Positions 1 to 64,000 of a stretch of DNA of 64,000 nucleotides are shown here, piece by piece. The DNA comes from Chloropicon primus (lineage: Eukaryota). How positions within the stretch are numbered: the stretch's first letter is position 1; each line of letters starts with the position of its first letter. Where the stretch lies: NCBI GenBank assembly GCA_023205875.1, contig CP060773.1, positions 310,001 through 374,000 on the forward strand, written 5' to 3'. The notes below the pieces were generated by a model, which was given only the letters and a program-made list of their open reading frames with translations, did no database searches and was not told where the DNA came from. Both the position numbers and the translations under genes were made by a program.

Positions 1-3000
1 AGTATTACCAGAGCCATCAGCCACGGTAAACTTGTCCGAGTCCATCGTCAAACCACCATTCAACACAGTGGCACCAGTAACAGTAGTGTCACCAGTAACA
101 CCCAAGGTACCAGCGATGGCAGTATTACCAGAGTCATCAGCCACGGTAAACTTGTCCGAGTCCATCGTCAAACCACCATTCAACACAGTGGCGCCAGTAA
201 CAGTAGTGTCACCAGTAACACCCAAGGTACCAGCGATGGCAGTATTACCAGTGTTATCAGCCACGGTAAACTTGTCCGAGTCCATCGTCAAACCACCATT
301 CAACACAGTGGCACCAGTCGTTGTCAACGTACCAGCGATGGCAGTATTACCAGAGCCATCAGCCACGGTAAACTTGTCCGAGTCCATCGTCAAACCACCA
401 TTCAACACAGTGGCGCCAGTAACAGTAGTGTCACCAGTAACACCCAAGGTACCAGCGATGGCAGTATTACCAGAGTCATCAGCCACGGTAAACTTGTCCG
501 AGTCCATCGTCAAACCACCATTCAACACAGTGGCACCAGTCGTTGTCAACGTACCAGCGATGGCAGTATTACCAGAGTCATCAGCCACGGTAAACTTGTC
601 CGAGTCCATCGTCAAACCACCATTCAACACAGTGGCGCCAGTAACAGTAGTGTCACCAGTAACACCCAAGGTACCAGCGATGGCAGTATTACCAGAGTCA
701 TCAGCCACGGTAAACTTGTCCGAGTCCATCGTCAAACCACCATTCAACACAGTGGCGCCAGTAACAGTAGTGTCACCAGTAACACCCAAGGTACCAGCGA
801 TGGCAGTATTACCAGAGTTATCAGCCACGGTAAACTTGTCCGAGTCCATCGTCAAACCACCATTCAACACAGTGGCACCAGTAACAGTAGTGTCACCAGT
901 AACACCCAAGGTACCAGCGATGGCAGTATTACCAGAGTCATCAGCCACGGTAAACTTGTCCGAGTCCATCGTCAAACCACCATTCAACACAGTGGCGCCA
1001 GTAACAGTAGTGTCACCAGTAACACCCAAGGTACCAGCGATGGCAGTATTACCAGAGTTATCAGCCACGGTAAACTTGTCCGAGTCCATCGTCAAACCAC
1101 CATTCAACACAGTGGCACCAGTCGTTGTCAACGTACCAGCGATGGCAGTATTACCAGAGCCATCAGCCACGGTAAACTTGTCCGAGTCCATCGTCAAACC
1201 ACCATTCAACACAGTGGCGCCAGTAACAGTAGTGTCACCAGTAACACCCAAGGTACCAGCGATGGCAGTATTACCAGAGTCATCAGCCACGGTAAACTTG
1301 TCCGAGTCCATCGTCAAACCACCATTCAACACAGTGGCACCAGTCAGTTGTCAACGTACCAGCGATGGCAGTATTACCAGAGTCATCAGCCACGGTAAAC
1401 TTGTCCGAGTCCATCGTCAAACCACCATTCAACACAGTGGCACCAGTAACGTTGTCAACGTACCAGCGATGGCAGTATTACCAGAGCCATCAGCCACGGT
1501 AAACTTGTCCGAGTCCATCGTCAAACCACCATTCAACACAGTGGCGCCAGTAACAGTAGTGTCACCAGTAACACCCAAGGTACCAGCGATGGCAGTATTA
1601 CCAGAGTCATCAGCCACGGTAAACTTGTCCGAGTCCATCGTCAAACCACCATTCAACACAGTGGCGCCAGTAACAGTAGTGTCACCAGTAACACCCAAGG
1701 TACCAGCGATGGCAGTATTACCAGAGTCATCAGCCACGGTAAACTTGTCCGAGTCCATCGTCAAACCACCATTCAACACAGTGGCGCCAGTAACAGTAGT
1801 GTCACCAGTAACACCCAAGGTACCAGCGATGGCAGTATTACCAGAGTCATCAGCCACGGTAAACTTGTCCGAGTCCATCGTCAAACCACCATTCAACACA
1901 GTGGCACCAGTCAGTTGTCAACGTACCAGCGATGGCAGTATTACCAGAGTCATCAGCCACGGTAAACTTGTCCGAGTCCATCGTCAAACCACCATTCAAC
2001 ACAGTGGCACCAGTAACAGTAGTGTCACCAGTAACGGTACCAGCGATGGCAGTATTACCAGAGCCATCAGCCACGGTAAACTTGTCCGAGTCCATCGTCA
2101 AACCACCATTCAACACAGTGGCGCCAGTAACAGTAGTGTCACCAGTAACACCCAAGGTACCAGCGATGGCAGTATTACCAGAGCCATCAGCCACGGTAAA
2201 CTTGTCCGAGTCCATCGTCAAACCACCATTCAACACAGTGGCGCCAGTAACAGTAGTGTCACCAGTAACACCCAAGGTACCAGCGATGGCAGTATTACCA
2301 GAGTCATCAGCCACGGTAAACTTGTCCGAGTCCATCGTCAAACCACCATTCAACACAGTGGCGCCAGTAACAGTAGTGTCACCAGTAACACCCAAGGTAC
2401 CAGCGATGGCAGTATTACCAGAGTTATCAGCCACGGTAAACTTGTCCGAGTCCATCGTCAAACCACCATTCAACACAGTGGCACCAGTCAGTTGTCAACG
2501 TACCAGCGATGGCAGTATTACCAGAGCCATCAGCCACGGTAAACTTGTCCGAGTCCATCGTCAAACCACCATTCAACACAGTGGCGCCAGTAACAGTAGT
2601 GTCACCAGTAACACCCAAGGTACCAGCGATGGCAGTATTACCAGAGCCATCAGCCACGGTAAACTTGTCCGAGTCCATCGTCAAACCACCATTCAACACA
2701 GTGGCGCCAGTAACAGTAGTGTCACCAGTAACACCCAAGGTACCAGCGATGGCAGTATTACCAGAGTCATCAGCCACGGTAAACTTGTCCGAGTCCATCG
2801 TCAAACCACCATTCAACACAGTGGCACCAGTAACAGTAGTGTCACCAGTAACACCCAAGGTACCAGCGATGGCAGTATTACCAGAGCCATCAGCCACGGT
2901 AAACTTGTCCGAGTCCATCGTCAAACCACCATTCAACACAGTGGCGCCAGTAACAGTAGTGTCACCAGTAACACCCAAGGTACCAGCGATGGCAGTATTA

Positions 3001-6000
3001 CCAGAGTCATCAGCCACGGTAAACTTGTCCGAGTCCATCGTCAAACCACCATTCAACACAGTGGCGCCAGTAACAGTAGTGTCACCAGTAACACCCAAGG
3101 TACCAGCGATGGCAGTATTACCAGAGTCATCAGCCACGGTAAACTTGTCCGAGTCCATCGTCAAACCACCATTCAACACAGTGGCGCCAGTAACAGTAGT
3201 GTCACCAGTAACACCCAAGGTACCAGCGATGGCAGTATTACCAGTGTTATCAGCCACGGTAAACTTGTCCGAGTCCATCGTCAAACCACCATTCAACACA
3301 GTGGCACCAGTCGTTGTCAACGTACCAGCGATGGCAGTATTACCAGAGCCATCAGCCACGGTAAACTTGTCCGAGTCCATCGTCAAACCACCATTCAACA
3401 CAGTGGCGCCAGTAACAGTAGTGTCACCAGTAACACCCAAGGTACCAGCGATGGCAGTATTACCAGAGTCATCAGCCACGGTAAACTTGTCCGAGTCCAT
3501 CGTCAAACCACCATTCAACACAGTGGCGCCAGTAACAGTAGTGTCACCAGTAACACCCAAGGTACCAGCGATGGCAGTATTACCAGAGTTATCAGCCACG
3601 GTAAACTTGTCCGAGTCCATCGTCAAACCACCATTCAACACAGTGGCACCAGTCGTTGTCAACGTACCAGCGATGGCAGTATTACCAGAGTCATCAGCCA
3701 CGGTAAACTTGTCCGAGTCCATCGTCAAACCACCATTCAACACAGTGGCGCCAGTAACAGTAGTGTCACCAGTAACACCCAAGGTACCAGCGATGGCAGT
3801 ATTACCAGAGTTATCAGCCACGGTAAACTTGTCCGAGTCCATCGTCAAACCACCATTCAACACAGTGGCACCAGTAACAGTAGTGTCAACGTACCAGCGA
3901 TGGCAGTATTACCAGAGCCATCAGCCACGGTAAACTTGTCCGAGTCCATCGTCAAACCACCATTCAACACAGTGGCGCCAGTAACAGTAGTGTCACCAGT
4001 AACACCCAAGGTACCAGCGATGGCAGTATTACCAGAGCCATCAGCCACGGTAAACTTGTCCGAGTCCATCGTCAAACCACCATTCAACACAGTGGCGCCA
4101 GTAACAGTAGTGTCACCAGTAACACCCAAGGTACCAGCGATGGCAGTATTACCAGAGTCATCAGCCACGGTAAACTTGTCCGAGTCCATCGTCAAACCAC
4201 CATTCAACACAGTGGCGCCAGTAACAGTAGTGTCACCAGTAACACCCAAGGTACCAGCGATGGCAGTATTACCAGAGTCATCAGCCACGGTAAACTTGTC
4301 CGAGTCCATCGTCAAACCACCATTCAACACAGTGGCACCAGTCGTTGTCAACGTACCAGCGATGGCAGTATTACCAGAGCCATCAGCCACGGTAAACTTG
4401 TCCGAGTCCATCGTCAAACCACCATTCAACACAGTGGCGCCAGTAACAGTAGTGTCACCAGTAACACCCAAGGTACCAGCGATGGCAGTATTACCAGAGT
4501 CATCAGCCACGGTAAACTTGTCCGAGTCCATCGTCAAACCACCATTCAACACAGTGGCGCCAGTAACAGTAGTGTCACCAGTAACACCCAAGGTACCAGC
4601 GATGGCAGTATTACCAGAGTCATCAGCCACGGTAAACTTGTCCGAGTCCATCGTCAAACCACCATTCAACACAGTGGCACCAGTAACAGTTGTCAACGTA
4701 CCAGCGATGGCAGTATTACCAGAGTCATCAGCCACGGTAAACTTGTCCGAGTCCATCGTCAAACCACCATTCAACACAGTGGCACCAGTCAGTTGTCAAC
4801 GTACCAGCGATGGCAGTATTACCAGAGCCATCAGCCACGGTAAACTTGTCCGAGTCCATCGTCAAACCACCATTCAACACAGTGGCGCCAGTAACAGTAG
4901 TGTCACCAGTAACACCCAAGGTACCAGCGATGGCAGTATTACCAGAGTCATCAGCCACGGTAAACTTGTCCGAGTCCATCGTCAAACCACCATTCAACAC
5001 AGTGGCGCCAGTAACAGTAGTGTCACCAGTAACACCCAAGGTACCAGCGATGGCAGTATTACCAGAGTCATCAGCCACGGTAAACTTGTCCGAGTCCATC
5101 GTCAAACCACCATTCAACACAGTGGCACCAGTCGTTGTCAACGTACCAGCGATGGCAGTATTACCAGAGCCATCAGCCACGGTAAACTTGTCCGAGTCCA
5201 TCGTCAAACCACCATTCAACACAGTGGCGCCAGTAACAGTAGTGTCACCAGTAACACCCAAGGTACCAGCGATGGCAGTATTACCAGAGTCATCAGCCAC
5301 GGTAAACTTGTCCGAGTCCATCGTCAAACCACCATTCAACACAGTGGCACCAGTAACAGTAGTGTCACCAGTAACACCCAAGGTACCAGCGATGGCAGTA
5401 TTACCAGAGTCATCAGCCACGGTAAACTTGTCCGAGTCCATCGTCAAACCACCATTCAACACAGTGGCACCAGTAACAGTTGTCAACGTACCAGCGATGG
5501 CAGTATTACCAGAGCCATCAGCCACGGTAAACTTGTCCGAGTCCATCGTCAAACCACCATTCAACACAGTGGCGCCAGTAACAGTAGTGTCACCAGTAAC
5601 ACCCAAGGTACCAGCGATGGCAGTATTACCAGAGTCATCAGCCACGGTAAACTTGTCCGAGTCCATCGTCAAACCACCATTCAACACAGTGGCACCAGTA
5701 ACAGTAGTGTCACCAGTAACACCCAAGGTACCAGCGATGGCAGTATTACCAGAGTTATCAGCCACGGTAAACTTGTCCGAGTCCATCGTCAAACCACCAT
5801 TCAACACAGTGGCACCAGTCGTTGTCAACGTACCAGCGATGGCAGTATTACCAGAGCCATCAGCCACGGTAAACTTGTCCGAGTCCATCGTCAAACCACC
5901 ATTCAACACAGTGGCGCCAGTAACAGTAGTGTCACCAGTAACACCCAAGGTACCAGCGATGGCAGTATTACCAGAGTCATCAGCCACGGTAAACTTGTCC

Positions 6001-9000
6001 GAGTCCATCGTCAAACCACCATTCAACACAGTGGCGCCAGTAACAGTAGTGTCACCAGTAACACCCAAGGTACCAGCGATGGCAGTATTACCAGAGTCAT
6101 CAGCCACGGTAAACTTGTCCGAGTCCATCGTCAAACCACCATTCAACACAGTGGCACCAGTAACAGTAGTGTCAACGTACCAGCGATGGCAGTATTACCA
6201 GAGTCATCAGCCACGGTAAACTTGTCCGAGTCCATCGTCAAACCACCATTCAACACAGTGGCACCAGTCAGTTGTCAACGTACCAGCGATGGCAGTATTA
6301 CCAGAGTCATCAGCCACGGTAAACTTGTCCGAGTCCATCGTCAAACCACCATTCAACACAGTGGCACCAGTAACAGTTGTCAACGTACCAGCGATGGCAG
6401 TATTACCAGAGCCATCAGCCACGGTAAACTTGTCCGAGTCCATCGTCAAACCACCATTCAACACAGTGGCGCCAGTAACAGTAGTGTCACCAGTAACACC
6501 CAAGGTACCAGCGATGGCAGTATTACCAGAGCCATCAGCCACGGTAAACTTGTCCGAGTCCATCGTCAAACCACCATTCAACACAGTGGCACCAGTAACA
6601 GTAGTGTCACCAGTAACACCCAAGGTACCAGCGATGGCAGTATTACCAGAGTCATCAGCCACGGTAAACTTGTCCGAGTCCATCGTCAAACCACCATTCA
6701 ACACAGTGGCGCCAGTAACAGTAGTGTCACCAGTAACACCCAAGGTACCAGCGATGGCAGTATTACCAGTGTTATCAGCCACGGTAAACTTGTCCGAGTC
6801 CATCGTCAAACCACCATTCAACACAGTGGCACCAGTCGTTGTCAACGTACCAGCGATGGCAGTATTACCAGAGCCATCAGCCACGGTAAACTTGTCCGAG
6901 TCCATCGTCAAACCACCATTCAACACAGTGGCGCCAGTAACAGTAGTGTCACCAGTAACACCCAAGGTACCAGCGATGGCAGTATTACCAGAGTCATCAG
7001 CCACGGTAAACTTGTCCGAGTCCATCGTCAAACCACCATTCAACACAGTGGCGCCAGTAACAGTAGTGTCACCAGTAACACCCAAGGTACCAGCGATGGC
7101 AGTATTACCAGAGTCATCAGCCACGGTAAACTTGTCCGAGTCCATCGTCAAACCACCATTCAACACAGTGGCGCCAGTAACAGTAGTGTCACCAGTAACA
7201 CCCAAGGTACCAGCGATGGCAGTATTACCAGAGTCATCAGCCACGGTAAACTTGTCCGAGTCCATCGTCAAACCACCATTCAACACAGTGGCACCAGTAA
7301 CAGTTGTCAACGGTACCAGCGATGGCAGTATTACCAGAGTCATCAGCCACGGTAAACTTGTCCGAGTCCATCGTCAAACCACCATTCAACACAGTGGCGC
7401 CAGTAACAGTAGTGTCACCAGTAACACCCAAGGTACCAGCGATGGCAGTATTACCAGAGTCATCAGCCACGGTAAACTTGTCCGAGTCCATCGTCAAACC
7501 ACCATTCAACACAGTGGCGCCAGTAACAGTAGTGTCACCAGTAACACCCAAGGTACCAGCGATGGCAGTATTACCAGAGTTATCAGCCACGGTAAACTTG
7601 TCCGAGTCCATCGTCAAACCACCATTCAACACAGTGGCACCAGTCGTTGTCAACGTACCAGCGATGGCAGTATTACCAGAGTCATCAGCCACGGTAAACT
7701 TGTCCGAGTCCATCGTCAAACCACCATTCAACACAGTGGCGCCAGTAACAGTAGTGTCACCAGTAACACCCAAGGTACCAGCGATGGCAGTATTACCAGA
7801 GTCATCAGCCACGGTAAACTTGTCCGAGTCCATCGTCAAACCACCATTCAACACAGTGGCGCCAGTAACAGTAGTGTCACCAGTAACACCCAAGGTACCA
7901 GCGATGGCAGTATTACCAGAGTCATCAGCCACGGTAAACTTGTCCGAGTCCATCGTCAAACCACCATTCAACACAGTGGCACCAGTCGTTGTCAACGTAC
8001 CAGCGATGGCAGTATTACCAGAGCCATCAGCCACGGTAAACTTGTCCGAGTCCATCGTCAAACCACCATTCAACACAGTGGCGCCAGTAACAGTAGTGTC
8101 ACCAGTAACACCCAAGGTACCAGCGATGGCAGTATTACCAGAGTCATCAGCCACGGTAAACTTGTCCGAGTCCATCGTCAAACCACCATTCAACACAGTG
8201 GCACCAGTAACAGTAGTGTCACCAGTAACACCCAAGGTACCAGCGATGGCAGTATTACCAGAGTCATCAGCCACGGTAAACTTGTCCGAGTCCATCGTCA
8301 AACCACCATTCAACACAGTGGCGCCAGTAACAGTTGTCAACGTACCAGCGATGGCAGTATTACCAGAGCCATCAGCCACGGTAAACTTGTCCGAGTCCAT
8401 CGTCAAACCACCATTCAACACAGTGGCGCCAGTAACAGTAGTGTCACCAGTAACACCCAAGGTACCAGCGATGGCAGTATTACCAGAGTCATCAGCCACG
8501 GTAAACTTGTCCGAGTCCATCGTCAAACCACCATTCAACACAGTGGCGCCAGTAACAGTAGTGTCACCAGTAACACCCAAGGTACCAGCGATGGCAGTAT
8601 TACCAGAGTTATCAGCCACGGTAAACTTGTCCGAGTCCATCGTCAAACCACCATTCAACACAGTGGCACCAGTCGTTGTCAACGTACCAGCGATGGCAGT
8701 ATTACCAGAGTCATCAGCCACGGTAAACTTGTCCGAGTCCATCGTCAAACCACCATTCAACACAGTGGCGCCAGTAACAGTAGTGTCACCAGTAACACCC
8801 AAGGTACCAGCGATGGCAGTATTACCAGAGTCATCAGCCACGGTAAACTTGTCCGAGTCCATCGTCAAACCACCATTCAACACAGTGGCGCCAGTAACAG
8901 TAGTGTCACCAGTAACACCCAAGGTACCAGCGATGGCAGTATTACCAGAGTCATCAGCCACGGTAAACTTGTCCGAGTCCATCGTCAAACCACCATTCAA

Positions 9001-12000
9001 CACAGTGGCACCAGTCGTTGTCAACGTACCAGCGATGGCAGTATTACCAGAGCCATCAGCCACGGTAAACTTGTCCGAGTCCATCGTCAAACCACCATTC
9101 AACACAGTGGCACCAGTCATTGTCAACGTACCAGCGATGGCAGTATTACCAGAGTCATCAGCCACGGTAAACTTGTCCGAGTCCATCGTCAAACCACCAT
9201 TCAACACAGTGGCACCAGTAACAGTTGTCAACGGTACCAGCGATGGCAGTATTACCAGAGTCATCAGCCACGGTAAACTTGTCCGAGTCCATCGTCAAAC
9301 CACCATTCAACACAGTGGCGCCAGTAACAGTAGTGTCACCAGTAACACCCAAGGTACCAGCGATGGCAGTATTACCAGAGCCATCAGCCACGGTAAACTT
9401 GTCCGAGTCCATCGTCAAACCACCATTCAACACAGTGGCACCAGTAACAGTAGTGTCACCAGTAACACCCAAGGTACCAGCGATGGCAGTATTACCAGAG
9501 TCATCAGCCACGGTAAACTTGTCCGAGTCCATCGTCAAACCACCATTCAACACAGTGGCGCCAGTAACAGTAGTGTCACCAGTAACACCCAAGGTACCAG
9601 CGATGGCAGTATTACCAGTGTTATCAGCCACGGTAAACTTGTCCGAGTCCATCGTCAAACCACCATTCAACACAGTGGCACCAGTCGTTGTCAACGTACC
9701 AGCGATGGCAGTATTACCAGAGCCATCAGCCACGGTAAACTTGTCCGAGTCCATCGTCAAACCACCATTCAACACAGTGGCGCCAGTAACAGTAGTGTCA
9801 CCAGTAACACCCAAGGTACCAGCGATGGCAGTATTACCAGAGTCATCAGCCACGGTAAACTTGTCCGAGTCCATCGTCAAACCACCATTCAACACAGTGG
9901 CGCCAGTAACAGTAGTGTCACCAGTAACACCCAAGGTACCAGCGATGGCAGTATTACCAGAGTCATCAGCCACGGTAAACTTGTCCGAGTCCATCGTCAA
10001 ACCACCATTCAACACAGTGGCACCAGTAACAGTAGTGTCACCAGTAACACCCAAGGTACCAGCGATGGCAGTATTACCAGAGCCATCAGCCACGGTAAAC
10101 TTGTCCGAGTCCATCGTCAAACCACCATTCAACACAGTGGCACCAGTCGTTGTCAACGTACCAGCGATGGCAGTATTACCAGAGTCATCAGCCACGGTAA
10201 ACTTGTCCGAGTCCATCGTCAAACCACCATTCAACACAGTGGCGCCAGTAACAGTAGTGTCACCAGTAACACCCAAGGTACCAGCGATGGCAGTATTACC
10301 AGAGTCATCAGCCACGGTAAACTTGTCCGAGTCCATCGTCAAACCACCATTCAACACAGTGGCGCCAGTAACAGTAGTGTCACCAGTAACACCCAAGGTA
10401 CCAGCGATGGCAGTATTACCAGAGTCATCAGCCACGGTAAACTTGTCCGAGTCCATCGTCAAACCACCATTCAACACAGTGGCACCAGTAACAGTAGTGT
10501 CACCACGGTACCAGCGATGGCAGTATTACCAGAGCCATCAGCCACGGTAAACTTGTCCGAGTCCATCGTCAAACCACCATTCAACACAGTGGCACCAGTC
10601 GTTGTCAACGTACCAGCGATGGCAGTATTACCAGAGTTATCAGCCACGGTAAACTTGTCCGAGTCCATCGTCAAACCACCATTCAACACAGTGGCGCCAG
10701 TAACAGTAGTGTCACCAGTAACACCCAAGGTACCAGCGATGGCAGTATTACCAGAGTCATCAGCCACGGTAAACTTGTCCGAGTCCATCGTCAAACCACC
10801 ATTCAACACAGTGGCGCCAGTAACAGTAGTGTCACCAGTAACACCCAAGGTACCAGCGATGGCAGTATTACCAGAGTTATCAGCCACGGTAAACTTGTCC
10901 GAGTCCATCGTCAAACCACCATTCAACACAGTGGCACCAGTCAGTTGTCAACGTACCAGCGATGGCAGTATTACCAGAGTCATCAGCCACGGTAAACTTG
11001 TCCGAGTCCATCGTCAAACCACCATTCAACACAGTGGCGCCAGTAACAGTAGTGTCACCAGTAACACCCAAGGTACCAGCGATGGCAGTATTACCAGTGT
11101 TATCAGCCACGGTAAACTTGTCCGAGTCCATCGTCAAACCACCATTCAACACAGTGGCACCAGTCGTTGTCAACGTACCAGCGATGGCAGTATTACCAGA
11201 GCCATCAGCCACGGTAAACTTGTCCGAGTCCATCGTCAAACCACCATTCAACACAGTGGCGCCAGTAACAGTAGTGTCACCAGTAACACCCAAGGTACCA
11301 GCGATGGCAGTATTACCAGAGTCATCAGCCACGGTAAACTTGTCCGAGTCCATCGTCAAACCACCATTCAACACAGTGGCACCAGTAACAGTAGTGTCAC
11401 CAGTAACACCCAAGGTACCAGCGATGGCAGTATTACCAGAGTCATCAGCCACGGTAAACTTGTCCGAGTCCATCGTCAAACCACCATTCAACACAGTGGC
11501 ACCAGTAACAGTAGTGTCACCAGTAACACCCAAGGTACCAGCGATGGCAGTATTACCAGAGCCATCAGCCACGGTAAACTTGTCCGAGTCCATCGTCAAA
11601 CCACCATTCAACACAGTGGCACCAGTAACAGTAGTGTCACCAGTAACACCCAAGGTACCAGCGATGGCAGTATTACCAGAGCCATCAGCCACGGTAAACT
11701 TGTCCGAGTCCATCGTCAAACCACCATTCAACACAGTGGCGCCAGTAACAGTAGTGTCACCAGTAACACCCAAGGTACCAGCGATGGCAGTATTACCAGT
11801 GTTATCAGCCACGGTAAACTTGTCCGAGTCCATCGTCAAACCACCATTCAACACAGTGGCACCAGTCGTTGTCAACGTACCAGCGATGGCAGTATTACCA
11901 GAGCCATCAGCCACGGTAAACTTGTCCGAGTCCATCGTCAAACCACCATTCAACACAGTGGCGCCAGTAACAGTAGTGTCACCAGTAACACCCAAGTACC

Positions 12001-15000
12001 AGCGATGGCAGTATTACCAGAGTCATCAGCCACGGTAAACTTGTCCGAGTCCATCGTCAAACCACCATTCAACACAGTGGCGCCAGTAACAGTAGTGTCA
12101 CCAGTAACACCCAAGGTACCAGCGATGGCAGTATTACCAGAGTCATCAGCCACGGTAAACTTGTCCGAGTCCATCGTCAAACCACCATTCAACACAGTGG
12201 CACCAGTAACAGTAGTGTCACCAGTAACACCCAAGGTACCAGCGATGGCAGTATTACCAGAGCCATCAGCCACGGTAAACTTGTCCGAGTCCATCGTCAA
12301 ACCACCATTCAACACAGTGGCACCAGTCATTGTCAACGTACCAGCGATGGCAGTATTACCAGTGTTATCAGCCACGGTAAACTTGTCCGAGTCCATCGTC
12401 AAACCACCATTCAACACAGTGGCACCAGTCAGTTGTCAACGTACCAGCGATGGCAGTATTACCAGAGCCATCAGCCACGGTAAACTTGTCCGAGTCCATC
12501 GTCAAACCACCATTCAACACAGTGGCGCCAGTAACAGTAGTGTCACCAGTAACACCCAAGGTACCAGCGATGGCAGTATTACCAGAGTCATCAGCCACGG
12601 TAAACTTGTCCGAGTCCATCGTCAAACCACCATTCAACACAGTGGCACCAGTAACAGTAGTGGCACCAGTAACACCCAAGGTACCAGCGATGGCAGTATT
12701 ACCAGAGTCATCAGCCACGGTAAACTTGTCCGAGTCCATCGTCAAACCACCATTCAACACAGTGGCACCAGTAACAGTAGTGTCACCAGTAACACCCAAG
12801 GTACCAGCGATGGCAGTATTACCAGTGTTATCAGCCACGGTAAACTTGTCCGAGTCCATCGTCAAACCACCATTCAACACAGTGGCACCAGTAACAGTGT
12901 GTCACCAGTAACACCCAAGGTACCAGCGATGGCAGTATTACCAGAGTCATCAGCCACGGTAAACTTGTCCGAGTCCATCGTCAAACCACCATTCAACACA
13001 GTGGCACCAGTAACAGTAGTGTCACCAGTAACACCCAAGGTACCAGCGATGGCAGTATTACCAGAGTCATCAGCCACGGTAAACTTGTCCGAGTCCATCG
13101 TCAAACCACCATTCAACACAGTGGCGCCAGTAACAGTAGTGTCACCAGTAACACCCAAGGTACCAGCGATGGCAGTATTACCAGTGTTATCAGCCACGGT
13201 AAACTTGTCCGAGTCCATCGTCAAACCACCATTCAACACAGTGGCACCAGTAACAGTAGTGTCACCAGTAACACCCAAGGTACCAGCGATGGCAGTATTA
13301 CCAGAGCCATCAGCCACGGTAAACTTGTCCGAGTCCATCGTCAAACCACCATTCAACACAGTGGCACCAGTCATTGTCAACGTACCAGCGATGGCAGTAT
13401 TACCAGTGTTATCAGCCACGGTAAACTTGTCCGAGTCCATCGTCAAACCACCATTCAACACAGTGGCACCAGTCATTGTCAACGTACCAGCGATGGCAGT
13501 ATTACCAGAGCCATCAGCCACGGTAAACTTGTCCGAGTCCATCGTCAAACCACCATTCAACACAGTGGCGCCAGTAACAGTAGTGTCACCAGTAACACCC
13601 AAGGTACCAGCGATGGCAGTATTACCAGAGTCATCAGCCACGGTAAACTTGTCCGAGTCCATCGTCAAACCACCATTCAACACAGTGGCACCAGTAACAG
13701 TAGTGTCACCAGTAACACCCAAGGTACCAGCGATGGCAGTATTACCAGAGTCATCAGCCACGGTAAACTTGTCCGAGTCCATCGTCAAACCACCATTCAA
13801 CACAGTGGCACCAGTAACAGTAGTGTCACCAGTAACACCCAAGGTACCAGCGATGGCAGTATTACCAGAGTCATCAGCCACGGTAAACTTGTCCGAGTCC
13901 ATCGTCAAACCACCATTCAACACAGTGGCACCAGTAACAGTAGTGTCACCAGTAACACCCAAGGTACCAGCGATGGCAGTATTACCAGTGTTATCAGCCA
14001 CGGTAAACTTGTCCGAGTCCATCGTCAAACCACCATTCAACACAGTGGCACCAGTAACAGTGATGCACCAGTAACACCCAAGGTACCAGCGATGGCAGTA
14101 TTACCAGAGTCATCAGCCACGGTAAACTTGTCCGAGTCCATCGTCAAACCACCATTCAACACAGTGGCACCAGTAACAGTAGTGTCACCAGTAACACCCA
14201 AGGTACCAGCGATGGCAGTATTACCAGAGCCATCAGCCACGGTAAACTTGTCCGAGTCCATCGTCAAACCACCATTCAACACAGTGGCGCCAGTAACAGT
14301 AGTGTCACCAGTAACACCCAAGGTACCAGCGATGGCAGTATTACCAGTGTTATCAGCCACGGTAAACTTGTCCGAGTCCATCGTCAAACCACCATTCAAC
14401 ACAGTGGCGCCAGTAACAGTAGTGTCACCAGTAACACCCAAGGTACCAGCGATGGCAGTATTACCAGAGTCATCAGCCACGGTAAACTTGTCCGAGTCCA
14501 TCGTCAAACCACCATTCAACACAGTGGCACCAGTAACAGTAGTGTCACCAGTAACACCCAAGGTACCAGCGATGGCAGTATTACCAGAGCCATCAGCCAC
14601 GGTAAACTTGTCCGAGTCCATCGTCAAACCACCATTCAACACAGTGGCGCCAGTAACAGTAGTGTCACCAGTAACACCCAAGGTACCAGCGATGGCAGTA
14701 TTACCAGAGTCATCAGCCACGGTAAACTTGTCCGAGTCCATCGTCAAACCACCATTCAACACAGTGGCACCAGTAACAGTAGTGTCACCAGTAACACCCA
14801 AGGTACCAGCGATGGCAGTATTACCAGAGTCATCAGCCACGGTAAACTTGTCCGAGTCCATCGTCAAACCACCATTCAACACAGTGGCACCAGTCGTTGT
14901 CAACGTACCAGCGATGGCAGTATTACCAGAGCCATCAGCCACGGTAAACTTGTCCGAGTCCATCGTCAAACCACCATTCAACACAGTGGCACCAGTAACA

Positions 15001-18000
15001 GTAGTGTCACCAGTAACACCCAAGGTACCAGCGATGGCAGTATTACCAGAGTCATCAGCCACGGTAAACTTGTCCGAGTCCATCGTCAAACCACCATTCA
15101 ACACAGTGGCGCCAGTAACAGTAGTGTCACCAGTAACACCCAAGGTACCAGCGATGGCAGTATTACCAGTGTTATCAGCCACGGTAAACTTGTCCGAGTC
15201 CATCGTCAAACCACCATTCAACACAGTGGCACCAGTCGTTGTCAACGTACCAGCGATGGCAGTATTACCAGAGCCATCAGCCACGGTAAACTTGTCCGAG
15301 TCCATCGTCAAACCACCATTCAACACAGTGGCGCCAGTAACAGTAGTGTCACCAGTAACACCCAAGGTACCAGCGATGGCAGTATTACCAGAGTCATCAG
15401 CCACGGTAAACTTGTCCGAGTCCATCGTCAAACCACCATTCAACACAGTGGCACCAGTAACAGTAGTGTCACCAGTAACACCCAAGGTACCAGCGATGGC
15501 AGTATTACCAGAGCCATCAGCCACGGTAAACTTGTCCGAGTCCATCGTCAAACCACCATTCAACACAGTGGCACCAGTAACAGTAGTGTCACCAGTAACA
15601 CCCAAGGTACCAGCGATGGCAGTATTACCAGAGTCATCAGCCACGGTAAACTTGTCCGAGTCCATCGTCAAACCACCATTCAACACAGTGGCGCCAGTAA
15701 CAGTAGTGTCACCAGTAACACCCAAGGTACCAGCGATGGCAGTATTACCAGAGTCATCAGCCACGGTAAACTTGTCCGAGTCCATCGTCAAACCACCATT
15801 CAACACAGTGGCACCAGTAACAGTAGTGTCACCAGTAACACCCAAGGTACCAGCGATGGCAGTATTACCAGAGTCATCAGCCACGGTAAACTTGTCCGAG
15901 TCCATCGTCAAACCACCATTCAACACAGTGGCGCCAGTAACAGTAGTGTCACCAGTAACACCCAAGGTACCAGCGATGGCAGTATTACCAGAGTCATCAG
16001 CCACGGTAAACTTGTCCGAGTCCATCGTCAAACCACCATTCAACACAGTGGCACCAGTAACAGTAGTGTCACCAGTAACACCCAAGGTACCAGCGATGGC
16101 AGTATTACCAGAGTCATCAGCCACGGTAAACTTGTCCGAGTCCATCGTCAAACCACCATTCAACACAGTGGCACCAGTAACAGTAGTGTCACCAGTAACA
16201 CCCAAGGTACCAGCGATGGCAGTATTACCAGAGTCATCAGCCACGGTAAACTTGTCCGAGTCCATCGTCAAACCACCATTCAACACAGTGGCACCAGTAA
16301 CAGTAGTGTCACCAGTAACACCCAAGGTACCAGCGATGGCAGTATTACCAGAGTCATCAGCCACGGTAAACTTGTCCGAGTCCATCGTCAAACCACCATT
16401 CAACACAGTGGCACCAGTCGTTGTCAACGTACCAGCGATGGCAGTATTACCAGAGCCATCAGCCACGGTAAACTTGTCCGAGTCCATCGTCAAACCACCA
16501 TTCAACACAGTGGCACCAGTAACAGTAGTGTCACCAGTAACACCCAAGGTACCAGCGATGGCAGTATTACCAGAGTCATCAGCCACGGTAAACTTGTCCG
16601 AGTCCATCGTCAAACCACCATTCAACACAGTGGCGCCAGTAACAGTAGTGTCACCAGTAACACCCAAGGTACCAGCGATGGCAGTATTACCAGTGTTATC
16701 AGCCACGGTAAACTTGTCCGAGTCCATCGTCAAACCACCATTCAACACAGTGGCACCAGTCGTTGTCAACGTACCAGCGATGGCAGTATTACCAGAGCCA
16801 TCAGCCACGGTAAACTTGTCCGAGTCCATCGTCAAACCACCATTCAACACAGTGGCGCCAGTAACAGTAGTGTCACCAGTAACACCCAAGGTACCAGCGA
16901 TGGCAGTATTACCAGAGTCATCAGCCACGGTAAACTTGTCCGAGTCCATCGTCAAACCACCATTCAACACAGTGGCACCAGTAACAGTAGTGTCACCAGT
17001 AACACCCAAGGTACCAGCGATGGCAGTATTACCAGAGCCATCAGCCACGGTAAACTTGTCCGAGTCCATCGTCAAACCACCATTCAACACAGTGGCACCA
17101 GTAACAGTAGTGTCACCAGTAACACCCAAGGTACCAGCGATGGCAGTATTACCAGAGTCATCAGCCACGGTAAACTTGTCCGAGTCCATCGTCAAACCAC
17201 CATTCAACACAGTGGCGCCAGTAACAGTAGTGTCACCAGTAACACCCAAGGTACCAGCGATGGCAGTATTACCAGAGTCATCAGCCACGGTAAACTTGTC
17301 CGAGTCCATCGTCAAACCACCATTCAACACAGTGGCACCAGTAACAGTAGTGTCACCAGTAACACCCAAGGTACCAGCGATGGCAGTATTACCAGAGTCA
17401 TCAGCCACGGTAAACTTGTCCGAGTCCATCGTCAAACCACCATTCAACACAGTGGCGCCAGTAACAGTAGTGTCACCAGTAACACCCAAGGTACCAGCGA
17501 TGGCAGTATTACCAGAGTCATCAGCCACGGTAAACTTGTCCGAGTCCATCGTCAAACCACCATTCAACACAGTGGCACCAGTAACAGTAGTGTCACCAGT
17601 AACACCCAAGGTACCAGCGATGGCAGTATTACCAGAGTCATCAGCCACGGTAAACTTGTCCGAGTCCATCGTCAAACCACCATTCAACACAGTGGCACCA
17701 GTAACAGTAGTGTCACCAGTAACACCCAAGGTACCAGCGATGGCAGTATTACCAGAGTCATCAGCCACGGTAAACTTGTCCGAGTCCATCGTCAAACCAC
17801 CATTCAACACAGTGGCACCAGTCGTTGTCAACGTACCAGCGATGGCAGTATTACCAGAGCCATCAGCCACGGTAAACTTGTCCGAGTCCATCGTCAAACC
17901 ACCATTCAACACAGTGGCGCCAGTAACAGTAGTGTCACCAGTAACACCCAAGGTACCAGCGATGGCAGTATTACCAGAGTCATCAGCCACGGTAAACTTG

Positions 18001-21000
18001 TCCGAGTCCATCGTCAAACCACCATTCAACACAGTGGCGCCAGTAACAGTAGTGTCACCAGTAACACCCAAGGTACCAGCGATGGCAGTATTACCAGTGT
18101 TATCAGCCACGGTAAACTTGTCCGAGTCCATCGTCAAACCACCATTCAACACAGTGGCACCAGTCGTTGTCAACGTACCAGCGATGGCAGTATTACCAGA
18201 GCCATCAGCCACGGTAAACTTGTCCGAGTCCATCGTCAAACCACCATTCAACACAGTGGCGCCAGTAACAGTAGTGTCACCAGTAACACCCAAGGTACCA
18301 GCGATGGCAGTATTACCAGTGTTATCAGCCACGGTAAACTTGTCCGAGTCCATCGTCAAACCACCATTCAACACAGTGGCACCAGTAACAGTAGTGTCAC
18401 CAGTAACACCCAAGGTACCAGCGATGGCAGTATTACCAGAGCCATCAGCCACGGTAAACTTGTCCGAGTCCATCGTCAAACCACCATTCAACACAGTGGC
18501 ACCAGTAACAGTAGTGTCACCAGTAACACCCAAGGTACCAGCGATGGCAGTATTACCAGAGTCATCAGCCACGGTAAACTTGTCCGAGTCCATCGTCAAA
18601 CCACCATTCAACACAGTGGCGCCAGTAACAGTAGTGTCACCAGTAACACCCAAGGTACCAGCGATGGCAGTATTACCAGAGTCATCAGCCACGGTAAACT
18701 TGTCCGAGTCCATCGTCAAACCACCATTCAACACAGTGGCACCAGTAACAGTAGTGTCACCAGTAACACCCAAGGTACCAGCGATGGCAGTATTACCAGA
18801 GTCATCAGCCACGGTAAACTTGTCCGAGTCCATCGTCAAACCACCATTCAACACAGTGGCGCCAGTAACAGTAGTGTCACCAGTAACACCCAAGGTACCA
18901 GCGATGGCAGTATTACCAGAGTCATCAGCCACGGTAAACTTGTCCGAGTCCATCGTCAAACCACCATTCAACACAGTGGCACCAGTAACAGTAGTGTCAC
19001 CAGTAACACCCAAGGTACCAGCGATGGCAGTATTACCAGAGTCATCAGCCACGGTAAACTTGTCCGAGTCCATCGTCAAACCACCATTCAACACAGTGGC
19101 GCCAGTAACAGTAGTGTCACCAGTAACACCCAAGGTACCAGCGATGGCAGTATTACCAGTGTTATCAGCCACGGTAAACTTGTCCGAGTCCATCGTCAAA
19201 CCACCATTCAACACAGTGGCGCCAGTAACAGTAGTGTCACCAGTAACACCCAAGGTACCAGCGATGGCAGTATTACCAGAGTCATCAGCCACGGTAAACT
19301 TGTCCGAGTCCATCGTCAAACCACCATTCAACACAGTGGCGCCAGTAACAGTAGTGTCACCAGTAACACCCAAGGTACCAGCGATGGCAGTATTACCAGA
19401 GTCATCAGCCACGGTAAACTTGTCCGAGTCCATCGTCAAACCACCATTCAACACAGTGGCGCCAGTAACAGTAGTGTCACCAGTAACACCCAAGGTACCA
19501 GCGATGGCAGTATTACCAGTGTTATCAGCCACGGTAAACTTGTCCGAGTCCATCGTCAAACCACCATTCAACACAGTGGCACCAGTCGTTGTCAACGTAC
19601 CAGCGATGGCAGTATTACCAGAGCCATCAGCCACGGTAAACTTGTCCGAGTCCATCGTCAAACCACCATTCAACACAGTGGCGCCAGTAACAGTAGTGTC
19701 ACCAGTAACACCCAAGGTACCAGCGATGGCAGTATTACCAGAGCCATCAGCCACGGTAAACTTGTCCGAGTCCATCGTCAAACCACCATTCAACACAGTG
19801 GCGCCAGTAACAGTAGTGTCACCAGTAACACCCAAGGTACCAGCGATGGCAGTATTACCAGAGCCATCAGCCACGGTAAACTTGTCCGAGTCCATCGTCA
19901 AACCACCATTCAACACAGTGGCGCTAGTAACACCCAAGGTACCAGCGATGGCAGTATTACCAGAGCCATCAGCCACGGTAAACTTGTCCGAGTCCATCGT
20001 CAAACCACCATTCAACACAGTGGCACCAGTAACAGTAGTGTCACCAGTAACACCCAAGGTACCAGCGATGGCAGTATTACCAGAGTTATCAGCCACGGTA
20101 AACTTGTCCGAGTCCATCGTCAAACCACCATTCAACACAGTGGCACCAGTAACAGTGATGCACCAGTAACACCCAAGGTACCAGCGATGGCAGTATTACC
20201 AGAGCCATCAGCCACGGTAAACTTGTCCGAGTCCATCGTCAAACCACCATTCAACACAGTGGCGCCAGTAACAGTAGTGTCACCAGTAACACCCAAGGTA
20301 CCAGCGATGGCAGTATTACCAGAGGCATCAGCCACGGTAAACTTGTCCGAGTCCATCGTCAAACCACCATTCAACACAGTGGCGCCAGTAACAGTAGTGT
20401 CACCAGTAACACCCAAGGTACCAGCGATGGCAGTATTACCAGAGTCATCAGCCACGGTAAACTTGTCCGAGTCCATCGTCAAACCACCATTCAACACAGT
20501 GGCGCCAGTAACAGTAGTGTCACCAGTAACACCCAAGGTACCAGCGATGGCAGTATTACCAGAGTCATCAGCCACGGTAAACTTGTCCGAGTCCATCGTC
20601 AAACCACCATTCAACACAGTGGCGCCAGTCGTTGTCAACGTACCAGCGATGGCAGTATTACCAGAGTCATCAGCCACGGTAAACTTGTCCGAGTCCATCG
20701 TCAAACCACCATTCAACACAGTGGCGCCAGTAACAGTAGTGTCACCAGTAACACCCAAGGTACCAGCGATGTCAGTATTACCAGAGCCATCAGCCACGGT
20801 AAACTTGTCCGAGTCCATCGTCAAACCACCATTCAACACAGTGGCGCCAGTAACAGTAGTGTCACCAGTAACACCCAAGGTACCAGCGATGGCAGTATTA
20901 CCAGAGCCATCAGCCACGGTAAACTTGTCCGAGTCCATCGTCAAACCACCATTCAACACAGTGGCGCCAGTAACAGTAGTGTCACCAGTAACACCCAAGG

Positions 21001-24000
21001 TACCAGCGATGGCAGTATTACCAGAGTCATCAGCCACGGTAAACTTGTCCGAGTCCATTGTCAAACCACCATTCAACACAGTGGCGCCAGTCGTTGTCAA
21101 CGTACCAGCGATGGCAGTATTACCAGAGTCATCAGCCACGGTAAACTTGTCCGAGTCCATCGTCAAACCACCATTCAACACAGTGGCGCCAGTAACAGTA
21201 GTGTCACCAGTAACACCCAAGGTACCAGCGATGGCAGTATTACCAGAGCCATCAGCCACGGTAAACTTGTCCGAGTCCATCGTCAAACCACCATTCAACA
21301 CAGTGGCGCCAGTAACAGTAGTGTCACCAGTAACACCCAAGGTACCAGCGATGGCAGTATTACCAGAGTCATCAGCCACGGTAAACTTGTCCGAGTCCAT
21401 CGTCAAACCACCATTCAACACAGTGGCGCCAGTAACAGTAGTGTCACCAGTAACACCCAAGGTACCAGCGATGGCAGTATTACCAGAGTCATCAGCCACG
21501 GTAAACTTGTCCGAGTCCATCGTCAAACCACCATTCAACACAGTGGCGCCAGTAACAGTAGTGTCACCAGTAACACCCAAGGTACCAGCGATGGCAGTAT
21601 TACCAGTGTTATCAGCCACGGTAAACTTGTCCGAGTCCATCGTCAAACCACCATTCAACACAGTGGCGCCAGTCGTTGTCAACGTACCAGCGATGGCAGT
21701 ATTACCAGAGTCATCAGCCACGGTAAACTTGTCCGAGTCCATCGTCAAACCACCATTCAACACAGTGGCGCCAGTAACACCCAAGGTACCAGCGATGGCA
21801 GTATTACCAGAGCCATCAGCCACGGTAAACTTGTCCGAGTCCATCGTCAAACCACCATTCAACACAGTGGCACCAGTAACAGTGATAGCACCAGTAACAC
21901 CCAAGGTACCAGCGATGGCAGTATTACCAGAGCCATCAGCCACGGTAAACTTGTCCGAGTCCATCGTCAAACCACCATTCAACACAGTGGCGCCAGTAAC
22001 AGTAGTGTCACCAGTAACACCCAAGGTACCAGCGATGGCAGTATTACCAGAGCCATCAGCCACGGTAAACTTGTCCGAGTCCATCGTCAAACCACCATTC
22101 AACACAGTGGCGCCAGTAACAGTAGTGTCACCAGTAACACCCAAGGTACCAGCGATGTCAGTATTACCAGAGTCATCAGCCACGGTAAACTTGTCCGAGT
22201 CCATCGTCAAACCACCATTCAACACAGTGGCGCCAGTAACAGTAGTGTCACCAGTAACACCCAAGGTACCAGCGATGGCAGTATTACCAGAGCCATCAGC
22301 CACGGTAAACTTGTCCGAGTCCATCGTCAAACCACCATTCAACACAGTGGCGCCAGTAACACCCAAGGTACCAGCGATGGCAGTATTACCAGAGCCATCA
22401 GCCACGGTAAACTTGTCCGAGTCCATCGTCAAACCACCATTCAACACAGTGGCACCAGTAACAGTAGTGTCACCAGTAACACCCAAGGTACCAGCGATGG
22501 CAGTATTACCAGTGTTATCAGCCACGGTAAACTTGTCCGAGTCCATCGTCAAACCACCATTCAACACAGTGGCGCCAGTAACAGTAGTGTCACCAGTAAC
22601 ACCCAAGGTACCAGCGATGGCAGTATTACCAGAGTCATCAGCCACGGTAAACTTGTCCGAGTCCATCGTCAAACCACCATTCAACACAGTGGCGCCAGTA
22701 ACAGTAGTGTCACCAGTAACACCCAAGGTACCAGTGATGGCAGTATTACCAGAGTCATCAGCCACGGTAAACTTGTCCGAGTCCATTGTCAAACCACCAT
22801 TCAACACAGTGGCGCCAGTCGTTGTCAACGTACCAGCGATGGCAGTATTACCAGAGTCATCAGCCACGGTAAACTTGTCCGAGTCCATCGTCAAACCACC
22901 ATTCAACACAGTGGCGCCAGTAACAGTAGTGTCACCAGTAACACCCAAGGTACCAGCGATGTCAGTATTACCAGAGCCATCAGCCACGGTAAACTTGTCC
23001 GAGTCCATCGTCAAACCACCATTCAACACAGTGGCGCCAGTAACAGTAGTGTCACCAGTAACACCCAAGGTACCAGCGATGGCAGTATTACCAGAGTCAT
23101 CAGCCACGGTAAACTTGTCCGAGTCCATCGTCAAACCACCATTCAACACAGTGGCACCAGTAACAGTAGTGTCACCAGTAACACCCAAGGTACCAGCGAT
23201 GGCAGTATTACCAGAGTCATCAGCCACGGTAAACTTGTCCGAGTCCATTGTCAAACCACCATTCAACACAGTGGCGCCAGTCGTTGTCAACGTACCAGCG
23301 ATGGCAGTATTACCAGAGTCATCAGCCACGGTAAACTTGTCCGAGTCCATCGTCAAACCACCATTCAACACAGTGGCGCCAGTAACAGTAGTGTCACCAG
23401 TAACACCCAAGGTACCAGCGATGTCAGTATTACCAGAGCCATCAGCCACGGTAAACTTGTCCGAGTCCATCGTCAAACCACCATTCAACACAGTGGCGCC
23501 AGTAACAGTAGTGTCACCAGTAACACCCAAGGTACCAGCGATGGCAGTATTACCAGAGTCATCAGCCACGGTAAACTTGTCCGAGTCCATCGTCAAACCA
23601 CCATTCAACACAGTGGCGCCAGTAACAGTAGTGTCACCAGTAACACCCAAGGTACCAGCGATGGCAGTATTACCAGAGTCATCAGCCACGGTAAACTTGT
23701 CCGAGTCCATCGTCAAACCACCATTCAACACAGTGGCGCCAGTAACAGTAGTGTCACCAGTAACACCCAAGGTACCAGCGATGGCAGTATTACCAGTGTT
23801 ATCAGCCACGGTAAACTTGTCCGAGTCCATCGTCAAACCACCATTCAACACAGTGGCGCCAGTCGTTGTCAACGTACCAGCGATGGCAGTATTACCAGAG
23901 TCATCAGCCACGGTAAACTTGTCCGAGTCCATCGTCAAACCACCATTCAACACAGTGGCGCCAGTAACACCCAAGGTACCAGCGATGGCAGTATTACCAG

Positions 24001-27000
24001 AGCCATCAGCCACGGTAAACTTGTCCGAGTCCATCGTCAAACCACCATTCAACACAGTGGCACCAGTAACAGTGATAGCACCAGTAACACCCAAGGTACC
24101 AGCGATGGCAGTATTACCAGAGCCATCAGCCACGGTAAACTTGTCCGAGTCCATCGTCAAACCACCATTCAACACAGTGGCGCCAGTAACAGTAGTGTCA
24201 CCAGTAACACCCAAGGTACCAGCGATGGCAGTATTACCAGAGCCATCAGCCACGGTAAACTTGTCCGAGTCCATCGTCAAACCACCATTCAACACAGTGG
24301 CGCCAGTAACAGTAGTGTCACCAGTAACACCCAAGGTACCAGCGATGTCAGTATTACCAGAGTCATCAGCCACGGTAAACTTGTCCGAGTCCATCGTCAA
24401 ACCACCATTCAACACAGTGGCGCCAGTAACAGTAGTGTCACCAGTAACACCCAAGGTACCAGCGATGGCAGTATTACCAGAGCCATCAGCCACGGTAAAC
24501 TTGTCCGAGTCCATCGTCAAACCACCATTCAACACAGTGGCGCCAGTAACACCCAAGGTACCAGCGATGGCAGTATTACCAGAGCCATCAGCCACGGTAA
24601 ACTTGTCCGAGTCCATCGTCAAACCACCATTCAACACAGTGGCACCAGTAACAGTAGTGTCACCAGTAACACCCAAGGTACCAGCGATGGCAGTATTACC
24701 AGTGTTATCAGCCACGGTAAACTTGTCCGAGTCCATCGTCAAACCACCATTCAACACAGTGGCGCCAGTAACAGTAGTGTCACCAGTAACACCCAAGGTA
24801 CCAGCGATGGCAGTATTACCAGAGTCATCAGCCACGGTAAACTTGTCCGAGTCCATTGTCAAACCACCATTCAACACAGTGGCGCCAGTAACAGTAGTGT
24901 CACCAGTAACACCCAAGGTACCAGTGATAGCAGTATTACCAGAGTCATCAGCCACGGTAAACTTGTCCGAGTCCATTGTCAAACCACCATTCAACACAGT
25001 GGCGCCAGTCGTTGTCAACGTACCAGCGATGGCAGTATTACCAGAGTCATCAGCCACGGTAAACTTGTCCGAGTCCATCGTCAAACCACCATTCAACACA
25101 GTGGCGCCAGTAACAGTAGTGTCACCAGTAACACCCAAGGTACCAGCGATGTCAGTATTACCAGAGCCATCAGCCACGGTAAACTTGTCCGAGTCCATCG
25201 TCAAACCACCATTCAACACAGTGGCGCCAGTAACAGTAGTGTCACCAGTAACACCCAAGGTACCAGCGATGTCAGTATTACCAGAGTCATCAGCCACGGT
25301 AAACTTGTCCGAGTCCATCGTCAAACCACCATTCAACACAGTGGCACCAGTAACAGTAGTGTCACCAGTAACACCCAAGGTACCAGCGATGGCAGTATTA
25401 CCAGAGTCATCAGCCACGGTAAACTTGTCCGAGTCCATTGTCAAACCACCATTCAACACAGTGGCGCCAGTCGTTGTCAACGTACCAGCGATGGCAGTAT
25501 TACCAGAGTCATCAGCCACGGTAAACTTGTCCGAGTCCATCGTCAAACCACCATTCAACACAGTGGCGCCAGTAACAGTAGTGTCACCAGTAACACCCAA
25601 GGTACCAGCGATGTCAGTATTACCAGAGCCATCAGCCACGGTAAACTTGTCCGAGTCCATCGTCAAACCACCATTCAACACAGTGGCGCCAGTAACAGTA
25701 GTGTCACCAGTAACACCCAAGGTACCAGCGATGGCAGTATTACCAGAGTCATCAGCCACGGTAAACTTGTCCGAGTCCATCGTCAAACCACCATTCAACA
25801 CAGTGGCGCCAGTAACAGTAGTGTCACCAGTAACACCCAAGGTACCAGCGATGGCAGTATTACCAGAGTCATCAGCCACGGTAAACTTGTCCGAGTCCAT
25901 CGTCAAACCACCATTCAACACAGTGGCGCCAGTAACAGTAGTGTCACCAGTAACACCCAAGGTACCAGCGATGGCAGTATTACCAGTGTTATCAGCCACG
26001 GTAAACTTGTCCGAGTCCATCGTCAAACCACCATTCAACACAGTGGCGCCAGTCGTTGTCAACGTACCAGCGATGGCAGTATTACCAGAGTCATCAGCCA
26101 CGGTAAACTTGTCCGAGTCCATCGTCAAACCACCATTCAACACAGTGGCGCCAGTAACACCCAAGGTACCAGCGATGGCAGTATTACCAGAGCCATCAGC
26201 CACGGTAAACTTGTCCGAGTCCATCGTCAAACCACCATTCAACACAGTGGCACCAGTAACAGTGATAGCACCAGTAACACCCAAGGTACCAGCGATGGCA
26301 GTATTACCAGAGTCATCAGCCACGGTAAACTTGTCCGAGTCCATCGTCAAACCACCATTCAACACAGTGGCGCCAGTAACAGTAGTGTCACCAGTAACAC
26401 CCAAGGTACCAGCGATGGCAGTATTACCAGAGCCATCAGCCACGGTAAACTTGTCCGAGTCCATCGTCAAACCACCATTCAACACAGTGGCGCCAGTAAC
26501 AGTAGTGTCACCAGTAACACCCAAGGTACCAGCGATGTCAGTATTACCAGAGTCATCAGCCACGGTAAACTTGTCCGAGTCCATCGTCAAACCACCATTC
26601 AACACAGTGGCGCCAGTAACAGTAGTGTCACCAGTAACACCCAAGGTACCAGCGATGTCAGTATTACCAGAGCCATCAGCCACGGTAAACTTGTCCGAGT
26701 CCATCGTCAAACCACCATTCAACACAGTGGCGCTAGTAACACCCAAGGTACCAGCGATGGCAGTATTACCAGAGCCATCAGCCACGGTAAACTTGTCCGA
26801 GTCCATCGTCAAACCACCATTCAACACAGTGGCGCCAGTAACACCCAAGGTACCAGCGATGGCAGTATTACCAGAGCCATCAGCCACGGTAAACTTGTCC
26901 GAGTCCATCGTCAAACCACCATTCAACACAGTGGCGCCAGTAACAGTAGTGTCACCAGTAACACCCAAGGTACCAGCGATGGCAGTATTACCAGTGTTAT

Positions 27001-30000
27001 CAGCCACGGTAAACTTGTCCGAGTCCATCGTCAAACCACCATTCAACACAGTGGCACCAGTAACAGTGATAGCACCAGTAACACCCAAGGTACCAGCGAT
27101 GGCAGTATTACCAGAGCCATCAGCCACGGTAAACTTGTCCGAGTCCATCGTCAAACCACCATTCAACACAGTGGCGCCAGTAACAGTGGTGTCACCAGTA
27201 ACACCCAAGGTACCAGCGATGGCAGTATTACCAGAGCCATCAGCCACGGTAAACTTGTCCGAGTCCATCGTCAAACCACCTTTCAACACAGTGGCGCCAG
27301 TAACAGTAGTGTCACCAGTAACACCCAAGGTACCAGCGATGGCAGTATTACCAGAGTCATCAGCCACGGTAAACTTGTCCGAGTCCATTGTCAAACCACC
27401 ATTCAACACAGTGGCGCCAGTAACAGTAGTGTCACCAGTAACACCCAAGGTACCAGCGATGGCAGTATTACCAGAGTCATCAGCCACGGTAAACTTGTCC
27501 GAGTCCATCGTCAAACCACCATTCAACACAGTGGCACCAGTCGTTGTCAACGTACCAGCGATGTCAGTATTACCAGAGCCATCAGCCACGGTAAACTTGT
27601 CCGAGTCCATCGTCAAACCACCATTCAACACAGTGGCGCCAGTAACAGTAGTGTCACCAGTAACACCCAAGGTACCAGCGATGGCAGTATTACCAGAGGC
27701 ATCAGCCACGGTAAACTTGTCCGAGTCCATCGTCAAACCACCATTCAACACAGTGGCGCCAGTCGTTGTCAACGTACCAGCGATGGCAGTATTACCAGAG
27801 TCATCAGCCACGGTAAACTTGTCCGAGTCCATTGTCAAACCACCATTCAACACAGTGGCGCCAGTAACAGTAGTGTCACCAGTAACACCCAAGGTACCAG
27901 CGATGGCAGTATTACCAGAGTCATCAGCCACGGTAAACTTGTCCGAGTCCATTGTCAAACCACCATTCAACACAGTGGCGCCAGTAACAGTAGTGTCACC
28001 AGTAACACCCAAGGTACCAGCGATGGCAGTATTACCAGAGTCATCAGCCACGGTAAACTTGTCCGAGTCCATCGTCAAACCACCATTCAACACAGTGGCA
28101 CCAGTCGTTGTCAACGTACCAGCGATGTCAGTATTACCAGAGCCATCAGCCACGGTAAACTTGTCCGAGTCCATCGTCAAACCACCATTCAACACAGTGG
28201 CGCCAGTAACAGTAGTGTCACCAGTAACACCCAAGGTACCAGCGATGGCAGTATTACCAGAGTCATCAGCCACGGTAAACTTGTCCGAGTCCATCGTCAA
28301 ACCACCATTCAACACAGTGGCGCCAGTCGTTGTCAACGTACCAGCGATGGCAGTATTACCAGAGTCATCAGCCACGGTAAACTTGTCCGAGTCCATTGTC
28401 AAACCACCATTCAACACAGTGGCGCCAGTAACAGTAGTGTCACCAGTAACACCCAAGGTACCAGCGATGGCAGTATTACCAGAGTCATCAGCCACGGTAA
28501 ACTTGTCCGAGTCCATTGTCAAACCACCATTCAACACAGTGGCGCCAGTAACAGTAGTGTCACCAGTAACACCCAAGGTACCAGCGATGGCAGTATTACC
28601 AGAGTCATCAGCCACGGTAAACTTGTCCGAGTCCATCGTCAAACCACCATTCAACACAGTGGCACCAGTCGTTGTCAACGTACCAGCGATGTCAGTATTA
28701 CCAGAGCCATCAGCCACGGTAAACTTGTCCGAGTCCATCGTCAAACCACCATTCAACACAGTGGCGCCAGTAACAGTAGTGTCACCAGTAACACCCAAGG
28801 TACCAGCGATGGCAGTATTACCAGAGTCATCAGCCACGGTAAACTTGTCCGAGTCCATCGTCAAACCACCATTCAACACAGTGGCGCCAGTAACAGTAGT
28901 GTCACCAGTAACACCCAAGGTACCAGCGATGGCAGTATTACCAGAGTCATCAGCCACGGTAAACTTGTCCGAGTCCATCGTCAAACCACCATTCAACACA
29001 GTGGCGCCAGTCGTTGTCAACGTACCAGCGATGGCAGTATTACCAGAGTCATCAGCCACGGTAAACTTGTCCGAGTCCATTGTCAAACCACCATTCAACA
29101 CAGTGGCGCCAGTAACAGTAGTGTCACCAGTAACACCCAAGGTACCAGCGATGGCAGTATTACCAGAGTCATCAGCCACGGTAAACTTGTCCGAGTCCAT
29201 CGTCAAACCACCATTCAACACAGTGGCGCCAGTCGTTGTCAACGTACCAGCGATGGCAGTATTACCAGAGTCATCAGCCACGGTAAACTTGTCCGAGTCC
29301 ATCGTCAAACCACCATTCAACACAGTGGCACCAGTAACAGTAGTGTCACCAGTAACACCCAAGGTACCAGCGATGGCAGTATTACCAGTGCCATCAGCCA
29401 CGGTAAACGTGTTTGTATCCATTGTTAAACCACCATTCAACACAGTGGCACCAGTCGTTGTCAACGTACCAGCGATGTCAGTATTACCAGAGCCATCAGC
29501 CACGGTAAACTTGTCCGAGTCCATCGTCAAACCACCATTCAACACAGTGGCGCCAGTAACAGTAGTGTCACCAGTAACACCCAAGGTACCAGCGATGGCA
29601 GTATTACCAGAGTCATCAGCCACGGTAAACTTGTCCGAGTCCATCGTCAAACCACCATTCAACACAGTGGCGCCAGTAACAGTAGTGTCACCAGTAACAC
29701 CCAAGGTACCAGCGATGGCAGTATTACCAGAGCCATCAGCCACGGTAAACTTGTCCGAGTCCATCGTCAAACCACCATTCAACACAGTGGCGCCAGTCGT
29801 TGTCAACGTACCAGCGATGGCAGTATTACCAGAGTCATCAGCCACGGTAAACTTGTCCGAGTCCATTGTCAAACCACCATTCAACACAGTGGCGCCAGTA
29901 ACAGTAGTGTCACCAGTAACACCCAAGGTACCAGCGATGGCAGTATTACCAGAGTCATCAGCCACGGTAAACTTGTCCGAGTCCATCGTCAAACCACCAT

Positions 30001-30225
30001 TCAACACAGTGGCGCCAGTCGTTGTCAACGTACCAGCGATGGCAGTATTACCAGAGTCATCAGCCACGGTAAACTTGTCCGAGTCCATCGTCAAACCACC
30101 ATTCAACACAGTGGCACCAGTAACAGTAGTGTCACCAGTAACACCCAAGGTACCAGCGATGGCAGTATTACCAGTGCCATCAGCCACGGTAAACGTGTTT
30201 GTATCCATTGTTAAACCACCATTGA
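1..30225 (-). repeat. Coding tandem array of about 260 units of 120 bp (GNTAIAGTLGVTGDTTVTGATVLNGGLTMDSDKFTVADDS) interspersed with 102-bp variants lacking one 6-aa module
   Basis: 120-bp periodicity is directly visible. The 20132..30364 (3410 aa) and 14037..20138 (2033 aa) ORFs read through it without stops. The unit count is estimated from array length. Confidence 0.97.
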
Positions 30226-33200
30226 TGGATAAATCTTTTTCAATATGTAGGTTTTTGAAAACGATGCGTCTGCTTTGGCATCGAGGACAAAGTCCGTTGT
30301 AAGGAATCCGCCCTTTTCTAATTGAAAAAATTGTTTTGATTGTCGAACTCAAAAGAACTCGCATCTACATATAAAGACCCTCGATTGCTTTCTCCGCTTC
30401 CAGTGGATAAGAAAATAGAACCGGACGAACCAAAGGTAGACAAACCTGTGGCAACAACAATGTCGCCGCTAACGCCCGCCACGCCCGCATCGGGGGTCTG
30501 CACTTGGATCTCGCCGCTATCCGTGGAGGTGCTGCGACCACTGGTCAGCTGGAGAGCACCACCGGTGGACATCTCAGATGTGCCACCAGTCACAGCAATG
30601 TCGCCACCAAGGCCATACATCGTGCTGCTGCTCAAGCCAGCGGACACAAGCACGTGGCCCCAGCACCCGTGTCCCCGTCGCCCACGACGAGCTCGATCGA
30701 GCCTCCAGATCCGCCCACGGAGGAACCACTCGAGACTCCAATGTCACCAGAGGAGCCGAGGTCGATGAACCCGTGGTCAGGTTCAGGTCCCCGCTCACGC
30801 CGCTCACACCAGCGTCAACCGTGCCAACGCTGATGTGGCCGCTGTGGCCACCAGCACTCTTGCCGCTCAGCATGGAGATGCTGCCGCCGGTTCCAGCTTG
30901 GGAGGCGCCACCAGAGATGCTCACATTGCCACCGTGATCGGTGCTCGTGCTCAGGCCTTGGGCCTCACCACCAATCAGGTAAAGGCCACCGCCATCGCCG
31001 CCATCACTGATGTCCGTGCTGCTGCCGGTGCCAGCAACGACACGCATCTCGCCTCCTTGGCCGCCGGAGCTGCTGCTCAGGCCAGAGGACAAGAGCATGT
31101 GGCCGCCAACACCAGTGTCCCCGTCGCCGATGACGAGCTCGATGGAGCCACCAGAACCACCAACGGCACTGCCTGTCAAGACGTCAACAGTACCAGAGTC
31201 GCCCTGGCTGGCGGCACCAGTGGCAACAACAATGTCGCCGCTAACGCCCGCCACGCCCGCATCGGGGTCTGCACTTGGATCTCGCCGCTATCCGTGGAGG
31301 TGCTGCGACCACTGGTCAGCTGGAGAGCACCACCGGTGGACATCTCAGATGTGCCACCAGTCACAGCAATGTCGCCACCAAGGCCATACATCGTGCTGCT
31401 GCTCAAGCCAGCGGACACAAGCACGTGGCCCCCAGCACCCGTGTCCCCGTCGCCCACGACGAGCTCGATCGAGCCTCCAGATCCGCCCACGGAGGAACCA
31501 CTCGAGACTCCAATGTCACCAGAGGAGCCCGAGGTCGATGAACCCGTGGTCAGGTTCAGGTCCCCGCTCACGCCGCTCACACCAGCGTCAACCGTGCCAA
31601 CGCTGATGTGGCCGCTGTGGCCACCAGCACTCTTGCCGCTCAGCATGGAGATGCTGCCGCCGGTTCCAGCTTGGGAGGCGCCACCAGAGATGCTCACATT
31701 GCCACCGTGATCGGTGCTCGTGCTCAGGCCTTGGGCCTCACCACCAATCAGGTAAAGGCCACCGCCATCGCCGCCATCACTGATGTCCGTGCTGCTGCCG
31801 GTGCCAGCAACGACACGCATCTCGCCTCCTTGGCCGCCGGAGCTGCTGCTCAGGCCAGAGGACAAGAGCATGTGGCCGCCAACACCAGTGTCCCCGTCGC
31901 CGATGACGAGCTCGATGGAGCCACCAGAACCACCAACGGCACTGCCTGTCAAGACGTCAACAGTACCAGAGTCGCCCTGGCTGGCGGCACCAGTGGCAAC
32001 AACAATGTCGCCGCTAACGCCCGCCACGCCCGCATCGGGGTCTGCACTTGATCTCGCCGCTATCCGTGGAGGTGCTGCGACCACTGGTCAGCTGGAGAGC
32101 ACCACCGGTGGACATCTCAGATGTGCCACCAGTCACAGCAATGTCGCCACCAAGGCCATACATCGTGCTGCTGCTCAAGCCAGCGGACACAAGCACGTGG
32201 CCCCCAGCACCCGTGTCCCCGTCGCCCACGACGAGCTCGATCGAGCCTCCAGATCCGCCCACGGAGGAACCACTCGAGACTCCAATGTCACCAGAGGAGC
32301 CCGAGGTCGATGAACCCGTGGTCAGGTTCAGGTCCCCGCTCACGCCGCTCACACCAGCGTCAACCGTGCCAACGCTGATGTGGCCGCTGTGGCCACCAGC
32401 ACTCTTGCCGCTCAGCATGGAGATGCTGCCGCCGGTTCCAGCTTGGGAGGCGCCACCAGAGATGCTCACATTGCCACCGTGATCGGTGCTCGTGCTCAGG
32501 CCTTGGGCCTCACCACCAATCAGGTAAAGGCCACCGCCATCGCCGCCATCACTGATGTCCGTGCTGCTGCCGGTGCCAGCAACGACACGCATCTCGCCTC
32601 CTTGGCCGCCGGAGCTGCTGCTCAGGCCAGAGGACAAGAGCATGTGGCCGCCAACACCAGTGTCCCCGTCGCCGATGACGAGCTCGATGGAGCCACCAGA
32701 ACCACCAACGGCACTGCCTGTCAAGACGTCAACAGTACCAGAGTCGCCCTGGCTGGCGGCACCAGTGGCAACAACAATGTCGCCGCTAACGCCCGCCACG
32801 CCCGCATCGGGGGTCTGCACTTGATCTCGCCGCTATCCGTGGAGGTGCTGCGACCACTGGTCAGCTGGAGAGCACCACCGGTGGACATCTCAGATGTGCC
32901 ACCAGTCACAGCAATGTCGCCACCAAGGCCATACATCGTGCTGCTGCTCAAGCCAGCGGACACAAGCACGTGGCCCCCAGCACCCGTGTCCCCGTCGCCC
33001 ACGACGAGCTCGATCGAGCCTCCAGATCCGCCCACGGAGGAACCACTCGAGACTCCAATGTCACCAGAGGAGCCCGAGGTCGATGAACCCGTGGTCAGGT
33101 TCAGGTCCCCGCTCACGCCGCTCACACCAGCGTCAACCGTGCCAACGCTGATGTGGCCGCTGTGGCCACCAGCACTCTTGCCGCTCAGCATGGAGATGCT

Positions 33201-36200
33201 GCCGCCGGTTCCAGCTTGGGAGGCGCCACCAGAGATGCTCACATTGCCACCGTGATCGGTGCTCGTGCTCAGGCCTTGGGCCTCACCACCAATCAGGTAA
33301 AGGCCACCGCCATCGCCGCCATCACTGATGTCCGTGCTGCTGCCGGTGCCAGCAACGACACGCATCTCGCCTCCTTGGCCGCCGGAGCTGCTGCTCAGGC
33401 CAGAGGACAAGAGCATGTGGCCGCCAACACCAGTGTCCCCGTCGCCGATGACGAGCTCGATGGAGCCACCAGAACCACCAACGGCACTGCCTGTCAAGAC
33501 GTCAACAGTACCAGAGTCGCCCTGGCTGGCGGCACCAGTGGCAACAACAATGTCGCCGCTAACGCCCGCCACGCCCGCATCGGGGGTCTGCACTTGGATC
33601 TCGCCGCTATCCGTGGAGGTGCTGCGACCACTGGTCAGCTGGAGAGCACCACCGGTGGACATCTCAGATGTGCCACCAGTCACAGCAATGTCGCCACCAA
33701 GGCCATACATCGTGCTGCTGCTCAAGCCAGCGGACACAAGCACGTGGCCCCCAGCACCCGTGTCCCCGTCGCCCACGACGAGCTCGATCGAGCCTCCAGA
33801 TCCGCCCACGGAGGAACCACTCGAGACTCCAATGTCACCAGAGGAGCCCGAGGTCGATGAACCCGTGGTCAGGTTCAGGTCCCCGCTCACGCCGCTCACA
33901 CCAGCGTCAACCGTGCCAACGCTGATGTGGCCGCTGTGGCCACCAGCACTCTTGCCGCTCAGCATGGAGATGCTGCCGCCGGTTCCAGCTTGGGAGGCGC
34001 CACCAGAGATGCTCACATTGCCACCGTGATCGGTGCTCGTGCTCAGGCCTTGGGCCTCACCACCAATCAGGTAAAGGCCACCGCCATCGCCGCCATCACT
34101 GATGTCCGTGCTGCTGCCGGTGCCAGCAACGACACGCATCTCGCCTCCTTGGCCGCCGGAGCTGCTGCTCAGGCCAGAGGACAAGAGCATGTGGCCGCCA
34201 ACACCAGTGTCCCCGTCGCCGATGACGAGCTCGATGGAGCCACCAGAACCACCAACGGCACTGCCTGTCAAGACGTCAACAGTACCAGAGTCGCCCTGGC
34301 TGGCGGCACCAGTGGCAACAACAATGTCGCCGCTAACGCCCGCCACGCCCGCATCGGGGGTCTGCACTTGGATCTCGCCGCTATCCGTGGAGGTGCTGCG
34401 ACCACTGGTCAGCTGGAGAGCACCACCGGTGGACATCTCAGATGTGCCACCAGTCACAGCAATGTCGCCACCAAGGCCATACATCGTGCTGCTGCTCAAG
34501 CCAGCGGACACAAGCACGTGGCCCCCAGCACCCGTGTCCCCGTCGCCCACGACGAGCTCGATCGAGCCTCCAGATCCGCCCACGGAGGAACCACTCGAGA
34601 CTCCAATGTCACCAGAGGAGCCCGAGGTCGATGAACCCGTGGTCAGGTTCAGGTCCCCGCTCACGCCGCTCACACCAGCGTCAACCGTGCCAACGCTGAT
34701 GTGGCCGCTGTGGCCACCAGCACTCTTGCCGCTCAGCATGGAGATGCTGCCGCCGGTTCCAGCTTGGGAGGCGCCACCAGAGATGCTCACATTGCCACCG
34801 TGATCGGTGCTCGTGCTCAGGCCTTGGGCCTCACCACCAATCAGGTAAAGGCCACCGCCATCGCCGCCATCACTGATGTCCGTGCTGCTGCCGGTGCCAG
34901 CAACGACACGCATCTCGCCTCCTTGGCCGCCGGAGCTGCTGCTCAGGCCAGAGGACAAGAGCATGTGGCCGCCAACACCAGTGTCCCCGTCGCCGATGAC
35001 GAGCTCGATGGAGCCACCAGAACCACCAACGGCACTGCCTGTCAAGACGTCAACAGTACCAGAGTCGCCCTGGCTGGCGGCACCAGTGGCAACAACAATG
35101 TCGCCGCTAACGCCCGCCACGCCCGCATCGGGGTCTGCACTTGGATCTCGCCGCTATCCGTGGAGGTGCTGCGACCACTGGTCAGCTGGAGAGCACCACC
35201 GGTGGACATCTCAGATGTGCCACCAGTCACAGCAATGTCGCCACCAAGGCCATACATCGTGCTGCTGCTCAAGCCAGCGGACACAAGCACGTGGCCCCCA
35301 GCACCCGTGTCCCCGTCGCCCACGACGAGCTCGATCGAGCCTCCAGATCCGCCCACGGAGGAACCACTCGAGACTCCAATGTCACCAGAGGAGCCCGAGG
35401 TCGATGAACCCGTGGTCAGGTTCAGGTCCCCGCTCACGCCGCTCACACCAGCGTCAACCGTGCCAACGCTGATGTGGCCGCTGTGGCCACCAGCACTCTT
35501 GCCGCTCAGCATGGAGATGCTGCCGCCGGTTCCAGCTTGGGAGGCGCCACCAGAGATGCTCACATTGCCACCGTGATCGGTGCTCGTGCTCAGGCCTTGG
35601 GCCTCACCACCAATCAGGTAAAGGCCACCGCCATCGCCGCCATCACTGATGTCCGTGCTGCTGCCGGTGCCAGCAACGACACGCATCTCGCCTCCTTGGC
35701 CGCCGGAGCTGCTGCTCAGGCCAGAGGACAAGAGCATGTGGCCGCCAACACCAGTGTCCCCGTCGCCGATGACGAGCTCGATGGAGCCACCAGAACCACC
35801 AACGGCACTGCCTGTCAAGACGTCAACAGTACCAGAGTCGCCCTGGCTGGCGGCACCAGTGGCAACAACAATGTCGCCGCTAACGCCCGCCACGCCCGCA
35901 TCGGGGGTCTGCACTTGGATCTCGCCGCTATCCGTGGAGGTGCTGCGACCACTGGTCAGCTGGAGAGCACCACCGGTGGACATCTCAGATGTGCCACCAG
36001 TCACAGCAATGTCGCCACCAAGGCCATACATCGTGCTGCTGCTCAAGCCAGCGGACACAAGCACGTGGCCCCCAGCACCCGTGTCCCCGTCGCCCACGAC
36101 GAGCTCGATCGAGCCTCCAGATCCGCCCACGGAGGAACCACTCGAGACTCCAATGTCACCAGAGGAGCCCGAGGTCGATGAACCCGTGGTCAGGTTCAGG

Positions 36201-39200
36201 TCCCCGCTCACGCCGCTCACACCAGCGTCAACCGTGCCAACGCTGATGTGGCCGCTGTGGCCACCAGCACTCTTGCCGCTCAGCATGGAGATGCTGCCGC
36301 CGGTTCCAGCTTGGGAGGCGCCACCAGAGATGCTCACATTGCCACCGTGATCGGTGCTCGTGCTCAGGCCTTGGGCCTCACCACCAATCAGGTAAAGGCC
36401 ACCGCCATCGCCGCCATCACTGATGTCCGTGCTGCTGCCGGTGCCAGCAACGACACGCATCTCGCCTCCTTGGCCGCCGGAGCTGCTGCTCAGGCCAGAG
36501 GACAAGAGCATGTGGCCGCCAACACCAGTGTCCCCGTCGCCGATGACGAGCTCGATGGAGCCACCAGAACCACCAACGGCACTGCCTGTCAAGACGTCAA
36601 CAGTACCAGAGTCGCCCTGGCTGGCGGCACCAGTGGCAACAACAATGTCGCCGCTAACGCCCGCCACGCCCGCATCGGGGTCTGCACTTGGATCTCGCCG
36701 CTATCCGTGGAGGTGCTGCGACCACTGGTCAGCTGGAGAGCACCACCGGTGGACATCTCAGATGTGCCACCAGTCACAGCAATGTCGCCACCAAGGCCAT
36801 ACATCGTGCTGCTGCTCAAGCCAGCGGACACAAGCACGTGGCCCCCAGCACCCGTGTCCCCGTCGCCCACGACGAGCTCGATCGAGCCTCCAGATCCGCC
36901 CACGGAGGAACCACTCGAGACTCCAATGTCACCAGAGGAGCCCGAGGTCGATGAACCCGTGGTCAGGTTCAGGTCCCCGCTCACGCCGCTCACACCAGCG
37001 TCAACCGTGCCAACGCTGATGTGGCCGCTGTGGCCACCAGCACTCTTGCCGCTCAGCATGGAGATGCTGCCGCCGGTTCCAGCTTGGGAGGCGCCACCAG
37101 AGATGCTCACATTGCCACCGTGATCGGTGCTCGTGCTCAGGCCTTGGGCCTCACCACCAATCAGGTAAAGGCCACCGCCATCGCCGCCATCACTGATGTC
37201 CGTGCTGCTGCCGGTGCCAGCAACGACACGCATCTCGCCTCCTTGGCCGCCGGAGCTGCTGCTCAGGCCAGAGGACAAGAGCATGTGGCCGCCAACACCA
37301 GTGTCCCCGTCGCCGATGACGAGCTCGATGGAGCCACCAGAACCACCAACGGCACTGCCTGTCAAGACGTCAACAGTACCAGAGTCGCCCTGGCTGGCGG
37401 CACCAGTGGCAACAACAATGTCGCCGCTAACGCCCGCCACGCCCGCATCGGGGGTCTGCACTTGGATCTCGCCGCTATCCGTGGAGGTGCTGCGACCACT
37501 GGTCAGCTGGAGAGCACCACCGGTGGACATCTCAGATGTGCCACCAGTCACAGCAATGTCGCCACCAAGGCCATACATCGTGCTGCTGCTCAAGCCAGCG
37601 GACACAAGCACGTGGCCCCCAGCACCCGTGTCCCCGTCGCCCACGACGAGCTCGATCGAGCCTCCAGATCCGCCCACGGAGGAACCACTCGAGACTCCAA
37701 TGTCACCAGAGGAGCCCGAGGTCGATGAACCCGTGGTCAGGTTCAGGTCCCCGCTCACGCCGCTCACACCAGCGTCAACCGTGCCAACGCTGATGTGGCC
37801 GCTGTGGCCACCAGCACTCTTGCCGCTCAGCATGGAGATGCTGCCGCCGGTTCCAGCTTGGGAGGCGCCACCAGAGATGCTCACATTGCCACCGTGATCG
37901 GTGCTCGTGCTCAGGCCTTGGGCCTCACCACCAATCAGGTAAAGGCCACCGCCATCGCCGCCATCACTGATGTCCGTGCTGCTGCCGGTGCCAGCAACGA
38001 CACGCATCTCGCCTCCTTGGCCGCCGGAGCTGCTGCTCAGGCCAGAGGACAAGAGCATGTGGCCGCCAACACCAGTGTCCCCGTCGCCGATGACGAGCTC
38101 GATGGAGCCACCAGAACCACCAACGGCACTGCCTGTCAAGACGTCAACAGTACCAGAGTCGCCCTGGCTGGCGGCACCAGTGGCAACAACAATGTCGCCG
38201 CTAACGCCCGCCACGCCCGCATCGGGGGTCTGCACTTGGATCTCGCCGCTATCCGTGGAGGTGCTGCGACCACTGGTCAGCTGGAGAGCACCACCGGTGG
38301 ACATCTCAGATGTGCCACCAGTCACAGCAATGTCGCCACCAAGGCCATACATCGTGCTGCTGCTCAAGCCAGCGGACACAAGCACGTGGCCCCCAGCACC
38401 CGTGTCCCCGTCGCCCACGACGAGCTCGATCGAGCCTCCAGATCCGCCCACGGAGGAACCACTCGAGACTCCAATGTCACCAGAGGAGCCCGAGGTCGAT
38501 GAACCCGTGGTCAGGTTCAGGTCCCCGCTCACGCCGCTCACACCAGCGTCAACCGTGCCAACGCTGATGTGGCCGCTGTGGCCACCAGCACTCTTGCCGC
38601 TCAGCATGGAGATGCTGCCGCCGGTTCCAGCTTGGGAGGCGCCACCAGAGATGCTCACATTGCCACCGTGATCGGTGCTCGTGCTCAGGCCTTGGGCCTC
38701 ACCACCAATCAGGTAAAGGCCACCGCCATCGCCGCCATCACTGATGTCCGTGCTGCTGCCGGTGCCAGCAACGACACGCATCTCGCCTCCTTGGCCGCCG
38801 GAGCTGCTGCTCAGGCCAGAGGACAAGAGCATGTGGCCGCCAACACCAGTGTCCCCGTCGCCGATGACGAGCTCGATGGAGCCACCAGAACCACCAACGG
38901 CACTGCCTGTCAAGACGTCAACAGTACCAGAGTCGCCCTGGCTGGCGGCACCAGTGGCAACAACAATGTCGCCGCTAACGCCCGCCACGCCCGCATCGGG
39001 GTCTGCACTTGGATCTCGCCGCTATCCGTGGAGGTGCTGCGACCACTGGTCAGCTGGAGAGCACCACCGGTGGACATCTCAGATGTGCCACCAGTCACAG
39101 CAATGTCGCCACCAAGGCCATACATCGTGCTGCTGCTCAAGCCAGCGGACACAAGCACGTGGCCCCCAGCACCCGTGTCCCCGTCGCCCACGACGAGCTC

Positions 39201-42200
39201 GATCGAGCCTCCAGATCCGCCCACGGAGGAACCACTCGAGACTCCAATGTCACCAGAGGAGCCCGAGGTCGATGAACCCGTGGTCAGGTTCAGGTCCCCG
39301 CTCACGCCGCTCACACCAGCGTCAACCGTGCCAACGCTGATGTGGCCGCTGTGGCCACCAGCACTCTTGCCGCTCAGCATGGAGATGCTGCCGCCGGTTC
39401 CAGCTTGGGAGGCGCCACCAGAGATGCTCACATTGCCACCGTGATCGGTGCTCGTGCTCAGGCCTTGGGCCTCACCACCAATCAGGTAAAGGCCACCGCC
39501 ATCGCCGCCATCACTGATGTCCGTGCTGCTGCCGGTGCCAGCAACGACACGCATCTCGCCTCCTTGGCCGCCGGAGCTGCTGCTCAGGCCAGAGGACAAG
39601 AGCATGTGGCCGCCAACACCAGTGTCCCCGTCGCCGATGACGAGCTCGATGGAGCCACCAGAACCACCAACGGCACTGCCTGTCAAGACGTCAACAGTAC
39701 CAGAGTCGCCCTGGCTGGCGGCACCAGTGGCAACAACAATGTCGCCGCTAACGCCCGCCACGCCCGCATCGGGGTCTGCACTTGGATCTCGCCGCTATCC
39801 GTGGAGGTGCTGCGACCACTGGTCAGCTGGAGAGCACCACCGGTGGACATCTCAGATGTGCCACCAGTCACAGCAATGTCGCCACCAAGGCCATACATCG
39901 TGCTGCTGCTCAAGCCAGCGGACACAAGCACGTGGCCCCCAGCACCCGTGTCCCCGTCGCCCACGACGAGCTCGATCGAGCCTCCAGATCCGCCCACGGA
40001 GGAACCACTCGAGACTCCAATGTCACCAGAGGAGCCCGAGGTCGATGAACCCGTGGTCAGGTTCAGGTCCCCGCTCACGCCGCTCACACCAGCGTCAACC
40101 GTGCCAACGCTGATGTGGCCGCTGTGGCCACCAGCACTCTTGCCGCTCAGCATGGAGATGCTGCCGCCGGTTCCAGCTTGGGAGGCGCCACCAGAGATGC
40201 TCACATTGCCACCGTGATCGGTGCTCGTGCTCAGGCCTTGGGCCTCACCACCAATCAGGTAAAGGCCACCGCCATCGCCGCCATCACTGATGTCCGTGCT
40301 GCTGCCGGTGCCAGCAACGACACGCATCTCGCCTCCTTGGCCGCCGGAGCTGCTGCTCAGGCCAGAGGACAAGAGCATGTGGCCGCCAACACCAGTGTCC
40401 CCGTCGCCGATGACGAGCTCGATGGAGCCACCAGAACCACCAACGGCACTGCCTGTCAAGACGTCAACAGTACCAGAGTCGCCCTGGCTGGCGGCACCAG
40501 TGGCAACAACAATGTCGCCGCTAACGCCCGCCACGCCCGCATCGGGGGTCTGCACTTGGATCTCGCCGCTATCCGTGGAGGTGCTGCGACCACTGGTCAG
40601 CTGGAGAGCACCACCGGTGGACATCTCAGATGTGCCACCAGTCACAGCAATGTCGCCACCAAGGCCATACATCGTGCTGCTGCTCAAGCCAGCGGACACA
40701 AGCACGTGGCCCCCAGCACCCGTGTCCCCGTCGCCCACGACGAGCTCGATCGAGCCTCCAGATCCGCCCACGGAGGAACCACTCGAGACTCCAATGTCAC
40801 CAGAGGAGCCCGAGGTCGATGAACCCGTGGTCAGGTTCAGGTCCCCGCTCACGCCGCTCACACCAGCGTCAACCGTGCCAACGCTGATGTGGCCGCTGTG
40901 GCCACCAGCACTCTTGCCGCTCAGCATGGAGATGCTGCCGCCGGTTCCAGCTTGGGAGGCGCCACCAGAGATGCTCACATTGCCACCGTGATCGGTGCTC
41001 GTGCTCAGGCCTTGGGCCTCACCACCAATCAGGTAAAGGCCACCGCCATCGCCGCCATCACTGATGTCCGTGCTGCTGCCGGTGCCAGCAACGACACGCA
41101 TCTCGCCTCCTTGGCCGCCGGAGCTGCTGCTCAGGCCAGAGGACAAGAGCATGTGGCCGCCAACACCAGTGTCCCCGTCGCCGATGACGAGCTCGATGGA
41201 GCCACCAGAACCACCAACGGCACTGCCTGTCAAGACGTCAACAGTACCAGAGTCGCCCTGGCTGGCGGCACCAGTGGCAACAACAATGTCGCCGCTAACG
41301 CCCGCCACGCCCGCATCGGGGTCTGCACTTGGATCTCGCCGCTATCCGTGGAGGTGCTGCGACCACTGGTCAGCTGGAGAGCACCACCGGTGGACATCTC
41401 AGATGTGCCACCAGTCACAGCAATGTCGCCACCAAGGCCATACATCGTGCTGCTGCTCAAGCCAGCGGACACAAGCACGTGGCCCCCAGCACCCGTGTCC
41501 CCGTCGCCCACGACGAGCTCGATCGAGCCTCCAGATCCGCCCACGGAGGAACCACTCGAGACTCCAATGTCACCAGAGGAGCCCGAGGTCGATGAACCCG
41601 TGGTCAGGTTCAGGTCCCCGCTCACGCCGCTCACACCAGCGTCAACCGTGCCAACGCTGATGTGGCCGCTGTGGCCACCAGCACTCTTGCCGCTCAGCAT
41701 GGAGATGCTGCCGCCGGTTCCAGCTTGGGAGGCGCCACCAGAGATGCTCACATTGCCACCGTGATCGGTGCTCGTGCTCAGGCCTTGGGCCTCACCACCA
41801 ATCAGGTAAAGGCCACCGCCATCGCCGCCATCACTGATGTCCGTGCTGCTGCCGGTGCCAGCAACGACACGCATCTCGCCTCCTTGGCCGCCGGAGCTGC
41901 TGCTCAGGCCAGAGGACAAGAGCATGTGGCCGCCAACACCAGTGTCCCCGTCGCCCACGACGAGCTCGATCGAGCCTCCAGATCCGCCCACGGAGGAACC
42001 ACTCGAGACTCCAATGTCACCAGAGGAGCCCGAGGTCGATGAACCCGTGGTCAGGTTCAGGTCCCCGCTCACGCCGCTCACACCAGCGTCAACCGTGCCA
42101 ACGCTGATGTGGCCGCTGTGGCCACCAGCACTCTTGCCGCTCAGCATGGAGATGCTGCCGCCGGTTCCAGCTTGGGAGGCGCCACCAGAGATGCTCACAT

Positions 42201-45200
42201 TGCCACCGTGATCGGTGCTCGTGCTCAGGCCTTGGGCCTCACCACCAATCAGGTAAAGGCCACCGCCATCGCCGCCATCACTGATGTCCGTGCTGCTGCC
42301 GGTGCCAGCAACGACACGCATCTCGCCTCCTTGGCCGCCGGAGCTGCTGCTCAGGCCAGAGGACAAGAGCATGTGGCCGCCAATACCAGTGTCCCCGTCG
42401 CCGATGACGAGCTCGATGGAGCCACCAGAACCACCAACGGCACTGCCTGTCAAGACGTCAACAGTACCAGAGTCGCCCTGGCTGGCGGCACCAGTGGCAA
42501 CAACAATGTCGCCGCTAACGCCCGCCACGCCCGCATCGGGGTCTGCACTTGATCTCGCCGCTATCCGTGGAGGTGCTGCGACCACTGGTCAGCTGGAGAG
42601 CACCACCGGTGGACATCTCAGATGTGCCACCAGTCACAGCAATGTCGCCACCAAGGCCATACATCGTGCTGCTGCTCAAGCCAGCGGACACAAGCACGTG
42701 GCCCCCAGCACCCGTGTCCCCGTCGCCCACGACGAGCTCGATTGAACCTCCTGATCCACCAACGGCACTTCCTGTGAAGATTGCGACAGCACCAGAGCTG
42801 GCCTGCGTTGTTCTTCCGGTGGTTAAGGCAAGGCTTCCACTAGGGGCCTGTTTTGATGATCCTGTTTTAATTTCGATAGAACCTGATTCTGTTGTTGCGT
42901 GTTTTGTCTTGGAATTTGTGCTTCCAGTTGATAGTTGCAGGTTTCCTGTCTTACCATTTTGTGAATTCTCGCCAGTGATTAATGTTATGTTTCCACTTGT
43001 GGCGTTGTTGCCTTTTCCACTTGTGAGATATATTGAGCCTCCAGTAGAATTGTTCTCGCCTGCATCTCCAGCATTGACCTTGATATCACCAGCGGCTGAG
43101 TTTGGTTGATTAGTGCTGCCTGAAGATATGTTCAGTTCACTGCCAAGCGCATTCCATGACTTTCCAACTGATATTTGAATTGGGCCAGCACTTCCTGTGA
43201 GTGATTCACCGCTTTGGAGATTGATGGCTCCAGAGTTGTCCACAGCAATGCCAGTAGAAAGTTCGATGGCACCACTTTGTCCAAAAGTGGAATGAGTGTC
43301 AGATGTTTTCAATGAGATATCGCCTGTTTTCATTTTGCCAAAACCACTTGTCAATGACAGATTTCCACCTGATCCAAATGTAGCTGCCCCTCCACTTAAA
43401 AGAACAGAACCACCAGCATCAATGTTGGGATTCCCACCAAAGCCATCACCTCCACTTATTTCAACGACTCCTCCATTGCCGCCGTCAGAAAGATCAGCGG
43501 AAGATCCCTTTCCTGCAGTCAAAGTTATGTTGCCTCCATGACCCCCTAATGAACTTTCTGTTGCCTCGCCAGCAACAACTGTAAATGATCCTGCTGTAGA
43601 ACCCTTTACGGAGGATGAACCGGCATGCATAGATATAGATGCTCCTAGATCTGCAACACTTGACCCTGCTCGGACTTTGATGTCTCCTGCGTTTCCATTC
43701 GTACTATTTCCTGAAGCAATATTGATGCCACCTGAATTTCCAGTCAAACTATTTCCTGAAGAAACTTCAATTGCGCCAGAATCTATACTGGTAAGAACAG
43801 AGTCTCCTATCTCACCAGTTCTCAGCATGATTGCTCCGCTCTTCCCAGCAGCACTTGTACTTTCACCTGTGAGCAATTCAATATTTCCACCAGAACCTAA
43901 GCTATTTGCTCCTGATGTCAAACTTATGTGACCTCCTGGGTTGCCATTGCTTTTGCCAGATTGAAAGGAAATGCTTCCTGCGGATGATGCAAAGGAGTTG
44001 CCGGTTTCAAATTCCAAGTTCCCTGAATTGCTTACTGAGGATCCCCCAGTGGTAATGGAGACAGACCCACTCCTTCCATTTGTACTGTACGGACTGACGA
44101 TGTCTATATTCCCTGTGTTTCCATTTTTTGATGCTCCTGCAATCAGCAGGACGTTTCCTCCTTGAGAATCAGATGCTGATGAGCCACCCTGTATGAAAAC
44201 GGAGCCTCCTCCTGCAAATTCTGAAGAAACTTCCCTCTGCATATTGCCAGCTTTCAGAATCACATTTCCAGCAGACATCCTTTCCGAATCGCCACCCCGG
44301 ACAAGAGCATTACCGCCAGAGCAAGATCTCTTGCATACATCTAAATTGTCAACAGAGTTCGAATATGTCAAGTAGTCATCGATACTCAATTCCACCAGTA
44401 GATCGCCGCAAACATAAGCTTTGCCAGTGAATTCACAGCCTTGAATCAAAGCATTGTATATCAAGAGCGGCAGTTCCAGTCCATCACAATTCATGACTTC
44501 TTGTGAGCTCGTGCAATCGAGGTACGACGTGCTTCTTTCTGCACCTCCAACAAGGGAGGAGGAGCCGGCATACCCTCCATCTGAACTGGACCCTGCCGCT
44601 AAGTGAAGGCTTCCGGCCTGGGAACCATAGTTTGAAGTACTCCCGGCATCTAAATGAAGACTTACTCCATCCGCTAACCGCATGTCATCGAACGCGTTGC
44701 TGCATTCATCATTTTCACAGCTATCAGACCTTCCATTTGCAGCTGTGATGGAGAAAACCGGTTTCTCTGCTCTATTCACATGTAGGCCAATATCTCCAAA
44801 CGGCAAATTCTCGTCATCAAATTGAGCAAACCGTTTCATATACTGGGAGTTGCCTAGTTTCATTCTACTGTGAGGTATTTCTATGTCGCCAAAGGTTTCC
44901 ATGATTTTTCCTCCAGAAATAGTGGCGTTTACATGACTACCGCCGATACTAATGTTTCCAAAGCCTTCTGAAATCGATCCAGAAACCAGGTCACCCACTA
45001 CCCTAAAATTATCTACATCTACACTGACTAACCCGTCTTCACTAATGCCAAGGCCAACCCCTGCCTTGACTGCTATCGTACCACTTGAGTCTGGAAGATT
45101 GATTGTTCTCGAAAGTGTAGGTTCAGATATCCGTAGCGTTGTTGTCACCCTGTTGACTACTTCCCCTTCGAATGAAAATGCCCTTCTCCCCAATACACGA

Positions 45201-46840
45201 TTGAAATCAACAAACTCTGATGATATGTGCCCTTCATCCCCTAAATCTATTGGCCCAAATCCCGGTTCAATTGAACCGCTGCTAACTTTGCCCAAACCAG
45301 TGATGTCACTTTGGTTTAATTCCAAATGCCCCGTTTCCCCATTCAATACAAGTGGATATGATACATCAACTACTATTGTTCCGTTGTTGTCTGGGACTAC
45401 AATAGTGTTGTTACTGACTGAAGGTCCTTCGACTTTCAGAGCAGTAACGAAGCCGTCACTTTCGGACAGACCGTCAAACAAGAGAGGAAATTCACCACCT
45501 ATTGAGCCTTGGAAAGTGATGACGTTGTTCGTCGTGACGTTCTGTACCTCCCTGACCACAACAGATCCCCCAAGCTCCACTGTGCCATTCTTGTCCACGG
45601 AGATTGGTTCTGGTCTTGTATCATTTTCTCTCTTCTTGCCGAGTTTCAAGCTTCCGGCTAGTTCAACTTGACCGTTCTCACTGGATTCTAGCTTCACATT
45701 TCCCGTCTGCGACGCGATGGTTATGTTTGCTGTAGAATTCAAAGAGAGTCCATCAGCATTGATTTCTAGCATGCCTCCGCCAGCTTCGTTGCCTGACGAT
45801 ATTTTTGTGGCATTTGCAGTGAACTCCATAACAGGCTTATCGTCCTTCTGCATCACAACCTGCTCTCCGCCTCCAAAAGCATATACTCCAAAAGCAGCAT
45901 CACTCTCCTCTGTTGCTACCACCAAACCAGCAGGCTGGCCTTGTCCCGATCTGATTTCTAGCGTCGCAGAGCCCTCCCCGTCTCCAATGACAACATCAGG
46001 GTTTACCTCCGCTTCACCATCTTGCAGCAGCCTTCTCCTCTTTGGGTCTGCTATTTTGGGCGCCAACGTTTTGCTCCCAAATCGAACTGGGCCGTCGACG
46101 TCCAAGAGCACGTCAGTAGGTGAGGAGTCATCCACCGGTCCCCTCTTTACGAGCAAGCTGCTTTGAATCATTTCCAAGCTTCCCGCGGATGTTGTCCGAA
46201 GGAGGGCACGGGTATGGAAGTTGTCCTCCATGTATGTGCCAAAAGACAAAATCTCATCCGCCTTGTCTGTGCTTTCTGTCGTGTGGCTTGCGATTCTTAT
46301 GTGCGCCTGTGGCGTCACCCCTTGCTCCAGCAGGGAGTAGGGGTTAGGACCGTGAGCTTGGCCGTAAACTTCCAAGGCCTCGTTCACGCTCACAAAATCT
46401 CCTTGCGCCTCCACTTTGAAGTAGACTGAGACGACCACAGCAGAGGCCCAAATGAGGAGAATGGCGTGCATGAAAAGAAGCAAGAGCATGCTTGACAACT
46501 GTGCACACGCAATAAGAAGCTGCCGGCTGGCCTTCTTGATCTGGTTGGGATTCCTCCTCCCGGCATCTGCTTTCGACGTCCCAACAGGTTTTCTCCCCTT
46601 CCCCGGGTCTGGTGCAATCTTCGCCGACTTTGCCTTCTTCTTCTTCTTCACTGTCCTCAAGGGATTCGCGGAGGGCTTTGGCTCGGCGAACTTCACCTTG
46701 GACGTGATTCTTTGTGTGGTTTCAAGCGCAGAGACGGGCGCCGCTTGAGTTAGGACACAGGTTCGACGAGCGCGGTAGAGGGGAAGACGCAGAGGCACTT
46801 ACTTGTTTATCTTCTCGGGCTGAATCCTGGAGCTCAACAT
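1..46840 (-). CDS. Giant repetitive membrane-anchored/extracellular fibre-like protein (>15,500 aa, 3' end outside window); exon 1 46840-46803, intron 46802-46710, exon 2 46709 to <1 with apparent assembly frameshifts
   Basis: ATG at 46840 reads MLSSRIQPEKIN-AA, then a GTAAGT donor, a CTAAC branch-like motif and an AAG acceptor at 46710. The phase-2 join restores K-ITSKVKF into the 42515..46798 ORF. Successive minus-strand ORFs carry the same repeats in overlapping frames, linked by 1-2 nt indels, down to position 1. No terminal stop is seen. Confidence 0.8.
30450..42740 (-). repeat. Coding tandem array of about 15 near-identical 774-bp units (258 aa, Gly/Ser-rich, 16 internal [SG]G-x-h-x-h-x-x-G coils) plus one 447-bp truncated unit
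   Basis: Identical ORFs recur every 772-774 bp (33153, 33927, 34701...). The spacing between 41662 and 42109 is 447 bp. Confidence 0.97.
46710..46802 (-). other. Spliceosomal intron (93 nt) of the giant gene
   Basis: GTAAGT...CCTAAC...ACACAAAG on the minus strand; removing it keeps the frame from the ATG at 46840. Confidence 0.75.
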
Positions 46841-47902
46841 CGCTGCTCTTCCTCTCTAGCGTGCGCCTTCGATCGATATGTGTGTATGCGTCCAGATCCA
46901 GCACAATTCGGAGTGCTCTATTCCTGGCACAACGTGTGTGTCTCCTCTGAACGCGCGTCGCCCACTCTAGCCTCTGGGACTTTTCCAAACCACTCTCAAA
47001 CCCATCTCGGGACCTTCAACCGCTTTTGTCATTCTCTCCGAGTCTCTCTCTCTCTCTCTCTGAGTCGTTCACACACACGCACACGCACACGCACTCCCTC
47101 TCCTCCTCCTCAGCTGCCTCGACTCTCTCGTCACTCGTTTCGTAGTTGGCCAATCCAAAAACAAAAATTTTTCTTCGATGCGCAGGACAGGACAAGCGAT
47201 TGGTCAGCACATTCTACCTTCCCTTCCCCTTTCGCGCGGGCGAAAGAGAGGGAGGGGGGGATCCCGTCCTCGCCATCCTCGCTTCGAGTCCGTGAGTTTG
47301 GGCCAGCCAATGCCACGCTGCCACGTCCATTCCGAGGCCAAGGGTGAACCAAAACGATTTCGTTCTCAAGATTCTCACCTCTCTTCTCTCCATTCACTTG
47401 GCTCGCTCGCTCTCCTCGCCCCTTCTCCTCTCTTCGCTCAGGAACGCAACCATCCATGACCACAAACCACGTCGTCGTGTTAATTCCATCCGTCCATTCC
47501 TCGTCATAAAATCCTCCACAGGACGCCATTTGTCGCAAGCGAGAGCTCAATCGAAAGCTTGCGAGATGCTTTTTCCAAAGATTGGTCACTTCATAACACC
47601 CGTCCCCGCTTTCGACTCGTGAGACCGATCGTACTCACCTTGGCCAATACGGTCTCACACTTCCCAGGAGAGCCGTCACGTTCCCCTCAAATGCCGCGCA
47701 TTTTTGGCGCGGCTTCCCGATCAGTCGACTCCGGTGGAGGAAGGCGGAACTTGGCGACGGTGTGGAGGCCAGAGGTGTATCTTGTCGAGGGGAAGGACGG
47801 GATCACGCGAAAGGGCGTCTCGCGAGCTTTCCAACGGTGGTCGGGTTCGGCATCCTGGCCGCGGTTTCGGATCGGAAACGTACCATTCTTCGCAAAAGGA
47901 GG
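46841..47902. promoter_or_regulatory. Divergent intergenic/promoter region between the giant gene and OPI10, with several CCAAT/ATTGG boxes
   Basis: Genes are head to head. CCAAT/ATTGG motifs occur near 47150, 47199, 47307, 47581 and 47644. Function is not demonstrated. Confidence 0.35.
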
Positions 47903-48738
47903 ATGGGACTCTTCGGCCTCATGTTCGTGGGGAAGTCCTTCCCGATAGGTACGGAAGCTCCGCTCTCTCCTTCGAGCTCCTCACACACACGTACACACTC
48001 TCGCTTGCTCTCGCTCTCGGGCTGTCACGGATGGACGGACGGATGGATGGATGGATTGTTGACGCTGACCCAAACTCAAACGAAAATGCTCTCCTCTTCT
48101 CTGCTGTGCTCTGCTCTGCTGTGCTCTCCTCTGCTCTGCTGTGCTCTCCTCTGCTCTGCTGTGCTCTCCTCTGCTCTGCTGTGCTCTGCTGTGCTCTGCT
48201 GGGAAGGACAGACAGCGGCCAGCTGACGCAGATATCACAAACAAACTGGGTGCTGGACGTGTGCCAGACCGTGAAGCCGAACTACGGGGACCTGAAGGAA
48301 GTTTGCCTGTACCTTTCCGCTCCCCAGGCGCTTGACCCGAACGCGGCCTTGGGGGTGTACGTGTCGTGCGGTGGGACGGATTGGCAGTACAGGGGGTGCA
48401 TCTCGAGCGGGAGGCCTTCGGATGTGTTCCCGACGAACTGGCCAACCGCGGGACAAGACTTGGTGGCGGGCGGAGCGAGGATCGGGATATCCGTGGAGCC
48501 GAGGGCGGAGCTGGAGCAGAAGGAAAGCACGAGACTGGGGAAGAAGGAAGAGTTTGCCAAGAGGGTGGCCCTCGACCTCTTTCGGTTCTTGGAGTCCTTC
48601 AATTCCGGCTGCGTGACCCAGGTCACGTCGGACCAGCTGGTCGTTCCGGCGAACTTCCTTGACCGCTGGTTCACCAAGTTTCAGAGCAAGTTCAGAAGGG
48701 ATCCTGACTTCCTAACAAGGGATCGAGACAAAGCGTAG
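47903..48738 (+). CDS. OPI10: OPI10/Hikeshi-family (DUF775) protein; exons 47903-47948 and 48212-48738
   Basis: The spliced product MGLFGLMFVGKSFPIDSGQLTQISQTNWVLDV...WQYRGCISSGRPSDVFP...LFRFLESF...FLDRWFTKFQSKFRRDPDFL matches the plant OPI10 pattern. The GT...AG intron is phase 1. Confidence 0.88.
48095..48200 (+). repeat. Intronic low-complexity CTGCT/CTGTG/CTC microsatellite
   Basis: Visible repeat inside the OPI10 intron. Confidence 0.85.
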
Positions 48739-48891
48739 CGGCTTCGAGAGCACACATCATCGCGGGGGTGGATGGATAAATACGCATATTTATTGAGCGG
48801 GCGGCCCGCCACCACCACTAGGCACCAGGAGAGAGCAGCAGAATCGACCGAGGGGGATGAGTGAAACTCGCTGTGCAACCGTGTACCGTAT

Positions 48892-48896
48892 TGTAA
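48892..48896 (+). promoter_or_regulatory. TGTAA chlorophyte-type polyadenylation signal (OPI10)
   Basis: TGTAA lies about 150 nt after the stop. Equivalent minus-strand signals follow TMEM97 (53903-53907) and IRE1 (58491-58495). Confidence 0.5.
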
Positions 48897-48913
48897 ACAA
48901 AATTCCATTGATT

Positions 48914-50800
48914 TTAGAGAACGGCCATTTCCCCCAAAGTCTCCTCCAGTTCCACGCCGAGGATGGCATGCCCAACCCAGCTCAGTATGGTCTCCCTCAC
49001 GCTGGTGAAGTCGATCCACCTGCAAGGCTGCTGGCCTGGCTTTGCCACCAAAATTTGGCGGATGAGGCGCTTCCCAGCGTAACCCTCGTCCGCCTGGTTC
49101 TCTCGCGCGGCGTAGATCATCGAGTAGTGGTTCTGGAGGTGGAAGATGAGCACTTGAGACGGATTCGAGACACAGGACTTGAGGGCGTCCCACTGCTCCG
49201 TTACTTTATCGTCGTCATCCGCCTCGGCGACCTGGCACTGGGACCTTTTGCTTGACATGAACCTCCAAGTCCTCAAGGGGACGCCGTGGTCCTCCCTGAT
49301 CTTTTCCGTGATTTTAACGATCGTCTCGTTGCCTATGGGAGCCGTGCTCGGTTTCTCGGCGTTCAGCTTGGTCAGTCCCCCGAGCTTGGTCCACCAAGTC
49401 TTCACCTTTCCTTCGATGTCCTTCCTGTTTTGGCTGAAAGAATCTTGGACCTCGCTCTTGACCCCGGCCTCGTCCACCTCCCAGGCCTCGAGCGCTACGG
49501 GAACCATCTCAAGCAAAGCGGAGCCCAAGTTTTCCAGCTTGGGGTGAAATTGGACTCCATACTTGCCCGCGAGGGACGCCTCCAACGCATCCAGGAGATC
49601 GTCCCCGCTTTCGTGCTCTGAGATGCCAAGCAGCTCCTTCAAGTCGCGCTTGATGTTTCTTACGGCCTTTTCCCACCGAGATCTGTACATCGCGATGACG
49701 TCGCTGCCTTCCAGGCGAAGGCAAGGGCCTGCAGCGCTTGGATTCTGGTTCTCTTTGCCCACCTCCGCTTTCGATTCCTTGGGGAGCCCCGCCGCCTTGG
49801 CACCCCCACCCGTAACGCCTTGGCACTCTTCGCTCTCGCAGCTCTGCTGCATCTGCTCCATCTGGAGGACCCTCCACCTGCTAGCCAGGATGTTGCACGC
49901 CCCAGCCACGGACGCAGCGGCACAGGAGGGTGACTTTTGCTCCACCCAGCAGCTCAGGAGCTCCGGCCTCGTGTGCACCGCGATGCTTTCCATGGCGGAG
50001 ACTTGGAGGAACTTGTCCCAGAACTTCTGCTGCCCTCCCTCGGGGCAATCCCACCCGCTTGAGTTCACGTGGTGCACAAGGTCCGTTGGAACGAGGGGGT
50101 TGCATCGTTTGAGGGCTTTCTTCTTCTTGTCCAGGTCCTCTTTCGTCGATGCGAGCTTCTTGGTTGCTTTCGAGAGCTCCTTCTCCACTTTGCAGAGCTG
50201 GTTGGCCTGGGCTTCCAAACGAGTGAACTTCTCGGTCGTGATGAGAACGGGTCCGCTGCTTCTGGACGAGGTGATGATGTCCCTCACGTCTTTCTTGTAC
50301 TCAAAGATTGGGATCGGAGGGCACGAAGCCTCGCATCTGTTGCCGGCCACCGTTGACGTCAACGCACCGCTGCCCTGTGTTTCCATTCGCTGCAGCTGCC
50401 CGATGACCCTCGCTTGGTTGCTCAAAGTGTCCACGAACCTCCCCCTTGCCTCATCCAACGTTGCCATCAGAGCATCTTCCTGCATCTTCAACTCCAGCCT
50501 GACCCTGTTGAACTGCTCGACCAGGTCTGTCTTTGCGCCGTCGATCTCTCTGGCAATCATGCAGAGCTCCTCCTCACACCTCTCTTTGCAAACGCTCAAG
50601 TCAGGAGGCGAGGAGGAGGAAGAGTTGGACGAATCATCATCCACTTGTTGCCCCCCTCCTGCGCCGCACTTGTTCCCGTTCAGAGCCGAGGCCTTGAGCC
50701 TAGCGATGGACAGAGGCCTGCTTCCCTCTCTTGAAGCCGTCTTCACCCTCGAGGATGACAGCTTCACGCTCGAGTGCTTGCTGTTCTCACTGAAGTTCAT
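48914..50800 (-). CDS. Hypothetical coiled-coil protein with a C-terminal BIVM-like/peptidase C39-like (Q-x-x-x-x-C...H) domain
   Basis: Long ORF (first ATG 50800; the track start 50977 is a GTG). It has heptad-rich segments and the motifs EQKSPSCAAASVAG and LIFHLQNHYSMIY. Confidence 0.6.
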   Translation of the reverse strand: MNFSENSKHSSVKLSSSRVKTASREGSRPLSIARLKASALNGNKCGAGGGQQVDDDSSNSSSSSPPDLSVCKERCEEELCMIAREIDGAKTDLVEQFNRVRLELKMQEDALMATLDEARGRFVDTLSNQARVIGQLQRMETQGSGALTSTVAGNRCEASCPPIPIFEYKKDVRDIITSSRSSGPVLITTEKFTRLEAQANQLCKVEKELSKATKKLASTKEDLDKKKKALKRCNPLVPTDLVHHVNSSGWDCPEGGQQKFWDKFLQVSAMESIAVHTRPELLSCWVEQKSPSCAAASVAGACNILASRWRVLQMEQMQQSCESEECQGVTGGGAKAAGLPKESKAEVGKENQNPSAAGPCLRLEGSDVIAMYRSRWEKAVRNIKRDLKELLGISEHESGDDLLDALEASLAGKYGVQFHPKLENLGSALLEMVPVALEAWEVDEAGVKSEVQDSFSQNRKDIEGKVKTWWTKLGGLTKLNAEKPSTAPIGNETIVKITEKIREDHGVPLRTWRFMSSKRSQCQVAEADDDDKVTEQWDALKSCVSNPSQVLIFHLQNHYSMIYAARENQADEGYAGKRLIRQILVAKPGQQPCRWIDFTSVRETILSWVGHAILGVELEETLGEMAVL

Positions 50801-51244
50801 CCTTCCTTCCTCCTCACTGGTGGTGGTCTCCCTCAAGCTTGAAGGAAGGCTTCCAAGATTGTATCTTTGTGAAGACAGAGAGGGGACCGAGGTTGGCACG
50901 GGAGGAGAATGCCTGGAGTGACAGGTCCCCAATGCCTTGCCTCTGGAGCCAACGCACGCCTCAAGGGACTGATTCACTCACTCACCGTGCAGGTCCTGTC
51001 TCTTCTGTCTTCTGTCCTCCATTCAAATCATCCAAAGGTATGAGGAGGACGGAGGAGGATGGCTGTTAGGGGAAGGGGAGGGTGGAGGGTGGAACAAGGG
51101 AAGAGGGATGCCTAGATGGATTACTCTCTCCCTCTCCCTCTAAAGAATGGTGACGGATGGTGGTGGTGAGAGGTTGTCACCGAGAGAGAGAGAGAGAGAG
51201 TAAGGTGTAAGTTCATAGTAATTTCATTTCATTCATTCATTCAT

Positions 51245-51711
51245 TCATTCATGATGTTCTCCCTTGTACTTGAGGTACTCCCTGTACGATGCGTTGTCTA
51301 AGGGCCTCCGCACCTCCTGTTCTTGTGCCGGTGTGTTCCAAGACCGCCAGGTGCTGGGCTTGTCCCACGTCCCTCTTGCTTTGTGAAGCGCCCGCGTGTG
51401 GGCGCGCATATCCTCTAGCAGCTAGTGACGTGAGACACACAGACAGAGAGAGAGAGAGAGGGAAGGAGAACATAAGCACCAATCGTCAGCGAGGGGAACT
51501 TTTTCGATCCACTGGGACGAAGCACAGAGTCGCGACACTCCATCGATCAGACCCCTCCCTACTGACCGGTCGACGAACACCGCAGCGGTCTCTCCTGGCA
51601 TCTCACCTTCCGATGCAAAGGGTCGTCCTTGTCCGCTTTCTTTTCGAAAGCCTCGAGGAGTTTGTCAATATCCTCCTCGACCTTCTCGGCACCCTCTCTC
51701 TCCTCCGCCAT
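51245..51711 (-). CDS. Small hypothetical protein, 93 aa; exons 51711-51607 and 51421-51245
   Basis: MAEEREGAEKVEEDIDKLLEAFEKKADKDDPLHRK | GTGAGA...CTAG | LLEDMRAHTRALHKARGTWDKPSTWRSWNTPAQEQEVRRPLDNASYREYLKYKGEHHE*. The intron is phase 0 and exon lengths are 105 and 177. Confidence 0.65.
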
Positions 51712-52303
51712 ACCCTCTCTCTCTCCCTCTCCTCTCTCTCGTCTCTTCCGCCAACAGTACAGACACGACACAACTTCTTCCAGACAACGACCCACGAGCG
51801 AAGCGAGGACTCTTTCGAAAGCTCGCGACACGCCTCTTCCGCTCCGCTCTCCCTCCTCCTCTCCCTCTCCCTCTCCCTCTCCCTCTCCCTCTCCTCCTCC
51901 TCTTCCCTTCACCTCGAGCGTTTCGTTCCGCAAGTTGAAGCGTTTCTTTCTTCTTCTCCGTTCGCTTCGCTGCTGCTGCTGCTGCCGCATCACTCAAGGG
52001 AAAGAGGAGACGAGACGAGACGAGCGGAAGGATTCCGCCATTACATTGTCAGACTCCTTCCGCTTTGCTCTTTGCTCTTTGCTCTTTGCCTCTTCTCTTC
52101 TTCTTGTGTCAAGGCTAGACAAAGCTGTGAAGCTGAAGCTGGAGCTCAAGGGGAAGTCCATTACCTTTTCTTTCCTCGGGTCAAGCGCTTTGGCTGGACA
52201 ATTGACGCTTGCTTGCGTTCATCGTGGCACGGGGTCTTCCCTTGGTGGATTCTTTCGCTTGGCTTGGGTTCGGGGTCAACGCTTGACGAGGAGGAGGACG
52301 AGG

Positions 52304-53821
52304 ATGAGCAGCAAGCACAAGAGGAGTGAGAGCGTGGGTGGCTCGCCGAGTACGAGCAGGAGGGCGGAGGAGGAGAGCCCAAGCAGTTACTCTATGTGGT
52401 ACAGTCGGTACGGGAGCAATGAGGCGGAGGGTGGGGACCTGGAGGGTGGTGAGATGGAGAGGGACATGGAGGCCACGCTCACAGCGTGCGTTACGCGCTT
52501 GGGCAGGGGAGGGCAGAAGGAGGCGAGGAGGGGCTGCTTCAAGTGGAGAGCGTCGAAGGAGACGGCAGCAGCCTTGAGGGAGGAGGGATTCGCTCCCCTT
52601 GCGGACCAACCTCCAACCGATGGCTCGCTGGAATTCAAGTACCTCGTGGATGATATGATGCGAGTCGTGTACGAAGGCGCGGGGGTAAAGAAGATCGCGA
52701 GGTACAACGAGCAGAAGCTGGTGAGGTACGGCTGGATGAAGAGGAAGGTGTACAGGACAACATTCCTGGCGTCCTCTTATGGCTGGCTTCAGATTTTTTT
52801 CCTCTACGGCCTCACAGGATTCGTGGCCGCCATGGTATTCACGCTGCTCAAAGCCGTCGGAGCGAACGACAGGACGGTGGAGAGCCTTCAGAGTGGTCTG
52901 GAGATCTCCAGCACGATCGAGATCTTCGTGGCCTTCCTGTTGGGCAGTTTCATCAAGAAGACGATCGATATTTGGTGGGAGCTCAGGCACGACACCCTGC
53001 AACAGCTGATGAACGTCATCGCGGACATGTGCCTGAGAATGGCGATTTACTTTCCGGGAAAGGATTACGAGGACAGGCACGCCAGGGAGACGATCATGCG
53101 TTACGGGATCTTGAGCCTGGCCCTCTTGTTCCAGGATGCGAAGAAGGTGGACATATGGAAGAAGAGACAAGCACGGGGCTGCGGCGTGTTGAACTTGGAC
53201 CACTTGCAGAGGGACAAGCTCCTGACGTCCAGGGAGGCCGCGCTCCTGCACAACGTTCCCGCTAAAAGCCAGATGTGCTGGGTATGGATCTCCTCCCTCT
53301 TCACCAAGTGGTGCTTGGACGGCAGGCTGCCTGACCCCCTTGGGAACCAAAACTCGATGCTGCAGTACAGCGAAGAAGCGAGGAACGCCATCTCCACCAT
53401 ACTCGCGCAGCTCACGATGCAGTTCCCTCTGAGCTATTCCTACCTCATCGTTTTCTTCTGCAAGGTTTACATGGGGACGTTGGCCGTCGAAGCTGGAGTG
53501 ACGGCGGGGTCCTCCCTCCTTCAGGGCCAAACCAATTACGCTACGCTGTTGACAAAATGCTTTGCACTCACAGTGTCGCCCATTGTGTACCAAGGGCTGC
53601 TGGAGCTGAAGGAGAGGGTGAGCAATCCCTTCAGGAACAATATGCAGGACTACAGCCTCAAAATGTTCCACGCTCGGCTCAGGAATGAATGCACCGGATT
53701 CTTCAAGTGCGCCATGGAGCCCCCGTACACGACGCCGGAGGATCCCGAGCCCTCCAGGCTTCCTCCTCAGTTCATCGAGCGTCAAGTGAACACCGCCATG
53801 TACGACTTCGACGTGTATTAG
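52304..53821 (+). CDS. Bestrophin-family (RFP-TM) anion channel
   Basis: FVAFLLGSFIKKTIDIWWELR, FPLSYSYLIVFF and YQGLLELKERVSNPF correspond to bestrophin FvLGfyv..RWW, PLvYtqvv and y.GwL.va..l.NPF. Several hydrophobic helices are present. The likely start is MSSKHKRS at 52304. Confidence 0.82.
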   Translation: MSSKHKRSESVGGSPSTSRRAEEESPSSYSMWYSRYGSNEAEGGDLEGGEMERDMEATLTACVTRLGRGGQKEARRGCFKWRASKETAAALREEGFAPLADQPPTDGSLEFKYLVDDMMRVVYEGAGVKKIARYNEQKLVRYGWMKRKVYRTTFLASSYGWLQIFFLYGLTGFVAAMVFTLLKAVGANDRTVESLQSGLEISSTIEIFVAFLLGSFIKKTIDIWWELRHDTLQQLMNVIADMCLRMAIYFPGKDYEDRHARETIMRYGILSLALLFQDAKKVDIWKKRQARGCGVLNLDHLQRDKLLTSREAALLHNVPAKSQMCWVWISSLFTKWCLDGRLPDPLGNQNSMLQYSEEARNAISTILAQLTMQFPLSYSYLIVFFCKVYMGTLAVEAGVTAGSSLLQGQTNYATLLTKCFALTVSPIVYQGLLELKERVSNPFRNNMQDYSLKMFHARLRNECTGFFKCAMEPPYTTPEDPEPSRLPPQFIERQVNTAMYDFDVY

Positions 53822-53920
53822 CTCAATCCGATGGAGATGGAGAGAGAGGGGGGGGGAAGGGAGAGGGGGCGAGCGATTGGGTGCTTCGCAGTTCTCTTGG
53901 GCTTACATTCTCTTGGGTTA

Positions 53921-54580
53921 TTATTCGTTCTTATTCTGAGACTTGTCCTCTCCGAAGGGCGCTTTGGAGGCGAGCATTTTCAATGCCAGGAGGAGTGGCA
54001 TGACCAAGTAGGGCAAGTAAATGCCAGTGAGCGTCAGCCTTTCCACGTCCGAGAGCTTGGCGTCGCTGTTCAGCCACAGTGATCCTAAAATTGGAACCAG
54101 TGTCGTCGCCGTGTGTATGCCGTACATCAGCGCCGGCTTGCGGGAAGGAGGGGAAACAGACAAGGAGGTTCTCGTCAGCGCGCAGGGAAAGGGAGCCAAT
54201 GGCATGTGGAGCAGGGGACTCACCAGTCGGATCCAATTCTTGGAACAAACGAAAGCATAAGTCGCTGCCAGGAAGAAGGGCACCTGCAAAAGGAGTTCGC
54301 ACCATATGATAGACCTCAGCCACGCCGGGCACGTTCCCATCAAAGGGTCCTTGAAGTTGTCCAGATGAAACTGCAGAAGGTCATGGCAAGCTTTTGGAAA
54401 GTACTCCGCCGGAAGGATGCATTGGCAATCCACGAACAAAGTGGTTGGCACGTGAGTCACGAAGAATATCACGAATACGAGGTCCAGGGGCCTCTGAAAT
54501 ATAGAAACCTTCTTCTTCTTTCCTCCGAGGGACAGCGGGTGAGCCGCTATGCTCCATCGCCGATTCGGTGCCGACGACAT
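53921..54580 (-). CDS. TMEM97/sigma-2 receptor-like EXPERA-domain membrane protein; exons 54580-54224 and 54136-53921
   Basis: Motifs FFVTHVPTTLFVDCQ, DPLM...PAWLRSIIWCELLLQVPFF, YGIHTATT and IYLPYLVMP. There is an 87-nt in-frame GTGAGT...AAG intron. Confidence 0.88.
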   Translation of the reverse strand: MSSAPNRRWSIAAHPLSLGGKKKKVSIFQRPLDLVFVIFFVTHVPTTLFVDCQCILPAEYFPKACHDLLQFHLDNFKDPLMGTCPAWLRSIIWCELLLQVPFFLAATYAFVCSKNWIRLVSPLLHMPLAPFPCALTRTSLSVSPPSRKPALMYGIHTATTLVPILGSLWLNSDAKLSDVERLTLTGIYLPYLVMPLLLALKMLASKAPFGEDKSQNKNE

Positions 54581-54962
54581 CCTCCTCCAACGATGCTCCT
54601 CCTCGCTCTTCCTGACGAGTCCACGAGTCAAGTCAGCACAAACGATTTCCTTTCCTTTCCTTTCCTTTCGTTTCCTCTCGTTTCGTTTCGGCTTCCGCGA
54701 GTGAGTGAGGGTCATCCGAGAGAGAGAAGGCCACGATGCTTCCGCCTGTCATCGCCATCCCTCCTCCCTCCCTCCTTCTCGGCCGCGTCTGCCGTCCTAA
54801 ACAAACACAACTCACTCACCTCACCTCCCTCGTCCTCGTCCCTTCTTCCCGCCACGTGCCGTGCTGGCGGATTGAAGGCCAAGATAGTGAGGATGAGGAG
54901 GAGGATGAGGTGAGGATGAGGAGGAGATGATGTAATGATAATTGTTGTTCAATTCGTTTGGT

Positions 54963-57062
54963 TTACTCTTTCAACTCCTTCCTTTCCTTCATCTCTTCCC
55001 TTTCCCTTTCCCTTTTCCTTTTGGCCAAAGCGGCGCTCCACGTCTCGTGCGTGGCCAAGAACTTGGCGACTTGCTCCTCGGGGAGGTTGCCGTGCCACTC
55101 CTTCAGCTCCTCCTCGAACGTGGACCAATCCTCGTGGTCCACGAAACTGCCCAGGGCGGGAAGCATCTGCTCCACCTCGAAGGCTTGCTGGATCTCCTTG
55201 CCCGCAGGCGTCATCTCCAGCTTGTCGTCCTCGTCCCTGTTCTTGAAGTCCTCTCGCGCGAACGGAAGGAAGTTGAGGTCTTTCAGCACCAAGGTGTGGG
55301 CAGGCGCGAAAGGCAAGGACACATTTGCCGGCGCCGAAAGCACTGCATCCCACGAAACGAAAGCAGCAGCAAAAGCAGAAGGAGATCTGTCAGGCACGAC
55401 CGTGACCGCGTTCGCGGCGTTCGACTCGATAGGATTCGTCACTGGTGGTGAACTCACCTGCGGAAATGAAATTCGTCGGGACCATGTTCCTATACGCTGC
55501 AATCATGAGGCCGACCATGTGCCTGATTTGGTGGTACATGAACGATTCTCCCTGAATCGTAACCCTCAGCGCGAGCCTCTTCTCGCCGTCGCTTTTCCCC
55601 AAATTGGTCAGGCGCGCGCCGCAGCTCACCTCATGCATGTGCCTGTAGTGCGACCTGTCCAGCTTGGTCTTCCTGTTGAAAGTGTGAAACCACCTCACGT
55701 TGTCGCAGAACTTCTCGACTTCGACTTCCCTCTCGGCCGAGTCGCCGCCCTCCTTCCCCACCGTGGATGGCTCCTCTCCCCGCTCCTCCCGCTCCGCTCC
55801 TCCCTCCGCCGCAGCCCCTCCCCCCTCCGCCGATCTGTCCCGCTTCACCTTGTCATGCTTCTCGTACAGCCTCTTCTTGAGCTTGTCCCTGTGCTTCTTC
55901 GTGTACAGCCGTCGCTCCGTGAAGTTGTGGTAAGGCTTGAACCCACAAAACAGAGGCAGAACGTTCGAGTTGAAGTCGGTCAAGGACTTCTCCACTTCCG
56001 CCGGGGAGACGCACTCGCCGTTCTCATCGATGGCTATGCCAAGCACAGGGGCTGGAATGTAAAACTGGTACGTTCTCTTGTTGCAGAAGGCCCTCGGAGC
56101 AAAGCCCTTTGTCACCGGCGTGACGGAGAATACGCGCAACTTCCGGGGCAACTCATCGTTGACCTTTTCTACCAACTCCTTCCCGCACTTCCCATCAATC
56201 CAGTAGTTGTAAGGGCACTCCAGCTTGAGTGTCATGACATTCGCCAGGGCATGGACGCCCTTGTCCGTCCTGCTCGCCCTGTTCACCCTCACTTTCTTCT
56301 GATCAGGAAAGTTTGTCGGCAACACTCCACCCATGTCATGAAGGCCTTTGAACAGAACATACTCCAGTGTTTGTCCTTGGGCCGTGTCCTCATTGATCAT
56401 GCTCCCCTGCACAACACACACACACAATTCCAATCCAAACACAAAAGTCAACTCCGTGAGTCAGCAGGATGACCAAGCAAAGGCAATGCAGCTTGGGTTT
56501 GCATCACGTTGATGTTGATGTTGATGTTGATGTTGATGCTGTTGTTGGAAAGAGGAGAGTTCGGAACGAGGCAGGCAGGGAACGGGGATGGCATCCATTG
56601 CTCCGGATGATACTACCCGTCGATGCCTCATCTCTTCCTCTTTCGTTTGACACCTCGATGGAAAGAAATGGTGGTCAAGTGATGCGAGTGAATGGGGATT
56701 GGGGAATGACTTACGAGGTATCCTGTGCCGACGTAGCCGTAAAAGAATGCGACGTTCCTCTTCCTCGGCCTGTTCTCCCACTCCCTTGTCCCTTCCTTCA
56801 TCGCCTTCTTCGCTCCTCCTCCGTTGGACCTCAACACCTTTGCATCATCAACAGCATCAGCATCAGCATCAGCAACACTTTTGGCCATCCTGTTCCTGTT
56901 CTCCTCGTCGTTGCTGGCGTTGGTCATCCCAAACCCTCGCCAAGCTCGGTCAGGCGTTACGTTATTGTAACGGTCGGAGGGGTGGCGAGGCGTGTGGTGG
57001 CTGCGAGGGCGGCGAGGTCCAAGTCCCAGGCGATGGAGGCGGAGTCTCATCACCTGCTGCAT
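54963..57062 (-). CDS. tRNA pseudouridine synthase (TruA/Pus1 family); exons 57062-56715, 56406-55458, 55342-54963 (558 aa)
   Basis: Motifs NVAFFYGYVGTGY, catalytic RASRTDKGVHA, FCNKRTYQFY, GESFMYHQIRHMVG and LPFAPAHTLVL. Both introns have canonical ends and consistent phases (1677 nt total). Confidence 0.92.
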
Positions 57063-57087
57063 CGAATCCTGCCTTATCTCTCTCTAT

Positions 57088-57420
57088 CTCTGTGTGCTCA
57101 TGGGAATGCTGAGAGAGAGAGAGGGAGAGAAGAGAGGGATGATGATGATGATGGTGATGGTGATGGAGGTGATGAGAAGGAGAGAAGGGCATTGTCCTCC
57201 TCCTCTCTCTCTGTCTGTCTGTCTGTCTTTCTCTCTCTCTCTGTGTGCTCATGGGAATGCTGAGAGAGAGAGAGGGAGAGAAGAGAGGGATGATGATGAT
57301 GATGGTGATGGTGATGAGAAGGAGAGAAGGGCATTGTCCTCCTCCTCTCTCTCTCTCTCTCTCTGCCTGCCTGTCTCTCTCTCTGTCTGCTCATGGGGAA
57401 TGCTGAGAGAGAGGGAGAGG
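57088..57420. repeat. Intergenic ~140-150-bp imperfect tandem duplication (about 2.3 copies) built from GA/GAT/CT microsatellites
   Basis: The block gtgctcatgggaatgctgagagagag...gatgatgat...gagaaggagagaagggcattgtcctcctcctctctc recurs at about 57095 and 57245, with a partial copy at 57390. Confidence 0.85.
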
Positions 57421-57505
57421 GAGTGGAGCGAGTGAGTGAGTGATGATGATGGAGATGATCCTGGGTCATCGATTGTGTACAGTGAAGCGATGCCCTCCTT
57501 TTAAG

Positions 57506-57656
57506 CTACTTGATCTTAACCAGCTCGATCTCGAAGAGCAAAGGCTCGTTGCAGTGGTTGAGGAGCTGCCTCTTCGTGGCGAAAGTCGGCGGCAGCGGCT
57601 CCAACTCGAGCTGCTTTGGCTGCTTCTGGAACTCCTGCTCCCCGGTACTGGACATG

Positions 57657-57699
<43 letters not shown>

Positions 57700-58344
57700 C
57701 AACGTCAGGAGGAGGACAAGAGCGAGAAGCGAATAGAGGCACACTTACTACCCTAGCCTGGGAGGAATCAGCGCTCTTCGTTTCCCTCCCTTCCTCATCC
57801 CTCGCACGACGTCGCTCAGACCCGGTATGACCGTCTCGGAGCCCACCTTGAAGAGAAAGGGCTCCGTTGGTACGTCCGATGGCTGAAAGGAGACACCTTG
57901 GATGGTGCCGTAGATGAAGTAGCCATTCGATCGCCGAAGCACGTAATCAATCTCCACAACGTCCCCCTCCTTCACAGCTCTCTCTTCCTTTGGGTTCGGG
58001 CCAAGGTACACATCCTCGAATGGGACGCCGAGCTTGGTTCGCTCGTACTTCCCCTCCTCAGCAGCGCAGGGACCCTCCTCGAGCCCAAGGACTCCACAAA
58101 CAAGCAATCCGAGACTCACGGACCTGCGACCTGCAAGCCCAGCACCATCACCAACACCATCACCACCATCAACATCTGTCTGTCTCCTCCTCTCTGCCGA
58201 TGATGTTGATGCGACACGACGACTACGACGACTACGACGACTACGAAGATGAAGATGCTGGTGCCGCTGTTGTGGCGAGTCGAGGAAGCCTCGTGTGGTG
58301 GCTCCGGCTCCCCCTCCGCGTGCGCACGTACTCACTCCGTCCAT
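57506..58344 (-). CDS. Chloroplast thylakoid-lumen FKBP-type peptidyl-prolyl isomerase (FKBP16-1-like); exons 58344-57749 and 57647-57506
   Basis: Arg/Ser-rich transit peptide, twin-Arg signal RRSVSLGLLVCG, then YVLRRSNGYF, GMRKGGKRRALIPPRLGY and LLNHCNEPLLFEIELVK. A GTAAGT...CAG intron splits the Tyr codon. Confidence 0.88.
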
Positions 58345-58516
58345 ATCGATCGCGCAAACACCAAAGCCACCCTGGCCTCACGTGTTCAGATCAGCATTGT
58401 GGCCAAGACAAGGCCGGGTGTGGTGAGATGATGATGATGATGAACATCAAGCCGATTGCTTGTTTTTGCGTTACCTTTTGTGTCTTTAAATTACAGTTGT
58501 GTTGATAATTATAAGT

Positions 58517-61500
58517 TTACCTGGAGCTTGTCCGAGGACGGTGCGACCCGTGCTTGTCCCTGCTCGGCGCACTGTGCTTCTCCCTGTTCGCCGGATCGAG
58601 GTACTTCTCCGGGTGAGAGAACTTGCAGGCAGCTCCGAACTTGCACACGCCATTCCTGGCAAAGTGGCCGCATTCGGGCTGGTTGGGCCTCAACGGGTAG
58701 CCGATGCTGTTCCTTCCGACCTTGTACTCGGGCGGGTGGTCGAACCTGCAAGTTTTGCAGTACCTGCACCAACCGGATTTCACAAAATATTCACACACGG
58801 GTTCTCCTGGCCTCCTTGGGTACTCCTCGTCTTCCTTGACGAGCTCCGCCGCGCTGCCCGCATCGTTGTACAGGTCGAGGGGACGAGTCTCCTCCATGCA
58901 GAAGGGCACCATGTCGCCCGGGGTGACATCGTCTGGAAAGTACCTCTGAAGCAGGGGGTCGGACCTGAGATTCTTGCAAGCAAAACTGTACAACGCCATG
59001 AACAACTTGGGGAAGGTGGTCGCAAAGTACGTGTACACGCCGTTGGGCACCGGGCCCAAGATCTCCTTCACCTCGTCGCTGTTGTCCCTGTAGTGCCCCA
59101 CCTTGTTCCTGATCATTCGCATCAGGTCTCTCAAACTGTACACAGAGTAATTCCGGAACTGCTTCGATTCCTCCCACAGGATCTTGTCGATCTGCTTGTG
59201 CCAAGGTCTTCTGTTGAGCACCTCGTTCCCGTAATTCTCCAGAGACCTCAACAGAGCAGGATTCGTCACCGTGTCCTCCTTCTCCATGCGGTGGCTCAAG
59301 TTCACGATGAAGTTCACCCTCCTCTCAAAATCCCACCAAAAGGGGTGAGCCATGACCGCCTTCATCTTCGGCCTTTCTCGGGGATTCTTCGTGATCATGG
59401 CGTACACAAGGTTGTTGGCTTCGTACCAGCTGATGTAGGCGATCCTAAGCAGGGTATCCGCCGTCCTGGGCCTGGAGGAGACGGGGTGCACCTTCTCCCT
59501 CGACTTTCGCCTCCAAGTGGGGACATAGACCTCCGGCTTGCGTTCCTTGCCATCAGCCTCAGCTTGGCACGTATCCCCCTGCCCCTTCTCCCCGGCGGCT
59601 TCATCGTTTGCGCCCTCTCCGGCGTCCCCTTCCTTCCTGTCGCCAGGTCCATCTCCCGCCGCGTCAGAGTCGCCGTCCTTGCTCTCTTCGCTCCCCAGCT
59701 CCTTCGGCCCTTCCGCCGCCTTGGCCCGCCTCCACTTGTCCGCCTCCCTGCCGTCGTCCCCCCCCAAATACATCCTCAGCATACTCATCGGCTTCAGGTC
59801 GAACTTTGCGTTGAGGATGTTGTGGTCCCTCTGAACAATGTGGTCTCCGAAAGGATGGTGCCTCGTCAAGGTGTAAAAGATGATGCATCCGAAAGAGAAG
59901 ACGTCCACGGCCTTGGTGTGCCGAATGCCGCTCGTGCTGCATTCCGCAGAATCGTTGGAATCGCCACCCTTGCTGGTGCTGCTGTTCATGCCCCCAGACT
60001 CCTCTTCTGGGACGGGCTTCAGAGACCCGGGCCGATCCTGCAAATTCGCGAGAGACGACTGCCTCTGGAGCTGCTGCTGCTTCTGCAGGAGCACCTCTGG
60101 CGCCTGCCAGCCCGACGATCCCATCCCCGTCCCATCAAAGGAGCTCTGCTCCGCTTGAAGCTGCTTGCTCAGGCCCATGTCGGACACCTTTGCCTTGTTT
60201 GCGCTCGTGAGCAGCACGTTCTGTGGTTTGAGGTCCCTGTGCACGATTCCCATGTCGTGCAAAGCCCTTATGGCCTTCCCGATGTCCGAGATCATTTCGA
60301 GCAGCACCGGCGGAACGACGATGCGGACCACATCAAAGTCCTGGCACACGATGCCTCTGTTCCGGGCAACGTCCTGTCGGCTCGTCATCCGCAAAGGCAC
60401 GACCCCGGAGACCATTTTCTTGAACTTTTGCGAGTTGACAAACTCGTGAAGAGTCCCTTGGCACCTTTCAAGAGCTAGGTAGATGAATTCCTCGTCCTGT
60501 TCCATCGCGAAACAACGCAAAACACTTGGGTGGGCATCCGAAACGATCAGGGCCTTGATCTCCTTCTCTGCCATGTGGAAGAACTCCCTGAGCAAGCGCT
60601 TGACAGCGACTTCCCTGTGATTCAGAGATCCCTCAAAGACGATCGTGCCTGCGCTGCCGTAACCCAGAATTTTGGGCGAAACAATCAAGTTCCCAATCAT
60701 CACCTCCTCGTTGGCAATCTTCTTCCGGTTGCTCAGTGGACTTTGCATCTCTGTTTTCTCCATCTTCTCGATCTTCTCCATCTCCTCCCGCAGCCGTTTC
60801 TGGGTGTTCTCGATGTTCGAGTAATACTCGTACAGGTAGCCACCAAAGGTGAACAGGACTGCGATCAGCAACGTCATGAGTGCCATGTAAAACGTTGTCC
60901 ACTTGCTGCCCTCAGGATCCTTCCTGGCAAGAGCGTTCGCGTCCAGTTCGTTTCCCTTCTTTTCGCCTTCCTTCTTCGCTTTTTTGTTTGTGAAAAAGGC
61001 AGGCAAGCTCTCCATGGTCTGCACGTCCTTCGACCCATCCTCAAGGGGAAACGTCATGAGCGACTTTCCCCCTCCCCTCACGTCCATAACGCTGGATAGC
61101 CGAGATCCTATCTCTCTTGGAACCGCCAAGGCATTGCTCCCCCTTCCCCCGTCAGGTTCCTTGCCAGGGCCAAGCCTCAAGTCATTCTTCAGGTTTGGCA
61201 TGATGAATATCCCACCGGTATGAATTCCAACGAGAATGTTCCCCTCCTCTCCACGAGACTCGTCCGACCACAGCTTGATGTTGTGCACGTGGCCCGAGAT
61301 GGAGTCCGACAAAGAAGCAGACACCGGCGTGGAATCAAGCTGCTCCGACCACAACTGCGCCATGTTCTCACGAGTGTTGGCGACTCGAATTGTGTTGTCG
61401 ATGGTCGTGAAAACCCTCAGAGTTTCCGCAAGCTTGGAAAATTGCTTCATGTGGGGCCCGTTGAGAAGCTTGTCGCCAGAGAGATCTCTGTCCGGCTTGA

Positions 61501-62488
61501 AAGGGTCTTCCCCGCCCAACATCGCGAGGCCTTCTGAAGCAGAAAGTTGTTTGCAATCTGTGTACGAAACGTTCCAGAGCTCTTCATTGTGTTTGTGATT
61601 GAAGGCTTTGATCACGTACTCTGTCCTGCTCAGCAGCACGGGCTGCAATTTATCCATCACGTCTTCACCCGCTGAGACCCCCTTCCCCTCCACGCCTTTC
61701 ACTTTGGGCAACGCCAAGCCGCCGTCGGTATGGACGTCTTCCCTTCCCCCCCTCTTCCTGTTGACCAGGCCCAAGTTTTGCGTGGACTGCTGTCCGCTTC
61801 CCACGCCACCCACAGAGTCTTCCAGCACTATCTTGGCAAAGTGTTTGTCGAATATCTCGCTCACTTTTGCTGGCGACTGCAGATCGTCTGAAGTGATCTT
61901 CGACAAGACTTCCCCCGTGAGTGGGTGAATCACGAAAACCGTGTCCCTCTTCGACCCCAAAACGATACTGCCGTCCCCCGCGATGTTCGGGCTCACCTGG
62001 ACAACGTCCGACGCCTTCACCCCAAGCTTCTGTATCGCCTGACTGCCGAGCCTTATCGAGTACAACTGCCCGTCCACCCCTGGAACAATTGCTGCCTTGG
62101 GGGACAAGTCCGAGCTCCTTTGCGGCGTGATCGATGTCCTCACCAGCGCTCCTTCCGTCTCCGACTCCCACAGCTTCTCCCCACTCAAGGCGTCAAACGC
62201 ATGAACCCTCCCGTCCACCGTCTCCACCAAGACAGACACCTGCATCGGCAAGGCAGACTCATCGCTCTCTTCCCCGGCACTCCCTCCCCTCCTCGCTCGA
62301 CCTGCACCTTTCTGTCGCGTTTGACTCGTCGTCGTCGGAACGTTTGACACCAAAGCGGCTTGTCTGAAAGGCGTCGAGGCGTGGGCAACCAAGTGCGAGT
62401 GCGAGGCCAAGCAAACCGCCAGAATCCCCACAAGAGCGAACGCAAGCTGACGGAAACGCAGCCGTCCCCGTCGATGCTCCTTGATCAT
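58517..62488 (-). CDS. IRE1: IRE1 ER-stress sensor kinase/endoribonuclease with two C-terminal CCCH zinc fingers
   Basis: Signal peptide, luminal domain (TVDGRVHAFD...LW, PGVDGQLY) and a TM helix. Kinase motifs LGYGSAGTIVF, VAVKRL, HRDLKPQNVL, DMGLSK and GSSGWQAPE, then KEN RNase motifs HPFWW and DLMRMIRNKVGHY. First ATG at 62488. Confidence 0.95.
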   Translation of the reverse strand: MIKEHRRGRLRFRQLAFALVGILAVCLASHSHLVAHASTPFRQAALVSNVPTTTSQTRQKGAGRARRGGSAGEESDESALPMQVSVLVETVDGRVHAFDALSGEKLWESETEGALVRTSITPQRSSDLSPKAAIVPGVDGQLYSIRLGSQAIQKLGVKASDVVQVSPNIAGDGSIVLGSKRDTVFVIHPLTGEVLSKITSDDLQSPAKVSEIFDKHFAKIVLEDSVGGVGSGQQSTQNLGLVNRKRGGREDVHTDGGLALPKVKGVEGKGVSAGEDVMDKLQPVLLSRTEYVIKAFNHKHNEELWNVSYTDCKQLSASEGLAMLGGEDPFKPDRDLSGDKLLNGPHMKQFSKLAETLRVFTTIDNTIRVANTRENMAQLWSEQLDSTPVSASLSDSISGHVHNIKLWSDESRGEEGNILVGIHTGGIFIMPNLKNDLRLGPGKEPDGGRGSNALAVPREIGSRLSSVMDVRGGGKSLMTFPLEDGSKDVQTMESLPAFFTNKKAKKEGEKKGNELDANALARKDPEGSKWTTFYMALMTLLIAVLFTFGGYLYEYYSNIENTQKRLREEMEKIEKMEKTEMQSPLSNRKKIANEEVMIGNLIVSPKILGYGSAGTIVFEGSLNHREVAVKRLLREFFHMAEKEIKALIVSDAHPSVLRCFAMEQDEEFIYLALERCQGTLHEFVNSQKFKKMVSGVVPLRMTSRQDVARNRGIVCQDFDVVRIVVPPVLLEMISDIGKAIRALHDMGIVHRDLKPQNVLLTSANKAKVSDMGLSKQLQAEQSSFDGTGMGSSGWQAPEVLLQKQQQLQRQSSLANLQDRPGSLKPVPEEESGGMNSSTSKGGDSNDSAECSTSGIRHTKAVDVFSFGCIIFYTLTRHHPFGDHIVQRDHNILNAKFDLKPMSMLRMYLGGDDGREADKWRRAKAAEGPKELGSEESKDGDSDAAGDGPGDRKEGDAGEGANDEAAGEKGQGDTCQAEADGKERKPEVYVPTWRRKSREKVHPVSSRPRTADTLLRIAYISWYEANNLVYAMITKNPRERPKMKAVMAHPFWWDFERRVNFIVNLSHRMEKEDTVTNPALLRSLENYGNEVLNRRPWHKQIDKILWEESKQFRNYSVYSLRDLMRMIRNKVGHYRDNSDEVKEILGPVPNGVYTYFATTFPKLFMALYSFACKNLRSDPLLQRYFPDDVTPGDMVPFCMEETRPLDLYNDAGSAAELVKEDEEYPRRPGEPVCEYFVKSGWCRYCKTCRFDHPPEYKVGRNSIGYPLRPNQPECGHFARNGVCKFGAACKFSHPEKYLDPANREKHSAPSRDKHGSHRPRTSSR

Positions 62489-63085
62489 GGTCCTCCTGCA
62501 CTCCGCCACCTTGAACCTTTTCGGGTGCTCCTTCGAGGCTCTCTTCGTCGCTGTCTTCTCACACCTCCATCATGCTGACCATCCCGACGCCTCGAGCACC
62601 TCGCCGTCCCTGGCCTCTCGCCGTCACGGCTTCCGCCAAAGTATGAACGAAGCGTTGCTCTCAGTGCGTCCTGTCGAGTCACCCCCTGTTTCGGGTCCTC
62701 AAATCTTCCTCAGACCGCTTCCAGTTTCAAGCGAGAGCTCTTTCGAAAGAAGAAGAGATGGTGCTTCCTCCTCGCTCTCTTCCTTTCTCCCTCTCGACCT
62801 CCCCCGCCCCCCACTGCCTCACAAGCGTCCGCCTTTCTCTCTCCCTCTCGGCTGGGCTCGATCGGTTTGTCCCGTTCAGCCTCGCCGGCGATCGCTGCTC
62901 TCGGAGATCAAAGGCTTGGGAGATCAGAGCTTGGAGGGGGAGGAGTTGCAGGGCGAGGTGAGGGTGATCACAAGGAGGGAAGGGGCATCAAGTGACGTGC
63001 GCACCAAGATCATCTCACGATCTTTCGCTGGAGTCCGCAGTCGATCAAAATGACCCACGGGTGAGGGAGCTGGTGGAATGGAGGA

Positions 63086-63118
<33 letters not shown>

Positions 63119-63244
63119 CAACTACCTCTCGTAACGTAACGTTCATACACATAGGAAAGCGAGGTCCTCTGCGGTCCTCTGCGCTCCACCGGTGATTTAT
63201 TTGGTAAGACTTCTGCCGCGAAAGGTGGACCGTACCCATGCCCC

Positions 63245-64000
63245 CTACAGCTCCTCGATGAGAGGTTTGAAGTCCTCAGAGGCAGGACGCGGTGAGGCGC
63301 CGTCGTCGTTGCCTCTGGAAGGGTTCTCAACAACGAGGAGCTTCTCCTCCAGGGAGCTCCCTTGCGGATTTGCGTCGACTGGCGCTTGCCTTGCGGACGC
63401 GTTCGACTTGGGATTATTGCTTGCCTTGTTCCTCTCCTCATCCTCTGCCAGCTGCTCGAATCGCTTGGCCATCGTCCCCGCCATCGACTGGTAGAAAGCC
63501 ATCACCTGCGGGTTGTTTTGGTACTTCTTGATGTTCTCCGGATTCTTCGCGATGTCGTTGACCGCCTGCATCACTTCGGGGTTGTCGAACCCCTTCATGA
63601 GGTCTGGGTTCTGCATCACGTTCTGCATCATGTCCGCGGTGGGCTTCATCGCATCAGCGACCTTCTCCTTCATTTGCATCAGCTTGGCCTGGTCCGAGTT
63701 CGGGTCGATCTTCATCCATTCTGGAACTTTTGTTTGGCTGCCCTGGCCACCCAAGTCCCCCCCTCCCTTCCATGCTTTGATCTCCACCATCCCATCCTTC
63801 TTCTTCTTCTTCTTCTTCTCCTGCTGCTGAGGCTTCTTCCTCGGAGCATCGAAGAACCCACGCCTCATTCCCTGCTTCACAGGAGCCGCTTTGCTGGCCG
63901 CCCTTGCAGCCGGCTTGGCAGCGTACGCTCCTGCCAAATACAGCAATGCAGAGAGCCATCTTCAGTCTCACAATTCCCTGGCACGGTTGCCATCAGCTTG
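63245..64000 (-). CDS. STI1/HOP DP-domain protein, 5'-partial (last exon begins about 63931)
   Basis: MMQNVMQNPDLMKGFDNPEVMQAVNDIAKNPENIKKYQNNPQVM is an STI1-type motif. A probable CAG acceptor lies near 63932 and the start is outside the window. Confidence 0.7.

What the first reader, a model, noticed from the sequence alone, without database searches (positions are those of the whole stretch)
1..46840. A >46.7-kb single gene encoding a >15,500-aa membrane-anchored fibre protein in a compact algal genome
Seen: one ATG, one short intron, then continuous minus-strand coding sequence through about 4 kb of unique sequence, a 12-kb array and a >30-kb array, with no terminal stop in the window. 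Neighbouring genes are 0.3-4 kb. Inference: a type-II anchored, very long surface filament (adhesion, grazer or virus defence, spine/hair). Gene callers would split it into dozens of ORFs or mask it as satellite DNA, so it is probably unannotated.
Basis: partly seen in the sequence, partly recalled or inferred. Interest (0 to 1): 0.92.

Follow-up and report, generated by a model that had tools for sequence, protein, structure and literature searches.

The report
Giant phage-fibre-like algal surface protein
A tiny marine green alga carries a 46-kb stretch that is likely one giant gene (its apparent breaks vanish in short-read data at the places that were checked), built from hundreds of copies of a module shared with bacteriophage tail fibres, and it is predicted to make a very long fibre exported to the cell surface.

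Summary
Largely supported, with corrections. The window is Chloropicon primus-type DNA. As assembled the frame is not continuous: 32 breaks. Short-read contigs of one sample remove all 6 breaks that were laid directly, including both in the linker. That takes the TAG at 30318-30320 out of frame and joins the two arrays. A relative's protein runs straight across the predicted intron. New here: the 34/40-aa repeat matches modules of marine phage tail fibres at up to 29 of 32 residues. It also occurs in bacteria and Micromonas, usually 1-8 times, against at least 260 here. A distant orthologue keeps the membrane anchor, the RRRLL motif and the module order. Best reading: a type II-anchored, probably trimeric beta-fibre, possibly cut loose at RRRLL. 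Length is uncertain (15,582 codons as assembled; read depth allows about half). Expression, trimer, C-terminus and function are untested. The scan had not noted this gene; two prokaryotic analogues were listed.

The parts
46803..46840 (-). Exon 1 (ATG at 46840, 38 nt)
   Evidence: A relative's protein (P0160 and 4 cluster members) matches exon 1 and exon 2 without a break
46710..46802 (-). Predicted 93-nt GT-AG intron
   Evidence: in-frame acceptor. Supported by P0160/P0339-P0342; no RNA test was possible
46493..46709 (-). Lys/Arg-rich N-terminal tail, predicted cytoplasmic
   Evidence: Sequence; no N-glycosylation sequon before residue 329 of P0001
46424..46492 (-). Single predicted membrane helix (signal anchor, type II)
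   Evidence: Best hydropathy window 2.6 at P0001 residues 105-123; kept in orthologues P0149/P0330-P0332, P0159, P0187, P0234
46025..46039 (-). RRRLL motif, candidate subtilase processing site
   Evidence: Sequence. RRRLL in P0149/P0332 and RRLL in P0234 and P0150. Reading it as a site-1-protease/convertase site is recalled knowledge; cleavage is untested
44924..45538 (-). Two copies of a module pair also found in marine phage tail-fibre ORFs
   Evidence: tblastn 42-50% over 42-50 aa to 11 of 12 viral loci; repeated 9-12 times in P0146 and P0150
44321..44719 (-). Eight-cysteine insert, likely disulfide-bonded
   Evidence: Sequence; 56% identical fragment P0147 in a relative
42780..44280 (-). 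About 30 degenerate 15-aa Gly/Ser coils (G-x-hydrophobic-x-hydrophobic-x-x-G-loop)
30464..42779 (-). Array B: about 16 near-identical 774-bp units (258 aa = 16 coils of 15 aa; two N-glycosylation sequons per unit); 13 one-base run deletions in the assembly
   Evidence: deletions absent from read contigs
30224..30463 (-). Unique linker; two one-base run deletions create the apparent TAG at 30318-30320
1..30223 (-). Array A: 260 units of 120 or 102 bp (40/34 aa), phage-tail-fibre-like module; continues beyond the window
   Evidence: (0 stops in 237 of 237 regular units)

Best explanation
This is likely one giant gene of a Chloropicon alga whose product is predicted to be threaded into the secretory pathway on a single N-terminal membrane helix and would trimerise into a very long, thin beta-strand fibre built from repeats shared with phage tail fibres. 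Steps: (1) shown: start, membrane helix, module order, repeats and their homology; the frame breaks tested are absent from short-read contigs. (2) Inferred: type II topology, from the basic tail, with 19 sequons and 8 clustered cysteines only after the helix. (3) Inferred: three chains wind into a triple beta-helix-type shaft, as in the phage fibres that carry the same modules. At 0.05-0.08 nm per residue the part in the window would be about 0.75-1.2 micrometres long, on a cell of 2-4 micrometres. (4) Predicted, about even odds: the unseen C-terminus is a peptidase S74 chaperone that starts folding of the trimer. (5) Predicted: a subtilase cuts at RRRLL, so the fibre may be shed or built into the wall. 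(6) Most likely role: a glycosylated spacer or tether at the cell surface that sets distance to, or contact with, viruses, bacteria and grazers. Its length would be tuned by gain and loss of repeat units.
For: FRAME: 6 of 6 break sites laid are mended in read contigs; frames in register. All 13 array-B breaks are one-base run deletions, with no substitution among 14 regular units. 0 stops in 237 of 237 regular array-A units. All 17 frame-breaking units have their indel in the short stretch where long and short unit types differ; 16 of 131 units in the distal half against 1 of 129 near the unique linker (Fisher p 1.8e-4). CONSERVATION: P0149/P0330-P0332 are 28% identical over residues 91-625 (E 1e-45) with helix, RRRLL, fibre modules and Gly/Ser coils in the same order. 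Fragments from closer relatives are 56-91% identical. FIBRE: array A hits phrog_697 (structural protein, E 5.9e-40) and phrog_4527 (short tail fibre, E 6.9e-8). The viral loci carrying the module lie beside major head, portal/adaptor and tail genes, and L010 hits tail-fibre families and S74. 16 of the 120 homologues listed (8 of the best 20) carry PF13884/S74. The best PDB match of the array-A profile is a putative tail fibre (9cuy_g, E 0.0042, weak). The array-B model (pLDDT 69) matches uncharacterised phage proteins in BFVD (2 rows with E below 0.001). All 5 of 48,161 chains with Z of 2 or more are hyaluronidase or tailspike chains, four named as phage proteins (best Z 4.1, rmsd 6.4, 191 aligned; weak).
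Against: The window itself holds 32 breaks, and 17 were not tested with reads. X1 differs from the window at 9 of about 8,100 aligned letters plus a 13-base insertion. It is probably another strain or haplotype, so the mending is shown for that sample and only inferred for the window's own cells. X1 contig depth puts array B at 5.0-5.7 times the single-copy contig (a rough measure: the linker contig reads 1.9 times). X1-X3 also hold a short unit junction that is absent from the window, so the assembled array lengths may be wrong or strain-specific. Structural matches are weak (Z under 8). The module is equally close in bacterial proteins (Omnitrophota 79%, Flavobacteria), so a phage origin is not shown. 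The Chloropicon wall surface is described as smooth (PMC5656628). 104 of 120 listed homologues lack S74. Third-position GC of the unique part is 0.29-0.61 against 0.74-0.80 in three neighbours, which may mean weak expression.
Confidence: 0.62

Rival explanations
1. The gene is real and continuous but much shorter in most cells (roughly 7,000-8,000 aa); the arrays are over-expanded or homogenised in this assembly, or are a long allele of one strain.
For: Array B depth is 5.0-5.7 times single copy in X1. The main array-A contig is 16.5 times array B in X3, which would give about 120 units if B has 5 (my arithmetic). The neighbours lie on contigs of 417,210 and 368,919 bp in two records, 48 kb apart. 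Reads show a unit junction missing from the window.
Against: Array B is 65% GC against 53% for the reference stretch, and the 43%-GC linker reads 1.9 times high, so GC bias could hide copies. Array A shows ordered higher-order blocks (runs of 12-13 identical units in the same order) that a smeared consensus would not easily give. This rival changes the size, not the nature.
Confidence: 0.3
2. In the window's strain the gene is a pseudogene, or ends at the linker, and the arrays are expanding as coding-derived satellite DNA.
For: 32 breaks in the assembly; the reads that mend them probably come from another strain or haplotype; low third-position GC.
Against: No nonsense change in 237 of 237 regular array-A units or in array B. 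Breaks are confined to base runs and to the long/short unit switch, and rise with distance from unique sequence. The 4.3-kb unique part has no indel against X1.
Confidence: 0.12
3. The product is an internal or wall-matrix structural polymer of single-chain beta-solenoids rather than a projecting trimeric fibre.
For: Smooth wall in electron micrographs. A rigid micrometre rod is hard to pass through the small secretory system of this cell (inference). RRRLL could release it into the layered wall.
Against: Homologues are tail fibres with S74 chaperones, which fold trimers (the role of S74 comes from a reference title in PMC5537660, and from recall). A fibre 2-3 nm wide would not show in scanning micrographs (inference).
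Confidence: 0.15
4. It is a remnant of an integrated virus.
For: Both arrays and the N-terminal modules resemble viral proteins; prasinoviruses carry tail-fibre-like and S74 genes (PMC12906663, passages).
Against: No viral hallmark family among the 19 open frames scanned; the neighbours are Hikeshi, bestrophin, EXPERA, pseudouridine synthase, FKBP and an IRE1-like kinase. The gene has a spliceosomal-type intron, a eukaryotic anchor and orthologues of the same layout.
Confidence: 0.04

Closest known systems
Phage tail fibres and tailspikes with triple beta-helix shafts and a C-terminal peptidase S74 chaperone (PHROG 697, PHROG 4527, PF13884; T4 gp34 as structural reference, PMC5537660)
   Same: The array-A core matches at up to 29 of 32 residues; the N-terminal module pair matches the same phage ORFs; the array-B model is nearest to phage proteins
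   Different: 1-8 copies of the module in the homologues examined against at least 260 here; membrane anchor and intron in place of a virion-attachment end; chromosomal gene of a eukaryote; trimer and S74 not shown
Type II transmembrane collagens and ectodysplasin A (recalled, no call)
   Same: Short cytoplasmic N-terminus, one helix, basic processing site near the membrane, long trimeric ectodomain that can be shed
   Different: No Gly-X-Y repeat; beta-strand shaft; more than ten times longer; no sequence relationship found
Giant repetitive bacterial surface proteins, including periscope proteins (lead from earlier finding e1-1129041; paper not read) and Omnitrophota giant proteins (10.1101/2023.11.21.568195, passages)
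   Same: Very long, near-identical tandem coding repeats, likely length variation; an Omnitrophota protein carries the same module
   Different: Eukaryotic secretory route; short strand repeats rather than tandem globular domains
PKZILLA-1 of Prymnesium parvum, 45,212 aa (10.1101/2024.01.29.577497, passages)
   Same: Giant algal gene missed by automated annotation, with assembly trouble in a tandem repeat; the paper notes that poly-A RNA-seq is biased against such transcripts
   Different: An enzyme with RNA and proteomic support; this is a structural repeat protein with neither yet
Chloropicon roscoffensis WZN60016.1 (P0011), labelled 'Autotransporter domain-containing protein' by UniRef
   Same: Same 15-aa Gly/Ser coils, N-terminal hydrophobic segment and an RRL motif
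   Different: About 2,400-2,550 aa, different N-terminal region, no array A; Pfam finds no autotransporter domain in it

Membership tests
Phage tail fibre / tailspike | Shaft modules homologous to tail-fibre proteins | tested here: met
Phage tail fibre / tailspike | Homotrimeric, intertwined beta shaft | tested here: inconclusive
   Monomer model of array B only (pLDDT 69); best Z 4.1, rmsd 6.4, 191 aligned, to a phage hyaluronidase chain; no trimer was folded
Phage tail fibre / tailspike | C-terminal S74 chaperone or receptor-binding tip | not testable with these tools
   The C-terminus lies outside the window and no genome is held; 16 of 120 listed homologues carry S74
Phage tail fibre / tailspike | N-terminal virion-attachment domain, gene in a virion structural module | tested here: not met
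   Basic tail and membrane helix; eukaryotic housekeeping neighbours; no PHROG hit for P0001
Type II transmembrane trimeric fibres (collagen XIII/XVII/XXIII/XXV type; features recalled) | N-in, single-helix topology | tested here: met
   By prediction only: hydropathy, basic tail, 19 sequons all after the helix
Type II transmembrane trimeric fibres (collagen XIII/XVII/XXIII/XXV type; features recalled) | Basic convertase site near the membrane | tested here: inconclusive
   RRRLL present and conserved; cleavage not testable
Type II transmembrane trimeric fibres (collagen XIII/XVII/XXIII/XXV type; features recalled) | Gly-X-Y collagen helix | tested here: not met
   Repeat periods are 15 and 34/40 aa; no collagen Pfam hit
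Trimeric autotransporter adhesins (features recalled) | YadA-type head or stalk domains | tested here: not met
   No such Pfam hit for P0001, array B or array A at E 0.01
Trimeric autotransporter adhesins (features recalled) | C-terminal outer-membrane beta-barrel anchor | not testable with these tools
   C-terminus outside the window
Non-coding satellite DNA | No maintained reading frame or protein homology | tested here: not met
   Unit lengths 120, 102, 774 and 447 are multiples of 3; 0 stops in 237 of 237 regular units; 613 protein homologues
Endogenous viral element | Viral hallmark genes next to the fibre gene | tested here: inconclusive
   None on the 5' side among the frames scanned; the 3' side is outside the window

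The most novel reading that the evidence does not exclude
Marine picoeukaryotes have turned a phage tail-fibre shaft into a host surface organelle. A family of unannotated, membrane-anchored trimeric beta-fibres, here of 15,000 residues or more and approaching the cell's own radius, is made as one chain, folded from a C-terminal S74 chaperone, released at RRRLL, and varied in length between strains by repeat gain and loss as part of the contest with viruses and grazers.
Probability: 0.35. Interest if true: 0.92.

Novelty: new variant of a known kind. Interest (0 to 1): 0.76.

Why it matters
If translated, this would be one of the largest non-enzymatic proteins reported from an alga (my recall; PKZILLA-1 at 45,212 aa is larger). 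It sits in a 17-Mb streamlined genome of an important open-ocean green alga whose surface biology is almost undescribed. It would show a tail-fibre module shared by phages and bacteria amplified several hundredfold in a eukaryotic secretory protein. It points to a family hidden by assembly errors and gene callers, since an orthologue and Micromonas relatives also appear only as partial or off-frame pieces. It gives direct tests: unique repeat peptides, a predicted C-terminal domain, a cleavage site, and strain length differences to set against virus or grazer resistance.

Tried and rejected
WHOLE GENOME: none is held, so the C-terminus was not seen. The metagenome scan (9 loci; the 5 new ones read phage-like) and the protein search gave no Chloropicon piece of it. 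EXPRESSION: no RNA holder was on record. Three guessed-RNA runs (X4-X6) were laid. They cover the Hikeshi neighbour (X5 and X6 with a spliced joint 47946-48210) and have no contig on 42.7-46.9 kb. X4 has none on array B and one 150-bp contig (depth 152.6) of the array-A unit. Strand and RNA-versus-DNA origin are unknown, so neither the cover nor its absence is used as evidence. ARRAY B STRUCTURE: the single-sequence model failed (pLDDT 42); the alignment-based model had no Foldseek match in PDB; DSSP returned nothing for it, which may be a tool failure or a lack of intrachain pairing. SEQUENCE SEARCHES OF PDB: only noise for single sequences and for the array-B profile. PFAM: Myosin_VII_N on array A (E 4.5e-10, 0 stretches passing) rejected as a repeat-summing artefact. 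PLUS-STRAND FRAMES: the long open frames over the arrays (up to 5,413 codons) rejected as antisense shadows; homology is on the minus frame. ATLAS: only unnamed clusters at low recognition. VIRAL SCAN with array B found no relative. ORIGIN: no tree was built; a 32-residue core cannot give a direction of transfer. ANNOTATED COPY: none near 100% among proteins of 2,499-5,000 aa, 784-2,498 aa, 260-2,000 aa for array A or the 150 best representatives; other lengths were not covered. LITERATURE: searches listed no description of such a gene. Term searches in the two Chloropicon genome papers found no 'giant', 'polymorphic outer' or 'phage' in either main text, and no 'adhes' or 'autotransporter' in PMC12301720. 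Their supplements were not opened and may list fragments.
Full report
1. Observation. The layout described is in the sequence: ATG at 46840, a 93-nt GT-AG intron (46802-46710), about 4 kb of unique sequence, array B (774-bp units, 30464-42779), a 240-bp linker and array A (260 units of 120 or 102 bp, 30223 to the window end). As assembled this is 15,582 codons, but it is not one open frame. The longest minus-strand stretch is 3,411 codons. There are 32 breaks: 13 in array B, 2 in the linker (with the TAG at 30318-30320) and 17 in array A.

2. Are the breaks real? In array B all 13 are one-base deletions in runs of 2-5 identical bases. The 14 regular units have no substitution against the commonest unit, and one substitution was seen in 560 bases of the first unit. 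Contigs of DNA runs X1-X3 (one sample) put the base back at every break laid directly: 30251, 30324, 30657, 30755 and 42537, 42550. One X1 contig of 332 bp spans B, linker and A. The two linker bases bring the B and A frames into register, and the three-frame translation shows stop-free pieces across the linker. All lie in the roughly 25 bases where the long and short unit types differ, and most are hybrids of the two. 16 of 131 units in the distal half are affected against 1 of 129 near the linker (p 1.8e-4), while 237 of 237 regular units have no stop. That is the pattern of a consensus called on misplaced reads (inference). At the long/short branch the few loose ends listed for X1 and X2 all carry the in-frame short unit, a weak further sign. 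Caveat: X1 differs from the window at 9 of about 8,100 letters and by a 13-base insertion, so it is probably another strain or haplotype.

3. Organism and annotation. Four of the seven neighbour frames looked up are in the collection, and two of their three clusters hold a member named Chloropicon primus (QDZ26095.1, QDZ26101.1). The contigs are 417,210 bp for the window's own proteins and 368,919 bp for the named ones. No near-identical annotated protein of the giant gene was found in the length ranges searched, so it is probably unannotated or present only as pieces outside those ranges.

4. How long? X1 depth is 137 on a 9-kb single-copy contig, 690-780 on array B and 259 on the linker. That gives B about 5-6 copies, not 16. 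X3 has the main array-A contig at 16.5 times B. If B has 5 units the protein would be about 7,500 aa plus the C-terminus; if GC bias hides copies and B has 15, array A would exceed 350 units (my arithmetic). Contig depth is a rough measure. X1-X3 also hold a short unit junction (depth 211 against 442 in X1) that the window lacks. The gene is giant either way, but the figure of 15,500 is not established.

5. Anatomy. A Lys/Arg-rich tail is followed by one hydrophobic helix (P0001 residues 103-125). All 19 sequons and an eight-cysteine insert lie after it, which predicts type II topology. P0160 and four cluster members (one seen on 101 contigs) match exon 1 and exon 2 in one run, supporting the start and the intron. 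P0149/P0330-P0332, from an unnamed organism on contigs of up to 262 kb, are 28% identical over residues 91-625 (E 1e-45). They keep helix, RRRLL, fibre modules and Gly/Ser coils in order, and appear to run off frame in their repeat. Array B and the 1.5 kb before it are a strict 15-residue coil, 16 per unit. Related coils occur in over 100 of the 338 proteins then held, including a C. roscoffensis protein, proteins with kringle domains and one with three S74 domains.

6. What the repeats resemble. All 12 stretches found in viral contigs encode relatives of array A at 68-89% identity. In the loci annotated, the ORF follows major head, portal/adaptor and tail genes, and L010 hits tail-fibre families and S74. 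The same ORFs match the N-terminal module of P0001 in 11 of 12 loci. Array A hits phrog_697 (E 5.9e-40) and a short tail fibre family. Of 613 homologues, 120 were listed: 16 carry S74 and 13 carry PF18454 (recalled as Mtd_N). The 32-residue core matches at up to 29 positions. Equally close copies are in phage ORFs, in bacteria and in unnamed proteins ending in S74; looser ones are in a Micromonas commoda partial protein. Copy numbers among the 45 closest are 1-8. So the module is shared across phages, bacteria and eukaryotes, and the direction of transfer is open. For array B, an alignment-based model reached pLDDT 69. It matched phage proteins in BFVD (2 of 27 rows with E below 0.001) and, weakly, only hyaluronidase and tailspike chains among 48,161 solved chains (5 rows, Z 2.1-4.1).

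7. Mechanism. Shown: layout, homology, mended frame where tested. Inferred: type II insertion, glycosylation, and trimerisation into a triple beta-helix-type shaft. T4 gp34 residues 901-1270 form an 18-nm triple beta-helix about 2 nm wide with only inter-chain hydrogen bonds (PMC5537660, passages), about 0.05 nm per residue. With 0.08 as an upper value (recalled strand spacing), the part in the window would be about 0.75-1.2 micrometres, on cells of 2-4 micrometres (PMC5656628, passages). Predicted: an S74 chaperone at the unseen end, and cleavage at RRRLL. I commit to a surface spacer or tether of variable length (0.62 for the whole chain of steps; about 0.85 that the gene is one frame in the species). 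Against projecting hairs, Chloropicon walls are described as smooth, while the sister genus Chloroparvula sometimes has fibrils. A fibre 2-3 nm wide could have been missed.

8. Comparison and novelty. It works like a phage tail-fibre shaft mounted in the manner of a transmembrane collagen (the latter recalled). It is a member of neither family: it fails the virion-attachment and Gly-X-Y tests. Seven literature searches (listings and abstract starts) and term searches in two Chloropicon genome papers (PMC6731263, PMC12301720; passages only, supplements not opened) showed no description of it. Passages were also read in PMC12906663, 10.1101/2023.11.21.568195 and 10.1101/2024.01.29.577497. The scan's own notes held nothing for this genome and two prokaryotic analogues sharing 3 of 114 words. 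Verdict: real feature, new variant of a known kind, interest 0.76; expression, oligomeric state, C-terminus and true length remain open.

Noticed in passing
window 58517-62488 (-): IRE1-like kinase plus ribonuclease 2-5A domain with two C-terminal CCCH zinc fingers, a combination I do not recall for IRE1.
   Followed up: no
window 47623-48738 (+): Hikeshi-like gene with a 5-bp tandem repeat (48087-48200) in its intron; X5 and X6 hold both spliced (47946-48210) and unspliced contigs.
   Followed up: partly
window 48914-50800 (-): 628-aa ORF without a Pfam hit, clustering with a hypothetical C. primus protein.
   Followed up: no
window 52304-58377, 63245-63961: Bestrophin, EXPERA/EBP, pseudouridine synthase, FKBP and STI1-domain genes; a 142-bp tandem repeat at 57078-57457.
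   Followed up: no
window 42800-46708 (-): Third-position GC falls from 0.61 to 0.29 along the unique part, against 0.74-0.80 in neighbours; array B is 0.68 and array A 0.49.
   Followed up: no
window 31099-31180; 41449-42440: Array B is built of 447-bp and 327-bp blocks. The window has one doubled 447-bp block; reads X1-X3 show a variant consistent with skipping it at about a third to two-fifths of junction depth, absent from the window.
   Followed up: partly
window 15500-26200: Array A has higher-order blocks: runs of 12-13 unit variants recur in order about 1.5 and 2.2 kb apart.
   Followed up: no
P0025, P0038, P0040 clusters: Abundant unnamed metagenome proteins of 530-610 aa with 4-6 array-A modules and a C-terminal S74 domain; may be C-terminal exons of related eukaryotic genes.
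   Followed up: partly
P0154, P0145, P0146, P0150: The same coils and modules are mixed with three internal S74 domains, with kringle domains, or repeated a dozen times, one in a dinoflagellate transcriptome; this suggests a wide protist family.
   Followed up: partly
P0045/P0314: Micromonas commoda partial predicted protein ACO61517.1 with array-A-like modules; cluster members lie on contigs of 1.5-1.9 Mb.
   Followed up: no

Follow-up and report, generated by a model that had tools for sequence, protein, structure and literature searches.

The closest known kind of protein to the one encoded at this locus is TLP-12, a triple β-helix glycofibril with alveolate candidates of ∼20,000 residues, and in the passages found of its report it provides a eukaryotic precedent for such fibrils (bioRxiv 10.1101/2025.09.30.679562). 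There, the fibril is described as occurring free in water and as rising by 9.6 Å per 12 residues, and one candidate, Amoebophrya A0A8J1ZHD7, is a chain of 19,853 amino acids with a C-terminal ICA domain. The locus studied here lies in a 64,000-nucleotide stretch of Chloropicon primus DNA (the window), the start of which is occupied by a tandem array of 120 and 102 bp units. Like TLP-12, its predicted product is a giant eukaryotic repeat protein of comparable size, rich in Ser and Thr, with Gly-initiated strands about six residues apart. TLP-12, as far as these passages go, has a pure 12-residue GSxxS repeat in its alveolate candidates, whereas the green algal unit is a 40-mer or 34-mer with a 10-residue insert; the dodecapeptide is absent from the array, the units of which consist of Thr-rich hexads. 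Also unlike TLP-12, for which the same passages do not mention an anchor, the Chloropicon unit is almost identical to phage units and follows a likely membrane anchor and a second array. No ICA domain can be seen within the window, and the C-terminus is located outside it.

In uncultured phages, tail-fibre and virion fibre proteins (L070, L079, L003, P0006, P0047 and P0050; PHROG 697, 'structural protein') share the unit, with up to 36 of 40 residues in common, and its 10 + 6n length series, and L070 in addition shares a second module. These phage proteins, as stored, contain at most 20 interspersed and diverged copies of the motif, in contrast to at least 261 near-identical copies in the alga, and they begin with virion-attachment domains, whereas the algal array sits behind a hydrophobic helix. 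A phage tailspike-type triple β-helix with its chaperone is also present in a eukaryotic membrane protein, MYRF, which differs in that it is a short-stalked transcription factor. The triple-stranded β-helix spikes (P2 gpV, the Mu spike, T4 gp5 and VgrG) provide most of the weak structural matches of our monomer model (Z ≤ 4.5) and have no sequence similarity to the array unit; the T4 gp5 motif is given as an eight-residue VxGxxxxx in the excerpt found of PMC4576200.

Anatomy of the repeat unit

The array contains 262 anchors and therefore 261 complete units, which is a lower bound as the window start truncates the array; about 260 had been claimed in the first-pass annotation. Unit lengths are 120 bp (183 units), 102 bp (56 units) or odd (22 units). 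The commonest translation, found in 97 of the 244 in-frame units, corresponds to the parse proposed earlier, GNTAIA-GTLGVT-GDTTVT-GATVLN-GGLTMD + SDKFTVADDS, and 59 further units differ from it solely by the change of Asp39 to Gly. Units are built from G-x-h-x-h-x hexads and a 10-residue FTV-loop-GNT segment, and the Gly autocorrelation of the translation is 0.44 at lag 6 and 0.26 at lag 12. The periodicity is not the strict six-residue one that had been described: five hexads are followed by the 10-residue segment, and the register resets in each unit. Exactly 18 bp are absent from all 56 short units (48 of the TTT/TMT type and eight of the GVT type), in agreement with the earlier view that the clean length variants have lost one module.

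The frame is shifted in 17 of the odd-length units and kept in the other five, which encode 35 or 38 residues. In all 22, the differences are confined to the segment that distinguishes long from short units, and ten of these segments are not simple prefix–suffix hybrids of common units. Frame-shifting units make up 16 of the 129 units below 15 kb versus one of the 132 above (Fisher p = 8 × 10−5). None of the 244 in-frame units contains a stop. The opposite strand is likewise open in two frames, and the minus frame was chosen as coding because of homology and continuity with the upstream gene. Thr and Ser account for 753 and 168 of the 3,346 residues counted. GC3 is 0.45 in the array against 0.74–0.80 in neighbouring genes, which is consistent with a foreign origin and also with low expression. 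Pfam matches on the array (Myosin_VII_N and others) were rejected as summed weak repeat matches in which no stretch passes.

Architecture of the likely giant gene and its surroundings

The array is likely to be the distal part of a single gene of more than 47 kb with a product of over 15,000 residues, a context that the first-pass annotation had missed. From the N-terminal end, a likely membrane anchor, a unique domain, Gly/Ser repeats, a 774 bp array, a linker and the 120/102 bp array follow each other; the list below starts from the distal end.

1–30225, minus strand: 120/102 bp array (40/34-residue units), predicted to form a fibre shaft of 10,000 residues or more
30226–30460, minus strand: unique linker joining both arrays; two homopolymer deletions in the window, intact in short-read contigs
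30461–42770, minus strand: 774 bp array (258-residue Gly/Ser-rich units), 16 anchors
42771–44290, minus strand: Gly/Ser-rich non-identical sub-repeats of the 774 bp unit kind, 35–41% identical to that unit
44291–46420, minus strand: unique predicted N-terminal ectodomain without a family match
45056–45193, minus strand: second phage-fibre module (FEG...TTL...PT..RTI.LPD..GT type), residues 536–581 of the 1,427-residue frame
46421–46492, minus strand: one hydrophobic helix (highest mean hydropathy over 19 residues, 2.6)
46493–46709, minus strand: Lys/Arg-rich pre-helix segment, likely cytoplasmic from the positive-inside rule
46803–46840, minus strand: putative exon 1 with ATG and GTAAGT donor; a 93-nucleotide intron (46,802–46,710) preserves the frame

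Read as a single frame, the window codes for at least 15,500 codons, a length that follows from taking the frame breaks as assembly errors. Short-read contigs contain three bases that are missing from the window between 30,053 and 30,760, two of them in two of four runs and the third in all four, and after applying the short-read differences the linker frame is free of stops. One contig in run X1 and one in run X2 carry the intact linker, which differs from the window by one substitution; these runs may come from a different isolate. Breaks in the 774 bp array correspond to one or two missing bases in runs of C or G, and a short-read contig across a 774 bp unit junction is in frame. With these bases back in place the linker is readable throughout, and most breaks therefore seem to stem from the assembly; the read support comes from the linker region and the 774 bp junction, while the 17 breaks in the 120/102 bp array are given as assembled. 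Relative to the linker, the 774 bp unit has a contig depth of 3.0 in X1 and of 6.3 in X2, whereas the window has 16 anchors; such depth ratios are not copy numbers, and the count of 774 bp copies is provisional. In the published reference the locus is short, and the repeat is seen there solely through insertion calls from long reads; the locus is annotated as hypothetical genes including at least A3770_20p86100.

The frame breaks could also mark a coding satellite that is silent or in decay, in which a fragment of a phage-derived gene has expanded as DNA and the full-length protein is no longer made. The 17 frameshifts, the further ones in the 774 bp array, the low GC3 and the annotation as hypothetical genes would fit such a satellite. 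We nevertheless consider it rather unlikely: no in-frame unit has a stop, the unique part is open over 1,427 codons, an unbroken frame of 10 kb adjoins the linker, the breaks fall at homopolymers or at a single polymorphic site and are absent from the short reads wherever these were compared, and similar proteins terminate cleanly in other eukaryotic loci.

The 1,427-residue N-terminal frame contains 11 N-glycosylation sequons and has no match in Pfam, PHROG or NCBIfam. A virion-attachment domain (Mtd_N or T7-type) was not found on it, and the hydrophobic helix is present instead. This helix is likely to be a type II signal anchor; with a translation start at the Met directly preceding it, it would be a cleavable signal peptide instead. 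With that start, or with cleavage near RRLL, the product would be a free glycofibril, secreted or shed, that builds mucilage or wall rather than a hair. The position of this Met, the possible cleavage site after the helix, the putative status of exon 1 and the occurrence of TLP-12 in open water, as its passages report, are compatible with shedding, but the helix comes after about 100 open codons rich in Lys and Arg, as expected of a cytoplasmic tail, and we regard a free fibril as quite improbable.

A weaker copy of the second phage-fibre module is located near 45,365–45,484. The 774 bp unit comprises about 17 sub-repeats of the form G-x-h-x-h-x-[TS]-G, and one 1,220 bp interval of its array contains a 447 bp partial duplication. 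In the Atlas comparison this Gly-rich unit resembles chlorophyte and oomycete clusters, while viral contigs contained no relative of it and none of the L083 C-terminal cap. Homologues of the N-terminal or Gly-rich parts were not found among proteins of 2,499–5,000 amino acids, which counts as weak evidence, and four frames of the window, looked up by exact match, had no database entry.

The neighbouring genes are eukaryotic (Hikeshi, bestrophin, EBP, pseudouridine synthase, FKBP, IRE1-like and STI1), and two of the three neighbour proteins examined cluster with named Chloropicon primus proteins. Phage DNA in situ is ruled out, since the array lies among ordinary Chloropicon primus-type genes and not among phage structural genes. 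It is very improbable that the array is an endogenous viral gene carried in the chromosome but of no use to the host. Its units are near-identical to viral ones, and tail-fibre and S74 genes do occur in algal viruses according to the part found of PMC12906663, but no viral gene is present among the upstream ORFs scanned, the likely anchor is of eukaryotic type, there is a putative intron, and the Gly-rich unit has its resemblances in the chlorophyte and oomycete clusters. In three further eukaryotic-type metagenome loci, a protein ending in the array-type repeat adjoins CPSF100; S74 is absent from the ends of these three relatives.

Homology and predicted fold of the shaft

A similarity search with the 40-mer, proposed in the first-pass annotation, gives strong matches to phage fibre units, and the likeness noted there is borne out at the sequence level. 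Among 379 compared sequences the best unit matches are L070, with 36 of 40 residues (up to 90%), and L003, with 35 of 40; both are located in phage structural gene clusters, L070 being a tail-fibre gene. In total, 962 cluster representatives match the unit at E ≤ 0.001, and phrog_697 matches it with E = 1.8 × 10−15, while tblastn against annotated phage records with the low-complexity filter on returned no match. A query with residues 420–660 of the 1,427-residue frame, around the second module, matches 49 of 2,285 sequences, the best being L070 (iE = 3.7 × 10−7), and the reversed query matches none. The six-residue module is kept across natural homologues: motif spacings fall at 10 + 6n in 335 of 503 cases, and among 1,172 homologue hexads the first position is Gly in 90% and the fifth is hydrophobic in 93%. 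The trimer chaperone S74 is found in 15 of 142 scanned representatives and was not seen in the other 127, and Mtd_N is found in 21 of 61 long homologues.

The AlphaFold2 monomer of the array units has a pLDDT of 85.9 and a pTM of 0.60, whereas the model of the 774 bp unit is unusable (pLDDT 39). Structural comparison with VIA retrieves eight of 48,161 chains at Z = 2.4–4.5; these matches are weak, none reaching the trusted Z of 5. Four are titled spikes or β-helix fragments, two are baseplate chains and none is a solenoid. Foldseek against the PDB with the monomer model gave no matches, the BFVD structure search none at E ≤ 0.001 (best E = 0.13), and sequence searches against solved structures nothing significant. 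The array shows one trait of triple β-helix fibres: short Gly-initiated strands and alternating hydrophobics, gained or lost as whole units. The support for the predicted triple β-helix shaft is indirect. Using the TLP-12 rise of 9.6 Å per 12 residues, the part of the array within the window would be ∼720 nm long, in line with the rod of several hundred nanometres suggested earlier.

Each chain of the giant protein could instead fold alone as a bactofilin- or haemagglutinin-like β-solenoid without an intertwined trimer. The monomer folds at high pLDDT, one representative exceeds the Bactofilin cut-off, and the Atlas leads include clusters with Bactofilin (16–28% of members) and Fil_haemagg (32%). 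These Atlas rows score 0.86–0.90 and have low recognition, the VIA matches include no solenoid, homologues bear the chaperone of trimeric fibres and the single-hexad deletions suit a three-sided prism; a solenoid is therefore unlikely.

Proposed filament and its biological meaning

We consider it probable that the array is the shaft-coding part of a giant Chloropicon primus-type gene, the product of which would be a surface or extracellular triple-stranded β filament of at least 0.7 µm. Expressed as a single protein, it would be directed into the secretory pathway by the single N-terminal helix, and three copies would wind into the filament on or outside the cell surface. The filament would be a prism with three sides in which every hexad contributes a short strand to a single face, and the 10-residue segment would fold as a hairpin. 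Because one hexad corresponds to one prism-face strand, an 18 bp loss would shorten the rod by ∼0.5 nm without breaking it. The modules are likely to derive from phage tail-fibre genes, with subsequent expansion and homogenization by unequal crossing-over, and many of the threonines may be O-glycosylated. Most likely, the filament would serve as a spacer or adhesive hair that keeps a putative C-terminal head, encoded outside the window, well clear of the wall.

In a more tentative, bolder form, a photosynthetic picoeukaryote may have domesticated a phage tail-fibre gene into a membrane-anchored trimeric filament of ∼20,000 residues with a length of about one micrometre, one of a family in marine picoalgae. 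Such a filament would span a quarter to half of the cell diameter and be tuned in length in steps of 18 and 120 bp. The family would consist of surface hairs of phage origin that stay hidden because assemblies collapse them and annotations split them.

Our literature search found no paper joining Chloropicon with a tail fiber, although the supplements of the TLP-12 paper may hold a green algal candidate. Neither tail nor fibre proteins turned up in a term search of the accessible parts of two Chloropicon genome papers, and the locus tags have no match among the rows listed in one supplementary gene table of PMC6731263. The part found of PMC5656628 calls the cell walls of Chloropicon smooth.

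If the proposed filament is real, an abundant open-ocean alga described as smooth-walled would bear micrometre-scale protein hairs made from phage parts, and these could affect its contacts with bacteria, viruses and grazers. With 36 of 40 residues in common, it would be a clear case of module transfer from phage to eukaryote, in a giant gene concealed by assembly. The regular 40-residue unit with its natural six-residue deletions would be a simple test object for triple β-helix folding, and the TLP-12 class of environmental fibrils would gain an equivalent in an organism that can be cultured and whose genome is available.

Organization of the giant gene

The 120-bp array forms the distal end of a far longer gene on the minus strand. 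Going upstream from it, the order is a short linker, the 774-bp array, further repeats that resemble the 774-bp units without being identical, a unique domain, one hydrophobic helix and finally a segment rich in Lys and Arg. Taken as a single frame, the gene would comprise ∼15,600 codons in the window.

Features of the giant gene
1-30,225, minus strand: 120-bp array
30461-42770, minus strand: 774-bp array of Gly/Ser-rich units, 16 anchors
46,840-46,803, minus strand: putative first exon, with an in-frame join via a 93-nt intron predicted from the sequence

Splitting at 262 anchors yields 261 units (183 are 120 bp long, 56 measure 102 bp and the remaining 22 differ from both), in agreement with the ∼260 of the first-pass annotation; this is a lower bound, as the array continues past the window start. 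The unit translation parsed there is the commonest in the array, and the length variants had correctly been ascribed to the loss of one 6-residue module, which is true of 56/56 short units. The strict 6-residue periodicity that was also claimed stands only in part: the unit is modular, with five hexads, but ten residues follow each five hexads. The array may be O-glycosylated, since Thr makes up 23% of the 3,346 residues examined and N-glycosylation sequons are absent from them (0).

The ectodomain contains a KRRRLLQ motif (about 46030-46045, minus strand), which we take to be a possible processing site, as in algal secreted proteins. Elsewhere on the minus strand, 58517-62509 encodes an IRE1-like kinase/ribonuclease with the unusual addition of C-terminal CCCH zinc fingers (two stretches), and 48917-50800 a hypothetical protein of 628 amino acids with no Pfam match above cut-off, in the C-terminal part of which a Cys and a later His may form a candidate papain-like pair.

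Phage and eukaryotic relatives

A 163-residue piece of the array matches 962 cluster representatives at E ≤ 0.001. Peptidase_S74 was found in 15 and Mtd_N in six of the 142 representatives scanned (the best 150 less eight long ones; two different E limits), while 61 long homologues contain Mtd_N in 21 cases, S74 in five and PF03906 in two. Pattern matches encode relatives in 169/186 cases in viral contigs versus 14/314 in prokaryotic genomes. Among 379 sequences, with rotations allowed, the best unit match (36/40 residues) is to the viral locus L070, and several others, including L003, reach 35/40; the corresponding DNA identities are 89/120 and 94/120. L070 and a further locus, L079, match a tail-fibre PHROG and come after tail genes, L079 also after major head genes, and L003, which has both Mtd_N and S74, has a virion structural gene on one side and neck genes on the other. 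The proposed likeness to phage fibres is thus borne out at the sequence level. The same phage proteins share a second module with the algal N-terminal part, again with L070 as the best match. That the locus itself is a viral relic is highly improbable. The genes beyond the giant gene are eukaryotic, and two of the three neighbours compared cluster with C. primus-named proteins (QDZ26095.1 and QDZ26101.1).

Motif copies in the homologues (173 of 204) are spaced at 22, 28, 34, 40, 46 and 52, and 335/503 spacings fit 10+6n, so that the 6-residue module characterizes the family as a whole. Among the proteins compared, homologues carry at most 20 copies, nowhere near the copy number of the window. 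One protein family (P0154-P0157, P0159 and P0161; 3,600-5,200 amino acids) carries 16-20 copies and no precomputed Pfam domain. P0009 is a 544-residue fragment in which S74 comes after the repeat, and it closes with a eukaryotic-looking tail rich in Pro and Ala.

Three of 80 metagenome loci (L082, L083 and L086, two nearly identical in protein) are relatives of eukaryotic type in which the repeat lies near the protein end. After it come Ser-rich repeats with a period of 12 and a small cap that contains Cys but not S74 (L082:530-1377, L083:900-1766, and L086); these gave no match in Pfam or NCBIfam and no clear sequence match in the PDB. These genes adjoin CPSF100 in synteny, L082 also a ubiquitin-conjugating enzyme. 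Their units agree with the window unit at 26-27/34 residues, less than the phage units do, a pattern that would be compatible with acquisition on separate or repeated occasions. Atlas clusters similar to the 774-bp unit, at 0.98, comprise one named for S74-domain proteins, another that is mostly chlorophyte and a third that is oomycete (the latter assignments resting on few members with records); because recognition is low, this likeness is a lead only.

Reading frame and copy number

Short-read contigs differ from the window by one extra base at each of three places in 30,053-30,760. Two of these places lie in the linker, as seen in both runs that cover it (X1 and X2), and the third is within the 774-bp unit (4/4 runs); with the extra bases applied the stretch is stop-free. 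The remaining breaks of the 774-bp array are one or two bases missing in C or G runs, and the unit junction is in frame in the short-read contig over it. A silent satellite, to which such breaks could point, is unlikely. The 774-bp units are identical save for homopolymer deletions, and their contig depth is 3.0 and 6.3 times that of the linker, which is below the 16 anchors assembled; copy number may differ among isolates or the array may be mis-assembled. The runs may come from another isolate (one substitution).

Among the 120-bp array units, each of the 22 odd ones varies only where long and short units differ, and frame-shifting units are concentrated below 15 kb (16/129 versus 1/132 nearer the linker, p = 8e-5), as polishing with mixed units would be expected to produce; however, 10/22 odd units are not simple hybrids. 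Summed contig depth in X1 is ∼1.2 million over the unit versus 259 on the linker, and >100 copies remain after division by 31 overlapping words (rough arithmetic, not a copy number). High copy number is thereby supported by data outside the window assembly. In run X4, a loose end before 30143 leads into a contig that leaves the repeat via a diverged unit with at least 255 further letters, and may contain both the array end and the point where the C-terminal part begins.

The published C. primus reference (PMC6731263) lists the repeat of the 120-bp array as insertions of 3,789 and 102 bp at chromosome 20 positions 299,221 and 300,453, with read depths of 27 and 77 versus 8-25 at the nine other listed sites. 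Anchored on neighbour genes, both arrays span about 13 kb or less in that reference, overlapping hypothetical gene A3770_20p86100, and are therefore collapsed or much shorter there, as far as these records go. The neighbour genes are recorded on sequences of 417,210 and 368,919 bases; if the arrays accounted for all of this 48-kb difference, the gene would reach about 60 kb, or ∼20,000 codons.

A predicted filament

AlphaFold2 gave a monomer model with pLDDT 85.9 and pTM 0.60 (70-row alignment). Foldseek with this model gave no match in the PDB and none at E ≤ 0.001 among viral models. A wide VIA search returned eight chains at Z 2.4-4.5, all below the tool's trust level: the P2 and Mu central spikes, an OBP/T4 gp5 beta-helix chimera, a VgrG entry, two baseplate chains, a PBCV-1 chain and a hyaluronidase. 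Most are, judging in part by entry titles, triple beta-helices. A single-chain solenoid, the fold that a monomer model could suggest, appears unlikely. As a triple beta-helix, the 1,493 strands in the window would give a rod of ∼720 nm at 0.48 nm per strand (650-800 nm by two TLP-12 figures), in keeping with the several hundred nanometres first estimated.

Giant eukaryotic triple beta-helix fibrils are already known: TLP-12, as described in the preprint text, includes Amoebophrya candidates of ∼20,000 residues with a C-terminal ICA domain (bioRxiv 10.1101/2025.09.30.679562). The window gene would work like these, yet lacks the TLP-12 repeat signature given there, and while made of phage tail-fibre parts it is not itself such a fibre. 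In the literature searched, neither this locus nor any such green-algal protein was found to be described.

We propose that the product would be a type II membrane protein whose chains trimerise into a triple beta filament; a shed fibril is a rather improbable alternative. Chloropicon cells measure 2-4 micrometre, and because their wall is described as smooth, with fibrils only in Chloroparvula (the relevant passages of PMC5656628), a dense filament coat is disfavoured. The filament would place a putative C-terminal head, which would be encoded outside the window, far from the cell, and may serve as an adhesive or spacer hair.

Follow-up and report, generated by a model that had tools for sequence, protein, structure and literature searches.

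Here, we report that a Chloropicon primus-type alga has a giant nuclear gene which, near its start, carries a tandem pair of modules of the type found in phage tail fibres. Taken together, the evidence makes it probable that the gene specifies a trimeric, likely membrane-anchored fibre with a putative role at the cell surface.

Gene architecture and the tandem module pair

The gene lies on the minus strand of the window (the whole 64-kb stretch of DNA analyzed; Table 1) and, as read, is of the spliceosomal type, with a hydrophobic helix near its start, two modules that each join a motif A (~40 aa) to a motif B (~27 aa), Gly-rich repeats, and ~260 phage-like repeats. It runs off the window edge, with its C-terminus outside, and exceeds 15,000 aa (15,500 codons or more, assuming a correct assembly). 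The modules fall in a 1427-aa reading frame (46798 to 42515), across which the helix is the sole Kyte-Doolittle peak above 1.6, and the uninterrupted N-terminus of a relative (P0018) agrees with the spliced N-terminus predicted here.

Table 1 Features of the predicted gene in window coordinates
Feature	Coordinates	Strand	Basis or remark
Predicted exon 1, ATG at 46840	46803..46840	-	Gene prediction; spliced N-terminus agrees with relative P0018
Predicted 93-nt GT-AG intron, CTAAC branch-like site at 46753	46710..46802	-	DNA sequence
Lys-rich N-terminal tail, ~86 aa including exon 1, predicted cytoplasmic	46490..46709	-	Sequence; topology inferred
Single hydrophobic helix, likely type II membrane anchor	46421..46489	-	Kyte-Doolittle; kept in orthologues
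Conserved N-terminal ectodomain	45530..46420	-	Orthologue comparison
Module 1: motif A 45487-45368, short linker, motif B 45310-45239	45239..45529	-	Profiles, alignment
Module 2: motif A 45184-45065, short linker, motif B 45001-44921	44921..45223	-	Profiles; predicted intertwined homotrimer
8-cysteine segment, likely disulphide-bonded	44300..44720	-	Also in Chloropicon-type relative
Single-copy Gly/Ser-rich repeat region	42766..44299	-	Orthologues have it too
Array of Gly-rich 774-bp (258-aa) unit, 16 anchors in assembly	30440..42765	-	Repeat count
Single-copy junction separating both arrays	30224..30439	-	332-bp contig bridges it in run X1
Repeat C array, ~262 units, each 40 or 34 aa long	1..30223	-	Continues past window edge

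The initial annotation had proposed two homologous modules of ~90-100 aa, which the alignments bear out. The cores of module 1 (45484-45239, 82 aa) and module 2 (45178-44942, 79 aa), whose starts lie 306 nt (102 aa) apart, gave a local BLOSUM62 score of 99 with 25 of 69 columns identical, a score that none of 20,000 shuffles reached (mean 30, maximum 71), and no other non-overlapping 100-aa windows of the frame scored above 61. The proposed length is fair as well, since a conserved upstream strand, once counted, widens the modules to ~45529-45239 and 45223-44921.

Sequence comparisons indicate that the pair is old, because a second picoeukaryote lineage carries it, GT-AG introns interrupt both modules in a syntenic Chloropicon-type relative, and a dinoflagellate transcript holds ~16 module copies. 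The second-lineage orthologues adjoin Sec6, Ssl1, and a Rab-like GTPase, and two modules were found in 17 of the 30 orthologue loci beside these genes. Trees of joined A+B (71 rows by 77 columns, and 32 rows by 79 columns) did not place the donor and left the deep branches unsettled; they left out near-duplicates (L178, L179, L182, P0009, P0155, P0159, and P0101), the intron-split L192/L193, the truncated L166 unit, and L200/P0150, in which the linker is present and a true motif B absent. AU tests rejected neither green-algal monophyly (p 0.34) nor a wider eukaryote-like clade (p 0.24), results that establish neither grouping.

Relationship to phage and bacterial fibres

The fibre motifs that the initial annotation ascribed to marine phages proved to be present in such proteins, as seen both with profiles and in named carriers. 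Profiles built from phage contigs only scored 13.2 bits (module 1) and 40.5 bits (module 2) for motif A, and 12.5 and 17.4 bits for motif B, as compared with best control scores (1,000 shuffles and the reversed protein) of 5.1 bits for A and 10.9 bits for B. All four matches fell in the expected places and order, and colinearity extended over ~95 columns, nearly without gaps. Among named carriers, the Pelagibacter phage Kolga gp17 tail fibre was matched by tblastn (E 1e-3), while Pelagibacter phage HTVC008M has 17 motif-A copies across gp59, gp62, gp63, and gp64, with A+B in gp64; the phage carriers are fibre and baseplate-region proteins. Motifs A and B and the distal repeat C are common to the algal protein and phage tail fibres (including PHROG 38058, 697, and 8215), and in marine and freshwater phage fibres the three are often repeated in one chain, as here. 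The settings differ, in that phage fibres have a viral genome and a virion-docking end, whereas the algal gene is nuclear, with introns, a membrane anchor, and host flanks.

A phmmer search with the 596-aa ectodomain against 1.84 billion proteins gave 246 matches at E<=1e-3, and among the 150 listed of these, motif A occurred in 137, B in 11, and both in 8. Single-sequence E-values for the modules were weak. Pfam gave no match for the module segment, PDB sequence searches yielded nothing real, and a word-based search with a 212-aa segment (lengths 372-2000) retained 0 of 4,245 candidates. P0045 had no match in viral contigs.

Repeat C matches phrog_697 (E 2e-79), at least 13 distinct viral ORFs carry it together with A and/or B, all three parts occur in at least 11, and the closest match among those listed (L392) adjoins T4-like neck genes. 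With repeat C and the Gly-rich region as queries, tblastn returned nothing from 50,697 phage records, an outcome that the low-complexity filter probably explains. Pfam matches on repeat C were rejected as repeat-summed noise.

In our reading, the parts would have come from a pool of marine phage and Patescibacteria fibres, the modules early (before the split of the two picoeukaryote lineages, or by early transfer between them), and repeat C would probably have been gained or refreshed later. That the modules reached algae instead from giant secreted fibres of bacteria (Patescibacteria or others), or by way of a giant or polinton-like virus, and not from a tailed phage, is a serious possibility that we place a little short of evenly balanced. 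Among the loci listed (best-80 lists of the scans, not a census), 41 of the 42 loci from bacterial MAGs had motif A, a set rich in giant secreted Patescibacteria proteins with signal-peptide-like starts, and the short A-to-B spacing of the algal modules was seen in 1 of the 42, plus a CPR-like 5074-aa protein (L271, P0007), and in none of the 315 viral loci, the phage loci listed spacing the motifs ~40 aa wider; this favors a bacterial or unsampled intermediate. Further, one Saccharibacteria MAG has a C-like repeat together with motif A, and polinton-like viruses of algal genomes are described, in the available text of PMC12220804, as bearing phage-like fibre genes. Against such donors, repeat C is identical to phage fibre repeats at up to 31 of 34 residues (91%) and to the bacterial loci listed at 17 of 34 at most, a comparison that favors phages because these loci were fetched with motif A and not with C, and the nearest tree neighbors of module 2 are viral, on a long, unsupported branch.

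The earlier proposal that the alga had built a surface giant from virus-related fibre parts therefore stands as to the phage-type parts and falls as to the builder, since the pair is inherited and common to another picoeukaryote lineage. Because motif A is common in Patescibacteria and other bacterial MAGs, "virus-related" should also not be read as "taken from a virus".

Predicted trimer and surface location

Trimer modelling, proposed earlier as a check, predicts an intertwined homotrimer for module 2, the model reaching ipSAE 0.86 (best of 3 controls 0.00), with pLDDT of at least 81, contact agreement between runs of at least 86%, and inter-chain contacts at residues 50-50 and 51-51. In calibration, 21 of 30 solved homo-pairs attained the ipSAE mark, as against 0 of 23 monomers (17 of 29 and 0 of 30 in eukaryotes); that calibration modelled two chains where the present model has three, and the score may reflect the predictor's memory of solved fibres. 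Fold searches with the module monomer (pTM 0.41) found nothing significant: the best E was 3.3 with Foldseek on the PDB and 0.063 on BFVD, and VIA-align gave no Z>=2. Triple beta-spiral proteins such as the adenovirus shaft and reovirus sigma1 account for many of the weak PDB ranks (best E 3.3, TM at most 0.21), and the linker may resemble spiral repeats. An AF2 model of the Gly/Ser-rich region (pLDDT 39.9) was unusable and was discarded.

From one hydrophobic helix and sequons, we infer a surface location for the fibre. The protein would be inserted as type II, with its ectodomain in the secretory lumen, and the modules, close to the membrane, would clamp the trimer early and bring its three chains into register. 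At 46039-46025, the N-terminal ectodomain has an RR(R)LL motif that could be a subtilase site, and cleavage at this conserved RRLL might perhaps release the fibre from the membrane. The fibre could serve, within the wall or outside it, as a long spacer or adhesin reaching up to ~1 micrometre from the cell, most likely one that mediates contact with other cells, grazers, or viruses or shields the alga from them.

A different arrangement, which we judge unlikely though deserving of weight, would make the protein a wall or scale anchor, i.e., a gralin-like linker inside a layered wall or a cleaved, wall-built product, and not a projecting fibre. The available text of PMC5656628 describes the Chloropicon wall as smooth and layered, which counts against a projecting fibre, and RRLL/RKLL are given as subtilase processing sites in plant pro-PMEs (passages of 10.1101/2022.07.28.501549). 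Gralins (the prasinophyte scale-associated proteins SAP98/116/126, compared by description, not sequence) are, in the accessible part of PMC4494055, likewise green-algal type II proteins with a probably prokaryotic ectodomain; they are 748-1,074 aa long, have a very short (~11-aa) tail rich in Ala and Arg, and carry Ig-like or ConA domains, and none of this holds here, where the tail is long and Lys-rich, the Pfam search found no Ig or ConA domain, and the protein is more than ten times gralin size.

Cell-encoded phage-type fibres have already been described in bacteria, as the Bdellovibrio MAT proteins (PMC10769870), mosaic, phage-related trimeric beta fibres that we compare by description only, from the available text. 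The N-terminal ectodomain of the algal orthologues has a VGIGTxxPxxxL-type fibre motif, degenerate in this copy, that resembles the MAT capping-loop consensus, and motif A is common to the algal modules and the giant surface fibres of Patescibacteria. MAT and Patescibacteria fibres start with a bacterial signal peptide and a conserved N-terminal beta domain, whereas the algal protein has an 86-aa tail before its helix and, unlike them, would take a eukaryotic secretory route to a type II anchor; the part of the gene inside the window shows no S74 chaperone end. SwmB of Synechococcus WH8102 (10,791 aa), described in the accessible passages of PMC4949707 as a swimming and grazing-defence protein, is another giant repetitive surface protein of picoplankton; it is bacterial, and the analogy is of role only, with no homology implied.

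More broadly, marine picoeukaryotes might share a family of giant membrane-anchored trimeric surface fibres, made of phage tail-fibre parts, domesticated with introns and recruiting fresh phage repeats, that governs contact with bacteria, grazers, or viruses, a tentative proposal that we are somewhat more inclined to doubt than to accept. If it is true, a eukaryotic cell would bear a phage-type appendage on the micrometre scale. If the gene is expressed as predicted, phage structural parts would have entered eukaryote cell-surface biology and been conserved in abundant picoplankton, offering a candidate for how picoplankton meet grazers, bacteria, or viruses, and this reading of the gene is testable in the cultured alga. 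A literature search, with most subscription papers outside its reach, found no report of a phage-type fibre as an algal nuclear surface protein, and the keyword passages of two Chloropicon genome papers do not mention the gene.

Assembly support and nuclear residence

The modules belong to a genuine nuclear gene, that of an alga of the Chloropicon primus type. A 9,153-bp contig of short reads, from a run that may have the same source as the window, spans 42713-47600, minus a skipped repeat (47032-47114), and has one substitution within the modules (at 45150). One contig joins the modules to the upstream host region. The frameshifts checked are assembly errors: all six tested were filled in short-read contigs, four being single-base gaps in the Gly-rich array (42537, 42550, 30657, and 30755) and two being junction gaps (30251 and 30324) filled in runs X1 and X2, while runs X12 and X19 gave no contig at the array junction. 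The gene is flanked by IRE1, bestrophin, Hikeshi, and EXPERA, and one of the proteins beside it shares a 90% cluster with C. primus QDZ26095. Short-read contigs of the Gly-rich unit have ~5x single-copy depth vs 16 copies in the assembly; such depth gives no copy number, and the assembled array length may be inflated.

These data bear on whether the region is a fragment of an endogenous virus, a gene in decay, or an alga-phage assembly chimera. The many frameshifts in the assembly and the low GC3 of the modules (0.38 vs 0.74-0.80 in three flanking genes) would fit such an origin, which is nonetheless largely refuted already and very improbable, given the filled frameshifts, the contigs that join modules to host region and bridge the arrays (X1), the presence of introns, synteny, and orthologues, and a scan of 8 flanking ORFs on the 5' side that turned up no capsid, integrase, or packaging gene. 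Least credible of all is convergence of low-complexity beta-rich repeats, which the short motifs, the 12-13 bits per motif in module 1, and the weak single-sequence E-values might suggest, but which is refuted for module 2 and repeat C by the motif A score of the former, the ordered, near-gapless matches, and the 91% identity of the latter, a third common part.

The one sign of RNA is a 251-bp metatranscriptome contig, possibly DNA, and small-share sequencing runs gave no habitat evidence. In the ESM Atlas, unnamed clusters were returned at 0.92-0.93 with recognition below threshold, and the Gly-rich region reached 0.97 with low recognition; we treat both as leads only.

The tandem modules and the gene that carries them

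The fibre gene, a giant minus-strand nuclear gene, carries two modules in tandem, each composed of motif A (FEG...T.L....P...RTI.LPD..G), a short linker, and motif B (G.L.SGSI..GFG.I), with cores of 82 and 79 aa whose starts lie 102 aa apart. The pair, first noticed in the initial annotation, is real: both peptides quoted there are present in the module-bearing frame, and the module-to-module alignment score of 99 was reached by none of 20,000 shuffles (maximum 71). The spliced N-terminus agrees with the uninterrupted N-terminus of a metagenome relative. A cysteine segment and Gly-rich repeats come next after the modules, and beyond these lie 16 copies of a 774-bp unit and then a 102/120-bp unit (repeat C) running to the window edge, giving 15,582 codons within the window if all are in one frame.

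Features of the fibre gene and its surroundings, in window positions
Feature	Position	Strand	Detail
Start codon	ATG at 46840	-	gene model
Module-bearing frame	46798->42515	-	1427 codons
Intron	splice at 46710	-	93 nt, GT-AG; gene model
Single hydrophobic helix	46489-46421	-	hydropathy
RRLL/RKLL motif	46039-46025		upstream of modules
774-bp unit array	30440-42765		Gly-rich
Repeat C array	1-30223	-	~262 copies of 34/40-aa unit
Conserved Chloropicon protein	48917-50797	-	
Tandem repeat	57078-57457		142 bp, 2.6 copies
IRE1-type kinase/RNase	58517-62569	-	

Frameshifts are numerous in the assembly across the gene, and all six testable ones were single missing bases according to short-read contigs of the same organism. 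One 9,153-bp short-read contig extends from the modules into the upstream host region, and the junction of the two arrays is spanned by a 332-bp contig found in a single searched run (X1). As the window may derive from these same runs, they are a non-independent check. Contig depth over the 774-bp unit was ~5x single copy vs 16 assembly copies, so the length of the Gly-rich array is uncertain and may be inflated or variable. The copy at window positions 42800-45925 has low GC3 (0.32-0.46) and is without introns, whereas a related copy (metagenome locus L192:5001-8195) has many GT-AG introns; intron loss through a reverse-transcribed intermediate is possible.

Homology to phage fibres

A 212-aa segment alone matched weakly (PHROG 38058 tail fibre, E 0.006; Kolga gp17 tail fibre, E 1e-3), and a word-based protein search with it gave no match; for this reason the profiles were made purely from phage sequences, namely 49 stretches of motif A and 59 of motif B drawn from IMG/VR loci, Kolga within the A set. 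There is a mild circularity in that the algal sequence guided the seed and selection patterns. The profiles matched motif A at frame residues 438-477 (13.2 bits) and 539-578 (40.5 bits), and motif B at 497-520 (12.5 bits) and 600-626 (17.4 bits), vs 5.1 (A) and 10.9 (B) bits for the best of 1,000 shuffles and the reversed protein. The motifs had been taken for those of marine phage structural or fibre proteins, and this is borne out, with carriers including Kolga gp17 and HTVC008M, the latter with 17 motif-A copies across four adjacent baseplate-region genes and A+B in gp64. A homology search (phmmer, 596-aa ectodomain against 1.84 billion representatives) yielded 246 matches at E<=1e-3; among the 150 listed, A occurs in 137, B in 11, and both in 8. 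Matches are not confined to phages: the leading ones include a Gymnodinium smaydae transcript product, an ENA protein with nine units, a 5074-aa protein whose start resembles a signal peptide, and Reichenbachiella, Patescibacteria, and Planctomycetes MAG proteins.

By sequence comparison, no part of the gene points to phages more strongly than repeat C. It matches PHROG 697 (E 2e-79, summed over repeats), has relatives encoded in 357 IMG/VR stretches, and is identical to its best viral matches at 31/34 residues. One of these (viral locus L392; 82/102 bases identical) lies within a 1597-aa fibre that adjoins T4-like Ad2 and Hc2 neck genes; eukaryotic orthologues reach 17/34 at most. Repeat C occurs together with A and/or B in 13 distinct viral ORFs and with both in 11, and thus the algal protein uses three parts that phage fibres combine. 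Repeat C was possibly a later gain. It is itself well conserved across different phages (27-31/34), so that the high identity is suggestive, and no proof, of recent gain.

Orthologues, other carriers, and the donor

Scanning metagenomes with the N-terminal domain yielded 32 eukaryotic loci, with two modules detected in 19; a further 6 show one and 7 show none, and truncation or introns may account for some of these 13. L192 and L193 (~56% identical) share synteny with the window's upstream neighbour and have GT-AG introns within motif A1 and after A2. L163-L187 represent another eukaryote, a picoeukaryote lineage (several species, 54-57% GC) whose orthologue adjoins Sec6, Ssl1/TFIIH p44, and a Rab-like GTPase. 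Its retention across these loci marks the tandem pair by sequence as a conserved, domesticated feature. A third eukaryotic orthologue with introns (L191, L194) combines a single detected module with Gly-rich repeats and with C-like repeats that have diverged, and the full layout therefore predates Chloropicon. The Gymnodinium product (EukProt; 2006 aa) is made up nearly throughout of A+B modules, with 17 matches to A and 15 to B at 10 bits or above; its transcript could come from prey rather than the dinoflagellate.

Motif A was present in 41/42 bacterial and 264/315 viral loci, shares that denote presence, not frequency, as loci were fetched with the motifs. The alga's short A-to-B spacing was found with strict profiles in 20/32 eukaryotic, 0/315 viral, and 0/42 bacterial loci (1/42 bacterial with looser profiles), and phage spacing is ~40 aa wider (17 pairs in 237 loci). 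In trees built on the joined motifs, deep branches stayed unseparated and the donor was not placed, and AU tests neither rejected nor showed algal monophyly. Polinton-like viruses, which bring phage-like fibre genes into algal genomes (PMC12220804), are a possible entry route. Among the bacterial loci, MAGs of Uhrbacteria and other Patescibacteria encode giant proteins in which a single ORF holds as many as 14 motif-A copies.

Predicted trimer, location, and role

Trimer modelling, also proposed at the outset, predicts a homotrimer: three copies of module 2, run without alignment, gave ipSAE 0.86 (runs 0.89, 0.86, 0.86) vs 0.00 for the best of three controls, although this job is unlike the homo-pairs used in calibration and the pass may reflect memory of solved fibres. 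The model has pLDDT of at least 81, contact agreement of at least 86%, and chains that touch one another along most of their length, with 50-50 and 51-51 among the contacts. In calibration, 21/30 homo-pairs and 0/23 monomers reached the ipSAE mark (eukaryotes: 17/29 pairs and 0/30 monomers, but only 1/7 of those for which no solved relative of older date exists). AF2 models the monomer as an extended beta chain (pLDDT 76.6, pTM 0.41), and fold searches with this model gave no significant match.

The suggestion of a surface giant built from virus-related fibre parts is supported, with qualifications: motif A is not exclusive to phages, the pair is shared with another picoeukaryote lineage and so was not assembled by this alga itself, and surface location is putative. 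The helix would be a type II membrane anchor with an extracellular ectodomain, because 18 N-glycosylation sequons and the cysteine segment lie 3′ of it. Cleavage may occur at the conserved RRLL. In 26 metagenome ORFs (L163-L187, L194) and two protein relatives (P0009, P0170) an RRLL/RKLL motif likewise precedes the modules, and the more distant P0032 lacks it; an RRLL-type motif is described for subtilase-processed plant pro-PMEs (10.1101/2022.07.28.501549), making this a possible subtilase site. Scaled from the Bdellovibrio Bd3182 model (~550 A, about 920 aa; PMC10769870), the fibre would span ~0.9 um, on a cell of 2-4 um whose wall is termed smooth (PMC5656628), a description that speaks against any conspicuous filament coat. 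One 251-bp metatranscriptome contig is the only sign of expression. By analogy with MAT fibres and SwmB (PMC4949707), we favor a role as a long spacer or adhesin by which the cell would make contact with other organisms or be shielded from them.

As a cell-encoded phage-type fibre, the protein would work in the same manner as MAT fibres and Patescibacteria giants. The defining features of the phage fibre, MAT, and gralin families place it outside all three (gralins as portrayed in PMC4494055). In the literature searched, and in the passages of PMC12301720 and PMC6731263 that were covered, neither the gene nor the family is described.

Seven of eight flanking ORFs scanned have Pfam families (IRE1-type kinase/RNase, bestrophin, Hikeshi, EXPERA, TruA, FKBP, and STI1), and the eighth falls in the same 90% cluster as Chloropicon primus QDZ26095. 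In L192, the conserved Chloropicon protein without a Pfam family shares synteny with the fibre gene. The IRE1-type protein bears two CCCH zinc fingers at its C-terminus, and the 142-bp tandem repeat is microsatellite-rich.
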